From Bigelowiella natans CCMP2755 (taxonomy: Eukaryota; Protista; Cercozoa), in contig ADNK01000862.1 of NCBI GenBank assembly GCA_000320545.1, positions 124,001-188,000 of the forward strand: DNA of 64,000 bases. The letters run 5' to 3'. Below are positions 1-64,000 of the stretch, piece by piece; position 1 is the first letter of the stretch, and the number at the start of each line of letters is the position of its first letter. The translations under genes and the position numbers were made by a program. The notes below the pieces were generated by a model. The model was not told the origin of the DNA and ran no database searches. It saw only the letters and a program-made list of their open reading frames with translations.

Positions 1-60
1 ATGTAATGTAGCAATGGCATCTATGCATGTGCGTATTGCCTGCTACAGCTGCAGGTTATG

Positions 61-1215
61 TTTGCTCATCATGCATCGATCATGCTGCATTTGCAACAAT
101 GGACATGTGTGGAAGACCATTAGACATGGAATCATCCATGTGCGTTGTGTCTCCACTTGAGCAGCATCTTCTGTTGTCGTTGTTGACGGCTGCGACAGGA
201 TGTGCGCGCACATCGCATTGATTGTTGCATGCTAGCATGTGCACCGCGTGCTGTCGAGAGACATCGCAGGTGACAGTGTCTTGTCATGTTGCTGTTTCAT
301 TGAAGCCACGCCATGTGTGCTAGCAAGCTAGCAAGCTAGCTAGACACGCAGCAAAACAATGCACGTTGTCGCACAACTAGGTGGCCTGTCTAGCTAGCTA
401 GCTGTTTGCGCATGCGCGATGATCGACAACAAAATGAAAGTTTCTCAGTGTTGCCTCATCACGTGCCAACACTTGACTCGTTTGCTCAGTCCACGATCAC
501 TTTGGTGAAACTTGCTGCCGCGGATGGGACGGAGCAATCACCCCAGCTCGCCTCGATCGTCCTTGAGCGTGTCCGCGAGTGTGCCCAGCTAGACAGGCTC
601 GCCGTTCACAAGCTGCCAAGCTGTGCACAAGCAATTGCTGGCAAGCAAGCTAGCAAGCAAGTCGCAGCGAAACTTGGGTGTGCGACACGCAGTTCTGGTG
701 CCGCCCACAGACCTCAACAGTCGTTTCAAAGTGGTCGCTCCCCATGGATGAATCCGTGACCGTTGCACTTTGGAGGAGGGTGAGAACTGAGACAATGACA
801 ATGATGACAAACTGCACTTCCAAAACGTTGCAAGACATCGTCAATGAGAACAATGAGAACAATGATGAAAAAGCACATTTCCAAAGTGTGACAAGACACT
901 TGCAGTGTGCGAAATGCAGTGCCTCGAACTGGCTTCGGTGAGGACTGAAAACACTCATTTGCAGTGCACGAAACTGAGACAGACATTGCCAGGGACGAAC
1001 GATGGTCGAACAATGAACAATGAACAATGAACAATGATGATGAACTACATTTCCAAAATGTTGCAAGACATTTGCAGTGTTCGAAATGCAGTGCCTCGAA
1101 CTGGCTTCAGTGAGGACTGTGACTAGCAAATCGAACGCTTTCTCATTGAACCGACCAACTCGTTGTCACTTGTCGCGGCACAGTCCTCCCAATGCCATTT
1201 TTGGGTTTTCCCAGC
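61..1215. other. TpA-depleted, TG/CA-rich decayed non-coding island
   Basis: Manual count gives 14 TA dinucleotides in about 1150 nt, 12 of them within CTAG. No credible protein is encoded. TA returns abruptly after about 1215. Confidence 0.75.
790..1120. repeat. Degenerate direct repeat (about 73 bp core, 172 bp spacing)
   Basis: acatttccaaa...aaatgcagtgcctcgaactggcttc(g/a)gtgaggactg occurs at 875-947 and 1047-1119, with a partial third copy at about 812-838. Each copy is preceded by acaatg-type micro-repeats. Confidence 0.8.
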
Positions 1216-1567
1216 GCTAAAATGAGTATTTTTCGGTTTGGCTGCAAATCTCCGGATGATGGATGGATTCTACCCGGGAAGGTGGTTTTGTCTCAGATGA
1301 ACAAAGAGAGGGCATTGGCAATCAAACGACAACAAATATTAACAAATTTTACTATGTCGCACGTGAATAGCAGGACCTCCTCTCGAGAGATTTGAGCACT
1401 CCCTCGAAAAGGAAAAAAGAATAGCCAGTCTCAGGGAGCGACCTTGTCTGCTGGTGTGAGCGAGTGAGCTTTGACAACGTATTCACACAGCGGCATGGCC
1501 AAAAGCTATTTAGATTGTGAATGAATTTCAAGATAGCAGCGAAAAGAACTTCGAGGGAAACTTGGAA

Positions 1568-1962
1568 ATGACACTAGTGAACGCTGGCGATCTTCTCGCT
1601 CAGGTACTGTAGTCCAGACGTTGCACTCTCTAACAGGAGGGAAACCAGGGAGGAAGAAGAGAAGATGGAACAGAATAAAGCATTCCAGTATTTGTTTGAT
1701 ACTAAAATCGACCACATGGTGATGCACAGGTTCTCGTGGAGTCGGGCGTTCGGGATGTATATGCGACGTCCCCTTCACTGTCAGTCGGTGCTATCGCAGA
1801 TGTGATGGAAAAAGCAGGGGCGACATTGTATTCGCACCTCACGCCTGGAACTTCTATCGCTGCGGCTCAAGCACGTGCAGAGTTAACTAATTCTCTAGTG
1901 GCCATCGTCCTCACCGCAGATGGTACTCGACCACCATTGCCATTGCCATGGCATCGCCGCCA

Positions 1963-1998
<36 letters not shown>

Positions 1999-3157
1999 TA
2001 GTATATAACATGAATATATCTTATATTTAGACGTAGATGCACGAACGGTTACGGCGGCTGCAACAGCAGCAGCTATGGCATCTCCGGCATCACAAAACGG
2101 AACAAGCAAGAGCGAGAAATTGGGAGGTGGTGGTAGTATCATCAGAAGAATAGGAAGAACACCAACAGGGGCAGAAGCAACAGGAGCGTCTGCATCTGGT
2201 CTGCTATTGCTGCTGCTTAGGGAAAGAGTGAAACGGAGAGGGGGGACGACGCTTGGGAGAGAAGCTGCTAGAAAAGTAGAAGAGACGGCAACAGATGGAA
2301 GTTCTCACTCCACCTCCTTCGTGGAAAAGCTTCGTAAGGAGTGTCAAGATATTGTCGTGATGGACTTTCCGGATGATAATGATAATGAAAGGCTCGGTGG
2401 GCATGGTTCTTTAGATTTCAAAGCCAACGAATCAGTGGCCTCGTCATCCTCGTCTTCGTTGTCTCACGAGGATTTTGAGCTTCTGCAACTCAGTTCTGAG
2501 GTAGTTCTTGTAAAAATATTTATGCGTTATAGGCTGTGCCAATTTACACACCCTACTCTAGATTATATTTCAGAAGGCGTCGACAAGTTTATTATATAAT
2601 AATTCTTTGTTGCTATGTTATGTTTATGTTGTCAAACAACGCAGTCGCCGCGTCTGCGAAATGTCTTAATTTTACATTTTTGTGCAGTATATTATAAATC
2701 GCGCTACAATCGCGACCAGAGCTGCCGTTACCGCTCCAGCCTCATCGGCTTCCTCTCGTAGTGGAGTTGTTCTCATCGATTTCGACCCCAAAATTCTCGC
2801 AGCTTTATGTCACCCCATCAGTAGACAAATTGGTGGGAAACGGCTACGAGGAGGAGCACATTCGTCGTCTTCGTCGTCGTCGTCTTCATCGTCGTTCCCC
2901 ACAATCACAAGCACTTCTCACACTGCTACTGTCGTCATCGTCCCTGAATCACTCGAGGCTTCCATAATCGAGCGTCTCGAAGAAGCGGTTGCAGGAAAGG
3001 GGAGAGGAGGAGTAGAAGGAAAGCACGTCTCTCCCCTGACTTCAATCATGTCTGCTGCTGTCAGTAGGGCTGCATCTAATAGCAGCCTTGTAGTAGTTCC
3101 AAACACCGGCGTCTCCTTACTAGGGTATGCGCTGGGTGCCACTGGCTACCTACTTCC

Positions 3158-3189
<32 letters not shown>

Positions 3190-4345
3190 GGCAGCATAAG
3201 GGAGTTGTGCTGTTGGCTGTTAGGAGAAGAGATATTTTCCCTACTGCCTCGACCCCGAACGATGCTGCCGATGACAGTGATACGACAAGAGAAAATTGGT
3301 CAGGCAGCAACACTTCCCTCAGTCTCGATGCGCTGCGCACTGCCGTGTCGCGACGGTGCAATTTGGTCGTAGTTGTGGTCGACAACACCGACGATAACAA
3401 AGTTAAAGCGCATGTGCAGGAAGAGAAGGAGAAGGCTGGACTGGACGAGGAACTAGTCGCCGCCGCGCTTGGAATAGGATGTTATACTCTTGAGAACGCT
3501 ACGAAGGCCATTGACTCGGCTCGCACGGGGCGACCGTGTCTATTGCTCAGCAAATCAAGTAAAACTGGCAAGAAAGTATCTGCAATCTTGGGAACGAGAG
3601 AGATCAAGGCCAGAAATGATAAAAGCATGAAGGAAACGACGCTGGAATCCCTACAGGCACTTGTTTCCGTGTGCCCCTCACCTCTATCAGCAGCCCATTC
3701 CCTCCTCGGGATCATCAAAGAGAGCTGCAATGAAAAGAGAGAAGAAAAAGAGACTAAGAGGATGAGGGAAGTGACACTGGTTACCTCCGAAGAACTGCTT
3801 CAAAACACGTATGTTTTAGAATTCATGTATAATGATGACGATGATGACGATGATGCTGATGATCATGATGGCCGATAATGATGATGGTGGTGATGATAAT
3901 CAATGTGCTTTGCGATGGCAACGTTCGCCCCCTTTCTTCTCTTGACCTTTTTCAGACGTACTGACTTAGCCCAGATGATCTTTCCTCTATAATTGATTTA
4001 TAGTAACTATTATATTATTATATGCGAAATAGGGCGGAGATTCTCCATCGTGTCTCCTCCTCCTCCTCCTCCTCCTCCTCCTCCTCCTCCTCTCGAGCTG
4101 CTGGTCCTCCACTCGTTGTGGTGTTGGACACGTTAGGGGAGAACCTTCGAAGCACATGTGGCATGATGATGGGGCGTTTTGAGGGCGGTGTTGCGCCATA
4201 CTTGGATCCATTCCGTCTCCTCTTAGGCCTCGGCATCTCAGCCATCAGGTCATCCGCAGATACAGCGCTATCAGCTGTAACATCAACGTCGCTATCGTCA
4301 TCAGCACCAGAACCACGCGCCTACATCGTGCGGGTGCCGAACACT
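1568..4345 (+). other. Degenerate ThDP-dependent enzyme-like region (acetolactate synthase family fold: Pyr domain plus two PP-like domains)
   Basis: The segments MTLVNAGDLLAQVLVESGVRDVYA, AAAQARAELTNSLVAIVLTAD and GVVLIDFDPKI match the ALS N-terminal pattern (G.DLLA..L...GV..VFG; A.GYAR.TG..GV.L.T.G; GPVLIDLPKDV). LRTAVSRRCNLVVVVVDN and GRPCLL match the PP domain. Matched by eye only. Confidence 0.65.
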
Positions 4346-5071
4346 GTGCTTACCCAGTTGTTGCGAGACTCTCTACAACAACGAGTTCCGATGAAGACGA
4401 TGACGGCAAAGGCAAAAGCACCGGTACCTGCCCCTGCTTCAGCAGGGATTTGCATCCCTCTCCCTCGACGCGGAGATACAACCTTTGCACGCGCTGAACT
4501 CGAGTCGCGGCTGTCAGCCCTGTCTTCATCATCGTCTTCATCGTCGCCGCGAAAGTACTGCGACATCAGGCATATCCTCGTGCATTTCTCAACCGAGTTT
4601 GCCAGCAAAACTGCCTTTACCATCACGCAGCCAAGCTCAGCATCGACTCCACCAACATCGTTAGCAGCGCCACAGGAAATCACCTATGGACAAGCGTCCT
4701 GGAGGATGGTTCGATTAGGCCGCTGGTTGATAAAGGCTGGGGTGGGATGCGGCGAGCGCGTTGGCGTCTTGGCGCCGAACTCCTTTCGCGTCGTCGAGGC
4801 GCATTATGCAGTGGCGGGAGTTGCTTCTGGAATCGTGCTGAACTGCAATCAGCGCCTTGCAGCCCTAGAGCTCGCCTACATTCTCAATGATGCTGCCCCA
4901 GTAATAAGAGAATAAGATGCGGGGGGGGGGGGAAGGGAGGGTTCGGAGAGTTGTAGTGGACGCTTGTATTAAAATTCGTGCTGGAAAGGGGGGTAGATGC
5001 GGTCGTAGTAGTTTATTCAAGATTGTCAACTACAATCCGGGTGTCGTACACGCAAGCACACATAAGCAAAC

Positions 5072-5109
<38 letters not shown>

Positions 5110-6843
5110 ATCTCAGGTGGTGATGATTGCGTCGACGCGATTTCGGCAGTTGCTGGTTGATGCACTTGCTCTGTCGCGGCGAGTAGCAGCAGAGACATTT
5201 GAGGAGGGAAAGAAGGAAAGGGACGACCACACAGTAGACTCGATCGCGCCCGTCGTGGATATTCTGAAAGCAATAATCTGGATCGATGAAGACGCAGGCG
5301 CCGTCGTAGGGACGGCCAGTCCACAGCTAGAAGCCAAGGATGGCCAGGAATGCAACGTAAAAGAGGATGATCATGTTATCATCAACATCGATGCTGGCGA
5401 GGGCAATGGTGCGGACTCAACCACGCGAAAGAGAAGTATTCGCCAATTTTACTACGAGGCTATTGCCGGTGGGGGTGCAATCTCTTCTCCTTCAACCTCC
5501 TCCTCCTCCTCCTCCTCTTCCACGGCGTCCTCTATCATCCCTCTCCTGCCAGAGAGATCGAGGAGTGTGGGCTCGGATCAGGGCGAAAGCGGGTGTGAGA
5601 TGTACTACACGAGTGGAACGACCGGAAGGCCTAAGGGTGTTGTGCTGAGCCATAAGAACGTCGTCCTGCACGCACTTGGGTGCATGGTCGAGCACAGGAT
5701 CCACTCGGATGACGTATGGGCGCACATCGCACCGATGTTCCACCTCGTAGACGCATACGGTATGTTCGCAGTCGCCTGGGTGGGGGGGCGGCACGTATTC
5801 CTCGCAGACTTCTCGCCTGCTTCGGCACTACGATTGATCGAGCTGCAGCGTGTGACTGTGACTAACATGGCAAGCACAATGATCAACATGCTACTTACGG
5901 ATCCGTCGCGCCCATCGCGCGACCTTTCCAGTCTGCAGCTGCTCTCCGGCGGTGGCGCCCCTATCAACCAAGACACGATGAAGCGCGCGTTGGGAGCGTT
6001 CGGGTGCGAATTCTTCCTGAGTTACGGCATGACGGAGTGCTGCGGCAAGATCTCCATGTCGCTGCTCCAGACGGCGAAGGACGAGGATCCGCAGACTGGG
6101 CACATGAACTCGGAGATCAGGCGACTGTCGCAACAAGAGCAGCTTGCATATGTGTGCACATCGGGCCGACCCTTCTCCTTGCTGGAGGTCAGGGTGGTGC
6201 CGGTCATTGCACCCAGCGGTGAATCTGCCGCTGCTGCTGCTGCTGCTGGTGGTGGTGGTAGTAGTACTAAGGCTGCTGTTGTGAGTGTGCCATGGGATGG
6301 GAAAACGGTCGGTGAGGTGCAGATTCGAGGAGAAACAGTGTTCCGAGGCTACTGGCGTCGCCCGGCAGCGACACGTAAAAGCTTCGTTGATGATTCCAAT
6401 GGGGAGAAGAAGGGGGGCGGGCTTGCCTGGTTCAAGACGGGAGATCTCGCATTCGTAGAGCCTCGTGGATACCTAACCATATGCGACAGAGCGAAGGACA
6501 TGATCCTCACAGGCAGCGAGAATGTCTACTCTGTTGAGGTCGAGCGCGTATTGCAGGACCACCGTGGCGTTCGCCACGCGTGCGTCTTCGGCGAACCGAA
6601 CGAGCTGCTTGGTGAGATCGTCAAGGCCGTTGTTGTGCGGTACGATGGCCCTTTGGGAACTCCTGTAAGCGCTGCTGAATTAAGGCGTCACTGCGTGGCG
6701 CGCCTTGCCGACTACAAGGTTCCAAGAAGGATCGAATTTGTCGACGCACTACCGATGACGGGTAGCGTGTTTCTACGTGGTGAATGACGGTGGAGACAGT
6801 GATGATGATAAGGAGTTTTTAAGAATGAGGCCTTTCTCTCTAT

Positions 6844-6883
<40 letters not shown>

Positions 6884-6899
6884 GTGCGTGCGCGCGCGC

Positions 6900-6930
<31 letters not shown>

Positions 6931-7830
6931 CACCCGCGCCCATCAACGTCTTTGCCAATATATAGCTACAGTCATAACTACCATCTTGCTCCGTCCTCAT
7001 CCTCTTAGGTTCCGGCAAAATCGCCAAAGCAGAGGTCAGGCGCCGCGACCAGGAGCGGCGTCGTGCGAGAGAGGAGAAGAAGGCTAAAAGGAGGGGAGAG
7101 CAGCAACTGCAGGCGCGGACGAGTGGTAGCGGTGCTGTTGATGATGACGGCCAACATCGACAGCCACCTGCAATGGTACAGGACATATACCGAATCACCT
7201 GGACGCAGTCAAGCAGCAGCAAACAAACGCGGAATAATAATACGAACCATAGTGATGAAAGATGGCTTGTTCTGTCCTCTGTTGCTGCTGCTGCCTCTTC
7301 CTCTTCATCTAGTGGCAGAGATCATGATGGTAGTGTGGCTACTGCCCTCTGCGAAAGAGTACGTGCTAGCGGCGGCAAGGTCAAACGGGTCACGGTGCCA
7401 ACGACAACGATGATCACCGACACTGACCAACTCCTACGTCGAATCGTTAATGGCAATAATGATAATAATGATGATGATGATGATGGCAGTGGGGTTGAGC
7501 TGACGGCCTTGACACATGTTGCCTTTCTTCTGCCCCTCGACGATGAAGCAGCTACAGCAGCTGCTTTTGCTGGGAAAGAGGATGAAAAGTCGCCTTCGTT
7601 TTGCAGCTCGGTTGCTGAACGCGTGCGAAAGTTATTAGGAACGCTTCTAGCTTTACTAAATGTCCTACATTCGAAAAAATCGAAGAGGCAGGAGGCAAAG
7701 GCTGGGTTGAGGCTGCTAGTCGTCACGCGCGGCGGTCCCTTCCAGATTAATGACAACGGGGAAACGGAAAAGCACGACTCTATTCCAGGTAATAGGAGAT
7801 GGACGGGATGAGAATGGACGATCATGCGCG

Positions 7831-7896
<66 letters not shown>

Positions 7897-10065
7897 ATCA
7901 TTTGTTCTGTTTCCCTGCCTGACCGATCTCCCTCCACCACTGTGTTGGTACTACCGCCACATCTTCAAGATCCCGTGAGCTCGGCAGTCCTGGGGTTCAC
8001 ACGTGTGGTAGCGGCTGAATATCCACGGCTCGAAGCATGCTTCATTGATCTCTGCCCCGGAGAAACCGACCATGCCCGAGATGCCGCCACTCTCCTCCAA
8101 GAGGCGAGACTCTCATCTTCTCCATCATCATCGTCCTCGTTCGATCGTTCCACTGCTGAGGTTACATACCGACGCCGACGCCGCTACTTGCCATCCCTCC
8201 AGCGATTCCCAAAGGGCGCGCTCACCAAGCCCGCCACAAGAGGTAGCACTAAGGGCGGTGCCTTGCTGTTAAGCATAACCGCAGAAGAGGAGCAGGAAGG
8301 CGGGTGCTGCTACTTGGTGACCGGAGGGCTAGGGGGGCTAGGCCGCCACCTTGTGTCGCGTATGTGCGGGCAGTGGGGCGCAAAACGCGTCATACTGCTC
8401 GGCCGTCGAGAACCAAGTAAGTCGCGGGGTAGTAGCGTTATCGGTCTTCAGTACACGTTGGAAATAATTCGATCAGAGAGAGTTGGGAAAGAGGAGGAGG
8501 AGGAGGATGAGGAGGAGGAAGAAGAGGGGGGATTTTCTCTGTGTCCCTGTCTAGCTGTTTATATTTGTGCATCTCGTCTCTATCGTTGGCAGCATATTTA
8601 GAAATACATTTCTCACTCCTCCTCCATGGGTGTTGTTTTCCTACTATTATGAGCCAATATGTTCGTGCTGATACAATGCTGCATTGACTCAATTTTCCAG
8701 GCGAGGAGGCATGCTTATGGATGAAGACCGTAGAGCAGGCGACTAGTGCGAAGTTGGTGGCGTGGCGGTGCGACGTGTCTAAAGCAAGCGAGTGTATAAG
8801 TGTGCTACAGAGAGCAAAGCGTGAGGTCGGGGCTTGCCGGGGCATCTTCCACCTCGCAGGAGTGGTAGGGGATGGGACGATCGATTCCATGAGCTGGGAG
8901 ACGTTTGACCGAGTGATATCTGCAAAGGTAGATGTTTTGTTGTCATGCTGATGGTAGTGATGGCGGTGGCTGTGTGGGTGGGAGGGAGCAGCTGATGCAA
9001 TGATTTACCTCGCTTGCTCGTTCCTGCCTCTCCTCCTTTTCCCTCTCCTTCTGCTCCTTCAGGTTGATGGCTCCTTGCACCTCCACGCGGCTGCGATGGA
9101 GACTGGAGCACCCCTGAAACACTTTGTTTTATTCTCTTCGATCTACGGGCTGCTAGGATACAGGGAGCTCAGCCATTATGCAGCAGCAAATGCCTTTCAA
9201 GATGGCCTTGCTGCGTATCGCCGTGCCCAAGGATTACCTGCACTCGCAGTGAGCTGGGGGACGTGGGCAGGGGCAGGCATGGCGCATCGGTTCGGCTCTG
9301 GATTCGAGGCGTAAGTCACATTATACAAACACAAAAAGAGAGAAATCGGGGAGGGGGGGAGTGGGAGGTGGAAGGAAGCGCAGAACAAGTAGAGCAGCAA
9401 GGAGTGTTTGACAAAAGAAGCAAGTAGCACGTTGAATGCCGCTAGTTGCTAAGTTCTCCGTAAAGGGTGTTCGTGAAGGACAATGATGACGTTATTCGCG
9501 ATGATGATCAGGTACTGGCGCGGCCTGGGAATGGGATTTGTCCCTCTGGATGGCGGCATGGAGGCACTTGGGTCGCTGATGCAGCTAGCCAGTAGTAGTC
9601 ACACCGGTGATACTGCTACTATTACTGCATCATCAACGCCCGTGCAACCACATATCTCCCACGGCGCTGTAATCCCAACTGAATGGAAGCGATACGCAAA
9701 GACACGACGGGGAGTGCCCCATCCCCTAGCAAAGCGGATGGTGGATGAGACTCTACGCGAAGAACAGCAGCTGCCGCAGCAGAAACAGCTTCCTCCCCTA
9801 ATCGCAGCTCTCGCGTCGGCGTTGGCGTCGACCGGGAAGGACGATAGAAAGTCCCGGCTTATGATAGTAGCCGCGCATGTGGCGAGAACTGCCACTATGG
9901 TTCTTGGAGACGACGAGGAGGACGGCGGCGAATTGGAGGACCTCGATGGGTAGCATCATTAGTAGTAGTAACGGCATATAGTAGGGGAACAAAGGCAACA
10001 GTTCGTGAGTTTTCCAATTAAACGCATGGTGCGATAGAATCCCTCATTTTCTTCCCCTTACTTCT

Positions 10066-10105
<40 letters not shown>

Positions 10106-10697
10106 TCTCTCCCCCCCCCCCCTCCTCTCATTCGCTTCTTTCCAGGAACGTTCCCGTGGCAGAGATTGGGCTGACATCAATTCTGGTCGTAGAGCTCTCG
10201 TCTCGCCTCACAGATGATACCTCCCTCGAGGTACCGGCCACCCTCATCTATGAGGGGGTTACGATAAACGGCGTCGCAAAGCTGCTTCTCGACCTCATTC
10301 CAGAAGAGCTCATCGCGTCATCTGCATCCTCCTTGTCATCTACTTCACCGTCCTCCTCCTCCTCCTCCTCCTCCTCCTCCTCCTCCTCCTCTCCCTCGCC
10401 TCTCGTCCAACAGCTGTGTGTCATCGAACCGGCCAGGCGCGAGGCAGTATTGCTCGCTGCGATTACGGAGATTGCCGCGGAGACAACCGACCAGGAAGTC
10501 GATGATATCGACACGACAGTTGCAGTTGCTGAGATCGGCCTTTCTTCCATGGGTAATGGTGCGTGTGTGGTCATATTTCTGGGTATGACCCCTCTTTTTG
10601 CAAGATTCTGCGAAGAAGCAAAAATAGAGAAGGGGGAAGGTCGCAGTGAGAGATGTTGCTTTTTGATTGGGCACTGTCACACTTACAAACACACTCA

Positions 10698-10734
<37 letters not shown>

Positions 10735-11177
10735 GTTGTCTATCAGGGGTGGTCGACCTGGCTGGGCGGACAAGCGAGCTGCTTTGTTTAGAGGAGCAGG
10801 GGCTGGATCCTGTGGCGCCGACCCTCATCTACGAGTGCGTGACCCTCAAAGAGCTGTCCAAGCGCCTCCTAACGACCGCTCTGGGAGATCTTTTATCTGA
10901 GAACGACAATAATAAGAAGAAGCGAGTTGGGGGTGCCAACCAACCACAAGATCAACGCAAACAACGAGGGCGGAATGACGGCAAGGAAGAAATAGCGCCT
11001 CATCCTACGACCACTCAGGAGGAGCGTGTTCAAATTGCAATTTCAGGTATATCTTGCAGGCTCCCTGGGCGGGCCAACAGCCCGAGAGACTTCTTCAACT
11101 TACTGAGGCAACGTCAAGACTGCATAGTGCCACCACCTTCTGACCGGCCCAACAATGGACGACCGAGCGGGTCGCAT

Positions 11178-11229
<52 letters not shown>

Positions 11230-12859
11230 TTTCTATTGATTTCTTTCTCGATATACGTCTAAACCGTCATAGTCAAGCAACACCGACGATTCTATTCCGC
11301 CATGTATTGTGCTGTCATAGTAGCAAGGCCAACGGCCCGCTGCGGGCAATCCATACGACGCCTCTTCCAATAGCCCTCTTCTCAGCTCACCCTCGTATGT
11401 TGTCGTCTCTGATGTACCCGTGTTGCATTGCGATTAGATACTTATCCGGAACTACGCTGTGCGGGTTCGACCGTGACGCTTTTGGGGTGTCTGCGGGTGA
11501 GGCGCGTGCAATGGACCCTCAGCAACGTCTTCTTCTCGAGTGTGCACGGGAGGCGATGGAGGATGCAGGCGTCGTGTGGGAAGCTCAGGATGACGACGAC
11601 GACGACGACGACGACAATCATAACGAGGAGGCGAATGTGTATGTAGACTACGGCGCATCACCATCCGCATCATCGTCCTCGTTGCCGGAATCTCCAAGAC
11701 CACGGCTACGCGACCGACGTGTGGGTGTGTTCGTGGGAATATCTGCTTCTGACTACGGCAATATGTGCCGAGATCATCCTGGCGCCCCGCCGCCCAGCGC
11801 ATACAGCGGCACGGCCTGGTCGCTCTCAATCGCAGCGAACCGCATATCGTACGCATTCAACTTGACGGGGCCCTCGGTGTCGCTGGACACGGCCTGCTCG
11901 TCCTCCTTGGTCGCCGTTGACATGGCGGTGCGAGCCATCCGCCAAGGCCAGTGCCACGCCGCGCTGGTCGCAGGAGCCAACATCCAGCTGCAAGAATCCT
12001 GGTCGAGAGCCTTCGCCACAGCGGGAATGCTCTCGGTGTCCCACCGCTGTCGCTTCGGCTCCGATGCAGCAAACGGATACGTGCGTGGCGAGGGTGTTGG
12101 GGTGATCTTCATCCATGCTACCGCCGTAGCCTCCCAAGCCATCCCTTTCTTCCTGCGCCCCTCCTGCCCTCCGTATGCTTATATTGTGGGGTCGGCTGTG
12201 AACCAGGACGGGCGCTCGAACGGCCTCACAGCTCCAAACCCAGCAATGCAGGAAGAGCTTCTCAGAGCAGCCTGTCGTGATGCTGCTTCTTCGGTTGCCG
12301 TAGGACCGAGAAATAGTTCCGGTAACAGCGAGCAGCTGATATATCGTAGTATAAAGTACGTCGAAGCCCACGGGACAGGTACACGGCTAGGTGATCCTAT
12401 AGAACTCAAGGCCCTTGGAACAGTGCTCAGGGGGGAAAACAGCAGTAGCGGCAGTCGTGAGCGTCTTATTATTGGAAGCGCAAAAAGCAACATTGGCCAC
12501 CTCGAGTGCGCCGCGGGTAATGATGCATCGATGTTGTGTGTCGATCTGCTGTAACATTTAGCTCACTTGCTCCTGCACACACACGTTTTCGCTTGTTCTT
12601 ACTGCTGCTACTGACGTACGCTTTTTAATCAGGGATCGCGGGTCTGATAAAGGCGTCGCTCATTGCCAAGACATCCATTATCCCGCCCACCCTCCATGCT
12701 GAACTGCCAAACAGAGTGAGTAGTGAATAGTGTGTGTGTAGTCGTAGTGGAGAAGTAGATGAAAAGGAAAAAAAGAAGAAAAATGAAAGGAAGTTGCAAA
12801 GCAGTACCAAGTAATGGTGGTATCGATATATTCACGGATGTAGTGATAAACGCACAAGC

Positions 12860-12905
<46 letters not shown>

Positions 12906-15353
12906 CCAAATGTTAAACGTGTAATTTTATTCGCTCTTCATTACCCAGCTACCCATCGAAATCTCGCGCTTATCATCGTCATCATCTTTGTTGTCTTCTC
13001 TTTTTTCATTTCTCGTAATCATCACATAGCTTGTTCCATGGGAGCCGCTTGGTCTCTCCCTGTGCTCTGAGGAGACGCGATTAAGTGACGATGATGGCGC
13101 TGATAAGAACGAGAGTAATGGCGATGGAATTAACGGGAGCCTTGAAGGAGGAAGAAGAAGAAGTCCTGTTATAATCGGTGTTAGTGGCTTTGGATTCGGC
13201 GGTACCAACTCGCACGTCCTTATCCAGCAGCCACCACAACGCAAGGTCATCAGTAGCAGTACCGAAACAAAGCAGCGGAGATGGCGCCTGCAGCAACGGC
13301 GGCAAGAGCATCGCGACGGTCCTCCTTTACCCTTCCTCTTCTGTCTCGCCTCTCACTCGTCGGATGCCCTCATGGCTACCGCCACTGGTCTACTAATGTA
13401 CGTAAACAGCCAGCTAGAAACCAGAAGAGGCGGAAAGGAAAACGATAGTTTGGTTGAGGAGTACGAGGAGGTTCCAGTATCAGCTCTCGCAGTCGCGAAG
13501 TCCCTGGCTCTCTTGCGGTCGCATTCACGGCGCCTGCGTCCTTTCCGCGCCACCTGCATCGCCTCGTCCCTCGACGATCTCGCACATAGTCTGGAGACTC
13601 TCATCGCAGCTACTGCTGCTGCGAATGGAAAGTGTGCCGTGAAGAGAAAGGCAGGGACAGGATCTGCAGCACTTGCTGCCAAAACGGCTGTCAGCAGCCC
13701 CGTTCAGGAGCGCGTGCTGCATTCTCGACCTCGCATCGTGTTTCTGTTCACAGGTCGTCTAGAGCTTAATGCCATGCTTACGATTAGAGTGTCGCTCTTA
13801 ACAACAACGACAATGATGATGTTGATGATGATGACGATAATGACTAGTGTAGAAGCTGATGATAATGCGTGATATTCGCTCTGCGTCCATCTATCCAACA
13901 TCAGGCCAAGGTTCCCAGTATGCTGGGATGGGGTCCTCCTTGTACCGACGGTCGTCAGTGTTCCGACACGAGTTTGACCTCATCGACAAAGCGCTCATGG
14001 AGACGCCTGGATGGCAAGGCTACCAAGGCGAGCGCAGCCTGGCAAATCTTCTCCACTTCTCCCCCCCCTCCAACACCAAAAGTGGCAACGAAGATAGCGA
14101 CGCTGCTGCTACTGCCGCGGAGATCATGTTCCAAGATGCATCTGTGCTGCAGCCGGTGATGTTTGCTCTTGAATACGCGCTTGCCTCTTGGTTCGTTGCG
14201 CACGGAATCAGGCCCCAGGCCACCCTGGGTCACAGCTTAGGTGAGATAGCGGCCTTTTGTGCTGCCGGGAGCCTCACGCTCCAAGACGCGTGCCTTCTAG
14301 CTGTGGGCCGTGGAAAGGCAATGAAATCTCTGGTAAGCGGCAATGACGGCCAAGGCCGTGGCGGGATGGTAGCCGTTCGTGCTTCGGAGAGCGATGTTAA
14401 AGAGGTGCTCAATGCAAGCGGATTTTCTGGTCTTGTGATCGCCGCCGTGAATTCCCCCCTCGGAGTTGTCGTCTCTGGCGAAATAGCGCAGATAGAGCGC
14501 GCGGTCCGCGTGTTCAAACAGGAGAAGAAGTGGAAGGCCAAGCAGCTGGATGTGAGTGTCGCATTTTCCATCATCGTTCACCCTTTCGTAGCAGTGATGA
14601 AAGAGTGTGTAGCTCTGAAATGAGAGCTTAGCTGTAGATGATATTGATGATGAAGATGATGCCAAAAGAGAACAACAACACAACAGCAAAAGAAAAGTAG
14701 GACACGATCGTCATGCTCATACATTACTAATGGCGCTGATGCGAGTCCTCTGTCATTCTCAACTGTCCTTTTGAAACCTTTTTTCACACTCGAGTCTTCT
14801 CTGTTTTTGAACCGACACACCTTCTGCACCGTTGGCTGTGTACTTACATCTATGTAGGTATCAGCTGCCTTCCACTCGCCTCTGGTCTCCCCATGCCTGG
14901 CGTCTTTGCGGAAGGCTGCCGAGAAAGTGAAAATCCTCCCTCCCCATCACGGCATCCGCCTGCTATCTAGCGTGGATGGCAAGGAGGTAAAGGGAGGGGA
15001 GGATGCAGCAGAATACTTTGTGCGACAGGCAAGGAGTCCTGTGCGGTTCATGGAGGCACTGACTGCGAGCAAATGCAACGTGACGTTAGAGATTGGCCCC
15101 CAGCCACACCTCTCCGTCCATGCGGAGCCTGTGTTCGCCTCACATGGTGACGTGAAAAAGCAGGAAAAGAAGACCAAGACCAAGAATTCTAGGCAACGTG
15201 GCCGCATGTTTAATGTAATTCGCACTCTGCGCAAAGGAAAGGACGATATCAATCAGATCTTCCAGGTAATAGTCATGGGAGGGGGGGGGGAGCAGATTTG
15301 ATGTCATCCTCGTCGTCAGTCGATAGAACAAGTTACAAACAGCATATCTAACA

Positions 15354-15397
<44 letters not shown>

Positions 15398-16388
15398 ATC
15401 TTCTGTCGGCTAGGCCCTTGCATCACTCTATCGCTCTGGAGTCCCTTTGAACATGCGCGCGCTTTTCCTCCGATTGCAGCAGGAGGAGGAGGAGTACCAG
15501 CAGAGAGAGGAAGAGAAAGAGGAGGGGAAAGGACAACCGCAGCAGCAGCAGCAGCAGCAACGACAACGACAACAATATTTAGTGCGGCTGCCACCATCTG
15601 GACTTGCCCGGAAGAGGTACTGGATCGATCTTCCTGGAGTGCCCTCGCCACCACAACTCTTTCAACACAGCTACGAGGAAGAAGCAGCAGCCAAATGTGA
15701 CGGTACCGAGAGTGTGTTCCAGTGTACGTGGGAGGAGGATAAGGACCAGGAGAGATTTGCAGCTGTTGGTGGTGCTTCAGGCAAGAGCTGGGTAGCAGGA
15801 GCATCGTCATCAACGTCGTCATCAATCGTAGTAGTGACAGATAGAAAGCTAGGGCCATCATCTTACGAATCTACTCATCCAACAACCAAATCATCATCAT
15901 CACGATCACCATCTTCGTCGCTCTTCACAAGGACGCTGCTTAGTGCCTTGGACACGAAGGTTGTCATTGTCGTTGTCGTCATCGTCGTCTTCGTCGTCTT
16001 TGTCGTCGTTATCTTTGTCATCGTTGGTCGTCTACGCTTTCTTCTTTTTTCATTTTAAATTGGCAGCGGAACTAGTAGAGCAGTAGGTAGCAGCTATCAG
16101 AAGAAGCAGTAGAAGGAAAGGAATTAAAAGAAGAAGAAGAAACACGTACTGGTAAACTAGGAAAAAGTATGAACTCCCACGTAGCGATGTTGACCGGTAC
16201 GTTCGGGGATGATGGTGGCACTCCTACCATCTATTTGTTCTACCTGCAGTTATCATTTTTTGATTGATGTATTTAGTGGGTGGAGAATCGTCCCAGGAGC
16301 CTCGCAGCGGCAAACGAGCTGTTAGATCGCTGCTCTGTCGACGGGAAGCAACGAGGAGACACCATCGTCTACGTGCAGCATCAGCAGG

Positions 16389-16425
<37 letters not shown>

Positions 16426-18678
16426 GAAGAAGAAAGAGGTAGGCGAAGGCCTTGTCTCCTCAACATTTGGACCTCTATTCTTCCTACTAAAGGCTCTACA
16501 ATTGCGCCGCGAATCCTCGCGGCCAAAGCACCTCATCGTGGTTACGTTCGGTGCACACGCTACTCTCTTCGAGGAGCAGCGATCGCCATCGTCATTATCG
16601 CAATCGTCTTCCCCTTCGTTCTTCTCAACAATCTCCGGCTCGATTCTGCAGGGCTTGTGCCGATCCTCACGCATGGAGTTCAGGGGGAGTCTGAGCATCC
16701 GACTCATCGATCTTCCTGCATCAGCAACGACGCCAACAGCAGCGGTGTCGTCATCGGTGGCGATAAGAGCAGCAAATCGAGTTGCTACGGAGGTGTTTGA
16801 CGTGGTCCGTCTCGGTGGAACTGATGATGCTGCTGCTGGCATTCCTGACGTGGACGTGCTGTACCTTCCCGCAGTGCAGGAGGGGGGGGAGACGGCAGGT
16901 AGCAGCAGCACCAATGCCAGTGACAGCAATACCCATGGTAGAGAGATGGGTATGAGGCGCTTTGTGCGCCGTCTAGAGGCCGTGGGTCGTGCCCACGATT
17001 CTGCCATTCCTCGCCATCTTGGCCGCCGTTTCGATGCATCGCCATCATTGCCGTTTCCATTGTCTCCCTCTCCCCGTGGTCATGTGAATGATGGAGTTAA
17101 GCGCAGCACATACGCGATCACGGGCGGGACTGGAGCATTAGGCCTCGTGATGGCTTCATGGCTGCTAAGACGAGGAGCACGGCAAGTCTTGCTGCTCTCG
17201 CGATCTGGCAAGGTCCATGACTCCAACGCGCACCTCTACGCCGCTGCAGAAGCCCTCGTGAGGAAGCAGCAGCAAGAGGAGGAGGAGGAGGAGAGGGTGG
17301 ATCGGACGGAAATGAAGGACGCAAAGGAGGGCGGTGCCGTACCGCCAAGATCAACAACAATAGGAGGGCGGTTGAGTATAGTGAAGTGCGACGTGAGTGA
17401 TAGGAAGGAGGTGTTCCGATTCGTTCGGCGTGTGAGAGTCAACCTCGCAGGGGTCATCCACTGCGCTGGCGTGCTCGACGACGGGCTGCTCCAAAACCTG
17501 ACTATCGACCGAGCGCACAAGGTCCTGGTCCCTAAGGCCGTTGGCGCGCAATGGCTGCACGAAGCAGTGCTGAAGTATATCGAAGAAGCAAAAGAGGGGG
17601 GGGGGCATCGTCGTCAGCGGTTGAAGATGTTTATGCTATTCTCATCCGTGACGAGTTTGATGGGCAATGCTGGCCAGGCAAATTACGCCGCAGCCAATGC
17701 GTTCCTGGACGGTCTAGCACGACACAGAAGGAGGTTAGGACTGAGGGCTCTCAGCGTGCAATGGGGGCCCTGGGCAGACGTTGGGATGGCAGTCGCTACT
17801 GTGGTAGTAGTCATTACACTAGTAAAACTTGCAAAATATCAAGAAGAGCAAGTCAATACATATTCGTGAAAATATGAATCCCCCTCTCCTCCCCTCCCTT
17901 CCTCCCTACCTCCCTCCCTCCCTTGCGCTCTCCTCTCTGTGGACCCAAGTGTGGGTGTGCAAACAGCCGCAGAGTTGTCCAAACAAACTTCTTCATGGTC
18001 ATCATCATCAGCAGCAGCAGCAGCATTTTTCACTAATCAAACCCCGTATTTTTTTTGTCTTGGTTGTCCTTAGCTGGCCAATACGCGTAGCCAAAGCAAG
18101 TCGCTCTACGTGGCCATGACGCCTCCGCAGTGCCTTGCACCTCTTGACGGCCTCCTTCTTATGGAGAACGAAGACTTCGCAGCGGGAGGAGGAGGAGGAG
18201 GAGGAGGAGGAGGAGGGGGGGGGGGGGGGGAGGGGGAGGAGGAGGCGAAGGATAGCAGATTCTACGTCGATTACGCTGTTGTAGCAATCTGTAGATTCCA
18301 GCAGCAGCCCTACTCCTCCTCCCCCCTCCCTCGACTATTCAGCCGCATGCCTTACTATCGGTCCTTCCTCGCTCGCTCGCTGCCCTCTGCTGCTGCGACT
18401 GTGGAGATGGCAACAACACAGGCACAGCAACACCGTCGTCATCAGCACACTGCCACCACAACTAGATTGCTTCCTGTCGTGAATGAGAAGGAGGGGGCGA
18501 TCGAAGGGATGGAGAAGAAGGGTAACGTGGTAGTAAATGGAGGTGCTACGAGCCGCGATAACGTTGCACGAGAATGTATAGCAATTCTCGCGGAATTTGT
18601 CAGTGACGGGATTTCACTTTCCGAAGATACGGAGCTCATGGACCTGGGCATTGACTCCCTTGATTGGACCGAGGTCAT

Positions 18679-18720
<42 letters not shown>

Positions 18721-19365
18721 ACACCACCGTGTCATCGATATCCATAGCATGCGTGCGCGTCCTCATCATTCTCATTCTGCCTCCATATTTCTACCAACAC
18801 TACTCAGGTTTTGGGCCAGGTGAACCGTCGAATGCAAGTGCACGCAATGCCCACGTTGGTCCTAGAGATAACCGTTGTACGCGACCTTATCGAGTGGGTG
18901 GCGGGGCAGCATGTCCAAAATCACCAGAGCGTCTCCACTACTACGAAGAATGCTAAGAGCTATGATGACATTACGAGGCCGATGCAGATGGGACCTTCCC
19001 AGCTACTCGTCAAACAGTCCAATAATGGAGCATTCAGCAGCAACGTCGCTGCTACCACTACCACCACGTCGCCCTTTTCCTCTCCATCATCAGCCACTGT
19101 AATGAGAGGATTCGAGAGACTCTCTCCGATGTCTGCTCAAAGGAGGGAGGAGGAGACGAAGAGGAAGAGCATCAATCTCAAAGATATCACACTCGGTGTC
19201 ATCGATGTGGTAGTTTCTGGTGGCTTTGGGGAGCAAGCAGACATCGTAGACGTAAAGGAGGAGACAGACCTCAACGAGCTTGGGATCGATTCGCTGGACT
19301 TTGTTGAGTAATCCTCGCCCATCACCACACACACATAATATTGATATATACATGTATTATATATT

Positions 19366-19429
<64 letters not shown>

Positions 19430-21922
19430 GCTGGCATGCTATCTCGTTTAAAGTAACGTCAACGTCCTCTCTAGCATCATCACTATCAGCGCCATCATCA
19501 TTATCACCACCGTTGTTGATGCTGAGCATGAAAACTATGCAATGTATGCCCAGGCTGCTCCGAGCGGTGGGTACGCGATTTGGCGTGGACGCTCCTCCTA
19601 CGCTCGTTCTTGAGGTTCAGTCGGTCGGGCAGCTCGCAGCTTACGTGCATGGGCAGTTGACGGAAGGAGAGATAAGTGGTAGGGAGGACGACGAAGAGAT
19701 TGGAGAAGGGGACCGCCTCCACGAGTCCTCGCACAACAACTCTGCTTACGACTCAAAGGCGGCAACGTCAATGCATCAATCACTACTTGGTCGGGATGAT
19801 GGGAAGCAGCAGCCCCTGTCCTCTTTTTCCTCGAAGCCGGTTTCTCCTGAGCAGAGGAGAGCGCTGCAGCTCGAGCACGAGTTGAACGTAGTCATGATGC
19901 CCCAGGGTGTCACCCAGATGGCGGTCAATATTCTAGGCTCGCTCCTACGTCTGAGCGTGTATGCAGCAGGCTTTGTACCCATCGTCCTCATCGAGGAGAG
20001 AACGCACTTTTTCTCGGAAAGGTTTTCAGAATAATGATGATGGCGATGATGGTGGTGGTGATAATAACGATGATGGTGATGGTGATGATGATGATGATGA
20101 TGGTTGCTTGCTCTTGGGCGATACGAACACTAAAGGTATAAACCATATGCGACAGAGTTGTTAGGAGATCAGGAAAACGAAGAGAAAAACCTAACGATAT
20201 TGTCAATCTTCATTGATGTTAAAAATCTTCTTCTGCTACAGGTATAATAGGGTAGAGGCACGCTCTGCATTGGAGCTTGCCGTGTGGTTCAGCGGAATGC
20301 TAACGCTCTGGACAGCGTGCTCCATGATCGCGCTCATAATTTTCAAGTGGCTTATCGTGGGCAGATATCGAGAGGGGAACTTCCACAGGTACAGCTGACA
20401 AAAAGGAGCAGAGTATCGAGCATATTCTCTCGTTGCCGTCCTTACGGCGGTAGCAACCGTGTCGTAGTAGTCAAAGATTTGGAATGTTAAGAAATGTGAC
20501 GATAATGATGATGATTATTTATTTACTTAATTACTTACTTGCTAGGTGGTCATGGGAAGGTGCGAGATACGGGCTGTATGACCTTGTAGGGGGGCTGGAC
20601 GGGCCTATTGGCTGGGTCTTCAACTCGCTTCCAGACCCCATTCAGAGAACGTATGTTGAGCGACAACAAACAACAACAGCAAAAAAAAAAACAATAATGA
20701 GATCAAGAAGAAGAAGAAGAAGAAGAAGAAGAAGAAAGTGGGATCCAAAAGAGAATAACACTACGATGTCGCTAGTATATCGCCAACTATAGTTACATGC
20801 CATTATTCAACTCAACTCCTCCTTCCTCTCCTCCGTACTCCTCCCTCTCCTACTACTACCACTACTACTACTATCACTACTACTACTTCCGATTACAATC
20901 CCCTTTGCAACCCCCGCAGGTATTTTCGAGCGCTAGGGGCAACCATAGGCTCGGATGTGACGCTGCACGGGGAGATCACCACCGGTTATGACCTGATCAA
21001 AATAGGCAATGGAGCTGTCATCGAGTCCGGCTCATCGCTGAACCCAAGTAATTACTTAACTGAAATAAAATCTCATCGTTCGCCACCATCATCAATAGCA
21101 ATATCAGCATCAGCATCAGCACCAGCATCATCAACCTAACAGATGGTTTCCCCAACACCAGGCGTAACGGAGGACGGCGTTTTCGTGCAATACGCGCGCA
21201 TAACCGTGGGTGCGGAGAGCTTGGTAGCAATCCGATCAAGGGTCGGCCCAGGCGCGTGCCTCGGCCAACGCGCAATGCTCGCACCCTATGCCTTTGCCCA
21301 GGGCTACGTGCCACCACTCTGCGTTGTCACCGGGGAGAATTCCTACCTCAAGAAGCCCAATAGTCCTGGCTACAAACGCGTGCCTCAGAGCGCGCTTGCA
21401 TTCCCCAGAGGCGGTGTTACGATGTTCTGCCTGGAGGCGGTTGCGTTCATATACCTCGCCTTTTGTAGCGGACTGTGCATTATGTCCGGCTTCCTTGTGC
21501 GCGCCGCGGTTGCAAAGGCGATCTGGGAGGGCATTGACAAAGATGGCGAGGAAGACGGAGGGGGGGGGGTGATTAAGTGGGACTTCTGGTCTATCACGAT
21601 GGTTCTCACGATTGCACTTCTAGGAGCCATGCAGGCCTGTGTTTTCCCAGTCGCGCTCATCAACAAGTATCTCTTCACTGGCCGCGTCCGAGCGGGCCGA
21701 CGAGCACTCACGCAGCTTTTGTGCGTGCGCCACAAGGTTGCAGGCCGCTTGATCGCGCTCGGTGATATGATCTTGCTGGCCTACTTTGAATCGACACCTG
21801 TGCAAACCGTCTGGTAGTAGATTGAACATCAACTCGTTAACGCAAGCATGACTATAGTTTCTTCCTCAATATCTCATTGGCAATAATGACATCTATCACG
21901 CACGATTCCATCTGTCCACACA

Positions 21923-21976
<54 letters not shown>

Positions 21977-24036
21977 ATCTCCCCTAACTTAAGAAAAAGG
22001 AGCCTCCTGTCTCTGTATGCTTGAATGCACTGCTGTTCCAATAATATGATTACGATAAATGAAGGTACTGGCTCCTGGGTGCCAACTTAAAGATGTCGTC
22101 GATCGTGAGCTCGTGGGACGGCGTGCAAATCGCTCCGGATCTTCTTACCGTAGGCCGCGACGCATACATAGGCAACGCGCCCTATATCGGGTTTGTAACA
22201 GTGCACAAAGAGAGAATGGAGGTGAGCTTTGACCCTATCGTCGTAGAGGAGAAAGTCTTTGTTGGGCCGTTCTCCCATCTTGCCGCCGGCACGCATATCC
22301 AACGCACGGGCGCGGTCTCAGCGATGGCGATCCTCAAGCGTAACGAAAACGTTCGGAGCTTTACGACAAGGGTTGGCTATAGGGCAAGCGTATCATACCG
22401 GCCGGAGGGCATCTACGCCCCGATGACGCTCTATACGTTCATCCTTGTCTCTCTCAGCTCGCTTCACATGTGCATGGAACTAGGTGCCGTCGGGCTCCTC
22501 TTCGCAGCCGTAGAGTACGTGCTCTTCAACCCGGAGAAGCTAGGCCTGCCCAAGTACGGCGCCAGTAATAGTGTCGTGAGAAACCACGGCGAGTGGATCA
22601 TGATGATGACAGCTGTCGTCCTGGCGGTCCTTAGTGTGCTCTCCTTGCTCATCTCCATCGTGTATATTTTCATTGCTTTGGCTGTGAAATGGCTGACGAT
22701 GGGTCGCGTCGATCCCGAGCGCAAATACCCTTTGCGAGGCAGATACCACGCGATGTGGGTATTCAATCTCCACCTGATGTACCGGGTTAACGGCATCCTG
22801 GGCGCGCTCAAGGAGACTGGCATCGTGTCATACGTGTATCGATGGTATGGGGCACGTGTGGGTCGCAACGTGAGATTCTCCGGGCTCGGCTCTTTATTCC
22901 CAGAGGCTGATATCTACGACATCGGTGACGGCGCGTTCATTGGATGCGCCGCGTATGGGCATAACTTCCTGAGAGGGCACCTTCGATTTGAGCCCATCGA
23001 GATAGGGAAAGGCTGCAGGCTAGTGCGCTCCGGGACACAGGTCGTTCCTGGTGTTCGACTGACAGAAAATATCGATATCGGACCAGGCCTCAATCTTATC
23101 CTTCCTGGCCGTTATGACTCGCCTGGAATGAAGCTCATTGGCATCCCAGGCCGACCATGCGTACGCGAGCAAAGACGGCGCAAACAGCGCCCAGGAGGGG
23201 GAAATAGGGAGAGCGAGGATTTTGACAATATTAAAGAGATAAAGAGAGCCGATACCCTCTCTGGAGAGCAGAAAGGAACGAAAGAGAGTGCAATCCCCCG
23301 AGCCTGGGTACGTAAGGACTTTCTACAATCAGCTGCTAATCATGAACAAGGGGAGAACTTCATTAACACGAGTTTTAATCCGGAGCTTTACGACGACGCG
23401 CTGCTTCTTGGCGCTGCATCACCAGAGGCATCCTCTACCACTCTCTATTGGAGGAAGAAGAAAAAAGGACAGGGATTCTGGAACTCAATCCGATTTGGCA
23501 TCTTCAGCAACAATGAGGAGGAGGTGGTGGATAGCGGCAGTTACTATGCACTCAATGATGGGGGGGGAGCACAAAATGGTAAAGACACCACGATTCATAT
23601 CAAGCCCAAGAAGAATGACGGCCAAAATATCGTAAATAGCGGACGCAGTAGCAAGGATTACAGTTCACAACAAGATATAGTTGATGAGGTTGACTTCGGA
23701 GAAGAAGACATAGAATCCCTCTATAACGTTGTTACCTCCGGTAAGGGTAGCATAAATGGTAGTAGTGATGACAATCATGGCTATCTTGGTAGCAAGAGTT
23801 ACTCCATGAAGGGTCGCCACGCCTCCAATTTTTCCGTCCTCCACGAAGACGATAACAACGATGAGATGCAGGGTAAAGAGCCGAAGGAAACAAAAAATAA
23901 CGTCGGAGGTTTAGTCAGCTATTTCTGGCGGGGCGAAAGCAACAATAAGAATCGGAATAAAGCCATCAAACGCAAGATGAAGCTGGACCCGGACATGACT
24001 CGTGGACTTCTGGATAGCAGTACCACTGATAAATAG
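1568..24036 (+). CDS. Giant hybrid synthase: ThDP-like pseudo-domains, A, KR, ACP, ACP, KS, AT, KR, ACP, ACP, Pls-like transmembrane/beta-helix terminal region (about 5,600 aa, 28 exons)
   Basis: Manual exon model: 1568-1603, 1730-1922, 2031-2500, 2688-3808, 4033-4900, 5117-6761, 7009-7788, 7970-8416, 8701-8927, 9063-9310, 9512-9949, 10146-10552, 10747-11170, 11438-12516, 12633-12715, 13030-13753, 13905-14551, 14858-15265, 15414-15959, 16277-17791, 18074-18673, 18808-19307, 19554-20021, 20242-20388, 20546-20650, 20920-21047, 21162-21813, 22065-24036. All junctions are GT-AG and phase-matched (total 16878 nt, divisible by 3). Several junctions rebuild conserved motifs: LPMTG|SGKI, FTG|QGSQ, LD|VSAAFHS, ECAAG|IAGLIK, GIDSLDFVE|LL. 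Confidence 0.88.
4560..7040 (+). other. Adenylation domain, acyl-CoA synthetase type (ANL superfamily)
   Basis: Motifs YTSGTTGRPKG, APMFH, YGMTE, GEVQIRG, FKTGD, RAKDMILTGSENVY, and LPMTGSGKI with the catalytic Lys across an intron. Confidence 0.95.
7173..9700 (+). other. Ketoreductase 1 (structural plus catalytic subdomains), directly after the A domain
   Basis: Motifs IYRITW, VLGFTRVVAAEYP, YLVTGGLGGLG, HLAGVVGDG, FSSIYGLLGYRELSHYAAAN and VSWGTW. Confidence 0.92.
9850..10880 (+). other. Tandem carrier domains ACP1 and ACP2
   Basis: VAEIGLTSILVVEL...VPATLIYE and VAEIGLSSMGVVDL...VAPTLIYE. The phosphopantetheine Ser is present in non-canonical GLTS and GLSS motifs. Confidence 0.85.
11025..13230 (+). 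other. Type I PKS ketosynthase with intact Cys-His-His triad
   Basis: Motifs IAISGISCRLPG, MDPQQRLLLE, DTACSSSL, EAHGTGT.LGDPIE, KSNIGHLE and GVSGFGFGGTNSHV. Confidence 0.97.
13730..15440 (+). other. cis-acyltransferase, probably malonyl-CoA specific
   Basis: Motifs FTGQGSQY, GHSLGE, AAVNSP, VSAAFHS (xAFH type), PVRF and LEIGP. Confidence 0.92.
15710..18380 (+). other. Ketoreductase 2 (B-type LDD fingerprint)
   Basis: Motifs VFQCTW, GLCRSSRMEF, ITGGTGALG, HCAGVLDDG, GNAGQANYAAAN and QWGPW. No DH or ER motifs were seen between AT and KR. Confidence 0.93.
18550..19665 (+). other. Tandem carrier domains ACP3 and ACP4
   Basis: LMDLGIDSLDWTE|VLG...MPTLVLE and LNELGIDSLDFVE|LLR...PPTLVLE. Confidence 0.92.
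19900..23160 (+). other. Pls-type NRPS terminal region: three repeats of [TM pair + KW..GR motif + hexapeptide left-handed beta-helix]
   Basis: KWLIVGRYREGNFHRWSW, KYLFTGRVRAG and KWLTMGRVDPERKYPLRG each follow hydrophobic helices. They are followed by RALGATIG, WLLGANLK and RWYGARVG and by hexapeptide runs (IKIGNGAVI, LTVGRDAYI, YDIGDGAFI, IEIGKGC). Confidence 0.85.
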
Positions 24037-25034
24037 ATCTCTAATAGCCTTACCAATCAAGCTAAGCCGCTATGTTTTGTCGGTATATATTGTTTTGTCA
24101 GTCATGTATTGCGCACAGTCCGGTATCTACTTATACACAAACGAAATATGAGACGGATGTAATGATGTGATTGAATCTTTTCAATGGTCACCTACGTAGC
24201 TAGCTCCTTTTGATTCGCGTACGTATGCGTATCGTAGCAATATAAAGCTAGCATTTCTTACACACACATAGCTAGCTAGCTAGATAGGCATATATGAGAC
24301 GGATGTCATGAATGAAAATTAAATTACATTTTATAATTGGTCATCCTAGAGTAGCTATGATAATAGCAGATATGTAATTACTTGTGTCTATTATCATGGC
24401 AGCTGCGGCTACACGTAGATGGGCGTATGCTAGGAGCACAAAGCTTAACAAAACATTACATGCGTGCCAAAGCGCTGCGCTGTACGCGCCATACCTAGAT
24501 ATCTGCACCTTCCAGGCTATATGGCATTCTGCGTGGAGGAACTACATGCTATGCATGCACTTAATATTCCTTTCGTAGATTTGGCAAAGATCAATGAGTA
24601 ATGTAACTTCTTTCATATTTCATATTACGCTGAGAGTTGTGCAATAAATCAAGAGGTTTGAACCCTAATAGGAAACTATATGACCACATGTTCTTTAAAA
24701 AAAACAAGTATGAGGATATAGTAATCCCTGATTGGTCCTGTTTTGAAAGAGGCAATTCAAATTCCGCCAAGAATCGTCGTAAAACATGTCAATTGTTAGA
24801 GGTAATCTCTCTACCTTTGAACAAAAAAAGAATTAAATATGAAGTGCTACTTCATCTTGAATGTATAAAAAAGTTTTTTGCGACTCCCTCTTCGGGAGTG
24901 CGGCAAGGACGGATCTTCTCATTATTATAATCATCATTGTTGCTTAGTCATCATCAACACAATAGGCGGGTCAATTGTAGATGAGATGAAACTGGTTTGT
25001 TAAAATTGTAAAGCATCACTTTTCTGGCTGGCAT

Positions 25035-25845
25035 TATCTTGAAATTTGTGCCGATTTTCCTGCAGCAGCGTAGATCAGATGAGAATGACGGAAATGGGTA
25101 AGAGATTCTCTCTCATCGTCTTTCGCCTTCGCCTTTGTTCTGTCTCCACAGTACACGTATACTCGTAATGATCCACTCACATCACTACGTTAGGAGGTTC
25201 ATCCCGGAACAATTTCTGTCCCGATTTCATGTAGTGTGTGGTCTCTACTTCCACATCGCTCGAGCTCATGTTTTTCTTCACTTCGCGGTTTGAGATGAGC
25301 TGGTCGACGACCCAGAAGAACATGACATTGCAGAGGAATGGCGCGACGATCATAATCATCACTAGCTTTAACTTAGGGTTAGGATCCATCCAGAAGAACA
25401 TTGCGTGCCCAAGCTGATCTATTTGGGGAGCCAAAACGAACTCGCACGCAGATAAAATCAGCTTCACGGCGACCATCAAGAACGAAAACCCGATTAACTG
25501 CAGGAAGAACGGCGACCACTCGTTAGGTTCGCCGTAGTGGCCACATTGCCGTGAGGAAAGTTGATACCTATGAAGTAGGCAAACAACATTTAATTTATAT
25601 TACAATTGTGTGTGTGTATTTTGTATGTATGTTTAGTGTGAGTTGAATATGTGTGAAATATGAATCACCTTTGCACTGCCTTTTCATATGGTTTTAGGAG
25701 GAGCCAAACGAGCACTACGCCAAAGAAGATATCGACGCAGAAGTTGACGAAGTACACGTCGCACTCATCGGCTTTGGTTGTGCCGCCACCCCATATTAAC
25801 AACTTGGCTGCAATAAAGAAACGAGGTAAACATCAGATTTTATTT

Positions 25846-25887
<42 letters not shown>

Positions 25888-26900
25888 ATGCTTAGTACAC
25901 AGGGACTCCCAGTACACAGGGACTCCCAAACTTCAGAGATGAAGTGAGGGGTGGATTTAGTGAGTTATTAAAGTTAATTAAAACTTACCTAGGAAAATGT
26001 TGAAGAAGTGGATAGTGACACCGCTAACAGCTTGCTTGGTCGTGTCGAACACGAAGGATCGGATATCCCTAGAGTATTGTACAGATTATTAGATACATAA
26101 TATGAAATGTAGATGTGCGTGCATGTGAGTGCATGTGTGTATGTGGGTGTGTGTGAAGGTTATAAGAATCCTTCATCCTGAGCGTACCTCTCTGTATTTT
26201 CGAATTTAAACTTGATCCATAGAGTAGCAAATGCTGAAAAGCCCAAGATTCCTTGAATCTAGAATTTTGTAAAAATTGGTCATTACATTAGCCCCAGTGT
26301 ACACCGCAGAAATTCAGTTTTTGATATAATCACTTATCTCACCAAGTAGTCAAAGGCAGAGGAAAGAAGCCGACATCTGATATTTTAGAAGAGTTGGAAT
26401 TAGCCACAACAAACGCAGGTAACTTTATAAGACATTATTCAATTTCAAAATTTTATCCTAACCTTGCTGGCTCAACTCCTCTTTCATTCATAACCGATTC
26501 AGGACTGGAGAAGACTCCGCTCGGTGAACTTCCTTCAAGAGTATTGAGCACCTCATGCTCGATGTTTTGCAATCCCCCCACCTTTGAATATACAATCATT
26601 TTTTCGGGTGAAATATTGAGGAGGCTTTTATATTGCGCCTCATTGTGGAGCAAATGTGGTCCGCTTCACAGGTTCTACTATTTCTAAAAAATACTTGAAC
26701 ATTACCAGCGGCATCGACATCGCTAAGATGGTAGCAAACAGCACGGGAAGGCCCGGCTTACATAATTTCCCAACTTTAAGTTGCAGCATCCCTGCTTCGT
26801 CCGTCTGTTTTCTTCCCTCGTGCTGTGGTCAGGGAGATGGGGGCTAGATGGACCTTACCAACACGATTTAAGACTAGGTTGTGTAGCTTGCTGAATGAAA
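25035..26900 (-). CDS. STIMATE/TMEM110 (YPL162C-like) multi-pass membrane protein, multi-exon; ends approximate
   Basis: Spliced segments IQGILGFSAFATLWIKFKFE, FVFDTTKQAVSGVTIHFFN, DECDVYFVNFCVDIFFGV, GHYGEP and LVMIMIVAPFLCNVMFFWVVD match the family pattern. Confidence 0.8.
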
Positions 26901-28175
26901 CTTACCGTATTTTAGATGTATTACTGAAAAACCCATTCCTTATTACCTTGCGACAACATCTATCTTCTAAATATGAGAAATGATAACTGGGATACTTCGG
27001 TATGAAGGAATATCGTTAATGGTTGGAATTTTCGCAAAGCTTTTGTAGGTCAAGTGTTGTGATCTTGCTTATTGTAAATAGAAGATTGCAAATCTTAGAT
27101 ATTTATGCGATAAATATTTACCTCGCATCAATCAAGAAAAGCGGTGTGAAATCCTCTCAAAACAAAATTCGAGTGCCATTTCATCAGATATTCGCACTTA
27201 TTTGGCTGAGTTAGATCTTTACCGTAACGTGATCCAAGATGAAAAAGGCGACAACCATGTCTAAATATTTATGCGAAAAAAATGGAAAATCACGCATATT
27301 ATTCTATAATCTTTCTTTTGAAATGAAATATTGTAAGAAATGACAAGTAGAAAGCCCGCGCTGTTGTGAAATTACGTCTTAGGCTTAAGCAATTTTCAAA
27401 TAATGGGATTTTGTTCCAGAATTCAATGATATTACCCTTATCTTACATAAAACCTACTACATTTGTCATTGTCATTTGAACACCAACTTCGCAAGAAATG
27501 TGCCAAATGAACAGCCTTGGTAGATCTAGTTCAATTAATTCAGGTAAAATCAGTATAAATGAACAAGATGAACACCACAATGTCCATTTCTGTGAAAACA
27601 AAACTCATCGAAATCCATTTCATGCCAAATCAGTGACAATCTCTCCAAGCACGCACACTCATACAATTAATCTCATTGAGACATAACAAAGAGGATGTCG
27701 TTATATAAAAATTAAGGGTAGATAATCCTATCATATTATTTATTGTCGTAGGACGTGATACCCCTCACATTATTATTATTTTAGGTTGTTTAAAATGGGC
27801 AAAATTGGGATGCGGCTCGAAGTAACTCTGGAGATCTCTGGGATCTCAAAGGTTGGGGTGTTGTTTCTGTTGTTTTTTCACACGGTTCGGAATGGCGGTC
27901 TACACGTGGAGTGAGAAACGCCAGTAACGCACACGAGCCATTCCAAGAGTAGGAGCTAAGACCTGAATAGGGGCTTGTGCAACATGGCCAGCGAGCAGTA
28001 TATTGAAAAACAGGTAGTCGACCGAAATTGAGAGCTACAATTCGTGGATCGAACATAGTCAGAATAGGAGTTAGGGGGAATTAAGATTGGTGGATAAATT
28101 TTAGGTTGGGATCTTCCAAGAAGGGTTGGACCAAATCCTGAGCTCGTACGACCGAGCTAGAAAGAATCCGAAAAC

Positions 28176-31100
28176 ATGCTCAGGTAAAGAACTGGCATCA
28201 CCGACTAATTCCATGTAGCCCATTGGCCATCATCTAGAAGACAAACTAAGTGTTTCTTTTTGTTACATTAGTTGGATTCGGAATCCAGAGCTCGAACGCA
28301 GCAATCAACATACGACGAAGACTGAAAGTATGGCTGAAGAAAAATACATATGATCTTGACAAAAAAATCAAGGGTGGGCCTTATGAAGCAGCAATGCGTT
28401 TCGCAGCTGAGAGACTGTACAGGTGAGAGCTGAGATGATGCAGTTGGCTGCACACTGGATTTATGAGATTTATTTTTCGTTGATTCCGTTAGATTGAGGG
28501 CTTACAGCGAAGCAAGGCAATGCTATGGGATGATACTGAGGAGCTTCTTATCTGTATGAAACTTAATCTATATCGTTTCACAAGACCTCTACACCCTGCC
28601 CCTTCATATATTCATGAAAATCATAATTCGATCATGTTTCATGCTCGCATTCCCATGTAAGAATATAAATTGATTATGTACACTTGTAGCGCACTGACGA
28701 CTTCAGCGTCGTTTCCACCCTGGATATCGTCCGGTCAATAGAGGCGAAAATTGCAGAGGAGAAGAAGAGCAAGGGACAGCTTCAGGACCTTAAGTATTTC
28801 CTCTAACAATCATAATGCAATTCACAATTTTCTTTTATTAAGAAAATCTTGCTCCAAACAAAATATAATAGAAAATTATCGGGGGCGCTGTTCATGAGGG
28901 CAATGTCTGCGTTCTACGACACGATTTCGGAAGACCCAAACCTGTTGGAGCAGAGAAACTTCGATGCTGTTATGGGTAAGTGCTATATATAACCGTTTGT
29001 TAATCTTCTATTCCCTTATCCCAGTGATTTTTTATTTTAGCATGCCTTGAAGCTATAAGACACACCATACAGCTAATTCTCAATGTGGGTGATGAAGAAC
29101 ACTGTCATCTGCTCTACAATGGGAGCTGCCATATGTTCGAACTTGTGAATGCAATGACGCCCTTCAGTCGTCCACTGAAGATCGTTGAGTTTCTCACCTT
29201 TAGCGTGATAAGCATAGAGACCAGTGTTCCCCTTCTCACCGCGAGGTACGTGCCCTGGCGCACTCGACTCTACATCGCTATCGCCAAGCTATACCATCAA
29301 GCCGGGAAAATTCAAGCCGCACTAAATACGATTACATCCGAGAAGTATGGAGGATTGCCCAAGGTGCTGAATCTGAAATCTCTAGAGAACATCGACGGTA
29401 ATATCCCAATACAGAAGGCCTACACAATAGACATGTGCCAGCGTGCGCTCGAGAGCGAGAAGTTTAAGTACACTGCCCTGCTCGAGGCACCGGACAAAGA
29501 TAAGATAAAAACGATGATCACTGGGTTCTGCAAGACGGAGCAGCATGCGATATATACCCTCGCACAGACGTGTGTTGATCCACGCAGGAAGATTGTCCTT
29601 AATAAATTTGCTGGGTTCGGAAAACATCCGAGCTTTGACCAGGCGAATCCATATGAAGACGAGCAAACGGCCCTGACAAGGCTTGTCGATGCCGCTTTCG
29701 AGCGCGCCATGCCGTTCCTCAAAAAGCTCGCTTCCTACTTGCTGCCTGACTATAAAACAGGGGACGATGAGGACGAAGGCGCACCCAAGATGAAAATAAC
29801 TCACTACGAAGCCCAAAAGTTTGAGCGCAACGTACCACTTACCACGCACATGAGTCTGGTCCGCAGCGCCTTTTCTGTACGAGCATGGGCACAATTTAAG
29901 GAGTTGGTCGAGATTGCATTGATCCGTCTGGATCAGCACGAATATCTGAGCAGCCTCGTCATTCAGAAGATCCTGCCCATCGAACAAGTAACAGCGGAGG
30001 ATATTGCCGCGTGGCAATACGAGTGCCACATGCTCCAAAGTCTTGCACCCATGTGCGACTGTAAGGTGGATGAGGAGAGCGCGCTCAAACTTATTGAAAG
30101 TATGAACGCAGCACTCAAGGGGAATGTGGCGCTCCAGCGTCACGGTGAGATATACGAAGACACTGCGTACTTTCTCTGGACCCTACCAGTGAAAGTATGG
30201 ATCCGACAGCTCAACAAGCTCGAACTTGCATTAAATTCCAAAGAGACTCCAGCGAACGAGGTTGGCGGCTTGAGAGAGAAATGGAGCAGTAAACGCGATC
30301 TCTTGGTCAAGTCCTTGATGGCTATGCATGAGACTTTCCATCGCCTCGACTATGCAGACGCTCTGGCTCGCTGCGGCGTCGCTTTGGAGGTGGTGGAGCT
30401 CCTGCAGCTCTGCAAGAACGTCAAAGGGCGCAGACGGGCGCAGCGCGTCTGCGAGGAAACTCTGCATTTTATTCAGAAGAAAAGTAGTGCCGACGTAATC
30501 CGACTGACAAAAATTGATGGGTTTGGCCTTGTAAAGTGCATCAGATCAGACTTTGATATGCGAGTGAGAATCCCTCCATTCCACCCCCTGCTCCCGAGAA
30601 CCCAGGCGAGTCGTGTTCAGCGCGACCTTCCCGTGCCGACCTCACGAGCAGCCAACATGCTAGCTTCGTATCACACTTCGCTACTTTTTAAATACTTCAA
30701 GCTCACACTGGCAGTTGGATTCGATAGGGCAACGAAGAAAGCCAGGACAGAGTAAGATTTCTCTTCTGTTTTGAGCCAGATATTCATGATGATAGTAGTA
30801 GTTTCGTAGTAGCTATTTGAGGCTTTCATAAGATATTCTACTGTCTCTCGTTCTCTCTCTCGCTCTCTCCTTTGTAACTTGTAACTATTCTCTCCAAATA
30901 TCCAATCCTTATTCATGTACCATTGGTCCTTGTTCGTCCTAGGTACAAGACATTAGTTGACGAGCAGACCTACATGGCACCATTCAAATCGACCTTCCAT
31001 CCGATGACTGCGCAGCTGAAGCTTCCGGAGACATCAAAGAGCATCGAGAACCATCTCATTAAGCTCTGTGGCACAAATAGCACCTGGAAGGCGCTACTGT

Positions 31101-34100
31101 TTATCCAGATTGCATCATTCCGCCGCGAATGTCACGAGCAGCATGAGCTCCTGCTAAAGGCCTCTCAGTGCCTTCGTGCCGCTGAGGAGGAGGAGCGACA
31201 TATGCTCACGCGCGTGGGTATATCATTGGTAGATACAAGAGAAACTCCGACATTCGCCCAGCAGTTTCTGCTTAAACGGCCCACGCCTCCGAGACATGCT
31301 GAAGTAGAAATTGAGAAGATTGTGCATTCATCAGAAGGAGATGAGGCAGGCAAGGGAGACGAATACGACAGAAAGTCGTCGTCGAAGATTCTTCCGGCGC
31401 CATTGCTGGTGACACGGAGTTTGTACAGCGTTGTCCTACGGCCTATCATTCCGCAGTGGTACATCAACCGGTTTCGTCTTCGCGGGTTCATCGTGTATGG
31501 TAAAGAAGCGAGCACGGGGACCAACGTTTCTCAAATCGACTGCGAGCTCCTTGGGACTGGAGTCGAGCACCAGCTGCCGCCCAAAGGTGCCAACATGGTA
31601 GATGTGGAAGTATCATGCCTGGATATCAACACCCCTTACTCATTCGCCGTGGTTGGGGTGAACAAAGACGGCGAGATCGTGGCGGACCGTGGGGCCATCG
31701 GAGCGACATCCAAGCCAATCCAAACTGCCCTTCCCGTACCGCTGCATACGTGCTGGGGGTTTCTAGCGGTCGCGGCGGCCAAGGCGAACTACCCAGCGGT
31801 AGCGGGATTTCTGGATAAAGCTCTTCATCGCTTCGCCCGCGGACGGTGCCAGGTTGAATGCATACCGACCGCTTGGAAGGACCGCCTGCACTTCCAAATG
31901 CTGGATTCTCGGGCCATTTACCTCGCTCCAGAGCCCAACCTGCACCTTCTGGTGAAGCTGCTGCTGTTGCGCTCTGACACATACGATTCCAAAGTGCCCT
32001 CCCTCAAGAGCGGTAAATATGTGTCGCCTATCGGACACGTCGAGGGCCACGTGCTTAGACAGGCCCGCCCCCTCCTTCTGGCGCTCCAGGTGGCCATGGT
32101 CGCCCGAGACGAGGAAGTCGCGAGTAGTATCATCGAGCGCATCTACAACCATATCGTGCAGATATTACCGGATTGCGAGCGATCGGGGTTGGGCCAAGCC
32201 ACCCTTCAGGTCCTCATTCCATGTTATATCGGCGCTTCCTTGATCCGCGAGAAGATGGCACCGAGAGATTGGACAGAGTCCTTCAACGCCGCTACAGCAC
32301 GTGTGCTGTTCGAGCTTACCAAGCTTTATCGAGGACTCGGCGAGTCGTCATCCCAAGGGGATAAGGATAGTAATATTATGACCCGTTTCATCAAACGCCA
32401 TCTCTCGCACCTACAGAGGGCCTCTATCGAGGATGAGAAGGAAGCGGCGGCTGCCAAGGAGAAGGCTGCAAAGCTCCAAGAGGACTTTAAGAAGCGCCGA
32501 GCAGAGGCACTTGAGGAAGCCAAGCAGGAAATTGAAGCTATCCAAAAGGAGCGAGAAGAAGAGAAGAAGAAGCGGGAGGAGGCAGGGGGAGGCAAGAACG
32601 ATGAAGAAGAGCATGAGGACGACGATATGCTTACAGCGGAGGAAATTGCCGCACAGCGCGTACCGGACGTTGATATATCCTTCGACCCAGACCGCCGCAG
32701 CTGCTATCGGTGCATATCTGAAGACAGGGCGCTTGCCATCTTCCTCATTCTCCTTGACAATGAAGCACTCAGCAAGGAAGGTAGCGAGCTCTGCAAGGTC
32801 AGTTGGGCCTCATGGTTGCGATTTAGCAAGAATACCCTGCGTGCCGCAGGCTTCGACGAGAGACTTGAGGGTTGGAAAATGAAGAAAAACGAGGGAGAAG
32901 ATGACTTTGAGGCCCAGATATTCGAAGCGATGCAGAAGGCAACTAGAACTGGCGGTGGGAAAGAGGGTACCCTGGACGATGTACACGCCAAATTGTCACA
33001 GAAGAAGGAACATGTGCAATACCCCATGCTCCTTGCGAGGCTCTGCAGCACCCTGCTTCTCACTTCCACCGATTCAGTGGAAGGGGACGCTGCCTCCTCA
33101 ACCTACTCCAAGGCTTTAGGATGGCTCCAAGGGCAGAACGGTGGTGATAGTAATGTACCCCCCCTCCAGCTTCAAAACCCTTCTCTGCGCTACGATGCAC
33201 TTGCTGCGGTTCACGAGCAGATAAAACGTGTCGTAGCAGAGCATGGGCCATGCACACCCACTGTAGCGATTGATACGGGAGTGAGCTCGTCGGACTGGAT
33301 GCACAACTTCGTGGTTACCGGGCGCGTAAAGCCGACCTTCGACCCAGCCGGTATCGTGCACAAGTGCGGACCAAGCTCCGACGACCCCAATGGTGGAGGC
33401 TTCTTGCTGGTGTTTCGCAAAGGCCACCTCTGCTTCAGGTTCGCAGGGCAGCCATGGATCAAGGGACCAGCCATGAACATGGGGGAATGGAACAATTTCT
33501 CCTGCGAGTACAACCGAACCCACCTCACGCTCACGTGCAATGCGACCTCAAGCAAGGCTGAGGCTGGCCTGATCGCCTTCAACACCGTGCAGCTCCGCTT
33601 CGCCTTGGGAGACTTTGGAAAGCATTTTCGCGGTGAGATTCATGGAATCAAACTCGTCCGCGGCGAGACGATGGCTCATCAGCAGACAGCAACAGCCGAT
33701 GTCGAGGAGAAAGAAAAAGAGGAGGAAAAGAAAGATGGAGAGGAAAGCAAAGACAACGCAGAGAAGACAACGCAGAAACTGACAGCATACCAACTACTGT
33801 GGTTGAGTGAAATCGAGCGCCTTAAAGCCATTTGCTCACAGGAGAAGCTTATTCGCCTTCGCTGCACCAACCGGCAAGCTCTTTGGGAGATCGTAAAGGC
33901 TAGTGGAGACTCGACGGCAGCGGTAGATGAAGGCGACAAGAAGAAGGGAGGAAGCGATGGAAAAAGTGAGGGCTCAAACGAGGAGATCCCGTCCAAAGGG
34001 CAGATTCTTAGCACTCTCGTCTACGGGTGTGTTGGCATCGACGAGCACGTGGACTGGGGCGCTCTTGAGTCCGATGACCTTGGCGTAGAGTGGCGTAAGA

Positions 34101-34892
34101 TGACCGATTTCGCTGCCTCCCACTCCCTCGCTCCACAGCGAGCGAAGAAAGAGAATAAAGATGGGGAAGGTGACCAGGATGCAGAGGGAAAAGGAGAAGA
34201 GAAGAAGACTGAGGAAGAGAAAAACGATGGAGATGGAGAAACGGCAGAAATGAAACAAGAAGACCCCGTCTCCAAAGCTGCAGCGATGAAGGAGCTTCTT
34301 CGCAAGAAGTTCAAACCGATGCATGTGGCGGAGGTCCTTGTGGCGATTGATATCTGGCGGAGCGCCTCCGTAGCCTGTATGGCTGCCAGCTCAGCACGTG
34401 CGTGGATTCAGCTACAGAATACGGTGCGTGTATTCTGGAACTCTATATCATCTATGCGAGCCAGACCCTACCGCGTGGCACAGCTTTCAAGGATAGAGGG
34501 TGCTCTCCGTCAGCAGGGGGGAAAGAAAGGAGATGAAAATGCTAAGAGCAATCATGCTGCGCCTGTTGTAGAGCACTTGCGAAGGATGGGCGAGGCAATC
34601 CTCGAAATGCTGGCTAGACTGTCGGCTGCAGCCGAAGAGGAGGAGAAGGAGGAGGAGATGGAAGGGGGGGAAGAAAGGAAGAAGCATGACAATCAAAACT
34701 CCCCCTCCACGTCATCAACCTGTTACCCTTCTATTGTTGTGCAAAATAGTCCAGAGTTCGCATCCGCCAGAGCCCGAGAGCTGGGGCCGTATCCGAGCGT
34801 TAATAATTCTGAGGAGAAGTTGCTCGGCAATAAGTGCAAGGTACTTGACTGCGTTTACTGGCACTTTCTTCCCTCACACTCTGTAGCAAAAC

Positions 34893-34953
<61 letters not shown>

Positions 34954-37900
34954 ACTTGAGTCACACGATGGCTCTGTTTATTTTGCGTAATCACCGTTGT
35001 TGTCGTTGTCGTCGTCGTCATCCTGTCTCTCAGATGTGGAAAGATGAGTGGCGACTCGCACAGCCAGGGCATGGAGAGCTTCAACTCAATGTTCTTCCTG
35101 ATGGCGCTAGCAGTGATGGCGGCGAAGAGGGGGGAAAGGAGAAGCAACAGCTCCCTTTTGTATGCCTAGGGATAAGTGGCGCCAAGTCTATAGGATCGAA
35201 TTCATATATCATTGAGATATCGGGTGGCTCCTGCAGGCTGCTACGTCAGTCCGTAGGTTACACTCCCCAGGAACGCGTAGTACTCAAGGAAGTTGGGTAC
35301 GGCGGCGATGACGACATCGATCTCAAAAGCGGAGGCACCGGCGGTCTCTTCTCCATCCGTGTCGACTCTGAGCGAGTTGTAGTTTCAGTGAGAAAGAGGA
35401 GTAGTTCTTCCTCTTCTGCTGCATCGCAATCATCGTCATCGTCGACATCGTCCGATGGGAGCAGTGGCTATCGCGAGTTGCTGACTTACACAAGCGCAGA
35501 GATCAAGGGAAAGCGGCTAACTTTCTTCTCCCTAGGCGGCAATGCGGTCGTCTACAAGCAAATTACCATGCTTCCCTCCACAGATCCTCTGCAAGTCGTT
35601 CCTTCGCATCCGAGGAAGCTGGAAGATTATCGGGTTGAACAGATATCTCTCAATAATCATCTCGTTACCGTGGAGGACTCAGCTGCTGTTCACTGGTTGC
35701 TAGAATGATTACTGATCCAATTGAGAATCGGAATGTTGATCTTTACATTTAGTGTCAATTGTAAACATCGCCCACAAATCAACATCATCGTCATCGTCAT
35801 CACCATCATCATCATCATCATCATCATCAATATCATCATTATCATTATCATCATTATCATCAACTCTAGATGTAGTAATGAACATTTTCACCATATAGGT
35901 ACACCAGCCATCCAACTCTGAGCCCGCAGCTGGAATGGATATCCAATGTAATCCTCTTCATTCTGGAGGTGCTGTTCCATGACGAGAGGTGGGAGCAGCT
36001 CGTTGAGCTAGGGTTGGCGTTCAACCACCTTACTGAGAATATTGAAGAACGTCGAGTGACCAAGCTGCTCGTCTTTGCGCAAAGAGAGCTCATGACACGA
36101 GCGACCGCGAAGCGGGATGAGTCGGCTTTCGAGCTGAAAGAGCTAACCGACAACATGGAGTCAAAAGAGAAGGCAATTCTGAAGAGGAAGCAGCAGCTTC
36201 GATCGCAGCGAGGGAAGAAAGAGCAGGACCGCCTTCTTGCTGAAGAACGCGCTGCCTTCGAGGCTAAACGCGCCGTCATCGTACCTGAGCTTGAGGCTCG
36301 AACGATCGTTTCCCGGCACGCTCAGGATACCTACCAGCAGTTCATCAATGAGGCAACAGTGATTGAGCGCGAGATGCGGAAGTTCCTTCTCGTGCTCGAG
36401 AAGGCGCGCTATTATCTTACGCAACACAGCACGCACAACATTGACCAAGCAGCGACGGCTATCGAAGGTTTCGGCGTTGCCACTATTATATCCGGCTCTG
36501 AGGGAGCAGGAGAAGAGAAAAGCGGCGGCAGCGTGGTCAGTGGGGCGACGCGGCCGGTAACAAAGGCCTCAACCATGACAGGGTGAGTGAGGAATGATTA
36601 GTCCCTCTTTTTTGCATCTCTATCCCTCCTGTTCTCTGCCATACATGCTCATGAATGTTCACGCGTATATACTCACACACGTATGCTACTCAGGACTCGG
36701 CCTTCATCTGCTGCCTTGGTATCGAGCGCGCGTGTCGCTCGGACGTACAAGCAGAGCATTCAACAGCTCCGCCAGAAGCGTGAGAGCGTGCTTATGTCAC
36801 GTGCGCTCCTTGAGCTTGGCTCATTCTTCTTCAGCAAAAATGAGATCGATTCCGCAAGCCAGCAGTGGAAAGCTGGTGTAGACTGCATCTTCCTCACGCT
36901 CGATGCAGCTTCTGTGAGGCGCAAGATCATGTACTCCTCTCCATCGTCCCTGATACCCGAGTTCGCATCGCATACCAGCAACACCGCCACCCAGACGCTC
37001 CCCATCTATCCGTTATATCTTGCTTTAGCAGGCCTCAGGCCGGAGGATGTTTTCGACAACGATGATGACAACGACTACTTCTTCTACCAGGACAGAGGCG
37101 GGACGCCTGAGGGAGGTAACAAGAAAGCTGATCAGGGACTTGTGGAGCGCTTTGGCTTCTGGAATTGCGTCACAGGAATGATGCTCCTTGCTACGGCGGC
37201 CAGCCATACGTGCGCAGAAAACGTGCAACAGCGCCTCGATAACGTACTATTCGGTGCCGCTCTGGGCGCCAGCCTCTTCGCCGGGTCACTGCAGCATCCA
37301 GTGCGATTGTGTGACTTCAAGGCACACAGCCAGCCGCTGGATCTCTGGCCTGGTTTTGGCCCACATCTATTCGCAGACGAATCACGACTCCGCGTTGGCC
37401 AGTTGATGGACACGTGCCGATTTCTTGCCGACGAGCTGGTGCGGGTGACGCTGCCTATCCGCGCATTGCCCATACTAAGTCTGTACTCCTACCTCTCATC
37501 CAGCATCTGCCGCAGCCTCATGGACCATCTCATCTCGCGTGTTCTCCGTTGCGAAGCACTCGTGGATGCCGGATTTCTCTCTGAAGTCTTTACAGAGTAT
37601 ACTGCTATCATACGGGGCGCCAATCTTCCGACCACCCTCCCGTTCCCAGGCGGCGGGGGGTTCTCTGTCCGAGAGATGCTGCTAGGAGAAGGGGCAGCAG
37701 AAGAAGGTCAGAAACAGCAGCAGCATAAGTACTGTGATGATCTAAGCCCAGGAGAGAATAAGGCAGCAGTTGACTGGCTCCTTGGGGGCGGCGACGAGAG
37801 CGGTGGTGCCGAACCTTCAGCAAAGATAAAAAAACTGTATGGGTCACTTCTTGTAAACCGTGTGCGTGCGGTGCGAGCTAAAATGCTTGCCAAGATTGCT

Positions 37901-40869
37901 CACAATATAAATACACTCCGGCGCTATGAGGCAGGCGATGTCGCCAGCGAAGAGGCAAAGCTGCAGCAGTCTTGTTTTGAGGAAGCAGTAAAGATCTATC
38001 ACGAGATCATAGACGCTACTAACCCCAGCAAAGCTGAGGAAGAAAAGGAAGAAGATCAGGATTCAGCTCCGCCTACACAGCAGCGTTATTCCATTCACAA
38101 CCTTCATATGCAGATTCGTTGCCTCCTTGCATGCGCCGAGGTGGAAGAAGCTCGCTTGCTCTTATCTAATGCTGTAGAGCTTGTGGAGCGCGCCGCAGAC
38201 CTGCTTGCCCAGGCTGACGAATCTATCGAAGCAAAGAATTCAAAGAAGCTGCCTCCTCGACGCGAAAGCCTTTCACGTGCTGCGCCGGGAATAAGGGACT
38301 GGAATGAGGTGAAGATGATGCTGTTGCGACTCCTCATGAAACAAGGTCGAATGGAGGAGGCTCAGGCCTTAATATCCGCAATCGCTCCTAATGTTGATCG
38401 TGTCCATGACTCCGCTAGCCTCACGCAAATAGAATTAGCGCGGTTAGCCATGCAGATGTTTAAGGGAGCTCCTCTCCAAGAAACTCTTTCTACGGCTGGG
38501 CGGCTCTGGGAGCTTTTCACCGCGAGCTGCGTCGACCCCGTCCCGGAGTTCATGAAGAGCATTAGTCTCAAGAAGAAAAAGCGAAAGCACAAGCAACAGA
38601 AAAATGGGATTGAGGAGGCTGCAGGCTCATTGACCCAGCTCAAGTGGGTACGTTTGCCAGCAGTCTCCGAAATGCCTACGCTAGGGTTTCAATATGGGCG
38701 TGGTCTTATGTTCCTCTCTCATACGTTGGCCAGCCTGTACAACCTCTGTGGTGAGGATCATGATGAAGGCAAGGATGAAGGGAAAGGGGAAGGGGGAGGA
38801 GGAGGAGCAGGACGCGGCATCAAATGGGATACACTTGTTGTAGCGGAGCAAGCAGAGCTCATGTTTCAGATAGTTTCAAGCACGTTTGGTGTCGATATCT
38901 CCCCTGCCTTAATGGCCGACTTGCAAGAGAGCTTCGACAGGAAGGTAGCAAAGACCCTAGTCGCTGCAGATGATGCATCGCTAGAGGAGGAGGAAAAGGG
39001 TGGAGAAGGGAAAGAGGAACGCAAGGCGGAGATTGATGCTAGGGCGGAACTGAAACGCGGTGTGAATCCATGCCTGGAGAAATACAGTTCGAAGCCAATG
39101 AAGCTGCCGATCAACATCCACCTTCCATATGTGTTCAACATGGTGGCCAGCACACTCCAGTTCGCCGGTGCGCTCGCAGCGCAGGGACATCTGGAAGAGG
39201 CGCTTGCAAAAGCCGTTTGTGCTGAGAGGTATTCGATGATGTGCGCGTCCGTTGATCCACTTTTCCAAGCTCGATCCAATGCCCTCATCGCCTGCATCTT
39301 GTGGGCACGGGTGGAAACGCTAGCTCAGATCTCCCAAACAAAATCTGCAGAGCGCCACGCCTCCCTCGCTCATATTGAGAGAGGTGCGGCAATTCCGCGC
39401 CCCACGACGAGCAAGCACATGCCCGATCGAACGCTAGAGCAGTCGCACAAGTTGCTGACGGCACAGCTCAGGGAGATAATGAGAAGACTCATTCAAGCTG
39501 CAGAAGCGCATATCGCGTACGACAACGACCTTGATGCAATCCATCTTTGCTTTGCCACTGCAGCCGAGGTTCATAGATTCGCTGCCGACAACCTGGTTTT
39601 GTCTGAAAAGGACAACGACGAAAGAAGGCGGCGGATGATGGCAAAGGAGGTGAGATATCTGCAGAGGACGCGAAGGATGGGCTCTCCCTTCTGATAGACC
39701 CCAATCTTTCCCATTTTTTTATGCTCAAGGCTACCCAAGCCCTCAGGCAGAAGGAACAGTTGGCGAATAGTGTGTGGGGCGGCGGCAACAGTGGAGGTGA
39801 TGCGATGGCCACAAGTCCCTTGCAAAATGTCGACCAGCTGCCGATGTTTATTGTCAATGAGATCAAAGAGATTGGTACCCTCAACCAGGCACTCTGCAAA
39901 GCCCAGTTGGTGCAGGGTGGGAAGGGTAGCCGCAATTCGCCTGACATGGACAAGAAGAAAGGTAAGAATGATCAGGGAGCTATTGAGGTGACATCGCGTA
40001 GAGTACTTCAGTATCTTCAGATGCTTCGCTATCAGAACGCGGCGATCGCTGATACGGCCCACGCTGAAAAGGTTTTGCTCGATCAGAAGGTCTGCGCGCT
40101 ACACCACTATTTGGTGACGAATTTCGCCCCTTACAAGGAACGGTGCTGCTTTGAGGCTGCAGCGCTCCAATACAGTGCTGAGCCCTCGCTTCCTCCCAGC
40201 CTGAAGGGAGGGGAGGGGAGTTTCAACGACTGGAAGGAAGCATGTACAAAGCCAGGCTTTGTGTGCGTACAATGGGTGCATCCGAAGGCAGAGACCTTCA
40301 GGACCTGTGTGGGGCCTACAGACTGTGCAACTACTTCCGGGCGTGTATCTATGATCTACTTGATTGTGTCCGCTGCAGCAGAAGCCAAGGAGGGAGCAGA
40401 AGGTGACGATAGTCAGCAGCAACAAAGACAGCGCGGCTGCGCGTCCTTCCCACGGGAGGCAGTCGTTGATATATGTAACTTGGCCGGGGATATACGGGTG
40501 CTGATCGAAGAGGAGCAGCAAGAGAAGCAACACGCAGATGTCTCCGGGTTTAGATCAACTGCGATTGAGCGCAAGCGGAGGATTGACCAGCAGACGGAGA
40601 TGTTCAGCGCTCTGATGCAAAAGATTGCGCTGCTAATGACAGGCTCTTCTACGGATACGTGTCGAGGATATCTCGCCGAGGAGGAAATGAAGGCTGCGTG
40701 TGATAAATTATTTAGTAATGAAGAAGAAGCAATAAGACTGCGCAACATTCTGCAGATAGAGAAGTCCTTCCAGGTTGGCCTTGGAGCCGCGATTGTTAAC
40801 GATGACCTACAGAAAGTGCTGGCTCGTTTGCTTAGAGCGCGTGGGGCTGCCGCCAGTAGCAACTCGTAG
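28176..40869 (+). CDS. CFAP54: Cilia- and flagella-associated protein 54-like (large, multi-exon; 5' end approximate)
   Basis: LLYNGSCH...VEFLTFSVISIETSVPLLTARYVPWRTRLY matches the CFAP54 N-terminal domain. PAPLLVTRS...YGKEA...YSFAV...IGATSKPI and AWIQLQN are also characteristic. The long ORFs 29085-30755, 30923-34990, 36683-39694 and 39721-40869 are linked by GT-AG introns. Confidence 0.82.
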
Positions 40870-41168
40870 CATTAATAAGCTGGCGATGGTTAAGAACTTT
40901 CATGTCATTCAGAGGCAGAATGTGTACATGCATTGCTACTACTACCTGCACAATCGTGTGAGATGAAAGCTTGACCATGCAGGCAATAAATTCAGCTACA
41001 TTGTTCAAACTAACATGCTAGTGATGACGACACCTCCGTGAAGGAATCTCATCAACTCTGAAACCCAATGGAGAAACACATTTTGTGCATGATAGACATG
41101 CAGCGGCTACAGCGCTGAGGTTACACATCTATTTGTCTCTTCTAATATGTACATATGTATACATATAC

Positions 41169-41209
<41 letters not shown>

Positions 41210-41221
41210 AATACATATATG

Positions 41222-41262
<41 letters not shown>

Positions 41263-41879
41263 CATGGCATTTAAAAGCATCTGGTACGTATTCGCTTGTC
41301 GATGGCGTGCAGCACGCGCAGCGTCCGTGCTTCTTTTTCATCTTCAGTCAAGCGTTTCGTCTCATCGCGTTTCGATTCATGATGGCTTTCAGTTCTATGC
41401 ACAGTTGGTTTCGTAATCTGTTTTGTTGGTGGCCGGTCGCATGCATGCTTCACATTGAAGAAAATGATCTAGTGACATGAAGTGTAAATAACCGCAAAAA
41501 CACGTGGGGTACTATAGCATTATGCTGTGTCTCCGTGAGCTAAATCATGTGATTCATGCAATTTGATAATAATAAAGCATGTCATGCATCGATAGATTGA
41601 TAGGTGTCCATGCCATGTGATTGCCACACACGTGCATAATCCTGTCGTCATTGCACATCACGTATCGTACGGACATGCGTGTAAGAGCGGTCCGTGCTTC
41701 GACACAATGCATTCATTCTGACAAAAAAATTCCAAAAGCTAAGTCTACACGCTAGCAGCTGATGATCTATCTACAATTGGATCAGCCGAAGGAGTACACA
41801 GGGGTCAAGTCACAAGATTTAAAGGAGTCAAACCATGAGTAAAGGAGTAGCAGGCAGGCGAGCCATGCACTGATCAAGG

Positions 41880-43180
41880 CCAACCTTGCACTAGAGAGGA
41901 GTCCATTTCTAGCGTCATCCAGATGCCAGAGATGGATGAGGTGATTCACACTTTGAACTACACCAGCATTGGGGCAAATCGAAAAGGAAGGAGGCAGCCT
42001 CTTGTGAATTCTGGCGGCCCGGTGATCTTCAGTGCGCATCACACGTTCCTGCTCGCAATTGAATTTTCAGAATCACTTCTGTCATGTCATGCCAATCATT
42101 CACGTGTCATGGTTGTGATGCATCTTGTGCATCCTTCCGTCTCCCAATTTCGTGGTGAATTGAGCCTGACGCCTTGATTCCAGGAGCCGAAGTTGGAGCA
42201 CTACTTGGCCCTTCTCCGAAGCGAACATGAGAAGGGAGCTAATTCTTTTCCCCCCTCCTGTTCAGTCATGCTCACAACAGACACAGCAATGCACTGCGTG
42301 TGTCATGCATGTTGTGCATTGCATGTCCATCATGATCACTGTCCGAGCAGCAAATCCAGACCAACTGATTGCTCTGTTGTGATGAGAGGACCTAGATTGC
42401 TAGATTGGGACCTAGTGAACAGGGAAAAACAGCACGCAACGACATCATCAAGCAGACATCGTGGAGACAAACACAGAAGGTGCAAAAATTGAAGCAGTGG
42501 AATCTCTCGGAAAGGGTCCATTGGTCAAATTGTTCGTGAACTCATGTGATGATGTGCAAAGTTGCCAAACTCTCAAATTGCATGTCAGGGAAGTTGCGCT
42601 CACGAATCAGGGCGTGTGAAAACAGAAGAAATCGCAAAATGGTGGACCCTTCAAGACCACCATGTTGTGTCATCAAAACATTCGGAGTGAGAATGGAACA
42701 CAACAAGGCACCACGTCATCGAACTCGCGTGTTTCACATGACGTGCGCATGCCGTGCTCACCACACCACAGTCAACGCAAGTTCGAATGTGCCGACATCA
42801 TCGTGCATGTGTGGACAAGCAAGGCTGACATCTTGAGCAATCGATTGTTCATTCGCACATGAATGATGTGCAACGTGATGGCACGATGGCTACATCATGC
42901 ACATTCAAGCAATGCGGAAGCAACAACGTGTGCGATCATTCAGATCACTTGCATCGCATTGCGTAGACGTGAGGCGTGAGCTTGCAAATTCATCATTGTG
43001 CACATGGCATGTCTAGATGTTTGAAACATGGAGCATGCCCATCATTGACAATGCACGAACTGTGCATTCAAAACTCAAAACTGTGCTGCTACCCTAGCAC
43101 CCGCTAGCCGGTCGGCTATGTGCAATGATGCACTTTGATCAGGAATGTCGCTGTTGCTACGACATCACATGATTTTTGAA
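41880..43180. pseudogene. TpA-depleted island, probably a decayed gene or transposon fragment
   Basis: About 16 TA dinucleotides in 1.3 kb, all in CTA or TAG context. A protein-like remnant ADIVETNTEGAKIEAVESLGKGPLVKLFVNSCDDVQSCQTLKLHVREVAL lies at about 42450-42605, flanked by stops. Confidence 0.5.
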
Positions 43181-43215
43181 ATGAAATTTACAAGCAATTT
43201 GTCATCAAATTGAAC

Positions 43216-45614
43216 TCATTCTCTGCTGGTTCCAGCACGCTGTGCATGCTTAAACACTTCTGCCACGGCTTTTATATTTCTCCGATTTACTTCTACACTT
43301 TTGACTTCTTCTTTTAGCCCCTTCTCAATATTCTTGAACCAGTTTACATCACGATTCGGGTCCGGTGCTCTGTTAGGTTGAGCCGGAGAATAGCCATCTC
43401 CAAGCAATGTAATGCAAACTCCCTTCTGAGGTATTCGATCCTGGTCTATACGACCGCATCTTCCCATTCGATGAAGGTGGTTTACCTGTGTAAGAGCTGC
43501 TTCGAAGTTGATGACTACACTAACATCTGGAAGATTGAAGCCCCTCGAGAGTACGCCGAAGGTGCACATCACAATTTTGTGGCAACCTTCACTGAATTCT
43601 TGCACGACCTAATGACAGTCATTGGTGACATGATGACATGAAAGTGGTTGTCATCAATCGGTGGGAAGCACCGCAAACCCTCCTCGAGTCACGGTGATCA
43701 AACATGAAAAAGCATTTCTATGTACCTTCTTACGAGCACTAGTCCCCAATCCTCCGTGCAATACGAGCACTTTCGTGTCCTTCATGTCTTCATGTTTTTT
43801 CACAAACTGATCCAGTAGACCAAGTGAAGCATGACTGTTACAAAATACGATGCATTGTCCCATATCTGGTGTATCCTGTTATTTGTTAATGTTGGCAAGC
43901 CTCTGTTAGAATCTACATTTGTAGCTACACAATGTTCGCTGAATGGACCAAAAAATCATCAAATGTTGCGTCGACAACGAGGAATTATCGTTGGGTTCAA
44001 ATTGAATCTCACCCACAGTTACATCTACAATCTTACAATTTCTCATATTTCAACATGGAAAAATGGATAGCATAGCTAAACCATTCCTCTCTTGCTCAAC
44101 TCACACCTTGCTATGAACAATACTTATCTCTGACAGCGGGAGGGGGGTAGTCAGGCTTCATGGTCCATATTTTGATGGTACTTACCGATTGGAATCCGTA
44201 GAGGTCAACAAGAAATTGCATTTTGTTTTTGAAGTCGCTACACTAACAATGAAGAGAGATTTCCTCGTTATACTACTGGTATTAACACAACTCATGCACG
44301 TCATGAGCCTGTGGAATGTATTCGAATACCCGCGACAATATCATGGAACATATTACCTTTATTTTGAATTTTTTGATATGATTTCCTGCCAAGTCTTTGG
44401 TGGTGGTAAGTCGCACAATGTCGTAACCGGGCCCAGGCTTAGGGTCAGACTTAGGCTTAGGCTTAGGCGTAGGCTTAGGCTTAGGCTTAGGCTTAGGCTT
44501 AGGCACGTAATCGGGATCAAGAATCATTTTGAAGCCCCTGAGAATAGATTGGTCAGGGTTACTTGGAAGTCTGACCAGCTCCAGTATATGCAATTGTCTT
44601 TATAAACATTTCAGAGCAATTTATGTCAAAGCAATGTGCAATGTTTCCAGTCCTATCACAAGTTTCATCTTTCTTTTGTATTGGGAGAATAATACCTTAT
44701 CCGCTTCGTCCACCACGATCAGGTCGATATCCTAATGACCAATAATGATGAAAATTAGTAAGATCTTCATCAATTAAAAGACCTAATCACCCTCCCTTTT
44801 TTCCAGCTGTTACCTTTCCTTTGAAATTCCGTTTTTTAACCATGTTGAACAGAGTTCCAACGGTCCCGACTAACACACCATGGAGGAACAGAGTTCCAAG
44901 AAACAAAATTAATAAGGAAATCAATTAAATAAAGAGGAACACCGTCGTTAGCTATATCAACGTTCAATATATATGGAAGAAAATTTAACATTTGGATGAC
45001 ATATTACCGATGATGTGTATTACCGATGATATGTGGATCCCCCTCTTCCACCTCATTATTGATTTTTTTAATCTCGCCTCGAAAGGCAGTCCAGACACGT
45101 ACATCATTTCCAGCCAGCCTACATTTTTGTTCATTAGAAGTGCATTGCTATCAACATTGTTGCCCTTCCATCCAAATAAATAATCATGTTTGTAGGTCAG
45201 TGTGGAGAGATGCGAGAGCTAAAGAAGAGTGGAAGATCGAGAGTAAGTCACTCACTTAGACATTTCTTTTGCAGTCTGTATTGTCAACTCCATGGTGTCG
45301 CAAAAGACTAAAGCTTGTAATCCTCGGTTGAGATCTAGCTTCCTCAGAATGGCGAAACAAAACATTCCCGTTTTCCCTGAACCCATCTCAGCTTGTGCCA
45401 CTATGTGTTTCTCAGATTTAGCTTCTTCATTGGAAGACAATTTCTTCAGGACTTCCACTTGAATCCTTGTAGGACCTGATTCCCATCCCAGAACTCTCTC
45501 GGCGTTAGTTATGTATTTTTCTGGAATGAAATCTTTGACGTCTTTCCAATTCTCGCCTTCGGCTAAGCTGAGGTTTTGCAGTTTTGTTTGCAATTCTGGT
45601 GTGGTCTCGGTCAT
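43216..45614 (-). CDS. Divergent DEAD-box RNA helicase, DDX19/Dbp5-eIF4A-like, multi-exon
   Basis: Motifs PTRIQ, AQAEMGSGKT, DTMELTIQ, VGT, VVDEAD, QCIVFC, LHGG, VLSRGFN.PDV..VINF and HRMGRCGR. Motif III (SAT) was not found. Confidence 0.78.
44451..44504 (+). repeat. (TTAGGC)9 hexamer array encoding (PK)n on the minus strand
   Basis: Nine tandem units, one of them a GTAGGC variant, read as PKPKPKPKPKPTPKPKPK in the helicase frame. Confidence 0.9.
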
Positions 45615-46358
45615 GGTTTATGAAAAGTTACTTGAGTGATGTGGGGCCTTGAGTTGTGTGATGAACTCGTACACTTCTCTAATATCAGATCAAGCCAATT
45701 CCTTTTCAGATCAAGCAGCTGTGGAATCTACGGGATTTCAAAATCCGATTTTTCCCTGAATCAACTTTTACTTGATGTCGTAAGATGAAAATTTTGGACA
45801 TTGACTTGCTGAATGCAGGACAGCTTTTCTATTCTCAAATCTGAGATGAAAATCTTTCTCCCTTTTCGGAGCCGAACCTATTAAAGACGTGTCAAAAATG
45901 CATTTTTTTGGTTTTTTTTTATCGGCAAACGCATATTTTAGGTGTCTTTCGTATTTTATACATGTCGTTAATAAGGTACACAGGGAAAACAGCCTGACAC
46001 ATCTTCGGAGATTGTCGTAGGTTCAAAATGCAACACCGCATCCAATTCGACCATTGTCGCAGTCGAAAAATCTCATTGTATTTCCACCATCGGTTCGGCT
46101 TTGGATGAGAAGGAGAAGGAATCCGGAATCTCACCAAACCAAAAACAAACACACCGGTCGTGTAAGACATAACCCATTAGGCTTCGCAATCGCCCTTCAC
46201 CCGCAACCACGCGAGAGTTTATCGCTACCAGGTATCTTTGATCATTAAGGGAAACGTCCAATTGACAAGATGGGATTTTGTGGCTTTTTCACGATGGACT
46301 TCATAGCTCGATTGAATGATGGAGAGGGAGAATAAATGGAGGAGAGAATGTGAGAGAA

Positions 46359-46453
<95 letters not shown>

Positions 46454-46964
46454 TCAGGGAAAAGGTAGAGATCCCCATTGGGTAAATGGCACTGACCAGC
46501 AGCAGCAGCATATGCTCACTGCTGTTGGTCATGGTGCATGAGGTTCGACTCCTCGTGGGATCGCGAGGGGGCAGCCGGACGGCTAAAACCGGATGGGATT
46601 TGCCCCCTTCAAGACTTGAGGTGTCTTCCCATTGTGGAGGCTTAAAAGGTGGCATGCCAGGAATGGTGTGTGATTCAGCTTCCTCAAGGTAGCTACTGGT
46701 GATCGAGAAGGGCCAGTTAAGGGACAAAGGTGAAAGCCTTAGCCCACGACGAACAATGTTCGTTCACCTTCTGTTGAATTCATTATTTGCAAAGGGTACC
46801 TCTTCTTTGCATCTTATCTTTGAGGGAACAAAATTGAAAATAACAACAGCAACAACAACAACACCATCAATGCCAAGAACAAGAAAAACGATAATGCTTC
46901 TCAAAACCCTGCAGCTATCGATCGATCTGAACCTAGTAAGCAACAGGACCAGCAAGTAAAACAA

Positions 46965-48224
46965 GTGCAAAACAAGGATCAATGGCATGATGACGAAAAA
47001 TCATCGTCTGAGCTACGAACTAGTGAAAACAAAAGAATGCCAGTATCCAATGATGAAAGCAAGGAAAGTTTCACAGCTGAGGAATCCTTCGACAAGATGG
47101 GTCTTCCGCTAAAGGTACTGAGAGGAATTTATACTTATGGCTTCGAGAAGCCTTCCCCCATTCAACAACGTGCAATCAAGCCAATCATTAGTGGCCGTGA
47201 TGTCATAGCACAAGCACAGGCTGGAACAGGGAAAACAGGAGCGTTTGTCATCGGCGGCTTGGCAAGAGTTGATCCCAAGTTTCGAGAGACACAGATCCTT
47301 GTTGTATCTCCTACGAGGGAGTTGGCTAGACAGTCGCATAAAGTTGCTAAATGCTTGTCGGATTACACCGACATCACCATGCATCTTTGTGTGGGAGGCA
47401 CGAGAGTATCAGAGGACAAAGCGACCTTCCGTCACGGTGTGCAAATGGCCTTTGGAACTCCAGGAAGAATCAACCACCTGCTGCGCACTCGGATCTTGAG
47501 GACCGACAATGTGAAGATGATTGTTGTCGATGAGGCCGATGAAATGCTTTCCCAGGGGTTCGAAGAACAGATCTACGACATCTTTGGCAGTCTCAACCAG
47601 GATGTGCAAGTAGTCCTAGTTTCGGCCACTATGCCAGCAGAGGTGCTACAGCTCACGGAGAGGTTCATGCGCGACCCTGTAAAGATGCTGATAAAGCAGT
47701 CAGCGATAAGCCTCGAGGGCATCAAGCAATTCTACATAGCACTGGACAACCGAGACTGGAAATTGCCGACACTACTGGACATTTACAAGGAAATCAGCAT
47801 CAACCAGAGCATCATCTTCGCCAACACGAGGAGCACGGTGAAATGGCTACAAGATGAGCTCACTCGAAAAGATCATGTGGTGAGTGCCATCCATGGTGAC
47901 ATGGAAGATCAGGAGAGAAAGAATGTCGTGAAAGACTTCCGAAGAGGGAGTTCGCGTGTTCTAATCTCCACAGATATTCTTGCTCGAGGAATAGATTTTC
48001 AGAATCTCAGCTTGGTAATCAACTTTGATCTTCCAAGAGAAAAAGCAAACTACATCCACCGAATCGGACGCGCTGGAAGATATGGGCGCAAAGGGCTGGC
48101 AATCAACTTTGTGACCGATCGTGATGCTCGCTGGATGAAGGAGCTGGAAGCTTTCTACGACTTTAGCTGGAAAGAAATGCCTAACAACATTCGGAGCATA
48201 TGCGAGCAGAGCTGCTCTTCGTAA
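46965..48224 (+). CDS. eIF4A: eIF4A-like DEAD-box helicase; intronless core, true start may lie upstream
   Basis: Motifs GFEKPSPIQQRAI, AQAGTGKT, PTRELA, GTPGR, DEAD, SAT, LEGIKQFY, ARGID and YIHRIGRAGRYGRKG. Confidence 0.93.
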   Translation: MQNKDQWHDDEKSSSELRTSENKRMPVSNDESKESFTAEESFDKMGLPLKVLRGIYTYGFEKPSPIQQRAIKPIISGRDVIAQAQAGTGKTGAFVIGGLARVDPKFRETQILVVSPTRELARQSHKVAKCLSDYTDITMHLCVGGTRVSEDKATFRHGVQMAFGTPGRINHLLRTRILRTDNVKMIVVDEADEMLSQGFEEQIYDIFGSLNQDVQVVLVSATMPAEVLQLTERFMRDPVKMLIKQSAISLEGIKQFYIALDNRDWKLPTLLDIYKEISINQSIIFANTRSTVKWLQDELTRKDHVVSAIHGDMEDQERKNVVKDFRRGSSRVLISTDILARGIDFQNLSLVINFDLPREKANYIHRIGRAGRYGRKGLAINFVTDRDARWMKELEAFYDFSWKEMPNNIRSICEQSCSS

Positions 48225-48617
48225 TTAGTTTAATCATCACCTATAGCATCTTCATATTTCAGTGCATTTGTCGCTAAATGGGTCCTTGAAATTGAAAAAT
48301 AGAATCTTGCCTGAACACTAGAGCATGCATTTTAATTAAAGTTGTACATGTATCATGGGAACATCGGCGTAACCCTGGAATTACCGTCTTAGACGGTGCG
48401 CCTAATTAGTTTATGATAAACTTTCTTCAGGCTTATGATTGATTAATTATGCAGTAATCCAGTTATTACTACTACTATTTACTTCTGCCACTACTACTAG
48501 CACTACTAGCACTACTAGTACCGCCAACTTCTAGTATCTCTCCATGTGTGAAAGGCCTTAATGAGCGTCAAGTGATCGCTTCGACCCTGGTGTATGTCAT
48601 CATATCGGGGCAATTAA

Positions 48618-48673
<56 letters not shown>

Positions 48674-48970
48674 TATATGCATATACTACTCTACCTACAA
48701 CATGTCTTCTAACAACATACTGTTTTGAAGAAGATTCACCGTAGCTACACATTGCAACTAGCAACTAACTAAGCTACCACTACTAACAATACTACTTTCT
48801 AGTTGCAGCATCACTAAAATTGCTATGTGTCAAGAGAGCGAAGAAAGAGGTGCATTGTTGTGTGTTTGTGTGTAAATTGCAGAAGAAAATGTGGCTCTAC
48901 GCGCCTCCCATGCCTTTAGTTACACACATCATCGTGTGAAAGACAAGAAGCTACTACCTGTTGTTGCCTA

Positions 48971-49488
48971 CTACCTGCTACTGCTACTATCCTGTATGCT
49001 AGGTGTTGCATTCTTTGGCTTCATCTCATAAACCTGATTCCATGAGCGGAGGCGAGACTGCATTGGGGCATGTGAAAACTTACAACTGACGCCGTAACGA
49101 CAAGAACCCCCCCTTGCCCAGAAGCGGCAAACCCCCCACCCCGCTGCTGAGCGGTGGCTGGAGCTGTTCCCAACTCTCCCCCTCGCTGCTGTGCGATGGC
49201 TGCCATTGATCTTGAGTTTCCTTTCCTTTTGTTCATTCTTCTTCACGGGGTGATACTATCTTCAATTACTTGCTTGTTTGCTTAGGCCTATGAGTTCTGC
49301 GTCGGCTCAGAAGTTGCGGCTATCCAGACTACCTAGAAGTTGCGGCTCCAAAGAAGTTCCCTGTTTCTTCTCTTCGGCGACTCGCCGAATGACAGATAGT
49401 GCCGGTTTTCCGTTGCAACTCGGCATTTTCCTTGAGTAGTCTCTCGATAATCTCCTTGCGTCTCTGGAGAATCTCCCCCTCTCCCATC
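48971..49488 (-). CDS. Small CCCH zinc-finger protein; gene model uncertain
   Basis: CRFWARGGSCRYGVSCKFSH fits C-x8-C-x5-C-x3-H. A probable upstream coiled-coil exon reads MGEGEILQRRKEIIERLLKENAELQRK. Confidence 0.55.
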
Positions 49489-50399
49489 AAGAAAAGGCAG
49501 CCGCAGCAGCAGCAATTCTTTGTGATGAGGCAGACTAAGGGGCTCCTCCTCAAATGGTTACGTGCACCCTGACCTTCAGTTTCCGCGTATCTTATGCCTT
49601 GTGTATTTCACCAGTGACAAAGTTCTCTTGCAGTTTATCCTGCACCTCGACAGCAAAATGAAACAACGATTTATCATAAAGAAGGTGGTCAACCCTTTGT
49701 TTTCAATCATGTTCTTCTAGCTGATGTGAATCTTGTATTACTCAATTAATAGCTGGATGACGAACACCTTTTTTGTGCACCCCTGCCTGGGCTCGAAGAG
49801 TTAATTCGCGATAAAATGGATGAATGGCAGAATGATTTCATCTTCACAGATGACCACGAAGAATTGCAGGAGTAAACCAGGGTAAATTTCGTGGAGAGAG
49901 TGATGCAAGACAGGGTGAATTCATAGAAGAGTTTCCATCTTAAATTTTTGACACGTATCCAGTAACATCAAAATCACGCCAATGGCATCAAAGGAATGTG
50001 TAAACTCTAACCACAGCGATGTGGTGCGCACATGATGTAGTAGATTGTGATGCAGCGCGTACTAAGCTCCCCATCTTCATACTGAACGACAAGAGACATG
50101 TGTAGGGGAATGAAATGTAGCAACTACATAATGTGCCCACCACCCGTGCAATGGACGTCAAGTCGCATCTAAAACATTTTAATGATGATCATTCCAGTGA
50201 CAGTCCACTCTAGCACTAGAGCACTCTGGCGTAGCAATGATGATGGCAAGCATCGCAGTGTGTGCATGTGCGCTCCACACAAATGCATGCAAACGGAGTC
50301 ATCTAGCTCGCTACATCCTACCATGCACAACTGTGCTCACCCACATGCTAGCATGGCTATGGGTGCATCGCACTGCTAGACTGGCCTGATGTGACTCAT

Positions 50400-50520
50400 T
50401 CTAGAGCCTTTTAAGGCTATAGAGCGTACGCACGTGCGAACATATGTAGTTTAGTACACATGTTCTTTACAACATATGCTCTATGACCCAGTACGCTCTA
50501 GAGCCTTTTAAGGCTATAGA
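50400..50520. repeat. Two copies of an imperfect palindrome TCTAGAGCCTT-TT-AAGGCTATAGA forming a nested fold-back
   Basis: Copies at about 50400-50423 and 50497-50520. The inner arms extend as aaggctatagagcgtac and gtacgctctagagcctt, which are reverse complements with one mismatch. Confidence 0.7.
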
Positions 50521-50982
50521 TCATGTGCTCTAGTGCTAGCATGTCGCACAGACAGCAGCTCTAGCTAATTACGTACATGGATGTCATCGACATCACCCCT
50601 AATGTGCTAGACCGCGCGCATCACTCTCTAGCTCTCGCTCGAAACACTTTTTTTTTGGCAATGCGACACTATGCGCTATTCAACCTCCGGCCCCTGCTTT
50701 TATTTCTAGATTTGTAAGACAATAGACACAACGCATGTCTAATAGCGTACATTGTCTAGCTGTGGCAATGGTCACGCAGTATTCGCGCGTGAATATAAAT
50801 GAGAACCAATGCACATTCGTGTGATGCATTAGTTTTTGTATCGCATTCTGATTCGGCAATTATATCTTTCGTTCTCCATCAAGACAATGTTAAGGCGAGC
50901 GAGCACGTATATGAGGCGGAAATAGAAAACTGAACATGCGCCATCGTCCATCGTTTGACTAGAATGAATATGTGTCCACTCT

Positions 50983-52467
50983 CTACAGCTCTCCTGCAGC
51001 CGCAATCTTTACCAGCCTGGAAGGTGTTCCATTACCGCTTCCGCAACTCTCCACCTTTAGGACCAAATCTTGCCCTTCGAGCACTTTGCCAAAGACTACA
51101 TGCCTGATAGATTAGTATGGGAACATGTAAAGATGGGACCGTAAGTGGAGAACGATCATCCAAAATCGCAATTAACTTAGGTAATTTAAAATTGAAATGC
51201 ATGGAAGCAGCTTTTATATTGAATAAACCACTAAGCAATTATTCTGTTCTAACTACTACTTTCCATCGAGCCATCCGGTTTTCGCAGTGGTGATGAAGAA
51301 CTGGGAACCGTTGGTGTCTCTTCCAGCATTGGCCTTTGTGTTGTGATTGAAGAGGTCAGAGAATAGGAAACGAGGATGAGTTGTTAATTCCTTTCGTTGG
51401 TACTACCATGGACAAGTAGAAAGGTGCAACGTGCTTTAACCTGAAGTTCTCATCAGGGAACCGACCGCCTGATGCCCAACAGCAACATATTATTCATAGA
51501 ACTAGAGTCAAATTTTATCATGAAGCAGAAGGAAGAATCGATTTATGACGATGACGAACAAGACGATTAAGTTATCACGTATGTGCGAAATATGGTAATC
51601 AACCATAAATTGACTCTCCCCCACGCCCATCTCCCCGGGTAAAATCGCCGCCTTGGATCATGAACTGGAAGGATAAGGACGTCAGTCTCATACAACAAAA
51701 ACGAACAAAGATAATCTACTTACGTTCGGGATAATTCGGTGAAACTTAGATCCGGCAAATTTCATTTCTTGTCCCGTGGATGCCAGCCCTCCTTCACCCT
51801 ACGATAATTGTTGTTTTAGGTTGGACTTCCTTTTGTGGAGAGCGAGACTAGTACCGTGCAGAGCTGCCGAAAGTTCTCAACAGTTTTCGGGACTACGTCT
51901 CCAAAAAGTCCCATTGTAATCCTTCCAGCAGGTTGTCCATCGATTTCAATATCGAAATAGACCTATCACAAAGGAGAAGAAAACAGCAAGATGAGGTAGA
52001 ATTACGCAAGACGGGATGTGAGGGCAAGATGTTAGCACATTAGACCTTGTTCGTCACAACTTCCAGCTGAGCGCGAGATTGCACAATTTTTTCCAGCGTG
52101 ATATATGTAAAAATATTTAAAAGGCAATTTTCAAAGACCAACCCAAATTTCCACGTTTCAAAACAAGGAAGAATGAAGTCTGAACCTCTTCCTGAGACTG
52201 CTGAGGTCCACCTCCGAAGATCGATTCAAAAAAGTTGTTTGCAGCGACACTGCGCGATTTCGATGGGGGTTTGCCCATTTTTTGATTCCTCTGTCCTGAG
52301 ATGAGAGGCGTATTCGCAGCGAAGGCTGGTGTCGTTTTGGCAACCGTTCCAACTCTGGTAAACCCTAACGTCAATGTCTCCGACGGGGAAGCATAGTACG
52401 TTGCAGTTCTAATGGCTGCTGCCGCCAGGGCAAGGATTATCAGGGCCTGGACAGAAAATTTTACCAT
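50983..52467 (-). CDS. Cyclophilin-type peptidyl-prolyl isomerase with bipartite (signal plus transit) leader, likely plastid
   Basis: Spliced segments [72 protein letters not shown] and [15 protein letters not shown]. The N-terminus reads [19 protein letters not shown]. Confidence 0.93.
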
Positions 52468-52587
52468 GGCCGAAGCCGGTCGGTTCAGCATAGTCACCTG
52501 AGAGAATTCAAGCATGAGAGGCTGCGTCGGCACCACACGAGTCCCATTTTTATCATCGCTATTCGAACCTAGCTAGGCACTACACAA

Positions 52588-52620
<33 letters not shown>

Positions 52621-52645
52621 CAGGCAGGCAGGCAGGCAGGGTACA

Positions 52646-52677
<32 letters not shown>

Positions 52678-52758
52678 AACTTAGCTACTACTATGTTCTG
52701 TGGGTAGTCAGTCCCCTAGGAAGGAGGTGGTTCTTATTTTACATCCACATACATCGCA

Positions 52759-54201
52759 TTGCCGAGAAAGGAAAGGAAGAGCCAAGAGAACGCGCCGAGA
52801 TCTCCGAAGAATATCCAAATCTCTGAAGAATATCCACATCCTTTCCACGATCGATCTCCTTTCGACGGGAGTGAGGACGACAAGAAGAGTCGCGTGGACA
52901 TTGCCACCATGGCCGTCGTCCGCTCCTCCGACGCCCCGCAACCTCTTGCAGCAGGGCTATTTCGTACTATTCTCCCCACAGTGCGCACGGCATCTCACCT
53001 CCGGGCAAATAATGGAGTAAAATTCCATAACCTGTCGCGAAGATGGCATCAGCGTCGACAGGGTGAGCGCGAGAGGGCAGCCACTACTGCCCAGGTCATG
53101 CTAACCTCAGCCATAAACATCGTTAACGATGCAGGGGAGTGAGAAGAGGTGAATTTTTTAGGTTAACAAACGTGAGGCTGCTGTTGGAGCCTCGTACGAA
53201 GGAAGAAGAAAAATGATCGTTTCACGTGCTTCTTCAATCGTTCTTGCTGCTATCACAGCGCTGCTTACAAGCGGACCAACCATAGCATCAACGGTATATT
53301 AGACATCAGATCATGCGAGAATCACAACCTTGAATTCGTACTCTAAATATAGCATGAAAAATCCTATGGTGGTTAGAGCGACACTGGCGATGGAGTCGTC
53401 GACATTAGCAGAAGCCCTAGGAGCATAGGCTTCCCAGTGGCACCTCTGGGATCGGTCAAGCATGTAGGTCCAGAGAAAAGGTGGGGGTGGTGATAGGGAT
53501 AGTAATGTCATTGTTTAGGTTGATGGTAATAATTGGAGACATTTTCAGCTACAAGTATGTGTCATAACCCTCTTGCAAAATATGAGCACGCTTCTCCGTG
53601 AAATAAGAGCAAAACGTTGAGCTTTGCCCGAAACTTGATTCATTACAGAACCGGTTTAAGAGTGGAGATAATTAGGGATGTGCTCGAGAATAGCATTGGT
53701 ACGGGACAATATTTCATCCATCCAGAGAGCATGCCAACGGAAATTTTCGACGATTCTTGCAGATTCAAGGATCCCACCACCGGTATAGCACTTCACAGCG
53801 AGCATGCATGCATTTCTACGTTGCTTTTGTGGCACCCTCACTAAGCTCCAGCTTTACCACTGATCGATAAATTGTGTATCTGTCATTTGCTCATAATGAA
53901 ATTATCAGATGTGCAAGGGCTTTCCCGGTATGTCAAGGCACTGGGGATTCTCTTCGATCCAAAACGGAGTTCGGTTACCCTAAAAGAAATCGAGGTTTTG
54001 TCACCGCTGCAAATCAAGGCAACTTGGACTCAGGAGGGGTTTCTCAAGCTTCCATGGAATCCATACGTGCCAGAGTACACATCTACGACATACTGGGAGT
54101 TGGATCCAGAGACGCATCTTATTACAAAACAGGAGCATCTTTGGAGTATATCAGCTCTGGAGGCTCTCAAGGAAACATTCACTCCGTACAATCTACGGTA
54201 G
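52759..54201 (+). CDS. DUF2358 (SnoaL/NTF2-like) protein, probably plastid or thylakoid; start approximate
   Basis: Segments QYFI...EIFDDSCRFKDPTT|DVQGLSRY, ATW...LKLPW.P and WSISALEAL. An upstream GRRKMIV...IVLAAITALL segment resembles a twin-Arg thylakoid signal. Confidence 0.75.
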
Positions 54202-55146
54202 GAGGAGGTGTGGCCAACCATAGTTGCTTTGCTAGTAACGAATATGCATGGGGAATTAATATGTTGTTAGAATTGTGCGCATGTCGGAGTAAAAGCAAAA
54301 CGAGGTGCTGCAATACGTATTTGATGATGCATCGCAGTAACAAATTGTTACGTTTAGCTGACGTGATTGACAATGTTGGCATTCTACTACATGTTTATAT
54401 GAGCAATAATTTAATAGACTGCATGGCTGATATATGTGCATGGATCGAATGTTTTTGCATCGCAACTCGTGTTGCGTGTGCGTACGATCTGATACGCAGA
54501 CTTCTAGACTTATAGTCATGCGATATTGTTAGGTAGAGCGTGCCGCTATATGCTCGTAGAGCATTTGTTAGCAAAAATATGTGAACTCAATGAAACGATG
54601 GTTATTGCTGCGGAGTTTCATCTACACTGGTGCAACGAGGTTTTTTACTACAAGCGCGACCTTCCTATGTTTTAGTTTTGCCTTGTAGTTTTCATGCATG
54701 CCTAGAAGCATACATGGCTGTTTGAACATGTTATGCTAGATGCTATTCAATTTTGCTGATTAAATTAAGCGGATGCCATGCTGTTGTAGCACAAAGTCAC
54801 ATGCCCGATAGTAGTTAGACGTAAGCCGATAAGAATAACATGCACGTTGTATTCATCTTGAGCAGATTGTTAATTATTTAAAATTAGATTTAGTTTACAT
54901 CAGATAGCATTCCTGTTGGATTATTATGTGTGCAATAATATTAATACCCTGATCGCATCCAATCAGTTAATTTACGCTGCTTCTAACTGCGAATTAACAC
55001 TATTATCATTTGTGCGGTACCTAGAGTAGAGAATATTGAAGATTCAACAAGGGTTACATGAATATAATATAATAATAATACTTCTATGTTGCTCATCAAT
55101 ATCATCACCATCATCACCACCATCATCGTCATCATTCTTATCACAA

Positions 55147-58100
55147 TTACCCCTCGACGAATGACGCGTACGGCATGAGCGACTGATGTCCATCATTCCA
55201 TAGAATCTGGACGGCATAGTTGCCTGATGGGAGACGAAGGAGGAAGATTCATTAGAAATAGAGGCGGTGAAGGAGATCCTGCATTATTCGCTGCTACACC
55301 GATCAATCGAGCATATAGAAACCCTCTTCTACTTTTGCTTCTTTTTCTTTTTCAGAAATAGTAGCGACTACCCATTGGAAAGATATCAATCGGTTTGACA
55401 TCGTCCGTAATAAGCTCCTTAATATTTGTTGGCGATCGACAACGCCGCCGAAGTTCCACAGGAGAGATGATCTGTGGTGTCACGCATCGCAGGATGATGT
55501 GATGAACTCGAGAATATTGAATTAAAATGACGAGCGGGGAAGAGATTGATTATGATTCCAAGAGAAGCAGAAGATTGGAAACAAAGAGCGTGGATTCCCA
55601 GAGAAAGAGAGAGACAGAGAAAGACAGAGAGAACAGCTTTGAAGCTACTACCAGATACTATTACCACTACTACTACACTACTATACTACTACTGCTGCTG
55701 CTACTGTAACCAATGTATTCTGTATGTATTTGCTGCTTCTGTTGTCATCGACCTGCTCCTCTCCTCCTTTCGTTATGGAAACCACCATATTCCGAGTTGC
55801 GTCGAATATCACCTGCAAGCAACGAATACATCATATACATACACAGCAACCAGCGAATAAGCCGCCCCATCCGAACCTCTGGCCTCGCCGCCTTCGTCTT
55901 CTCCAAGTTATGAATCTCCGTGACCACATCAGAGGCTAATCGATCGTATTGGCTAGCGATCGAGGGGTTTGATGAGGCACCGGTCAGGTAGAATGGACAT
56001 CCTGAATCACCAGCTTCGGACAGCGCAGGTTCCAGAGGCAAGGCGTAAGTGTTCTCAATGCCCCACATCTCTGCGAGTCGCTTGCGGTGGCCTACGAAGG
56101 GGAAAAGAGGAAACAAAAAGCAAGATGGAAAAGGGTAGTGGAATTAGTATAGTAGTAGTAGTAGTAGTAGTAGTAGTGAGAGCCAGAGAGCGAGCGTGTG
56201 TGGTAAAACAATAAGTTGATAGGATTAGAGGATGATATGTATCTATGGCATGTATATATGTATGTATAATAAGGAGGAGAAAGTCTGATGACAGTCCTGA
56301 TCAGAGACCTCTGCTGCTGCTGCTGCCCTGCTGTTTGCTGCTATGAGTGAAAAACAAAAGCTTCGATATCTGATTATGTAGTAGTTTCCCTGCTACCTTT
56401 GCCAAAGATGTACTGCGGGGCGCTAACCAGGTCTAATAGGGATTTTCGTGTCGCTTCAGGGAGGAGAGGAGACGACGATGCACCCTCGTCCAACAGCGCC
56501 TCTACCCTTTTCGAAAGTTCATTGTTTTGCCAAAACGCCATGTTCTCTACTACAGCGACGCACGGAATCCCGACCTGTGTTTCGGTTGAATAGAGACCAG
56601 AATGAGACCTTGTTACATGAGCTGTGTACTTATAACTTCATTGTAGTACACATACCAACTGTGCATAAGTCTCATTCTTCTTATGTTCGTAGTTCTGCTG
56701 GTGGTGCTATGGCTTCCACTACCACTGTTACCATTGCTACCATTGCTAACACTGCTATCACTAACCTTGTCAAACATCTCAACCCCTTTAACAACGTCCG
56801 CGAAGCTTAGGCGCTGTGGTGTTGTGACGACTACCGCCGCGTCGATCGATACTGACTGGCTCAATGTCAACTGAATGTCTCCTATATCAAGCATAAGGAA
56901 AGTAGTTGTGTGTCGTAAGTCTCCCTCTTCTCTCTCTCTTTCTGCCCCTCTTTCTCCCCCCCTCTCTGTCCTGTCTTAAATAAAAAAAAAAGACGACCGC
57001 GACGATGATGGTAACAAGCTTCATTCCGCTCTTCCCCATTTCGCCCCCCCCTTTGTCCTCTTTTTTCGTTTTTTGCCTCTCCTCTTAATTTGCTACTTAA
57101 TTTCTTCTTCTTCTCTCCATCCCTTAGTAGTCGTACCCGTGCCTGGTGGCATATCAATAACCAAAAAGTCCAATTCTCCCCATTGGGTGCGTGTGAGCAT
57201 TTGCTCCACGAGAGGTGCGGCACGAGCCCCTGTTACCAGTCATGCCATAAGACTTATGGAGGAAATAGCTGTGAAAATGTTATTGGGACCGCCGTCGAGT
57301 AGGGATATGTTCATCATCATCATCATCATCATTATCCGTAATGATAGTACCATCATCATCATCATCATTATCATCATTTACTTATTGAACACAAGACGAC
57401 CTCTGACGACCATCGAATCGGTGGGGTTGATAAAGCCCATACTCATCATTTTCACGCCGTGACTGACAATGGATATGATCACTTTCCCACAAGATTATGC
57501 GCAAAATAGACGTGCGTGTGAGGAGGAAAACATGTTTTGTGCCCATATATTCCAGTCTACATGTGCTCACATGAATAACGTATGCACCATATAACATTTA
57601 TCATTTCTATAGGAATTACGCTTCCACTGGGATGATTTCTGATCCTCCATTCTCAAAGGCAACCTGCCGTAGAAATAGAGTGGGGTAAATCATGATAGCC
57701 TAATGCAGGTATTGCCCTCTTCCTCCTCCTCCTCCTCCTCCTCCATCTCTGCTTCTGCAAAGATAGCACTAATCCCTCCCGTCTCTCCCTATTGCTAGGC
57801 AGCCCCAGCAAGACTATGCGATCATCAATTTTTGCCTTTCCTTTAGAAATCACAGCCTGCAAGCTACTGCACCTCTGAATTCTCGGGAGTAACCATTGTA
57901 GGAAGGCTTGGACCGTACAAATCTGTGTCTACGATCCCGACTTTGTATCCTTGTGCCCTTAGAGCGAATGCAAGGTTTACGGACGTCGTGGACTTCCCAA
58001 CACCTGAGGAGGAGGAGTTGTAGGTTGAGAGGAAGGTAGGCGAGGGTTACATGAGTGCTACTTAGATTTTGCATGATGATGTATTGTGAGGCTACAACGC

Positions 58101-59211
58101 TGGCCACACTCTTCAAAAGAATGAATCAGTGTCATCATCGTGTAGCAAACAGCTCAGACATTGGATATCGGGGGAGGGATGACAAACCTCCTTTGCAGCT
58201 GGCCACGGCTATTACCTGAATGTGATAGCAGAGACAGTGATAAGTGTGGAATACTGTAACTCTACAATGTTTTCTCTATTGCAATAATATAGCACACAAT
58301 ACGCACCTTATCGACCGATTTGAGGCCCCCTTTCCGCATGGTGTCAACTTCGGAATTACCCATGTCAGCGAAAGGTGACACAGGAGAGGAAGCAGATGAC
58401 GACGGCGAAGAGGACATCACAGCGCTGGGTGCACCCTCTGGTGCTGTGATCACTATTAGCGGATTTGTAACCCATTCGATCGTCTTCACAGCGTTTTCGC
58501 ACTGTTGCTGTAGGGCCTGTTTCGTCTTTGAGTCCACGGGGAGGGGCAGCTCGACCAAGACCTGAAAGATTCCGAGAAGAGTATTTGTTAAGTACTTCAC
58601 TCTCGAGGATCAAATAAAAATGCTTTTTTTTTGAAAGCAAAACAGAACTGGCACTACGGGCATATAACTTTGACTTAATAACACACAAACTATGTACCGA
58701 GGCGATGCCGAGGGCTTTCTCGCCGAGAGCCTCGCGAACCATCCCAGATTTTACGATATCAATACTGGCTTTACTTCCTCCTATCTTTGCTTGATCAGGA
58801 ACCTCAATAGATGCGAGAGACTCTAACAGCTCGGGATCTACTAAAGGACTAGCATCATTTTCGCTATCAGTATTTTCCACACGACACCTAGGATGTGCGC
58901 GATGATGGAAGCGTCTAACGGGTCCTGAGGCCAGCTCAGAGGGATTTGAAGATACAAGTCGACCTGCTTTTGACATATCTTACGGTAAGCGTCGAGCAAC
59001 ACTCAATAGATTTGCATTTTCACAACCACTGACCTCGGATTCGAGAAAGAGGCAAGGAAATGGAAGCTCTTTGGCTCGGCAGCCGTCGTAAACGCTGAGC
59101 TATGGCTAAACTGAATTTTCTGGAATCCCACGGCGACTCTCTTCCACCTCCCAGAATGATCAGGGCCTGGAGAAGGCAGGCAGTGGGAGACCAGGTGTGA
59201 GGGGGTACCAT
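55147..59211 (-). CDS. HCF101: HCF101-type Mrp/NBP35 [4Fe-4S] cluster scaffold ATPase (DUF59 + P-loop + C-terminal DUF971-like domain), plastid-targeted
   Basis: Spliced segments [61 protein letters not shown] and [17 protein letters not shown]. The leader reads [21 protein letters not shown]. Confidence 0.9.
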
Positions 59212-59603
59212 TGGCTTTTGTTGGAAGCTTTTAACGCGATTTATACTGAACGACAACTATTCTCCATTGACACACAATTTCAATACATTGTATTTTTCTC
59301 TTTTTAGAACTCGTAGGCACGAAGCTCTTTTCCCCCCTGGAAACATCCTAAAGGTGTTGCAGAGTTGGAGTCCCAGAGCAACATACTTCTCTGATCCATA
59401 TTTCTTTAGGTAAAATGCGATGTAAAAAGGTAAAACGACTAGGGATATTTGATGACGTTATGCCGTTTTGGAGATACGTAATGAGACCAATCAGGAGCTA
59501 CCAGATCTGACAACTTTCCAGGCCACACCCGACGGGAAGGGATAAGTGAAGGAGCAAGCAGTAAACTGATTTCACAGGGACTTCGCGTCGAAACGGAATT
59601 TTC

Positions 59604-60494
59604 ATGGCATCCAAAATACCCAGCGGAGACGAAGAAGATGAGGAAGAGCTGGAGCCCCTCGAAGGATCTCTCCAAAACATTCTCGATCAGGTTCTTGCAT
59701 GTCCCATCTTCCACTGAGACTTTCCTCCCGAAATTCGAAGAATGAATTCATTTAGTTTTTCAATTAATATAAGCGTAACTTAATACCCTTCCATCTAAAA
59801 TCATTCGCCGATCAGAAAAGCCTCAAGTGGATTTTCGTTGGAGGGAAGGGCGGCGTCGGAAAGGTGATGCTTCAAATGGAATGTAGCGCCTCTTCCCACA
59901 CATCACAACGAGCAGGATAATCCCAAAAAAGTGAAAACGTTGCACCAGAATCACGACTGGAATATGATGCATTCCCATTTATCGGTAACCATCGTGTAAT
60001 ACTTTGTCAGACGACGACATCGTGCTCCCTTGCAGTGGCTCTGACCAAAGTTAGGCGCAGCGTGCTCATTATCTCAACAGACCCCGCACACAACCTCTCC
60101 GATGCTTTTAAACAGAAAATCGGCAAAACAGCGACGAAGGTACTGAAATCCATTAACATGCAGGTTCAAAAAGAACTCTGCAAATATATAGTAATCACTT
60201 ACACAGCACCTTTAACAGATCAATGCCTATGAGAACCTGTACGCAATGGAGATTGAGGCGAAGCTGGATCTCGACGAAAATGGTCTTGATCTCACGATGG
60301 GATCCGAAGGGAAGATGGCCCCCGATTTCCTGCAGGCGATACCGGGGATTGACGAGGCGATGAGTTTCTCTGAATTGATGAAGTGAGCGATGTTATTCTA
60401 ATGTTATTGACAATCGTGGACACTGAGGAAGGGCAGAAGCGGGCTACGATGACGATGATGACGACAATGAATGATTAAGATGTGTGAGCGTGAA

Positions 60495-60561
<67 letters not shown>

Positions 60562-62214
60562 GTAATTTGCGTACATCCCTGTTTGCTACTCTGTCTGATT
60601 TTTTACCTGATCTTTTCCCATCTTCCTCCTTACTTAATCCTATCTCTCCCTTTCCTATTACTGCAGACAAGTGCAGCAAATGGACTACGAGGTAATCGTG
60701 TTCGATACCGCACCAACTGGGCACACGCTAAGGCTCCTCACCTTTCCCAAAGTCCTACAATCGACATTCGGTAGGTGAAGAAGTGTGCAAGTTCACCCAT
60801 TGCGGTATTATTAAATCATTGCCTCTTCGCCATCAACATAGTCTGATCCTGTGGTCGTTATATGGACGCTGTTGTTGTTGTTGTTGTTCTTGTTGTTGTT
60901 GTCTTGGTCAATTATGATTAGGAAAAATAAATTCGCTGAAGCAGAAGTTCTCGGGCTTGATAACGCAGGTATACCCACCCGCTTTCCATACCATTTGTGA
61001 CAATAACTTCATCATCCTCTCACTTAAAACCTATATGATATGAAATTATAATACATTACCTAGTTTGCCGGGATGCTCCAGCAGAGCGGAACCAGCCCCG
61101 ACGAGATCTTCACCAAACTTGAGCAGGTAATGAAATAAGGAGGAGGAGGAGGAGGACGTCGTCACCCTCCTTCGTAGTATATATGTCATTCCGCAGATGG
61201 CCACTGCGAATATTCGCATAAATTATGATCATTCCTCATCGTTCTCTGTTTATAGTTCTGGTGGTGGTGGTAGAGGTGGTGTTGCTGATGAAATTGTGAG
61301 CAATACGGTCCTCCTCCTCCTCCTCCTCCTCCTTACCCTCTTTTTTCTTCGTCGTCTTCTTCTCCACACCGTGATGTCATTGGCTCATATAGGCCAAAAA
61401 GACGATCGATATCGTGCACGCGCAATTCCAGGATCCGGTCGGTGTGTTGTGTGTGTTGTGTTGTTTGTGTGTGCCATCAGGATGGTGTTTCATCTTGTTC
61501 GTCAACCGCTCTAATGCTTTGTTGTATACAACGAAGGACCAAACACGTATTGTGTACTTTTGCTCTTTACGCCTCCTCCTCCTCCTCCTCCTCCTCCTCT
61601 AATATCAGGATGCAACAACCTTCGTCTGTGTGGCAATTCCTGAATTCCTGTCGCTTTTCGAGACCGAACGACTCGTACAAGAACTCACAAAGTAGTAGTA
61701 AATCAGATGGTTGTGGTGCTGTATGTAGCTCAGGCTATACATGGTTGAAGAGGCGGACTAAATATGTTATATGCAACCAATCCAGCTGTTAAAACACTGT
61801 GGGACACAAAATGCGTGCTCTCGTTTCACCCTGTGCTTCGTTGTTCTTATACGTGCATCATCGCAATGGCTCTCTCGCCCTTGATTAGGCACGAGATCGA
61901 TACGCACAATATAGTAGTCAACCAGATTCACTACCTTGATGAAGGTAGGACCACTAATAATTGAATGATAGCCAAATCACTTGCTTCTGCAAGCTATGAT
62001 GCGTCGTATCGATATGTACCGCGTCATCACCAGTTCTCATTAAAGGGGAAAGCGGGTGGAATCATGCGCAGGTGTTGTTAACAACAGCATCATTTCCTTA
62101 TTGCAAATGAACCTTTCAGATTGCAAGGACTGCAAGAAGTGCCAAACGAGATGGAAGATGCAAAAAAAGTAGGAGGCATCAATATTAGATTAAAACATAT
62201 AAATATATATTTCC

Positions 62215-62246
<32 letters not shown>

Positions 62247-62451
62247 AAATGTTATCTTTGTATATTCATATGTCTGTATCTGTCTGGACGTGTGTGTGTG
62301 TGCACGTGTACGTCGTTCTCTTCTTCTTCTTCTTCTTCCAAACCACCACTCACTCACTCACTCATGCCCCCACTCCCAGATACCTGGATCAAATCGATGA
62401 ACTCTATGAGGACTTCCACGTTGTCAAATGCCCTCTTCTAGGCGATGAGGT

Positions 62452-62492
<41 letters not shown>

Positions 62493-62677
62493 CCCCTCTC
62501 TTTCTTTGTCGTCGTTCCAGCTGGGAAGAAGTTTTTCAGCGAAAGACTGCTGCTGCCCATGGGAGATTTGACCTTTGGTGTTGTGTTGTTCCTTTTGATT
62601 TGACACAGGTGAGGGGGGATAAATGCCTTGATAATTTCGCGAAACTACTTTCGAGTCCTTATGTGCCACCCAAGTAG
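59604..62677 (+). CDS. GET3: GET3/ASNA1 (ArsA family) tail-anchored protein targeting ATPase, multi-exon
   Basis: Segments [69 protein letters not shown], a CKKC dimerisation motif and [15 protein letters not shown]. Confidence 0.95.
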
Positions 62678-63855
62678 TTGGTGATGGAGTCGTCTGTGTT
62701 GACAGTATAGAGGGCTGATCATCACTACCGAACTGAGGATGAAAAGGATGCTGAACAGTTTGCGGGAGAATGGGCATATGTTATTGTAGTACATCGCACA
62801 TTGATAGATAATATTAATAAACTTTCACGCATTTCTGAAGTACAAGCATCGCAATTTATATGTTTCGTCATGTTGCGCAATGTGCTGTGTCGTTTATGTT
62901 TAATCTTCTAACTGGAGCAGCTCCCTAGCCTTGCTAGTATGCCATATATGGCGGATGGGTTAAAGCTATGCGCTTTGTTAACTACTGCGCTAGTGCTGTA
63001 TACCTCCGCCATTCTAGAATTGCCTTTTTTTGATAAAGTTGTACGTGTAGTGCACTTGTCGGCTTGATACATGTGTATCTTAGATTACATGCAAAAGTGC
63101 TCTTATCTGTTGTACCCATGCACCGCAGGCTCATAACTCTATCTATCAATGCTATGTGAAAGTGTTGTGCTGCGACTCTGTGCACAGGCACAATGCAATC
63201 AATTGTGTAGCAAGCTAAATGAACGCACACGGATTGTGCCGCGCGAATTCACATGACTGCACTATGATCGTCATACATACTAGCATAATTGTGATTGATA
63301 GCATAGTTGGAACCTCTGTCGAGCAAAATATATTGCATGTACATTGATATCTAAACAAGCAACTATTTACATCCCTCCATTCTCTACCGCTTTCATTAGA
63401 CATTGCTCTCAATGCGTGACCGTGGAGTGATAACTTAGCTCTTTGAGACTTGTGACCATATATTTGAAGCAAACGGCGTTGTTATGCCAAAAGCTTTAAA
63501 TGCAGCCTGATGATATAGTTTGTAACATGTTGTGGGTTGAAAACTACTTGAGGTAGTTATTCTGAGATTGGTTTTTACACAATTTAGTTTTTGTGATGTT
63601 GTAAAGAATATAAAACAAGGGTCCGTCGTTATAGCAGATTTGTCATCTAATCTTATTGTGTAATTTCTTTTTCCTTCTTTCTTCTTGTGTTGTTCTCTTC
63701 ATTTTCTTCATCTATAGTGGCCTTACGCTGACTCCAATTGGGATGAAGATCGTGCATGCAAGCGACTTCACGATATCTCGTAATTCAGCATTCTGTATTA
63801 ACAGACGATGATCGTTCATTCTTGGCAGATTGTATGTGTGTATGTGTGTGTGTAT

Positions 63856-63886
<31 letters not shown>

Positions 63887-64000
63887 CGTTTGCATCGGCA
63901 CTACGTCATCGATATGTAGTGTCGTATTTTGGTGCACAAGCATTCTTCTCCCTTTCATTCTTTCTTTCTTTTTTTCTCGAATCCCGCATTCGTTCACGCG

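What the first reader, a model, noticed from the sequence alone, without database searches (positions are those of the whole stretch)
1568..24036. One-gene assembly line: ThDP-like, A, KR, ACP2, KS, AT, KR, ACP2 fused to a poly-lysine-synthetase-type membrane terminus
Seen: 28 phase-consistent exons join into one protein of about 5,600 aa with intact A, KS, AT, KR and ACP catalytic motifs and no TE, C, DH or ER domain. Known: Streptomyces Pls is an A-T didomain plus a TM/beta-helix region that polymerises the carrier-bound monomer, and type I PKS modules normally release by TE or reductase. Inference: this enzyme builds a hydroxy-acyl monomer (reduced starter, one malonyl extension, beta-ketoreduction) and passes it to a membrane condensation unit. 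The product could be a polyester/oligomer or an acylated membrane or extracellular acceptor. I do not recognise this full architecture from any characterised enzyme. It is the best candidate for an undescribed system in the window.
Basis: partly seen in the sequence, partly recalled or inferred. Interest (0 to 1): 0.95.

Follow-up and report, generated by a model that had tools for sequence, protein, structure and literature searches.

The report
Polyketide synthase fused to polylysine-type terminus
A marine alga (Bigelowiella natans) carries one giant, expressed gene that joins a polyketide-building module to the membrane "polymerase" end so far known only from bacterial and fungal poly-lysine-type enzymes. 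The same layout is conserved but uncharacterised in several unrelated groups of marine protists.

Summary
Window 1568-24036 (+) encodes one multi-exon gene of Bigelowiella natans, about 30 exons and 5,700 aa.

Its order is: degenerate ThDP-enzyme-like N-terminus, acyl-AMP ligase, KR, two ACPs, KS, AT, KR, two ACPs, then a Pls/PosA-type terminus and a low-complexity tail. The terminus has six TM helices in three pairs alternating with three left-handed beta-helix segments. No TE, C, DH or ER domain was found.

Spliced RNA contigs from three studies remove seven GT..AG introns and join the last ACPs to the membrane terminus.

- The "A" domain is an acyl-CoA-ligase-type enzyme, not an amino-acid adenylation domain.
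- The ThDP part is only weakly detectable here and seems to have lost its cofactor motifs.

The architecture is not unique. Collinear orthologues occur in diplonemids, a dinoflagellate, a pelagophyte and a prasinophyte. Three uninterrupted ORFs have an intact acetolactate-synthase-like ThDP domain. All are unnamed, and I found no paper describing them.

Most likely the enzyme makes a hydroxyacyl-ACP that the terminal beta-helix domain off-loads by acyl transfer. Iterative polyester formation is possible but untested.

Verdict: a new variant of a known kind, interest 0.75. JGI's annotation splits the locus.

The parts
1568..4520 (+). N-terminal ThDP-enzyme-like region, degenerate. Exons about 1568-1603, 1730-1922, 2031-2500, 2688-3808 and the start of 4033-4900. 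It ends at the family-conserved 'FARAEL' linker at 4484.
   Evidence: The first four exons equal JGI model Bigna1 132093 (P0188). Pfam TPP_enzyme_N is the top hit on residues 5-88 at E 8.8e-4, below the cut-off. Atlas structural neighbours are all ThDP enzymes, TM 0.44-0.53. hhalign of ten orthologue ThDP regions against 4034-4666 gives E 0.0011. Orthologues carry TPP_N/M/C at this position. BLASTP, HMM searches and AF2 gave nothing.
4667..7035 (+). Acyl-AMP/acyl-CoA-ligase-type loading domain (ANL superfamily). A3 motif at 5609. A10 Lys lies just after intron 6762-7008.
   Evidence: Pfam AMP-binding E 6e-44 and AMP-binding_C E 9e-18. PDB best hits are feruloyl-CoA synthetase, FadD8 and MatB. 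Motifs. It is 52-57% identical to orthologues.
7912..9752 (+). KR1, ketoreductase after the ligase. NADPH motif at 8320, YAAAN at 9177. Intron corrected to 8928-9062.
   Evidence: Pfam KR, tblastn to orthologue KR1, motifs.
9850..10880 (+). Tandem carrier domains ACP1a (GLTSI, Ser about 10177) and ACP1b (GLSSM, Ser about 10546). Introns 9950-10145 and 10553-10746. The second half of ACP1b shares exon 10747-11170 with the KS N-terminus.
   Evidence: Pfam PP-binding. Junctions were chosen by register between the two repeats.
11031..12718 (+). Ketosynthase. Cys at 11895, HGTGT at 12369, NIGH at 12489.
   Evidence: Pfam ketoacyl-synt E 1e-51 and Ketoacyl-synt_C E 1.5e-27. Motifs. It is 46-51% identical to orthologues.
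13171..15163 (+). KS-AT linker and acyltransferase. GHSLGE at 14228, AAFHS at 14864, which is malonyl-type.
   Evidence: Pfam KAsynt_C_assoc and Acyl_transf_1, E 3e-34. Motifs.
16466..17779 (+). KR2, structural plus catalytic subdomains. NADPH motif at 17120, LDD at 17468 (B-type), YAAAN at 17684.
   Evidence: Pfam KR E 2.8e-51, full length. Motifs. The share of sampled words in RNA runs fits this exon being expressed.
18560..19650 (+). Tandem carrier domains ACP2a (GIDSL, Ser 18656) and ACP2b (GIDSL, Ser 19291), each split by an RNA-confirmed intron (18674-18807 and 19308-19553).
   Evidence: Pfam PP-binding, motifs, spliced contigs.
19930..23170 (+). Pls/PosA-type terminal domain. TM1 19930-19986, TM2 20288-20362, C1 beta-helix, TM3 21425-21511, TM4 21605-21661, C2 beta-helix, TM5 22471-22527, TM6 22618-22674, C3 beta-helix with conserved His at 22960-22962.
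   Evidence: TIGR02353 hits. Hydropathy. Alignment with Pls/PosA proteins. AF2 pLDDT 83.7, and Foldseek returns only beta-helix acyltransferase-fold proteins. Introns 20022-20241, 20389-20545, 20651-20919, 21048-21161 and 21814-22064 are removed in RNA.
23171..24036 (+). Low-complexity hydrophilic C-terminal tail of about 290 aa, and stop codon TAG at 24034-24036.
   Evidence: Translation. It is not conserved in most orthologues. It is covered by RNA contigs and 3' reads.

Best explanation
This is a single expressed nuclear gene of Bigelowiella natans for a membrane-anchored megasynthase of about 5,700 aa. It belongs to a conserved, uncharacterised protist family.

Shown:
- The domain order is ThDP-like (degenerate here), acyl ligase, KR, ACP-ACP, KS, AT, KR, ACP-ACP, then a Pls/PosA-type terminus.
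- All catalytic motifs of the ligase, KS, AT, KRs and ACPs are intact.
- There is no TE, C, DH or ER domain.
- The terminus has three TM hairpins, so all three beta-helix segments lie on the ACP (cytosolic) side.
- A His, an Asp and the KW motifs shared with bacterial Pls/PosA proteins are conserved.

Inferred mechanism:
1. The ligase adenylates a carboxylic acid and loads it on ACP1. In orthologues with an intact acetolactate-synthase-like domain this is probably an acetohydroxy or keto acid made in line.
2. KR1 reduces its keto group.
3. KS condenses it with AT-loaded malonyl-ACP2.
4. KR2 (LDD, B-type) gives a D-3-hydroxyacyl-S-ACP that carries at least one further hydroxyl.
5. The pseudo-trimeric beta-helix domain releases it by acyl transfer to an O or N nucleophile at the membrane. 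This resembles how LpxA and LpxD use 3-hydroxyacyl-ACP and how Pls uses lysyl-S-T.

Odds for what accepts the acyl group:
- iterative transfer to the hydroxyl of another monomer, giving an oligo- or polyester: about 0.35
- a single transfer to a separate acceptor such as a lipid, sugar or amine: about 0.35
- hydrolysis or lactonisation: the rest

Confidence is about 0.9 for one gene with this architecture and 0.55 for the whole statement including acyl-transfer release.
For: - Domain hits and motifs.
- Spliced contigs in three studies join ACP2 to the terminus.
- The share of sampled words, 0.76, is close to the exonic fraction of about 0.78 that I computed for 16200-24100.
- The second half of ACP1b and the KS N-terminus lie on one exon. 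The ThDP-like tail and the ligase N-terminus also lie on one exon.
- Collinear single-ORF orthologues exist: P0009 (5,021 aa), P0151 (6,114 aa), an Artemidia Trinity ORF (4,400 aa), Diplonema (4,912 aa) and Polarella (4,999 aa). Further members come from Hemistasia, Cymbomonas and Chrysophaeum.
- The terminus has six TM helices in three pairs and three soluble segments. Its AF2 model (pLDDT 83.7) matches only left-handed beta-helix proteins, mostly acyltransferases.
- K208/W209, D282, H299 and F301 are invariant or nearly so across PKS-linked and classical Pls/PosA termini.
- The PosA paper describes the same topology and a pseudo-trimeric beta-helix model (PMC10522769).
- The orthologue ThDP domain is acetolactate-synthase-like, E 2.5e-40.
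Against: - No RNA junction was examined upstream of 18256, so a single transcript over the whole 22.5 kb is inferred, not seen.
- TIGR02353 scores (33-59 bits per exon here, 61-149 bits in intact orthologues) are far below the curated 423-bit cut-off. The terminus is therefore a divergent relative, and its activity may differ from polymerisation.
- No substrate, product or acceptor is known for any member.
- The ThDP-like region of this gene is statistically marginal and probably inactive, so the proposed in-line starter supply cannot apply here.
- Several internal exon boundaries in my model are uncertain, for example 7688-7788 and 15932-16022.
Confidence: 0.55

Rival explanations
1. The terminal domain is mainly a membrane anchor or scaffold with no catalytic role. 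The product would leave by spontaneous lactonisation, by hydrolysis, or through a trans-acting thioesterase or acyltransferase encoded elsewhere.
For: Scores to TIGR02353 are far below the cut-off. A 3,4-dihydroxyacyl thioester could lactonise without an enzyme (own chemical knowledge). Some orthologues carry an extra AT-like domain after the terminus that might act in release.
Against: The His, Asp and KW positions shared with active Pls/PosA enzymes are conserved across very distant protists. The whole ~730-aa module is kept in every full-length family member. In Pls this domain is required for product formation (PMC10522769).
Confidence: 0.15
2. The locus holds two or more separate genes, for example a ThDP-like protein, a ligase-KR-ACP protein and a KS-AT-KR-ACP-Pls protein, as the public JGI annotation implies.
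For: The JGI model Bigna1 132093 stops at 3875 after reading into the intron. A 647-aa protein identical to the ORF of the last exon is held in EukProt and MetaClust. There is no RNA junction evidence upstream of 18256.
Against: Gaps between coding blocks are 57-314 nt and all are bounded by GT..AG. Domain halves are split across the proposed gene borders: the PP-domain tail with the ligase on exon 5, the ligase A10 Lys across 6761/7009, and ACP1b with KS on one exon. Orthologues are uninterrupted single ORFs.
Confidence: 0.06
3. The enzyme is a true Pls-like poly(amino acid) synthetase. The terminus would polymerise an amino-bearing monomer through amide bonds, and the PKS part would only build an unusual beta- or gamma-amino acid.
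For: All characterised Pls/PosA enzymes make amide-linked cationic homopolymers (PMC10522769).
Against: There is no aminotransferase or amino-acid-type adenylation domain. The ligase is acyl-CoA-ligase-like. Two KRs and no transaminase predict hydroxyl, not amino, nucleophiles.
Confidence: 0.05

Closest known systems
Epsilon-poly-L-lysine synthetase Pls (Streptomyces albulus) and delta-poly-L-ornithine synthetase PosA (Acinetobacter baumannii): the Pls/PosA family, TIGR02353
   Same: A C-terminal module of about 730 aa with six TM helices in three pairs and three beta-helix segments of about 180 aa. It sits directly after a carrier domain that presents a thioester. The KW, Asp and His positions are shared. 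There is no TE or C domain.
   Different: Known members are A-T-terminus proteins of about 1,300 aa that load a diamino acid and form amide bonds. Here a ThDP-like domain, an acyl ligase and a complete KS-AT-KR module with tandem ACPs feed the terminus. The donor should be a hydroxyacyl chain, and the score is far below the family cut-off.
LpxA and LpxD: trimeric left-handed beta-helix acyltransferases that use (R)-3-hydroxyacyl-ACP
   Same: The beta-helix fold, a carrier-protein-bound 3-hydroxyacyl donor, and a catalytic His at a beta-helix interface. This is my own knowledge of those enzymes. The model also matched LpxD and other beta-helix acyltransferases.
   Different: They are soluble homotrimers that act once on a UDP-sugar. 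Here three non-identical repeats in one chain are tied to a TM bundle and fused to the synthase.
Type I modular PKS modules with a CoA-ligase-type loading domain
   Same: Ligase-ACP loading, then KS-AT-KR-ACP with canonical motifs.
   Different: There is a KR directly after the ligase, doubled ACPs at both positions, an N-terminal ThDP-enzyme-like domain and a Pls-type terminus in place of a TE or reductase.
BurA-like NRPS/PKS of dinoflagellates (TE-A-T-KS-AT-TE-KR-T), also noted in this genome at another locus
   Same: A one-module hybrid megasynthase that is widespread in marine protists.
   Different: BurA-like genes have N-terminal and internal TE domains and no ThDP or Pls-type domain (PMC5725682). 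The other type I KS locus of this genome is on contig C908.
PhaC polyhydroxyalkanoate synthases (functional analogue only)
   Same: If the polyester reading is right, both would polymerise 3-hydroxyacyl thioesters.
   Different: The fold is unrelated (alpha/beta hydrolase), the substrates are CoA thioesters and the product is an intracellular granule. No sequence relation is claimed.

Membership tests
Pls/PosA family terminal domain (TIGR02353) | Six TM helices in three pairs separating three soluble segments of about 180 aa | tested here: met
   Hydropathy on the RNA-confirmed splice chain gives TM pairs at 19930-20362, 21425-21661 and 22471-22674, with soluble blocks between and after them. 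The topology is as described for Pls/PosA (PMC10522769).
Pls/PosA family terminal domain (TIGR02353) | Score above the curated NCBIfam cut-off (423.1 bits) | tested here: not met
   The last exon scores 58.6 bits (profile 110-429) and exon piece 20759-21136 scores 32.9 bits. These were searched exon by exon, so the full score is not obtainable. Intact orthologue termini reach only 61-149 bits.
Pls/PosA family terminal domain (TIGR02353) | Soluble segments fold as left-handed beta-helices | tested here: met
   The AF2 model of 22066-23262 has pLDDT 83.7 and pTM 0.80, with beta-helix, two long helices, then beta-helix. Foldseek PDB hits are all beta-helix proteins. C1 was not modelled.
Pls/PosA family terminal domain (TIGR02353) | Architecture A(amino acid)-T-terminus, producing a homopoly(amino acid) | tested here: not met
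   A KS-AT-KR-ACP-ACP module lies directly upstream. The only adenylating domain is acyl-CoA-ligase-like and lies about 3,600 residues upstream of the terminus. The product is not testable here.
Type I PKS module | KS Cys-His-His, AT GHSxG with Arg, KR NADPH and Tyr motifs, ACP serine | tested here: met
   DTACSS, HGTGT and NIGH in KS. GHSLGE, VGRG and AAFHS in AT. TGGTGALG, LDD and YAAAN in KR2. GIDSL twice in the ACPs.
Type I PKS module | Canonical release domain (TE, reductase or C) | tested here: not met
   No Pfam hit or motif in any + strand open piece of 70 aa or more.
ThDP-dependent enzyme (acetolactate-synthase-like) | TPP_enzyme_N, M and C domains above the Pfam thresholds | tested here: not met
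   Only TPP_enzyme_N was detected, at 19.5 bits against a cut-off of 26.8 (E 8.8e-4). M and C were not detected. Orthologue P0009 has all three at E 1e-25 to 1e-31.
ThDP-dependent enzyme (acetolactate-synthase-like) | Catalytic Glu of the Pyr domain and the GDG...N diphosphate/Mg motif | tested here: inconclusive
   In low-confidence alignments the Glu position reads T-S-P, and the GDG position, across junction 3808/4033, reads T-S-E. The flanking PP-domain alignment is marginal at E 0.0011. This suggests loss but does not prove it.
BurA-like NRPS/PKS | N-terminal and internal thioesterase domains (TE-A-T-KS-AT-TE-KR-T) | tested here: not met
   No TE was found anywhere in the locus. The architecture is as given in PMC5725682.
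NRPS amino-acid adenylation domain | Closest relatives are NRPS A domains | tested here: not met
   The top 30 or more PDB relatives are acyl-, aryl- and malonyl-CoA ligases (E 4e-51 to 1e-28). NRPS A domains appear only at about E 7e-20.

The most novel reading that the evidence does not exclude
This protist family is a new kind of membrane-embedded polyester synthase, unrelated to PhaC. A one-module PKS makes di- or trihydroxyacyl-ACP monomers from a ThDP-derived acetohydroxy-acid starter. A Pls-type pseudo-trimeric beta-helix/TM domain joins them through ester bonds and extrudes the oligo- or polymer. This would be an undescribed biopolymer made by diplonemids, dinoflagellates, pelagophytes, prasinophytes and chlorarachniophytes.
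Probability: 0.3. Interest if true: 0.9.

Novelty: new variant of a known kind. Interest (0 to 1): 0.75.

Why it matters
Pls/PosA-type termini are so far known only as polymerases for cationic amino acids, and their mechanism is unsolved. A conserved eukaryotic family in which the same module is fed by a polyketide module has several consequences:

- It widens the chemistry this membrane domain can be expected to perform, to ester formation or acylation of membrane or extracellular acceptors.
- It supplies a natural set of divergent sequences for finding the domain's catalytic residues.
- It points to an unknown metabolite or polymer made by ecologically important marine protists. These include diplonemids, among the most abundant heterotrophic flagellates of the ocean, and Diplonema papillatum is, to my knowledge, genetically tractable.
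- It corrects public annotation. The Bigelowiella locus is split into fragments, and a 2015 survey of algal genomes listed no type I PKS for this species (PMC4661987).

Tried and rejected
1. BLASTP of exon 2670-3875 against the Diplonema and P0009 N-termini gave nothing. hhalign and hmmsearch of orthologue ThDP profiles against the N-terminal exons and P0188 were not significant. Only the exon-5 tail matched (E 0.004, then 0.0011).
2. AF2 of P0188:1-606 with an orthologue alignment failed (pLDDT 37), so no fold search was run on it.
3. The first Atlas call on exon 4 alone gave no usable hit.
4. A PDB sequence search of the terminus found no solved relative.
The taxonomic origin of those two metagenomic ORFs is therefore unknown.
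6. BurA-like identity is rejected because there are no TE domains.
7. An amino-acid NRPS A domain is rejected.
8. My first dynamic-programming gene model contained wrong or doubtful exons. 6830-6901 is spurious. The starts at 8985 and 10038 and the end at 10582 were corrected. 7688-7788 and 15932-16022 are still doubtful.
9. A weak FAD_binding_6 hit between the two last ACPs is taken as chance, because it is a partial match with no NAD-binding partner.
10. The terminal-domain tree was only the quick version, with modest support (SH-aLRT 81-88). I do not rest any origin claim on it.
Exons were searched one by one by reference. Joined translations were made only inside scripts, for frame checks, hydropathy and motif coordinates.

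Full report
**Observation**

The + strand of 1568-24036 is a chain of open blocks separated by short gaps, typical of an intron-rich eukaryotic gene.

Pfam and NCBIfam scans of every stop-free piece, each given by reference, placed the following domains:
- an AMP-binding enzyme with its C-terminal subdomain (4667-6766)
- a KR (8308-9269)
- carrier domains (about 10150 and 10540)
- KS (11031-12542)
- the KS-AT linker, then AT (13898-15163)
- a complete KR (17105-17779)
- two more carrier domains (about 18650 and 19290)
- two matches to TIGR02353, the Pls/PosA terminal domain (E 2e-8 and 3.7e-16), in the last exons

No thioesterase, condensation, dehydratase or enoylreductase family or motif appeared. 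The catalytic motifs are intact: ligase A3, A5, A7 and A8; KS Cys-His-His; AT GHSLGE, Arg and AAFHS; both KR NADPH and YAAAN motifs; and four carrier serines.

**Gene model and expression**

A simple splice-aware dynamic programme was corrected by hand where repeats or motifs fix the register. It gives 30 GT..AG-bounded exons and about 5,690 aa, from ATG 1568 to TAG 24034-24036.

Laying three transcriptome-sized runs from three different studies on 18100-24099 showed contigs that skip exactly seven GT..AG introns: 18674-18807, 19308-19553, 20022-20241, 20389-20545, 20651-20919, 21048-21161 and 21814-22064. Single 4.5-kb contigs run from 18256 past the stop codon. This joins the last two ACPs to the membrane terminus on one RNA. 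The contigs end in the poly-Gly repeat at 18100-18255, so they say nothing about contiguity further upstream.

Those runs hold 0.76 of the sampled words of 16200-24100. That is close to the exonic fraction of about 0.78, so the KR2 exon is expressed too (the fraction is my arithmetic from the model).

Upstream contiguity rests on three kinds of sequence evidence:
- The ligase A10 lysine is restored only by junction 6761/7009.
- The second half of ACP1b and the KS N-terminus share exon 10747-11170.
- Exon 4033-4900 carries both the tail of the ThDP-like domain with a family-specific 'FARAEL' linker and the start of the ligase.

**Organism and annotation**

A protein identical to the first four exons is JGI model Bigna1 132093. 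The genome is therefore Bigelowiella natans, as earlier notes of this scan said.

That model reads into the intron after 3808 and stops. A 647-aa protein identical to the ORF of the last exon is also held in EukProt and MetaClust. The public annotation therefore splits the locus. A 2015 survey listed no type I PKS for this alga (PMC4661987).

**The family**

An exhaustive HMMER search with the last exon found 629 proteins at E up to 0.001. The best long ones carry the match at their C-terminal end:
- Diplonema papillatum 'EryA1' (4,912 aa)
- an Artemidia motanka transcript ORF (4,400 aa)
- a 5,021-aa metagenomic ORF

Further searches added proteins from these sources, all named 'hypothetical' or left unnamed:
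- Polarella glacialis (4,999 aa)
- a 6,114-aa ORF
- Hemistasia
- Cymbomonas tetramitiformis
- Chrysophaeum taylorii
- several assembled contigs

Pfam gives them the same order: TPP_enzyme_N/M/C, AMP-binding, KR, PP, KS, AT, KR, several PP, then hexapeptide. All eight C-terminal regions tested match TIGR02353 at E 1e-17 to 1e-43, well below the 423-bit cut-off.

Five orthologues tested by tblastn align collinearly with the window from 4559 to beyond 23100. Identity is 48-57% in the ligase and 43-51% in KS.

Other long Pls-like hits are ordinary A-T-terminus proteins with add-ons. In a quick tree the window's terminus sits among the PKS-linked ones and not with a B. natans paralogue, but support is modest.

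**The three unusual parts**

1. *Ligase.* Its solved relatives are feruloyl-CoA, fatty-acyl-CoA and malonyl-CoA synthetases (E 4e-51 to 1e-37). NRPS A domains come far behind. It is a carboxylic-acid loader.

2. *ThDP-like region.* In P0009, P0151 and P0152 it is a full acetolactate-synthase-like enzyme (PDB 6lpi, E 2.5e-40) with the NEE and GDG motifs. P0009 also has an extra Pyr domain. In the window the evidence is weak but consistent in position:
   - TPP_enzyme_N is the top Pfam hit on residues 5-88 (E 8.8e-4, sub-threshold).
   - All Atlas feature and structure neighbours are ThDP enzymes (scores 0.80-0.85, TM 0.44-0.53).
   - The PP-domain tail aligns at E 0.0011.
   - By low-confidence alignment the catalytic Glu and the GDG motif are replaced.

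   I read it as a degenerate, probably inactive domain.

3. *Terminus.* On the RNA-confirmed splice chain there are six hydrophobic helices in three pairs. Three soluble blocks alternate with them, followed by a low-complexity tail of about 290 aa.
   - An AF2 model of the part on the last exon is confident (pLDDT 83.7). It shows beta-helix, a helical hairpin, then beta-helix.
   - Foldseek returns only left-handed beta-helix proteins: serine, galactoside and sugar N-acetyltransferases, LpxD and gamma-carbonic anhydrases.
   - The KW motif after TM6, an Asp and a His (22960-22962) are invariant or nearly so across PKS-linked and classical members.
   - This is the topology and predicted fold described for Pls and PosA, for which no experimental structure exists (PMC10522769).

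**Mechanism**

The domain order and the intact motifs are shown. The chemistry is inferred:
1. The ligase loads an acid on ACP1.
2. KR1 reduces a keto group. An acetohydroxy acid such as acetolactate would be a beta-keto thioester once loaded. That would explain a PKS-type KR directly after the ligase, and the acetolactate-synthase-like domain in orthologues.
3. KS, with a malonyl-type AT, adds two carbons.
4. KR2 (LDD) leaves a D-3-hydroxyl.

With no DH, ER or TE, the hydroxyacyl-S-ACP must be taken by the terminal domain. Because TM helices come in pairs, all beta-helix blocks face the ACP side.

Beta-helix acyltransferases commonly use thioester donors. LpxA and LpxD use 3-hydroxyacyl-ACP (own knowledge). 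Acyl transfer to an O or N nucleophile is therefore the most economical reading.

Whether the acceptor is another monomer (polyester) or a different molecule cannot be decided. Doubled ACPs suggest high flux, by analogy with PUFA synthases (own knowledge). I put about 0.35 on each, and the rest on hydrolysis or lactonisation.

**Novelty**

Paper searches used Pls/PosA terms, the TIGR02353 name, Bigelowiella, Diplonema, Chrysophaeum and dinoflagellate PKS terms. They found no description of a PKS-Pls fusion.
- The dinoflagellate BurA-like hybrid has a different layout with two TE domains.
- The Chrysophaeum genome paper notes non-canonical PKSs with N-terminal adenylation-like domains but no such terminus.
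- The PosA paper's network was limited to proteins of 1,100-1,800 aa.

The library searched is not the whole literature. I class the finding as a new variant of a known kind. It is real, conserved and uncharacterised.

**Limits**

- Several internal exon borders are approximate.

Noticed in passing
G000 contigs C3248 (L009 4207-8682, - strand), C230 (L011 2576-9118, - strand), C1602 (L010), C2848 (L012): The B. natans genome has four more loci with Pls/PosA-type terminal domains. At C3248 and C230 an AMP-binding domain lies just upstream, which is the classical A-T-terminus type. Type I KS domains occur only at this locus, at C908 and weakly at C1130.
   Followed up: partly
window 1568-3875 and 22093-24036: The public JGI annotation splits the gene. 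Model Bigna1 132093 (629 aa) covers the first four exons and reads into the intron after 3808. A separate 647-aa protein identical to the last-exon ORF is held in EukProt and MetaClust.
   Followed up: yes
orthologues P0151 (5678-5923), P0206 (about 3700-4040), P0187/P0017 (1035-1346): Some family members carry an additional acyltransferase (AT) domain after the Pls-type terminus. A 1,363-aa MMETSP protein consists of a Pls-type terminus followed by an AT. The window's gene has a low-complexity tail there instead.
   Followed up: no
orthologue P0009 residues 35-195 and 415-600: The intact ThDP module of P0009 has two Pyr (TPP_enzyme_N) domains, with an insert of about 200 aa, before the M and PP domains. 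This is unusual for acetolactate-synthase-like enzymes.
   Followed up: no
window 18853-19050: A weak Pfam FAD_binding_6 match (22.7 bits, E 1.3e-4) lies in the linker between ACP2a and ACP2b. It is partial, has no NAD-binding partner, and is probably chance.
   Followed up: no
window 29028 to about 41000 (+) and 46824-48221 (+): The downstream neighbours are a very large CFAP54-like (cilia/flagella-associated protein 54) gene and a DEAD-box helicase. There is no obvious functional link and no biosynthetic cluster.
   Followed up: partly
window 18100-18255; introns near 10040-10140 and 10700-10745: A (GGN)n poly-Gly coding repeat is where all RNA contigs break. CT and CA dinucleotide microsatellites inside introns translate as SLSL and THTH runs, and they mislead ORF-based exon calling.
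   Followed up: partly
window 23300-24099: The raw-read RNA run X21 covers only the last ~800 bases, with all first mates on the + strand and 60-nt reads. This looks like a 3'-tag library, so it cannot test upstream splicing.
   Followed up: no

What the first reader, a model, noticed from the sequence alone, without database searches (positions are those of the whole stretch)
19900..23160. Pls-like triple TM/beta-helix terminus replaces the thioesterase
Seen: three repeats of a hydrophobic helix pair, a K(W/Y)L..GR motif, a GA.(I/L/V) motif and hexapeptide repeats. Known: this is the layout of the Pls C-terminal region (TIGR02353-type NRPS terminal domain). Such regions usually follow a simple A-T unit, although other fusions exist. 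Inference: placed after a PKS module that yields hydroxyl rather than amine nucleophiles, it would form esters and anchor the synthase in a membrane, possibly coupling synthesis to export.
Basis: partly seen in the sequence, partly recalled or inferred. Interest (0 to 1): 0.8.

Follow-up and report, generated by a model that had tools for sequence, protein, structure and literature searches.

The report
Polyketide synthase ending in Pls-like membrane domain
An intron-split algal gene joins a one-module polyketide synthase to the membrane-embedded, three-fold beta-helix domain otherwise known from bacterial polylysine synthetases; the same layout is kept in other marine protists and appears undescribed, so it may release or polymerise hydroxy acids at a membrane.

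Summary
Window 19900-23160 (+) encodes three repeats of a hydrophobic helix pair, a K-W/Y-L-x-x-G-R motif, a G-A-x-(I/L/V) motif and a left-handed beta-helix. They are spread over six GT-AG exons that keep one reading frame.

- **Family:** the repeats match TIGR02353 (Pls/PosA terminal domain) significantly, but far below its curated cut-off.
- **One gene:** the region is the 3' end of a gene from about 4022 to 24036. Its layout is acyl-CoA-synthetase-like A, KR, ACP, KS, AT, KR, ACP, ACP, then the Pls-like domain. No thioesterase is present. The last ACP and the first membrane helix share one exon.
- **Relatives:** full-length proteins from diplonemids (one from a single assembled transcript) and from environmental eukaryotes have the same layout. 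Their Pls-like domains form one well-supported clade with the window's.
- **Residues:** the nearly invariant His of repeat 3 is kept. The E-D-R triplet that follows it in amino-acid-loading relatives is absent.

Ester formation, polymerisation and export remain inference. I rate it a new variant of a known kind, interest about 0.65. I found no description of it in the papers I could search.

The parts
4022..6787 (+). Loading adenylation domain of acyl-CoA-synthetase type, in two open pieces (4022-4915 and 5117-6787)
   Evidence: Pfam AMP-binding 5.6e-44 and AMP-binding_C 8.5e-18. NCBIfam PRK06187 long-chain-fatty-acid--CoA ligase 1.4e-93. Nearest solved chains are feruloyl-, fatty-acyl- and malonyl-CoA synthetases. 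52-57% identical to orthologues.
7912..9752 (+). KR1, in three exon pieces (about 7969-8418, 8697-9311, 9513-9752)
   Evidence: Pfam KR 1.4e-7 on one piece. tblastn of P0132, P0130 and P0128 is collinear here. The catalytic Y-A-A-A-N is present and there is no L-D-D.
10144..10302 (+). ACP1 of the loading module
   Evidence: Pfam PP-binding 7.9e-8; tblastn.
10749..12718 (+). Ketosynthase
   Evidence: Pfam ketoacyl-synt 8.6e-52 and Ketoacyl-synt_C 8.6e-27. DTACSS, HGTGT and NIGH are present.
13901..15271 (+). Acyltransferase
   Evidence: Pfam Acyl_transf_1 3e-34. GHSLGE and A-A-F-H-S, which is malonyl-like.
16931..17779 (+). KR2
   Evidence: Pfam KR 2.8e-51. L-D-D (B-type) and Y-A-A-A-N are present.
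18545..18969 (+). ACP2, split by an intron just after G-I-D-S-L (motif at 18647)
   Evidence: Pfam PP-binding pieces; motif and tblastn.
19240..19659 (+). ACP3, split by an intron just after G-I-D-S-L (motif at 19282). Its C-terminal half lies in the same open frame as TM1.
   Evidence: Pfam PP-binding on 18811-19311 and 19513-20034.
19921..19986 (+). TM1. It lies in the exon that ends at 20021 (donor GT).
   Evidence: Hydropathy 1.76. The frame 19513-20034 is open throughout.
20242..20388 (+). Exon B: TM2 (20306-20362) and the KWLIVGR motif
   Evidence: AG/GT borders with the frame kept. Own Pls profile E 1.4e-6.
20546..20650 (+). Exon C: linker helices of repeat 1
   Evidence: AG/GT borders with the frame kept. 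Placement rests on frame continuity and position between exons B and D; the unit profile left this piece essentially unaligned.
20920..21047 (+). Exon D: GATIG motif and the start of beta-helix 1
   Evidence: TIGR02353 E 4e-6; own profile 5.5e-7.
21162..21813 (+). Exon E: rest of beta-helix 1, TM3 (21425-21481), TM4 (21605-21661) and the KYLFTGR motif
   Evidence: Hydropathy; weak TIGR02353 match, E 0.12; tblastn with P0132; unit alignment.
22065..23160 (+). Exon F, conserved part: GANL motif, beta-helix 2 (about 22066-22395), TM5, TM6 with KWLTMGR, two core helices, GARVG motif, beta-helix 3 (about 22852-23160)
   Evidence: TIGR02353 1.2e-15. AlphaFold2 pLDDT 94.8. LbH acyltransferase matches at Z 11-13.5.
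22960..22962 (+). Codon of the nearly invariant His of repeat 3 (residue 299 of the exon F piece), the candidate general base
   Evidence: Conserved in at least 90% of 74 and of 86 aligned domains. Codon is CAT.
23161..24036 (+). Tail of 291 residues rich in S, G, K, N, D and E, then the stop codon. No domain found.
   Evidence: Pfam finds nothing there; composition.

Best explanation
Shown:
- Window 19900-23160 is the intron-split 3' part of one nuclear gene with the layout A (acyl-CoA-synthetase type), KR, ACP, KS, AT, KR, ACP, ACP, then a Pls-like domain.
- The Pls-like domain has three helix hairpins and three left-handed beta-helices, and takes the place of a thioesterase.

Inferred:
- The module builds a short acyl chain that keeps a 3-hydroxyl group (B-type KR2, no DH or ER found) on the tandem ACPs.
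- The Pls-like domain sits on a six-helix membrane bundle with its beta-helices on the same side as the synthase.
- It uses the conserved His of repeat 3 as a general base to transfer the acyl group from the ACP thioester to a nucleophile.
- The chain carries hydroxyls and no evident amine, so the bond would be an ester.
- By analogy with Pls, where the acceptor is the free monomer or the growing chain, I favour repeated self-condensation into an oligo- or polyester that leaves at or through the membrane.
For: One gene:
- ACP3's C-terminal half and TM1 lie in one open frame.
- All five introns have GT-AG borders and keep the frame.
- The window is collinear from 4559 to 23196 with the 4400-, 4912- and 5021-residue proteins P0132, P0130 and P0128, which have the same layout.
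- P0132 comes from a single Trinity transcript of the diplonemid Artemidia motanka.

Pls homology:
- HMM matches.
- Three repeat units were found in each of 33 proteins tested.
- Near-invariant K, W, G, R, E, D and H are kept.
- AlphaFold2 models reach pLDDT 94.8 for the window exon and 86.9 for a whole orthologous domain.

Non-amino substrate:
- The A domain is of acyl-CoA-synthetase type.
- H..E-D-R is found in 144 of 158 proteins with an NRPS-type A domain, in 0 of 33 with an acyl-CoA-synthetase-like A domain, and not in the PKS clade or the window.

Hydroxyl kept: both KRs have their catalytic Tyr motif, KR2 has L-D-D, and no DH or ER hit was found.

Iterative mode, from the literature: in Pls the growing chain is a free, non-covalently held acceptor (PMC9205021), and the three repeats form one pseudo-trimeric domain (PMC10522769).
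Against: - No product, activity or localisation is known for any member of this clade.
- The starter acid is unknown and could carry an amine.
- LbH acyltransferases are mostly single-transfer enzymes.
- The four FAAL-type paralogues in the same genome would load plain fatty acids, which cannot self-condense. So the domain can probably serve as a simple acyltransferase.
- TM1 is only weakly hydrophobic, and the corresponding helix has low confidence in the orthologue model.
- TIGR02353 scores are far below the curated cut-off.
- I had no transcript evidence from this organism.
Confidence: 0.4

Rival explanations
1. Single-turnover release. The Pls-like domain transfers the finished hydroxyacyl chain once to a separate acceptor, such as a hydroxyl or amine of a membrane lipid, sugar, polyamine or amino acid. 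This would make a conjugate rather than a polymer, in the manner of acyl-ACP-dependent LbH enzymes such as LpxA and LpxD.
For: - The beta-helices match single-transfer LbH acyltransferases best: QdtC, VioB, GlmU, maltose and serine O-acetyltransferases, at Z 11-13.5.
- Four paralogues in the genome join a fatty-acyl-AMP ligase and an ACP to the same kind of domain. Their substrates would lack a nucleophile.
- Residues invariant in bacterial polymerases (E-D-R and others) are replaced.
Against: - Every characterised relative is an iterative polymerase (PMC10522769; PMC9205021).
- The PKS-linked domains form their own clade, apart from the other types.
- A one-module PKS that keeps its hydroxyl yields exactly the bifunctional monomer that a polymerase needs.
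- Tandem ACPs suggest high throughput.
Confidence: 0.33
2. Amide polymerase as in Pls. The acyl-CoA-synthetase-like A domain loads an amino-bearing acid, and the domain links monomers through amide bonds into a polyamide.
For: - All known products of the family are polyamides.
- The starter specificity was not determined here.
- Some orthologues carry an N-terminal TPP enzyme whose best NCBIfam hit is 5-guanidino-2-oxopentanoate decarboxylase (E 3.6e-70), closely followed by the acetolactate synthase large subunit (E 1.8e-69).
Against: - The A domain is not of NRPS type.
- The E-D-R triplet that accompanies amino-acid-loading A domains is absent.
- Two active KRs point to oxo and hydroxy chemistry.
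Confidence: 0.12
3. Degenerate domain. The Pls-like region has lost catalysis and only anchors the synthase in a membrane, with release by another enzyme or by hydrolysis.
For: - Scores are far below the TIGR02353 cut-off.
- Several residues invariant in bacteria are lost.
Against: - The near-invariant K, W, G, R, E, D and H of the family are all kept in the window.
- The clade keeps Y-x-H-(D/N/S/K)-F.
- All three beta-helices are retained across distant protists.
- No thioesterase or reductase domain is present as an alternative release route.
Confidence: 0.08
4. Artefact. The Pls-like region is a separate gene, or an assembly chimera, next to a PKS gene.
For: No transcript from this organism was available to me. 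A prokaryote-style gene caller lists the last exon as a separate 647-residue protein.
Against: - ACP3 and TM1 share one open frame.
- Splice sites keep the frame.
- The same fusion occurs in a Trinity transcript, in an NCBI Diplonema protein and in a eukaryotic 2.9 Mb contig.
Confidence: 0.02

Closest known systems
Pls (epsilon-poly-L-lysine synthetase) and PosA (delta-poly-L-ornithine synthetase): the Pls/PosA family, TIGR02353 terminal domain
   Same: - A final domain directly after a carrier domain.
- Three repeats of a helix pair plus a left-handed beta-helix.
- K-W-x-x-G-R and G-A-x-I-G motifs in each repeat.
- A nearly invariant His in repeat 3.
- No thioesterase or condensation domain.

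   Different: - It is preceded by a PKS module with an acyl-CoA-synthetase-type loader and two ACPs, not by an NRPS A-T pair.
- The H-L-F-E-D-R motif is replaced by H-N-F-L-R-G.
- The TIGR02353 score is far below the cut-off.
- It is a eukaryotic gene with introns.
- It carries a 291-residue low-complexity tail.

Uncharacterised protist proteins P0132 (Artemidia motanka transcript), P0130 (Diplonema papillatum KAJ9444505.1, labelled 'EryA1'), P0128 and P0127 (environmental eukaryotic contigs)
   Same: - The same domain order from the A domain to the Pls-like end.
- Collinear with the window.
- A domain 52-62% identical to the window's.
- Their Pls-like domains form one clade with the window's (SH-aLRT 99).

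   Different: - P0128 and P0127 carry an N-terminal TPP enzyme of acetolactate-synthase type. I did not find one in or upstream of the window gene with my queries.
- P0127 has three ACPs before the Pls-like domain.
- The Pls-like parts are only about 27-33% identical to the window's.
Left-handed beta-helix (hexapeptide) acyltransferases such as QdtC, maltose and galactoside O-acetyltransferases, serine acetyltransferase, LpxA and LpxD
   Same: The fold of each soluble repeat (Z 11-13.5, rmsd 2-3 A over about 100 residues). Precedent for both O- and N-acylation, and for acyl-ACP donors.
   Different: Those enzymes are soluble homotrimers of one chain. Here three unequal beta-helices lie in one chain and are interleaved with membrane hairpins.
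A-KR-T loading units of cereulide, valinomycin and bacillaene synthetases (from my own knowledge, not tested here)
   Same: An adenylating domain followed by a KR and a carrier domain. In those systems this unit loads a 2-oxo acid and reduces it to a 2-hydroxy acid.
   Different: In those systems the A domain is of NRPS type, whereas here it is of acyl-CoA-synthetase type. The substrate is unknown.

Membership tests
Pls/PosA terminal domain (TIGR02353, NRPS_term_dom) | Score at or above the curated cut-off of 423.1 bits | tested here: not met
   The largest exon scores 57 bits. Other exons score 11-30 bits. I did not score the joined coding sequence. An intron-free paralogue reaches only 152 bits.
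Pls/PosA terminal domain (TIGR02353, NRPS_term_dom) | Significant, collinear similarity to the family profile | tested here: met
   E 1.2e-15. E 3e-14 and 4e-6 in the six-frame scan. Four pieces match my own profile. 561 relatives at E up to 0.001 in the exhaustive search.
Pls/PosA terminal domain (TIGR02353, NRPS_term_dom) | Six membrane helices in three pairs | tested here: met
   Six hydrophobic stretches lie at the expected places. TM5 and TM6 are modelled as long helices with pLDDT above 90. TM1 is weak. No dedicated topology predictor was available.
Pls/PosA terminal domain (TIGR02353, NRPS_term_dom) | Three tandem soluble domains with the left-handed beta-helix fold | tested here: met
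   Beta-helices 2 and 3 were modelled and matched to LbH enzymes. Beta-helix 1 rests on profile matches and alignment. The whole orthologous domain was modelled at pLDDT 86.9.
Pls/PosA terminal domain (TIGR02353, NRPS_term_dom) | Last domain of the protein, directly after a carrier domain, with no thioesterase or condensation domain | tested here: met
   ACP3 and TM1 share one open frame. Only a low-complexity tail follows. No TE, C or R hit was found.
Pls/PosA terminal domain (TIGR02353, NRPS_term_dom) | Preceded by a single NRPS A-T unit that loads a diamino acid | tested here: not met
   An acyl-CoA-synthetase-type A domain and a full PKS module precede it.
Pls/PosA terminal domain (TIGR02353, NRPS_term_dom) | Repeat-3 motif Q-T-H-L-F-E-D-R-V-M-K | tested here: inconclusive
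   The His is kept, and is conserved in at least 90% of the family. E-D-R is absent. E-D-R is present in 144 of 158 proteins with an NRPS-type A domain and in 0 of 33 with an acyl-CoA-synthetase-like A domain.
Pls/PosA terminal domain (TIGR02353, NRPS_term_dom) | Iterative polymerisation and membrane location | not testable with these tools
   This needs biochemistry and cell fractionation.
Type I modular polyketide synthase | KS with Cys-His-His, AT with G-H-S-x-G, KR with the catalytic Tyr, ACP with D-S-L | tested here: met
   DTACSS, HGTGT and NIGH. GHSLGE and Y-A-A-A-N. G-I-D-S-L twice. Pfam hits.
Type I modular polyketide synthase | Release by a thioesterase or reductase domain | tested here: not met
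   No such domain is found in any open piece of the gene.

The most novel reading that the evidence does not exclude
This is a eukaryotic, membrane-embedded polyester synthase of a new kind. A single PKS module makes (3R)-3-hydroxyacyl monomers on tandem ACPs, and a Pls-derived domain polymerises them through ester bonds and passes the chain out through the membrane. That route to biological polyesters would be unrelated to PhaC, and it would be conserved across distant marine protists (chlorarachniophytes, diplonemids, possibly prasinophytes).
Probability: 0.25. Interest if true: 0.85.

Novelty: new variant of a known kind. Interest (0 to 1): 0.65.

Why it matters
Pls-type domains are the only known membrane-embedded polymerases that work from carrier-bound thioesters, and all characterised ones make cationic polyamides in bacteria and fungi.

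- **New chemistry:** a conserved protist family in which the same domain ends a PKS module widens the chemistry the domain may perform (esters or lipid conjugates). It also adds a chain-release mode to polyketide synthases.
- **Unknown products:** it points to polymers or lipids made by abundant marine protists that nobody has looked for.
- **A handle on specificity:** the link between A-domain type and the repeat-3 motif (E-D-R present or absent) is a testable handle on substrate recognition across the whole Pls family.
- **Practicality:** one of the relatives is from Diplonema papillatum, a cultured species in which genetic tests may be possible.

Tried and rejected
- **tblastn of the genome's own paralogues against the window** gave one weak hit. 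The paralogues are too distant for BLAST, so I used profiles instead.
- **Word-based protein search with the last exon** found only the window's own open frame and one distant protein. Its length limit hides the long relatives, which the exhaustive search then found.
- **Exact look-ups.** P0121 and P0140 were not on record. P0123 was listed without DNA.
- **Search for an N-terminal TPP enzyme** like that of P0128 and P0127. I found nothing with these queries, either in the 20 kb upstream or in the genome. This does not show absence.
- **Solved structure of a Pls C-terminal domain.** There is none by sequence search, only A domains such as 7wew. Foldseek on the whole-domain model returned only single beta-helix matches.
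- **Essential residues of Pls.** The mutational papers (Kito et al. 2013) were not readable here, so I used family-wide conservation instead.
- **Literature.** Seven searches found no description of PKS-Pls or FAAL-Pls fusions. A 2015 survey of algal PKS genes does not appear to list a type I PKS for Bigelowiella natans (PMC4661987; its table was held only as run-together text).
- **Joined coding sequence.** I never assembled, scored or folded it. Every search used single exons by reference.
- **Organism identity.** The name comes from earlier notes of this scan and was not verified here.

Full report
**Setting.** The window is G000:C2875:124001-188000 of a 91 Mb assembly in 3736 contigs. Long + strand reading frames are broken every few hundred bases, and the gaps hold simple repeats, as expected for a eukaryote with introns. 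Earlier notes of this scan name the organism as the chlorarachniophyte alga Bigelowiella natans. I could not verify that here.

Six hydrophobic stretches on the + strand between 19921 and about 23160 form three pairs: 19921-19986, 20306-20362, 21425-21481, 21605-21661, 22441-22527 and 22618-22674.
- Each pair is followed by a K-W/Y-L-x-x-G-R motif: KWLIVGR, KYLFTGR and KWLTMGR.
- About 40 residues further on comes G-A-x-(I/L/V): GATIG, GANL and GARVG. A hexapeptide-repeat region follows.
- The largest exon matches TIGR02353 at E 1.2e-15. A six-frame scan of the whole genome with that model hits window 20915-21043 and 22072-23082.
- A profile that I built from 35 bacterial Pls/PosA proteins hits four exon pieces in order, at E 1.4e-6, 5.5e-7, 2.3e-5 and 4.9e-16.
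- AlphaFold2 on the largest exon alone (window:22066-23160, with 73 homologues as alignment) gives beta-helix, two long helices, two short helices, beta-helix. Mean pLDDT is 94.8 and pTM 0.90.
- The beta-helices match left-handed beta-helix acyltransferases at Z up to 13.5.

**Gene structure.** Reading the DNA and checking by script, I place six exons:
- A: ends at 20021
- B: 20242-20388
- C: 20546-20650
- D: 20920-21047
- E: 21162-21813
- F: 22065-24036

All introns have GT-AG borders. The split codons fit, and the total length is a multiple of three. The whole-protein score against TIGR02353 is therefore not known.

**It is the end of a PKS gene.** Pfam and NCBIfam on the open pieces upstream give this order:
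- An adenylating domain of acyl-CoA-synthetase type. Its best family is PRK06187 at 1.4e-93, and the nearest solved chains are feruloyl-, fatty-acyl- and malonyl-CoA synthetases.
- KR, then ACP.
- KS, with DTACSS, HGTGT and NIGH.
- AT, with GHSLGE and A-A-F-H-S, which is malonyl-like.
- KR, with L-D-D and Y-A-A-A-N.
- Two ACPs, each with G-I-D-S-L and each split by an intron just after the motif.

I found no DH, ER, thioesterase or reductase domain. The open frame 19513-20034 holds both the C-terminal half of the last ACP and TM1. The carrier domain and the Pls-like domain are therefore physically joined.

**Relatives.** The word-based search found nothing useful, because its length limit hides long proteins. 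The exhaustive search with exon F found 561 relatives at E up to 0.001. The best of them include very long proteins whose match lies at the C-terminal end.
- P0132 has 4400 residues and comes from a single Trinity transcript of the diplonemid Artemidia motanka.
- P0130 has 4912 residues and is Diplonema papillatum KAJ9444505.1, labelled 'EryA1'.
- P0128 has 5021 residues and comes from a metagenome.
- All three have the layout AMP-binding, KR, PP-binding, KS, AT, KR, PP-binding (several), then the Pls-like end.
- P0128 also has an N-terminal TPP enzyme of acetolactate-synthase type.
- P0127 lies on a 2.9 Mb eukaryotic contig as the last part of the same kind of gene, which is cut by a few introns.
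- tblastn of the three long proteins against the window is collinear from 4559 to 23196. The A domain is 52-57% identical.
- In a tree of the exon F region, the window groups with the eleven sequences that I had marked as PKS-linked or top hits (SH-aLRT 99), apart from all other Pls-like domains. Two short fragments were left out, and the tree was a quick search. PKS domains were confirmed in eight of the eleven. P0124 and P0126 (the latter from the green alga Cymbomonas) are short fragments, and P0140 showed only a carrier domain.

**What the conserved residues say.** Each of 33 proteins tested has exactly three repeat units. The window keeps K-W-x-x-G, a Thr, G-A, D-L and G in its repeats.
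- In bacteria, repeat 3 carries an invariant Q-T-H-L-F-E-D-R-V-M-K.
- The His is conserved in at least 90% of 86 and of 74 aligned domains. In the window it is residue 299 of the exon F piece, codon CAT at 22960-22962.
- The following E-D-R tracks the type of loading domain. It is present in 144 of 158 proteins with an NRPS-type A domain. It is present in none of 33 with an acyl-CoA-synthetase-like A domain, which have H-(I/V)-N-(T/S)-(R/K)-G instead.
- It is also absent from the PKS clade, which has (Y/F)-x-H-x-F, and from the window, which reads A-Y-G-H-N-F-L-R-G.
- I read this as a shared catalytic core with different substrate recognition. This is inference.

**Mechanism.**
- From the literature: Pls loads lysine on its carrier domain, and the C-terminal domain joins it to a free, non-covalently held acceptor, repeatedly (PMC9205021). 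The three repeats are modelled as one pseudo-trimeric beta-helix domain on a six-helix bundle (PMC10522769). My model of the orthologue P0127:390-1158 shows matching elements (six long helices, three beta-helical regions; pLDDT 86.9, pTM 0.87); I had no coordinates to inspect how they pack. No solved structure of this domain exists in my copy of the PDB.
- For this gene, the donor would be a short hydroxyacyl chain on the tandem ACPs. With no evident amine, the likely bond is an ester.
- Repeated self-condensation into an oligo- or polyester and a single transfer to another acceptor are nearly equally likely. I favour the first slightly, at 0.40 against 0.33.
  - For self-condensation: every characterised relative is iterative, and the module keeps the one hydroxyl that makes its product bifunctional.
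  - For single transfer: the four FAAL-type paralogues in this genome presumably load plain fatty acids, which cannot self-condense.

**Comparison and novelty.** The domain works like, and descends from, the Pls/PosA terminal domain. It fails two membership tests: the curated score, and the preceding A-T unit that loads an amino acid. Seven literature searches found no description of a PKS ending in such a domain, nor of FAAL-linked ones. A 2015 survey of algal PKS genes does not appear to list a type I PKS for this alga (its table was held only as run-together text). The sequences are public but unstudied. I rate it a new variant of a known kind.

**Limits.**
- I had no transcript data from this organism.
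- The start of the gene is unsure. The first open piece begins at 4022, and 2075-3878 holds open frames with no family match.
- The acceptor site of exon A is not resolved.
- The starter acid is unknown.
- Topology rests on hydropathy and models.

Noticed in passing
G000 contigs C3248 (L009 4207-8682, - strand), C230 (L010), C1602 (L011) and C2848 (L012): Four further genes in this genome join a fatty-acyl-AMP-ligase-type A domain, and in C3248 a divergent ACP with I-D-S-L, to a three-repeat Pls-like domain. TIGR02353 scores reach E 2e-44. They are too distant from the window's domain for BLAST.
   Followed up: partly
Proteins P0147, P0149, P0155, P0161, P0167, P0168 and about 25 more: A third class of Pls-like proteins of 1100-2100 residues has an acyl-CoA-synthetase-like A domain. 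In repeat 3 they carry H-(I/V)-N-(T/S)-(R/K)-G in place of H-L-F-E-D-R. Those included in the quick tree fall in a clade of their own. Their source organisms were not checked.
   Followed up: partly
P0128:1-1050; L013:1-5175; L013:19597-20715: Some orthologues carry an N-terminal TPP enzyme of acetolactate-synthase type. At the P0127 locus a ketol-acid reductoisomerase gene lies about 6 kb downstream. This could hint at an acetolactate-like starter acid, or it could be chance.
   Followed up: partly
P0141 (3060 aa) and P0136 (1344 aa; L021:8250-12284): In a sister subclade of the PKS-linked domains, an acyltransferase domain follows the Pls-like domain.
   Followed up: no
P0139 (1890 aa): This protein has the layout A, T, Pls-like domain, with a 4'-phosphopantetheinyl transferase domain fused at its C-terminal end.
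   Followed up: no
window 29085-40869 (+): A long run of open pieces whose first piece matches the N-terminal domain of cilia- and flagella-associated protein 54 (E 1.9e-15). The other pieces have no family match.
   Followed up: no
window 46965-48224 (+): An intact DEAD-box helicase open frame (DEAD 9.7e-45, Helicase_C 1.6e-32).
   Followed up: no
window 19330-19450 and 21915-21975; also 20040-20105 and 20690-20730: The introns of the gene hold microsatellite-like runs of TA, CA, GA and GAT or GAA units. Domain linkers in the coding part carry long runs of Asp, Gln, Glu or Ser.
   Followed up: no
window 2075-3878 (+): Two open frames of 174 and 398 residues lie just upstream of the PKS gene. 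They match no Pfam or NCBIfam family and show no similarity to the N-terminal parts of the orthologues. Whether they belong to the gene is open.
   Followed up: partly
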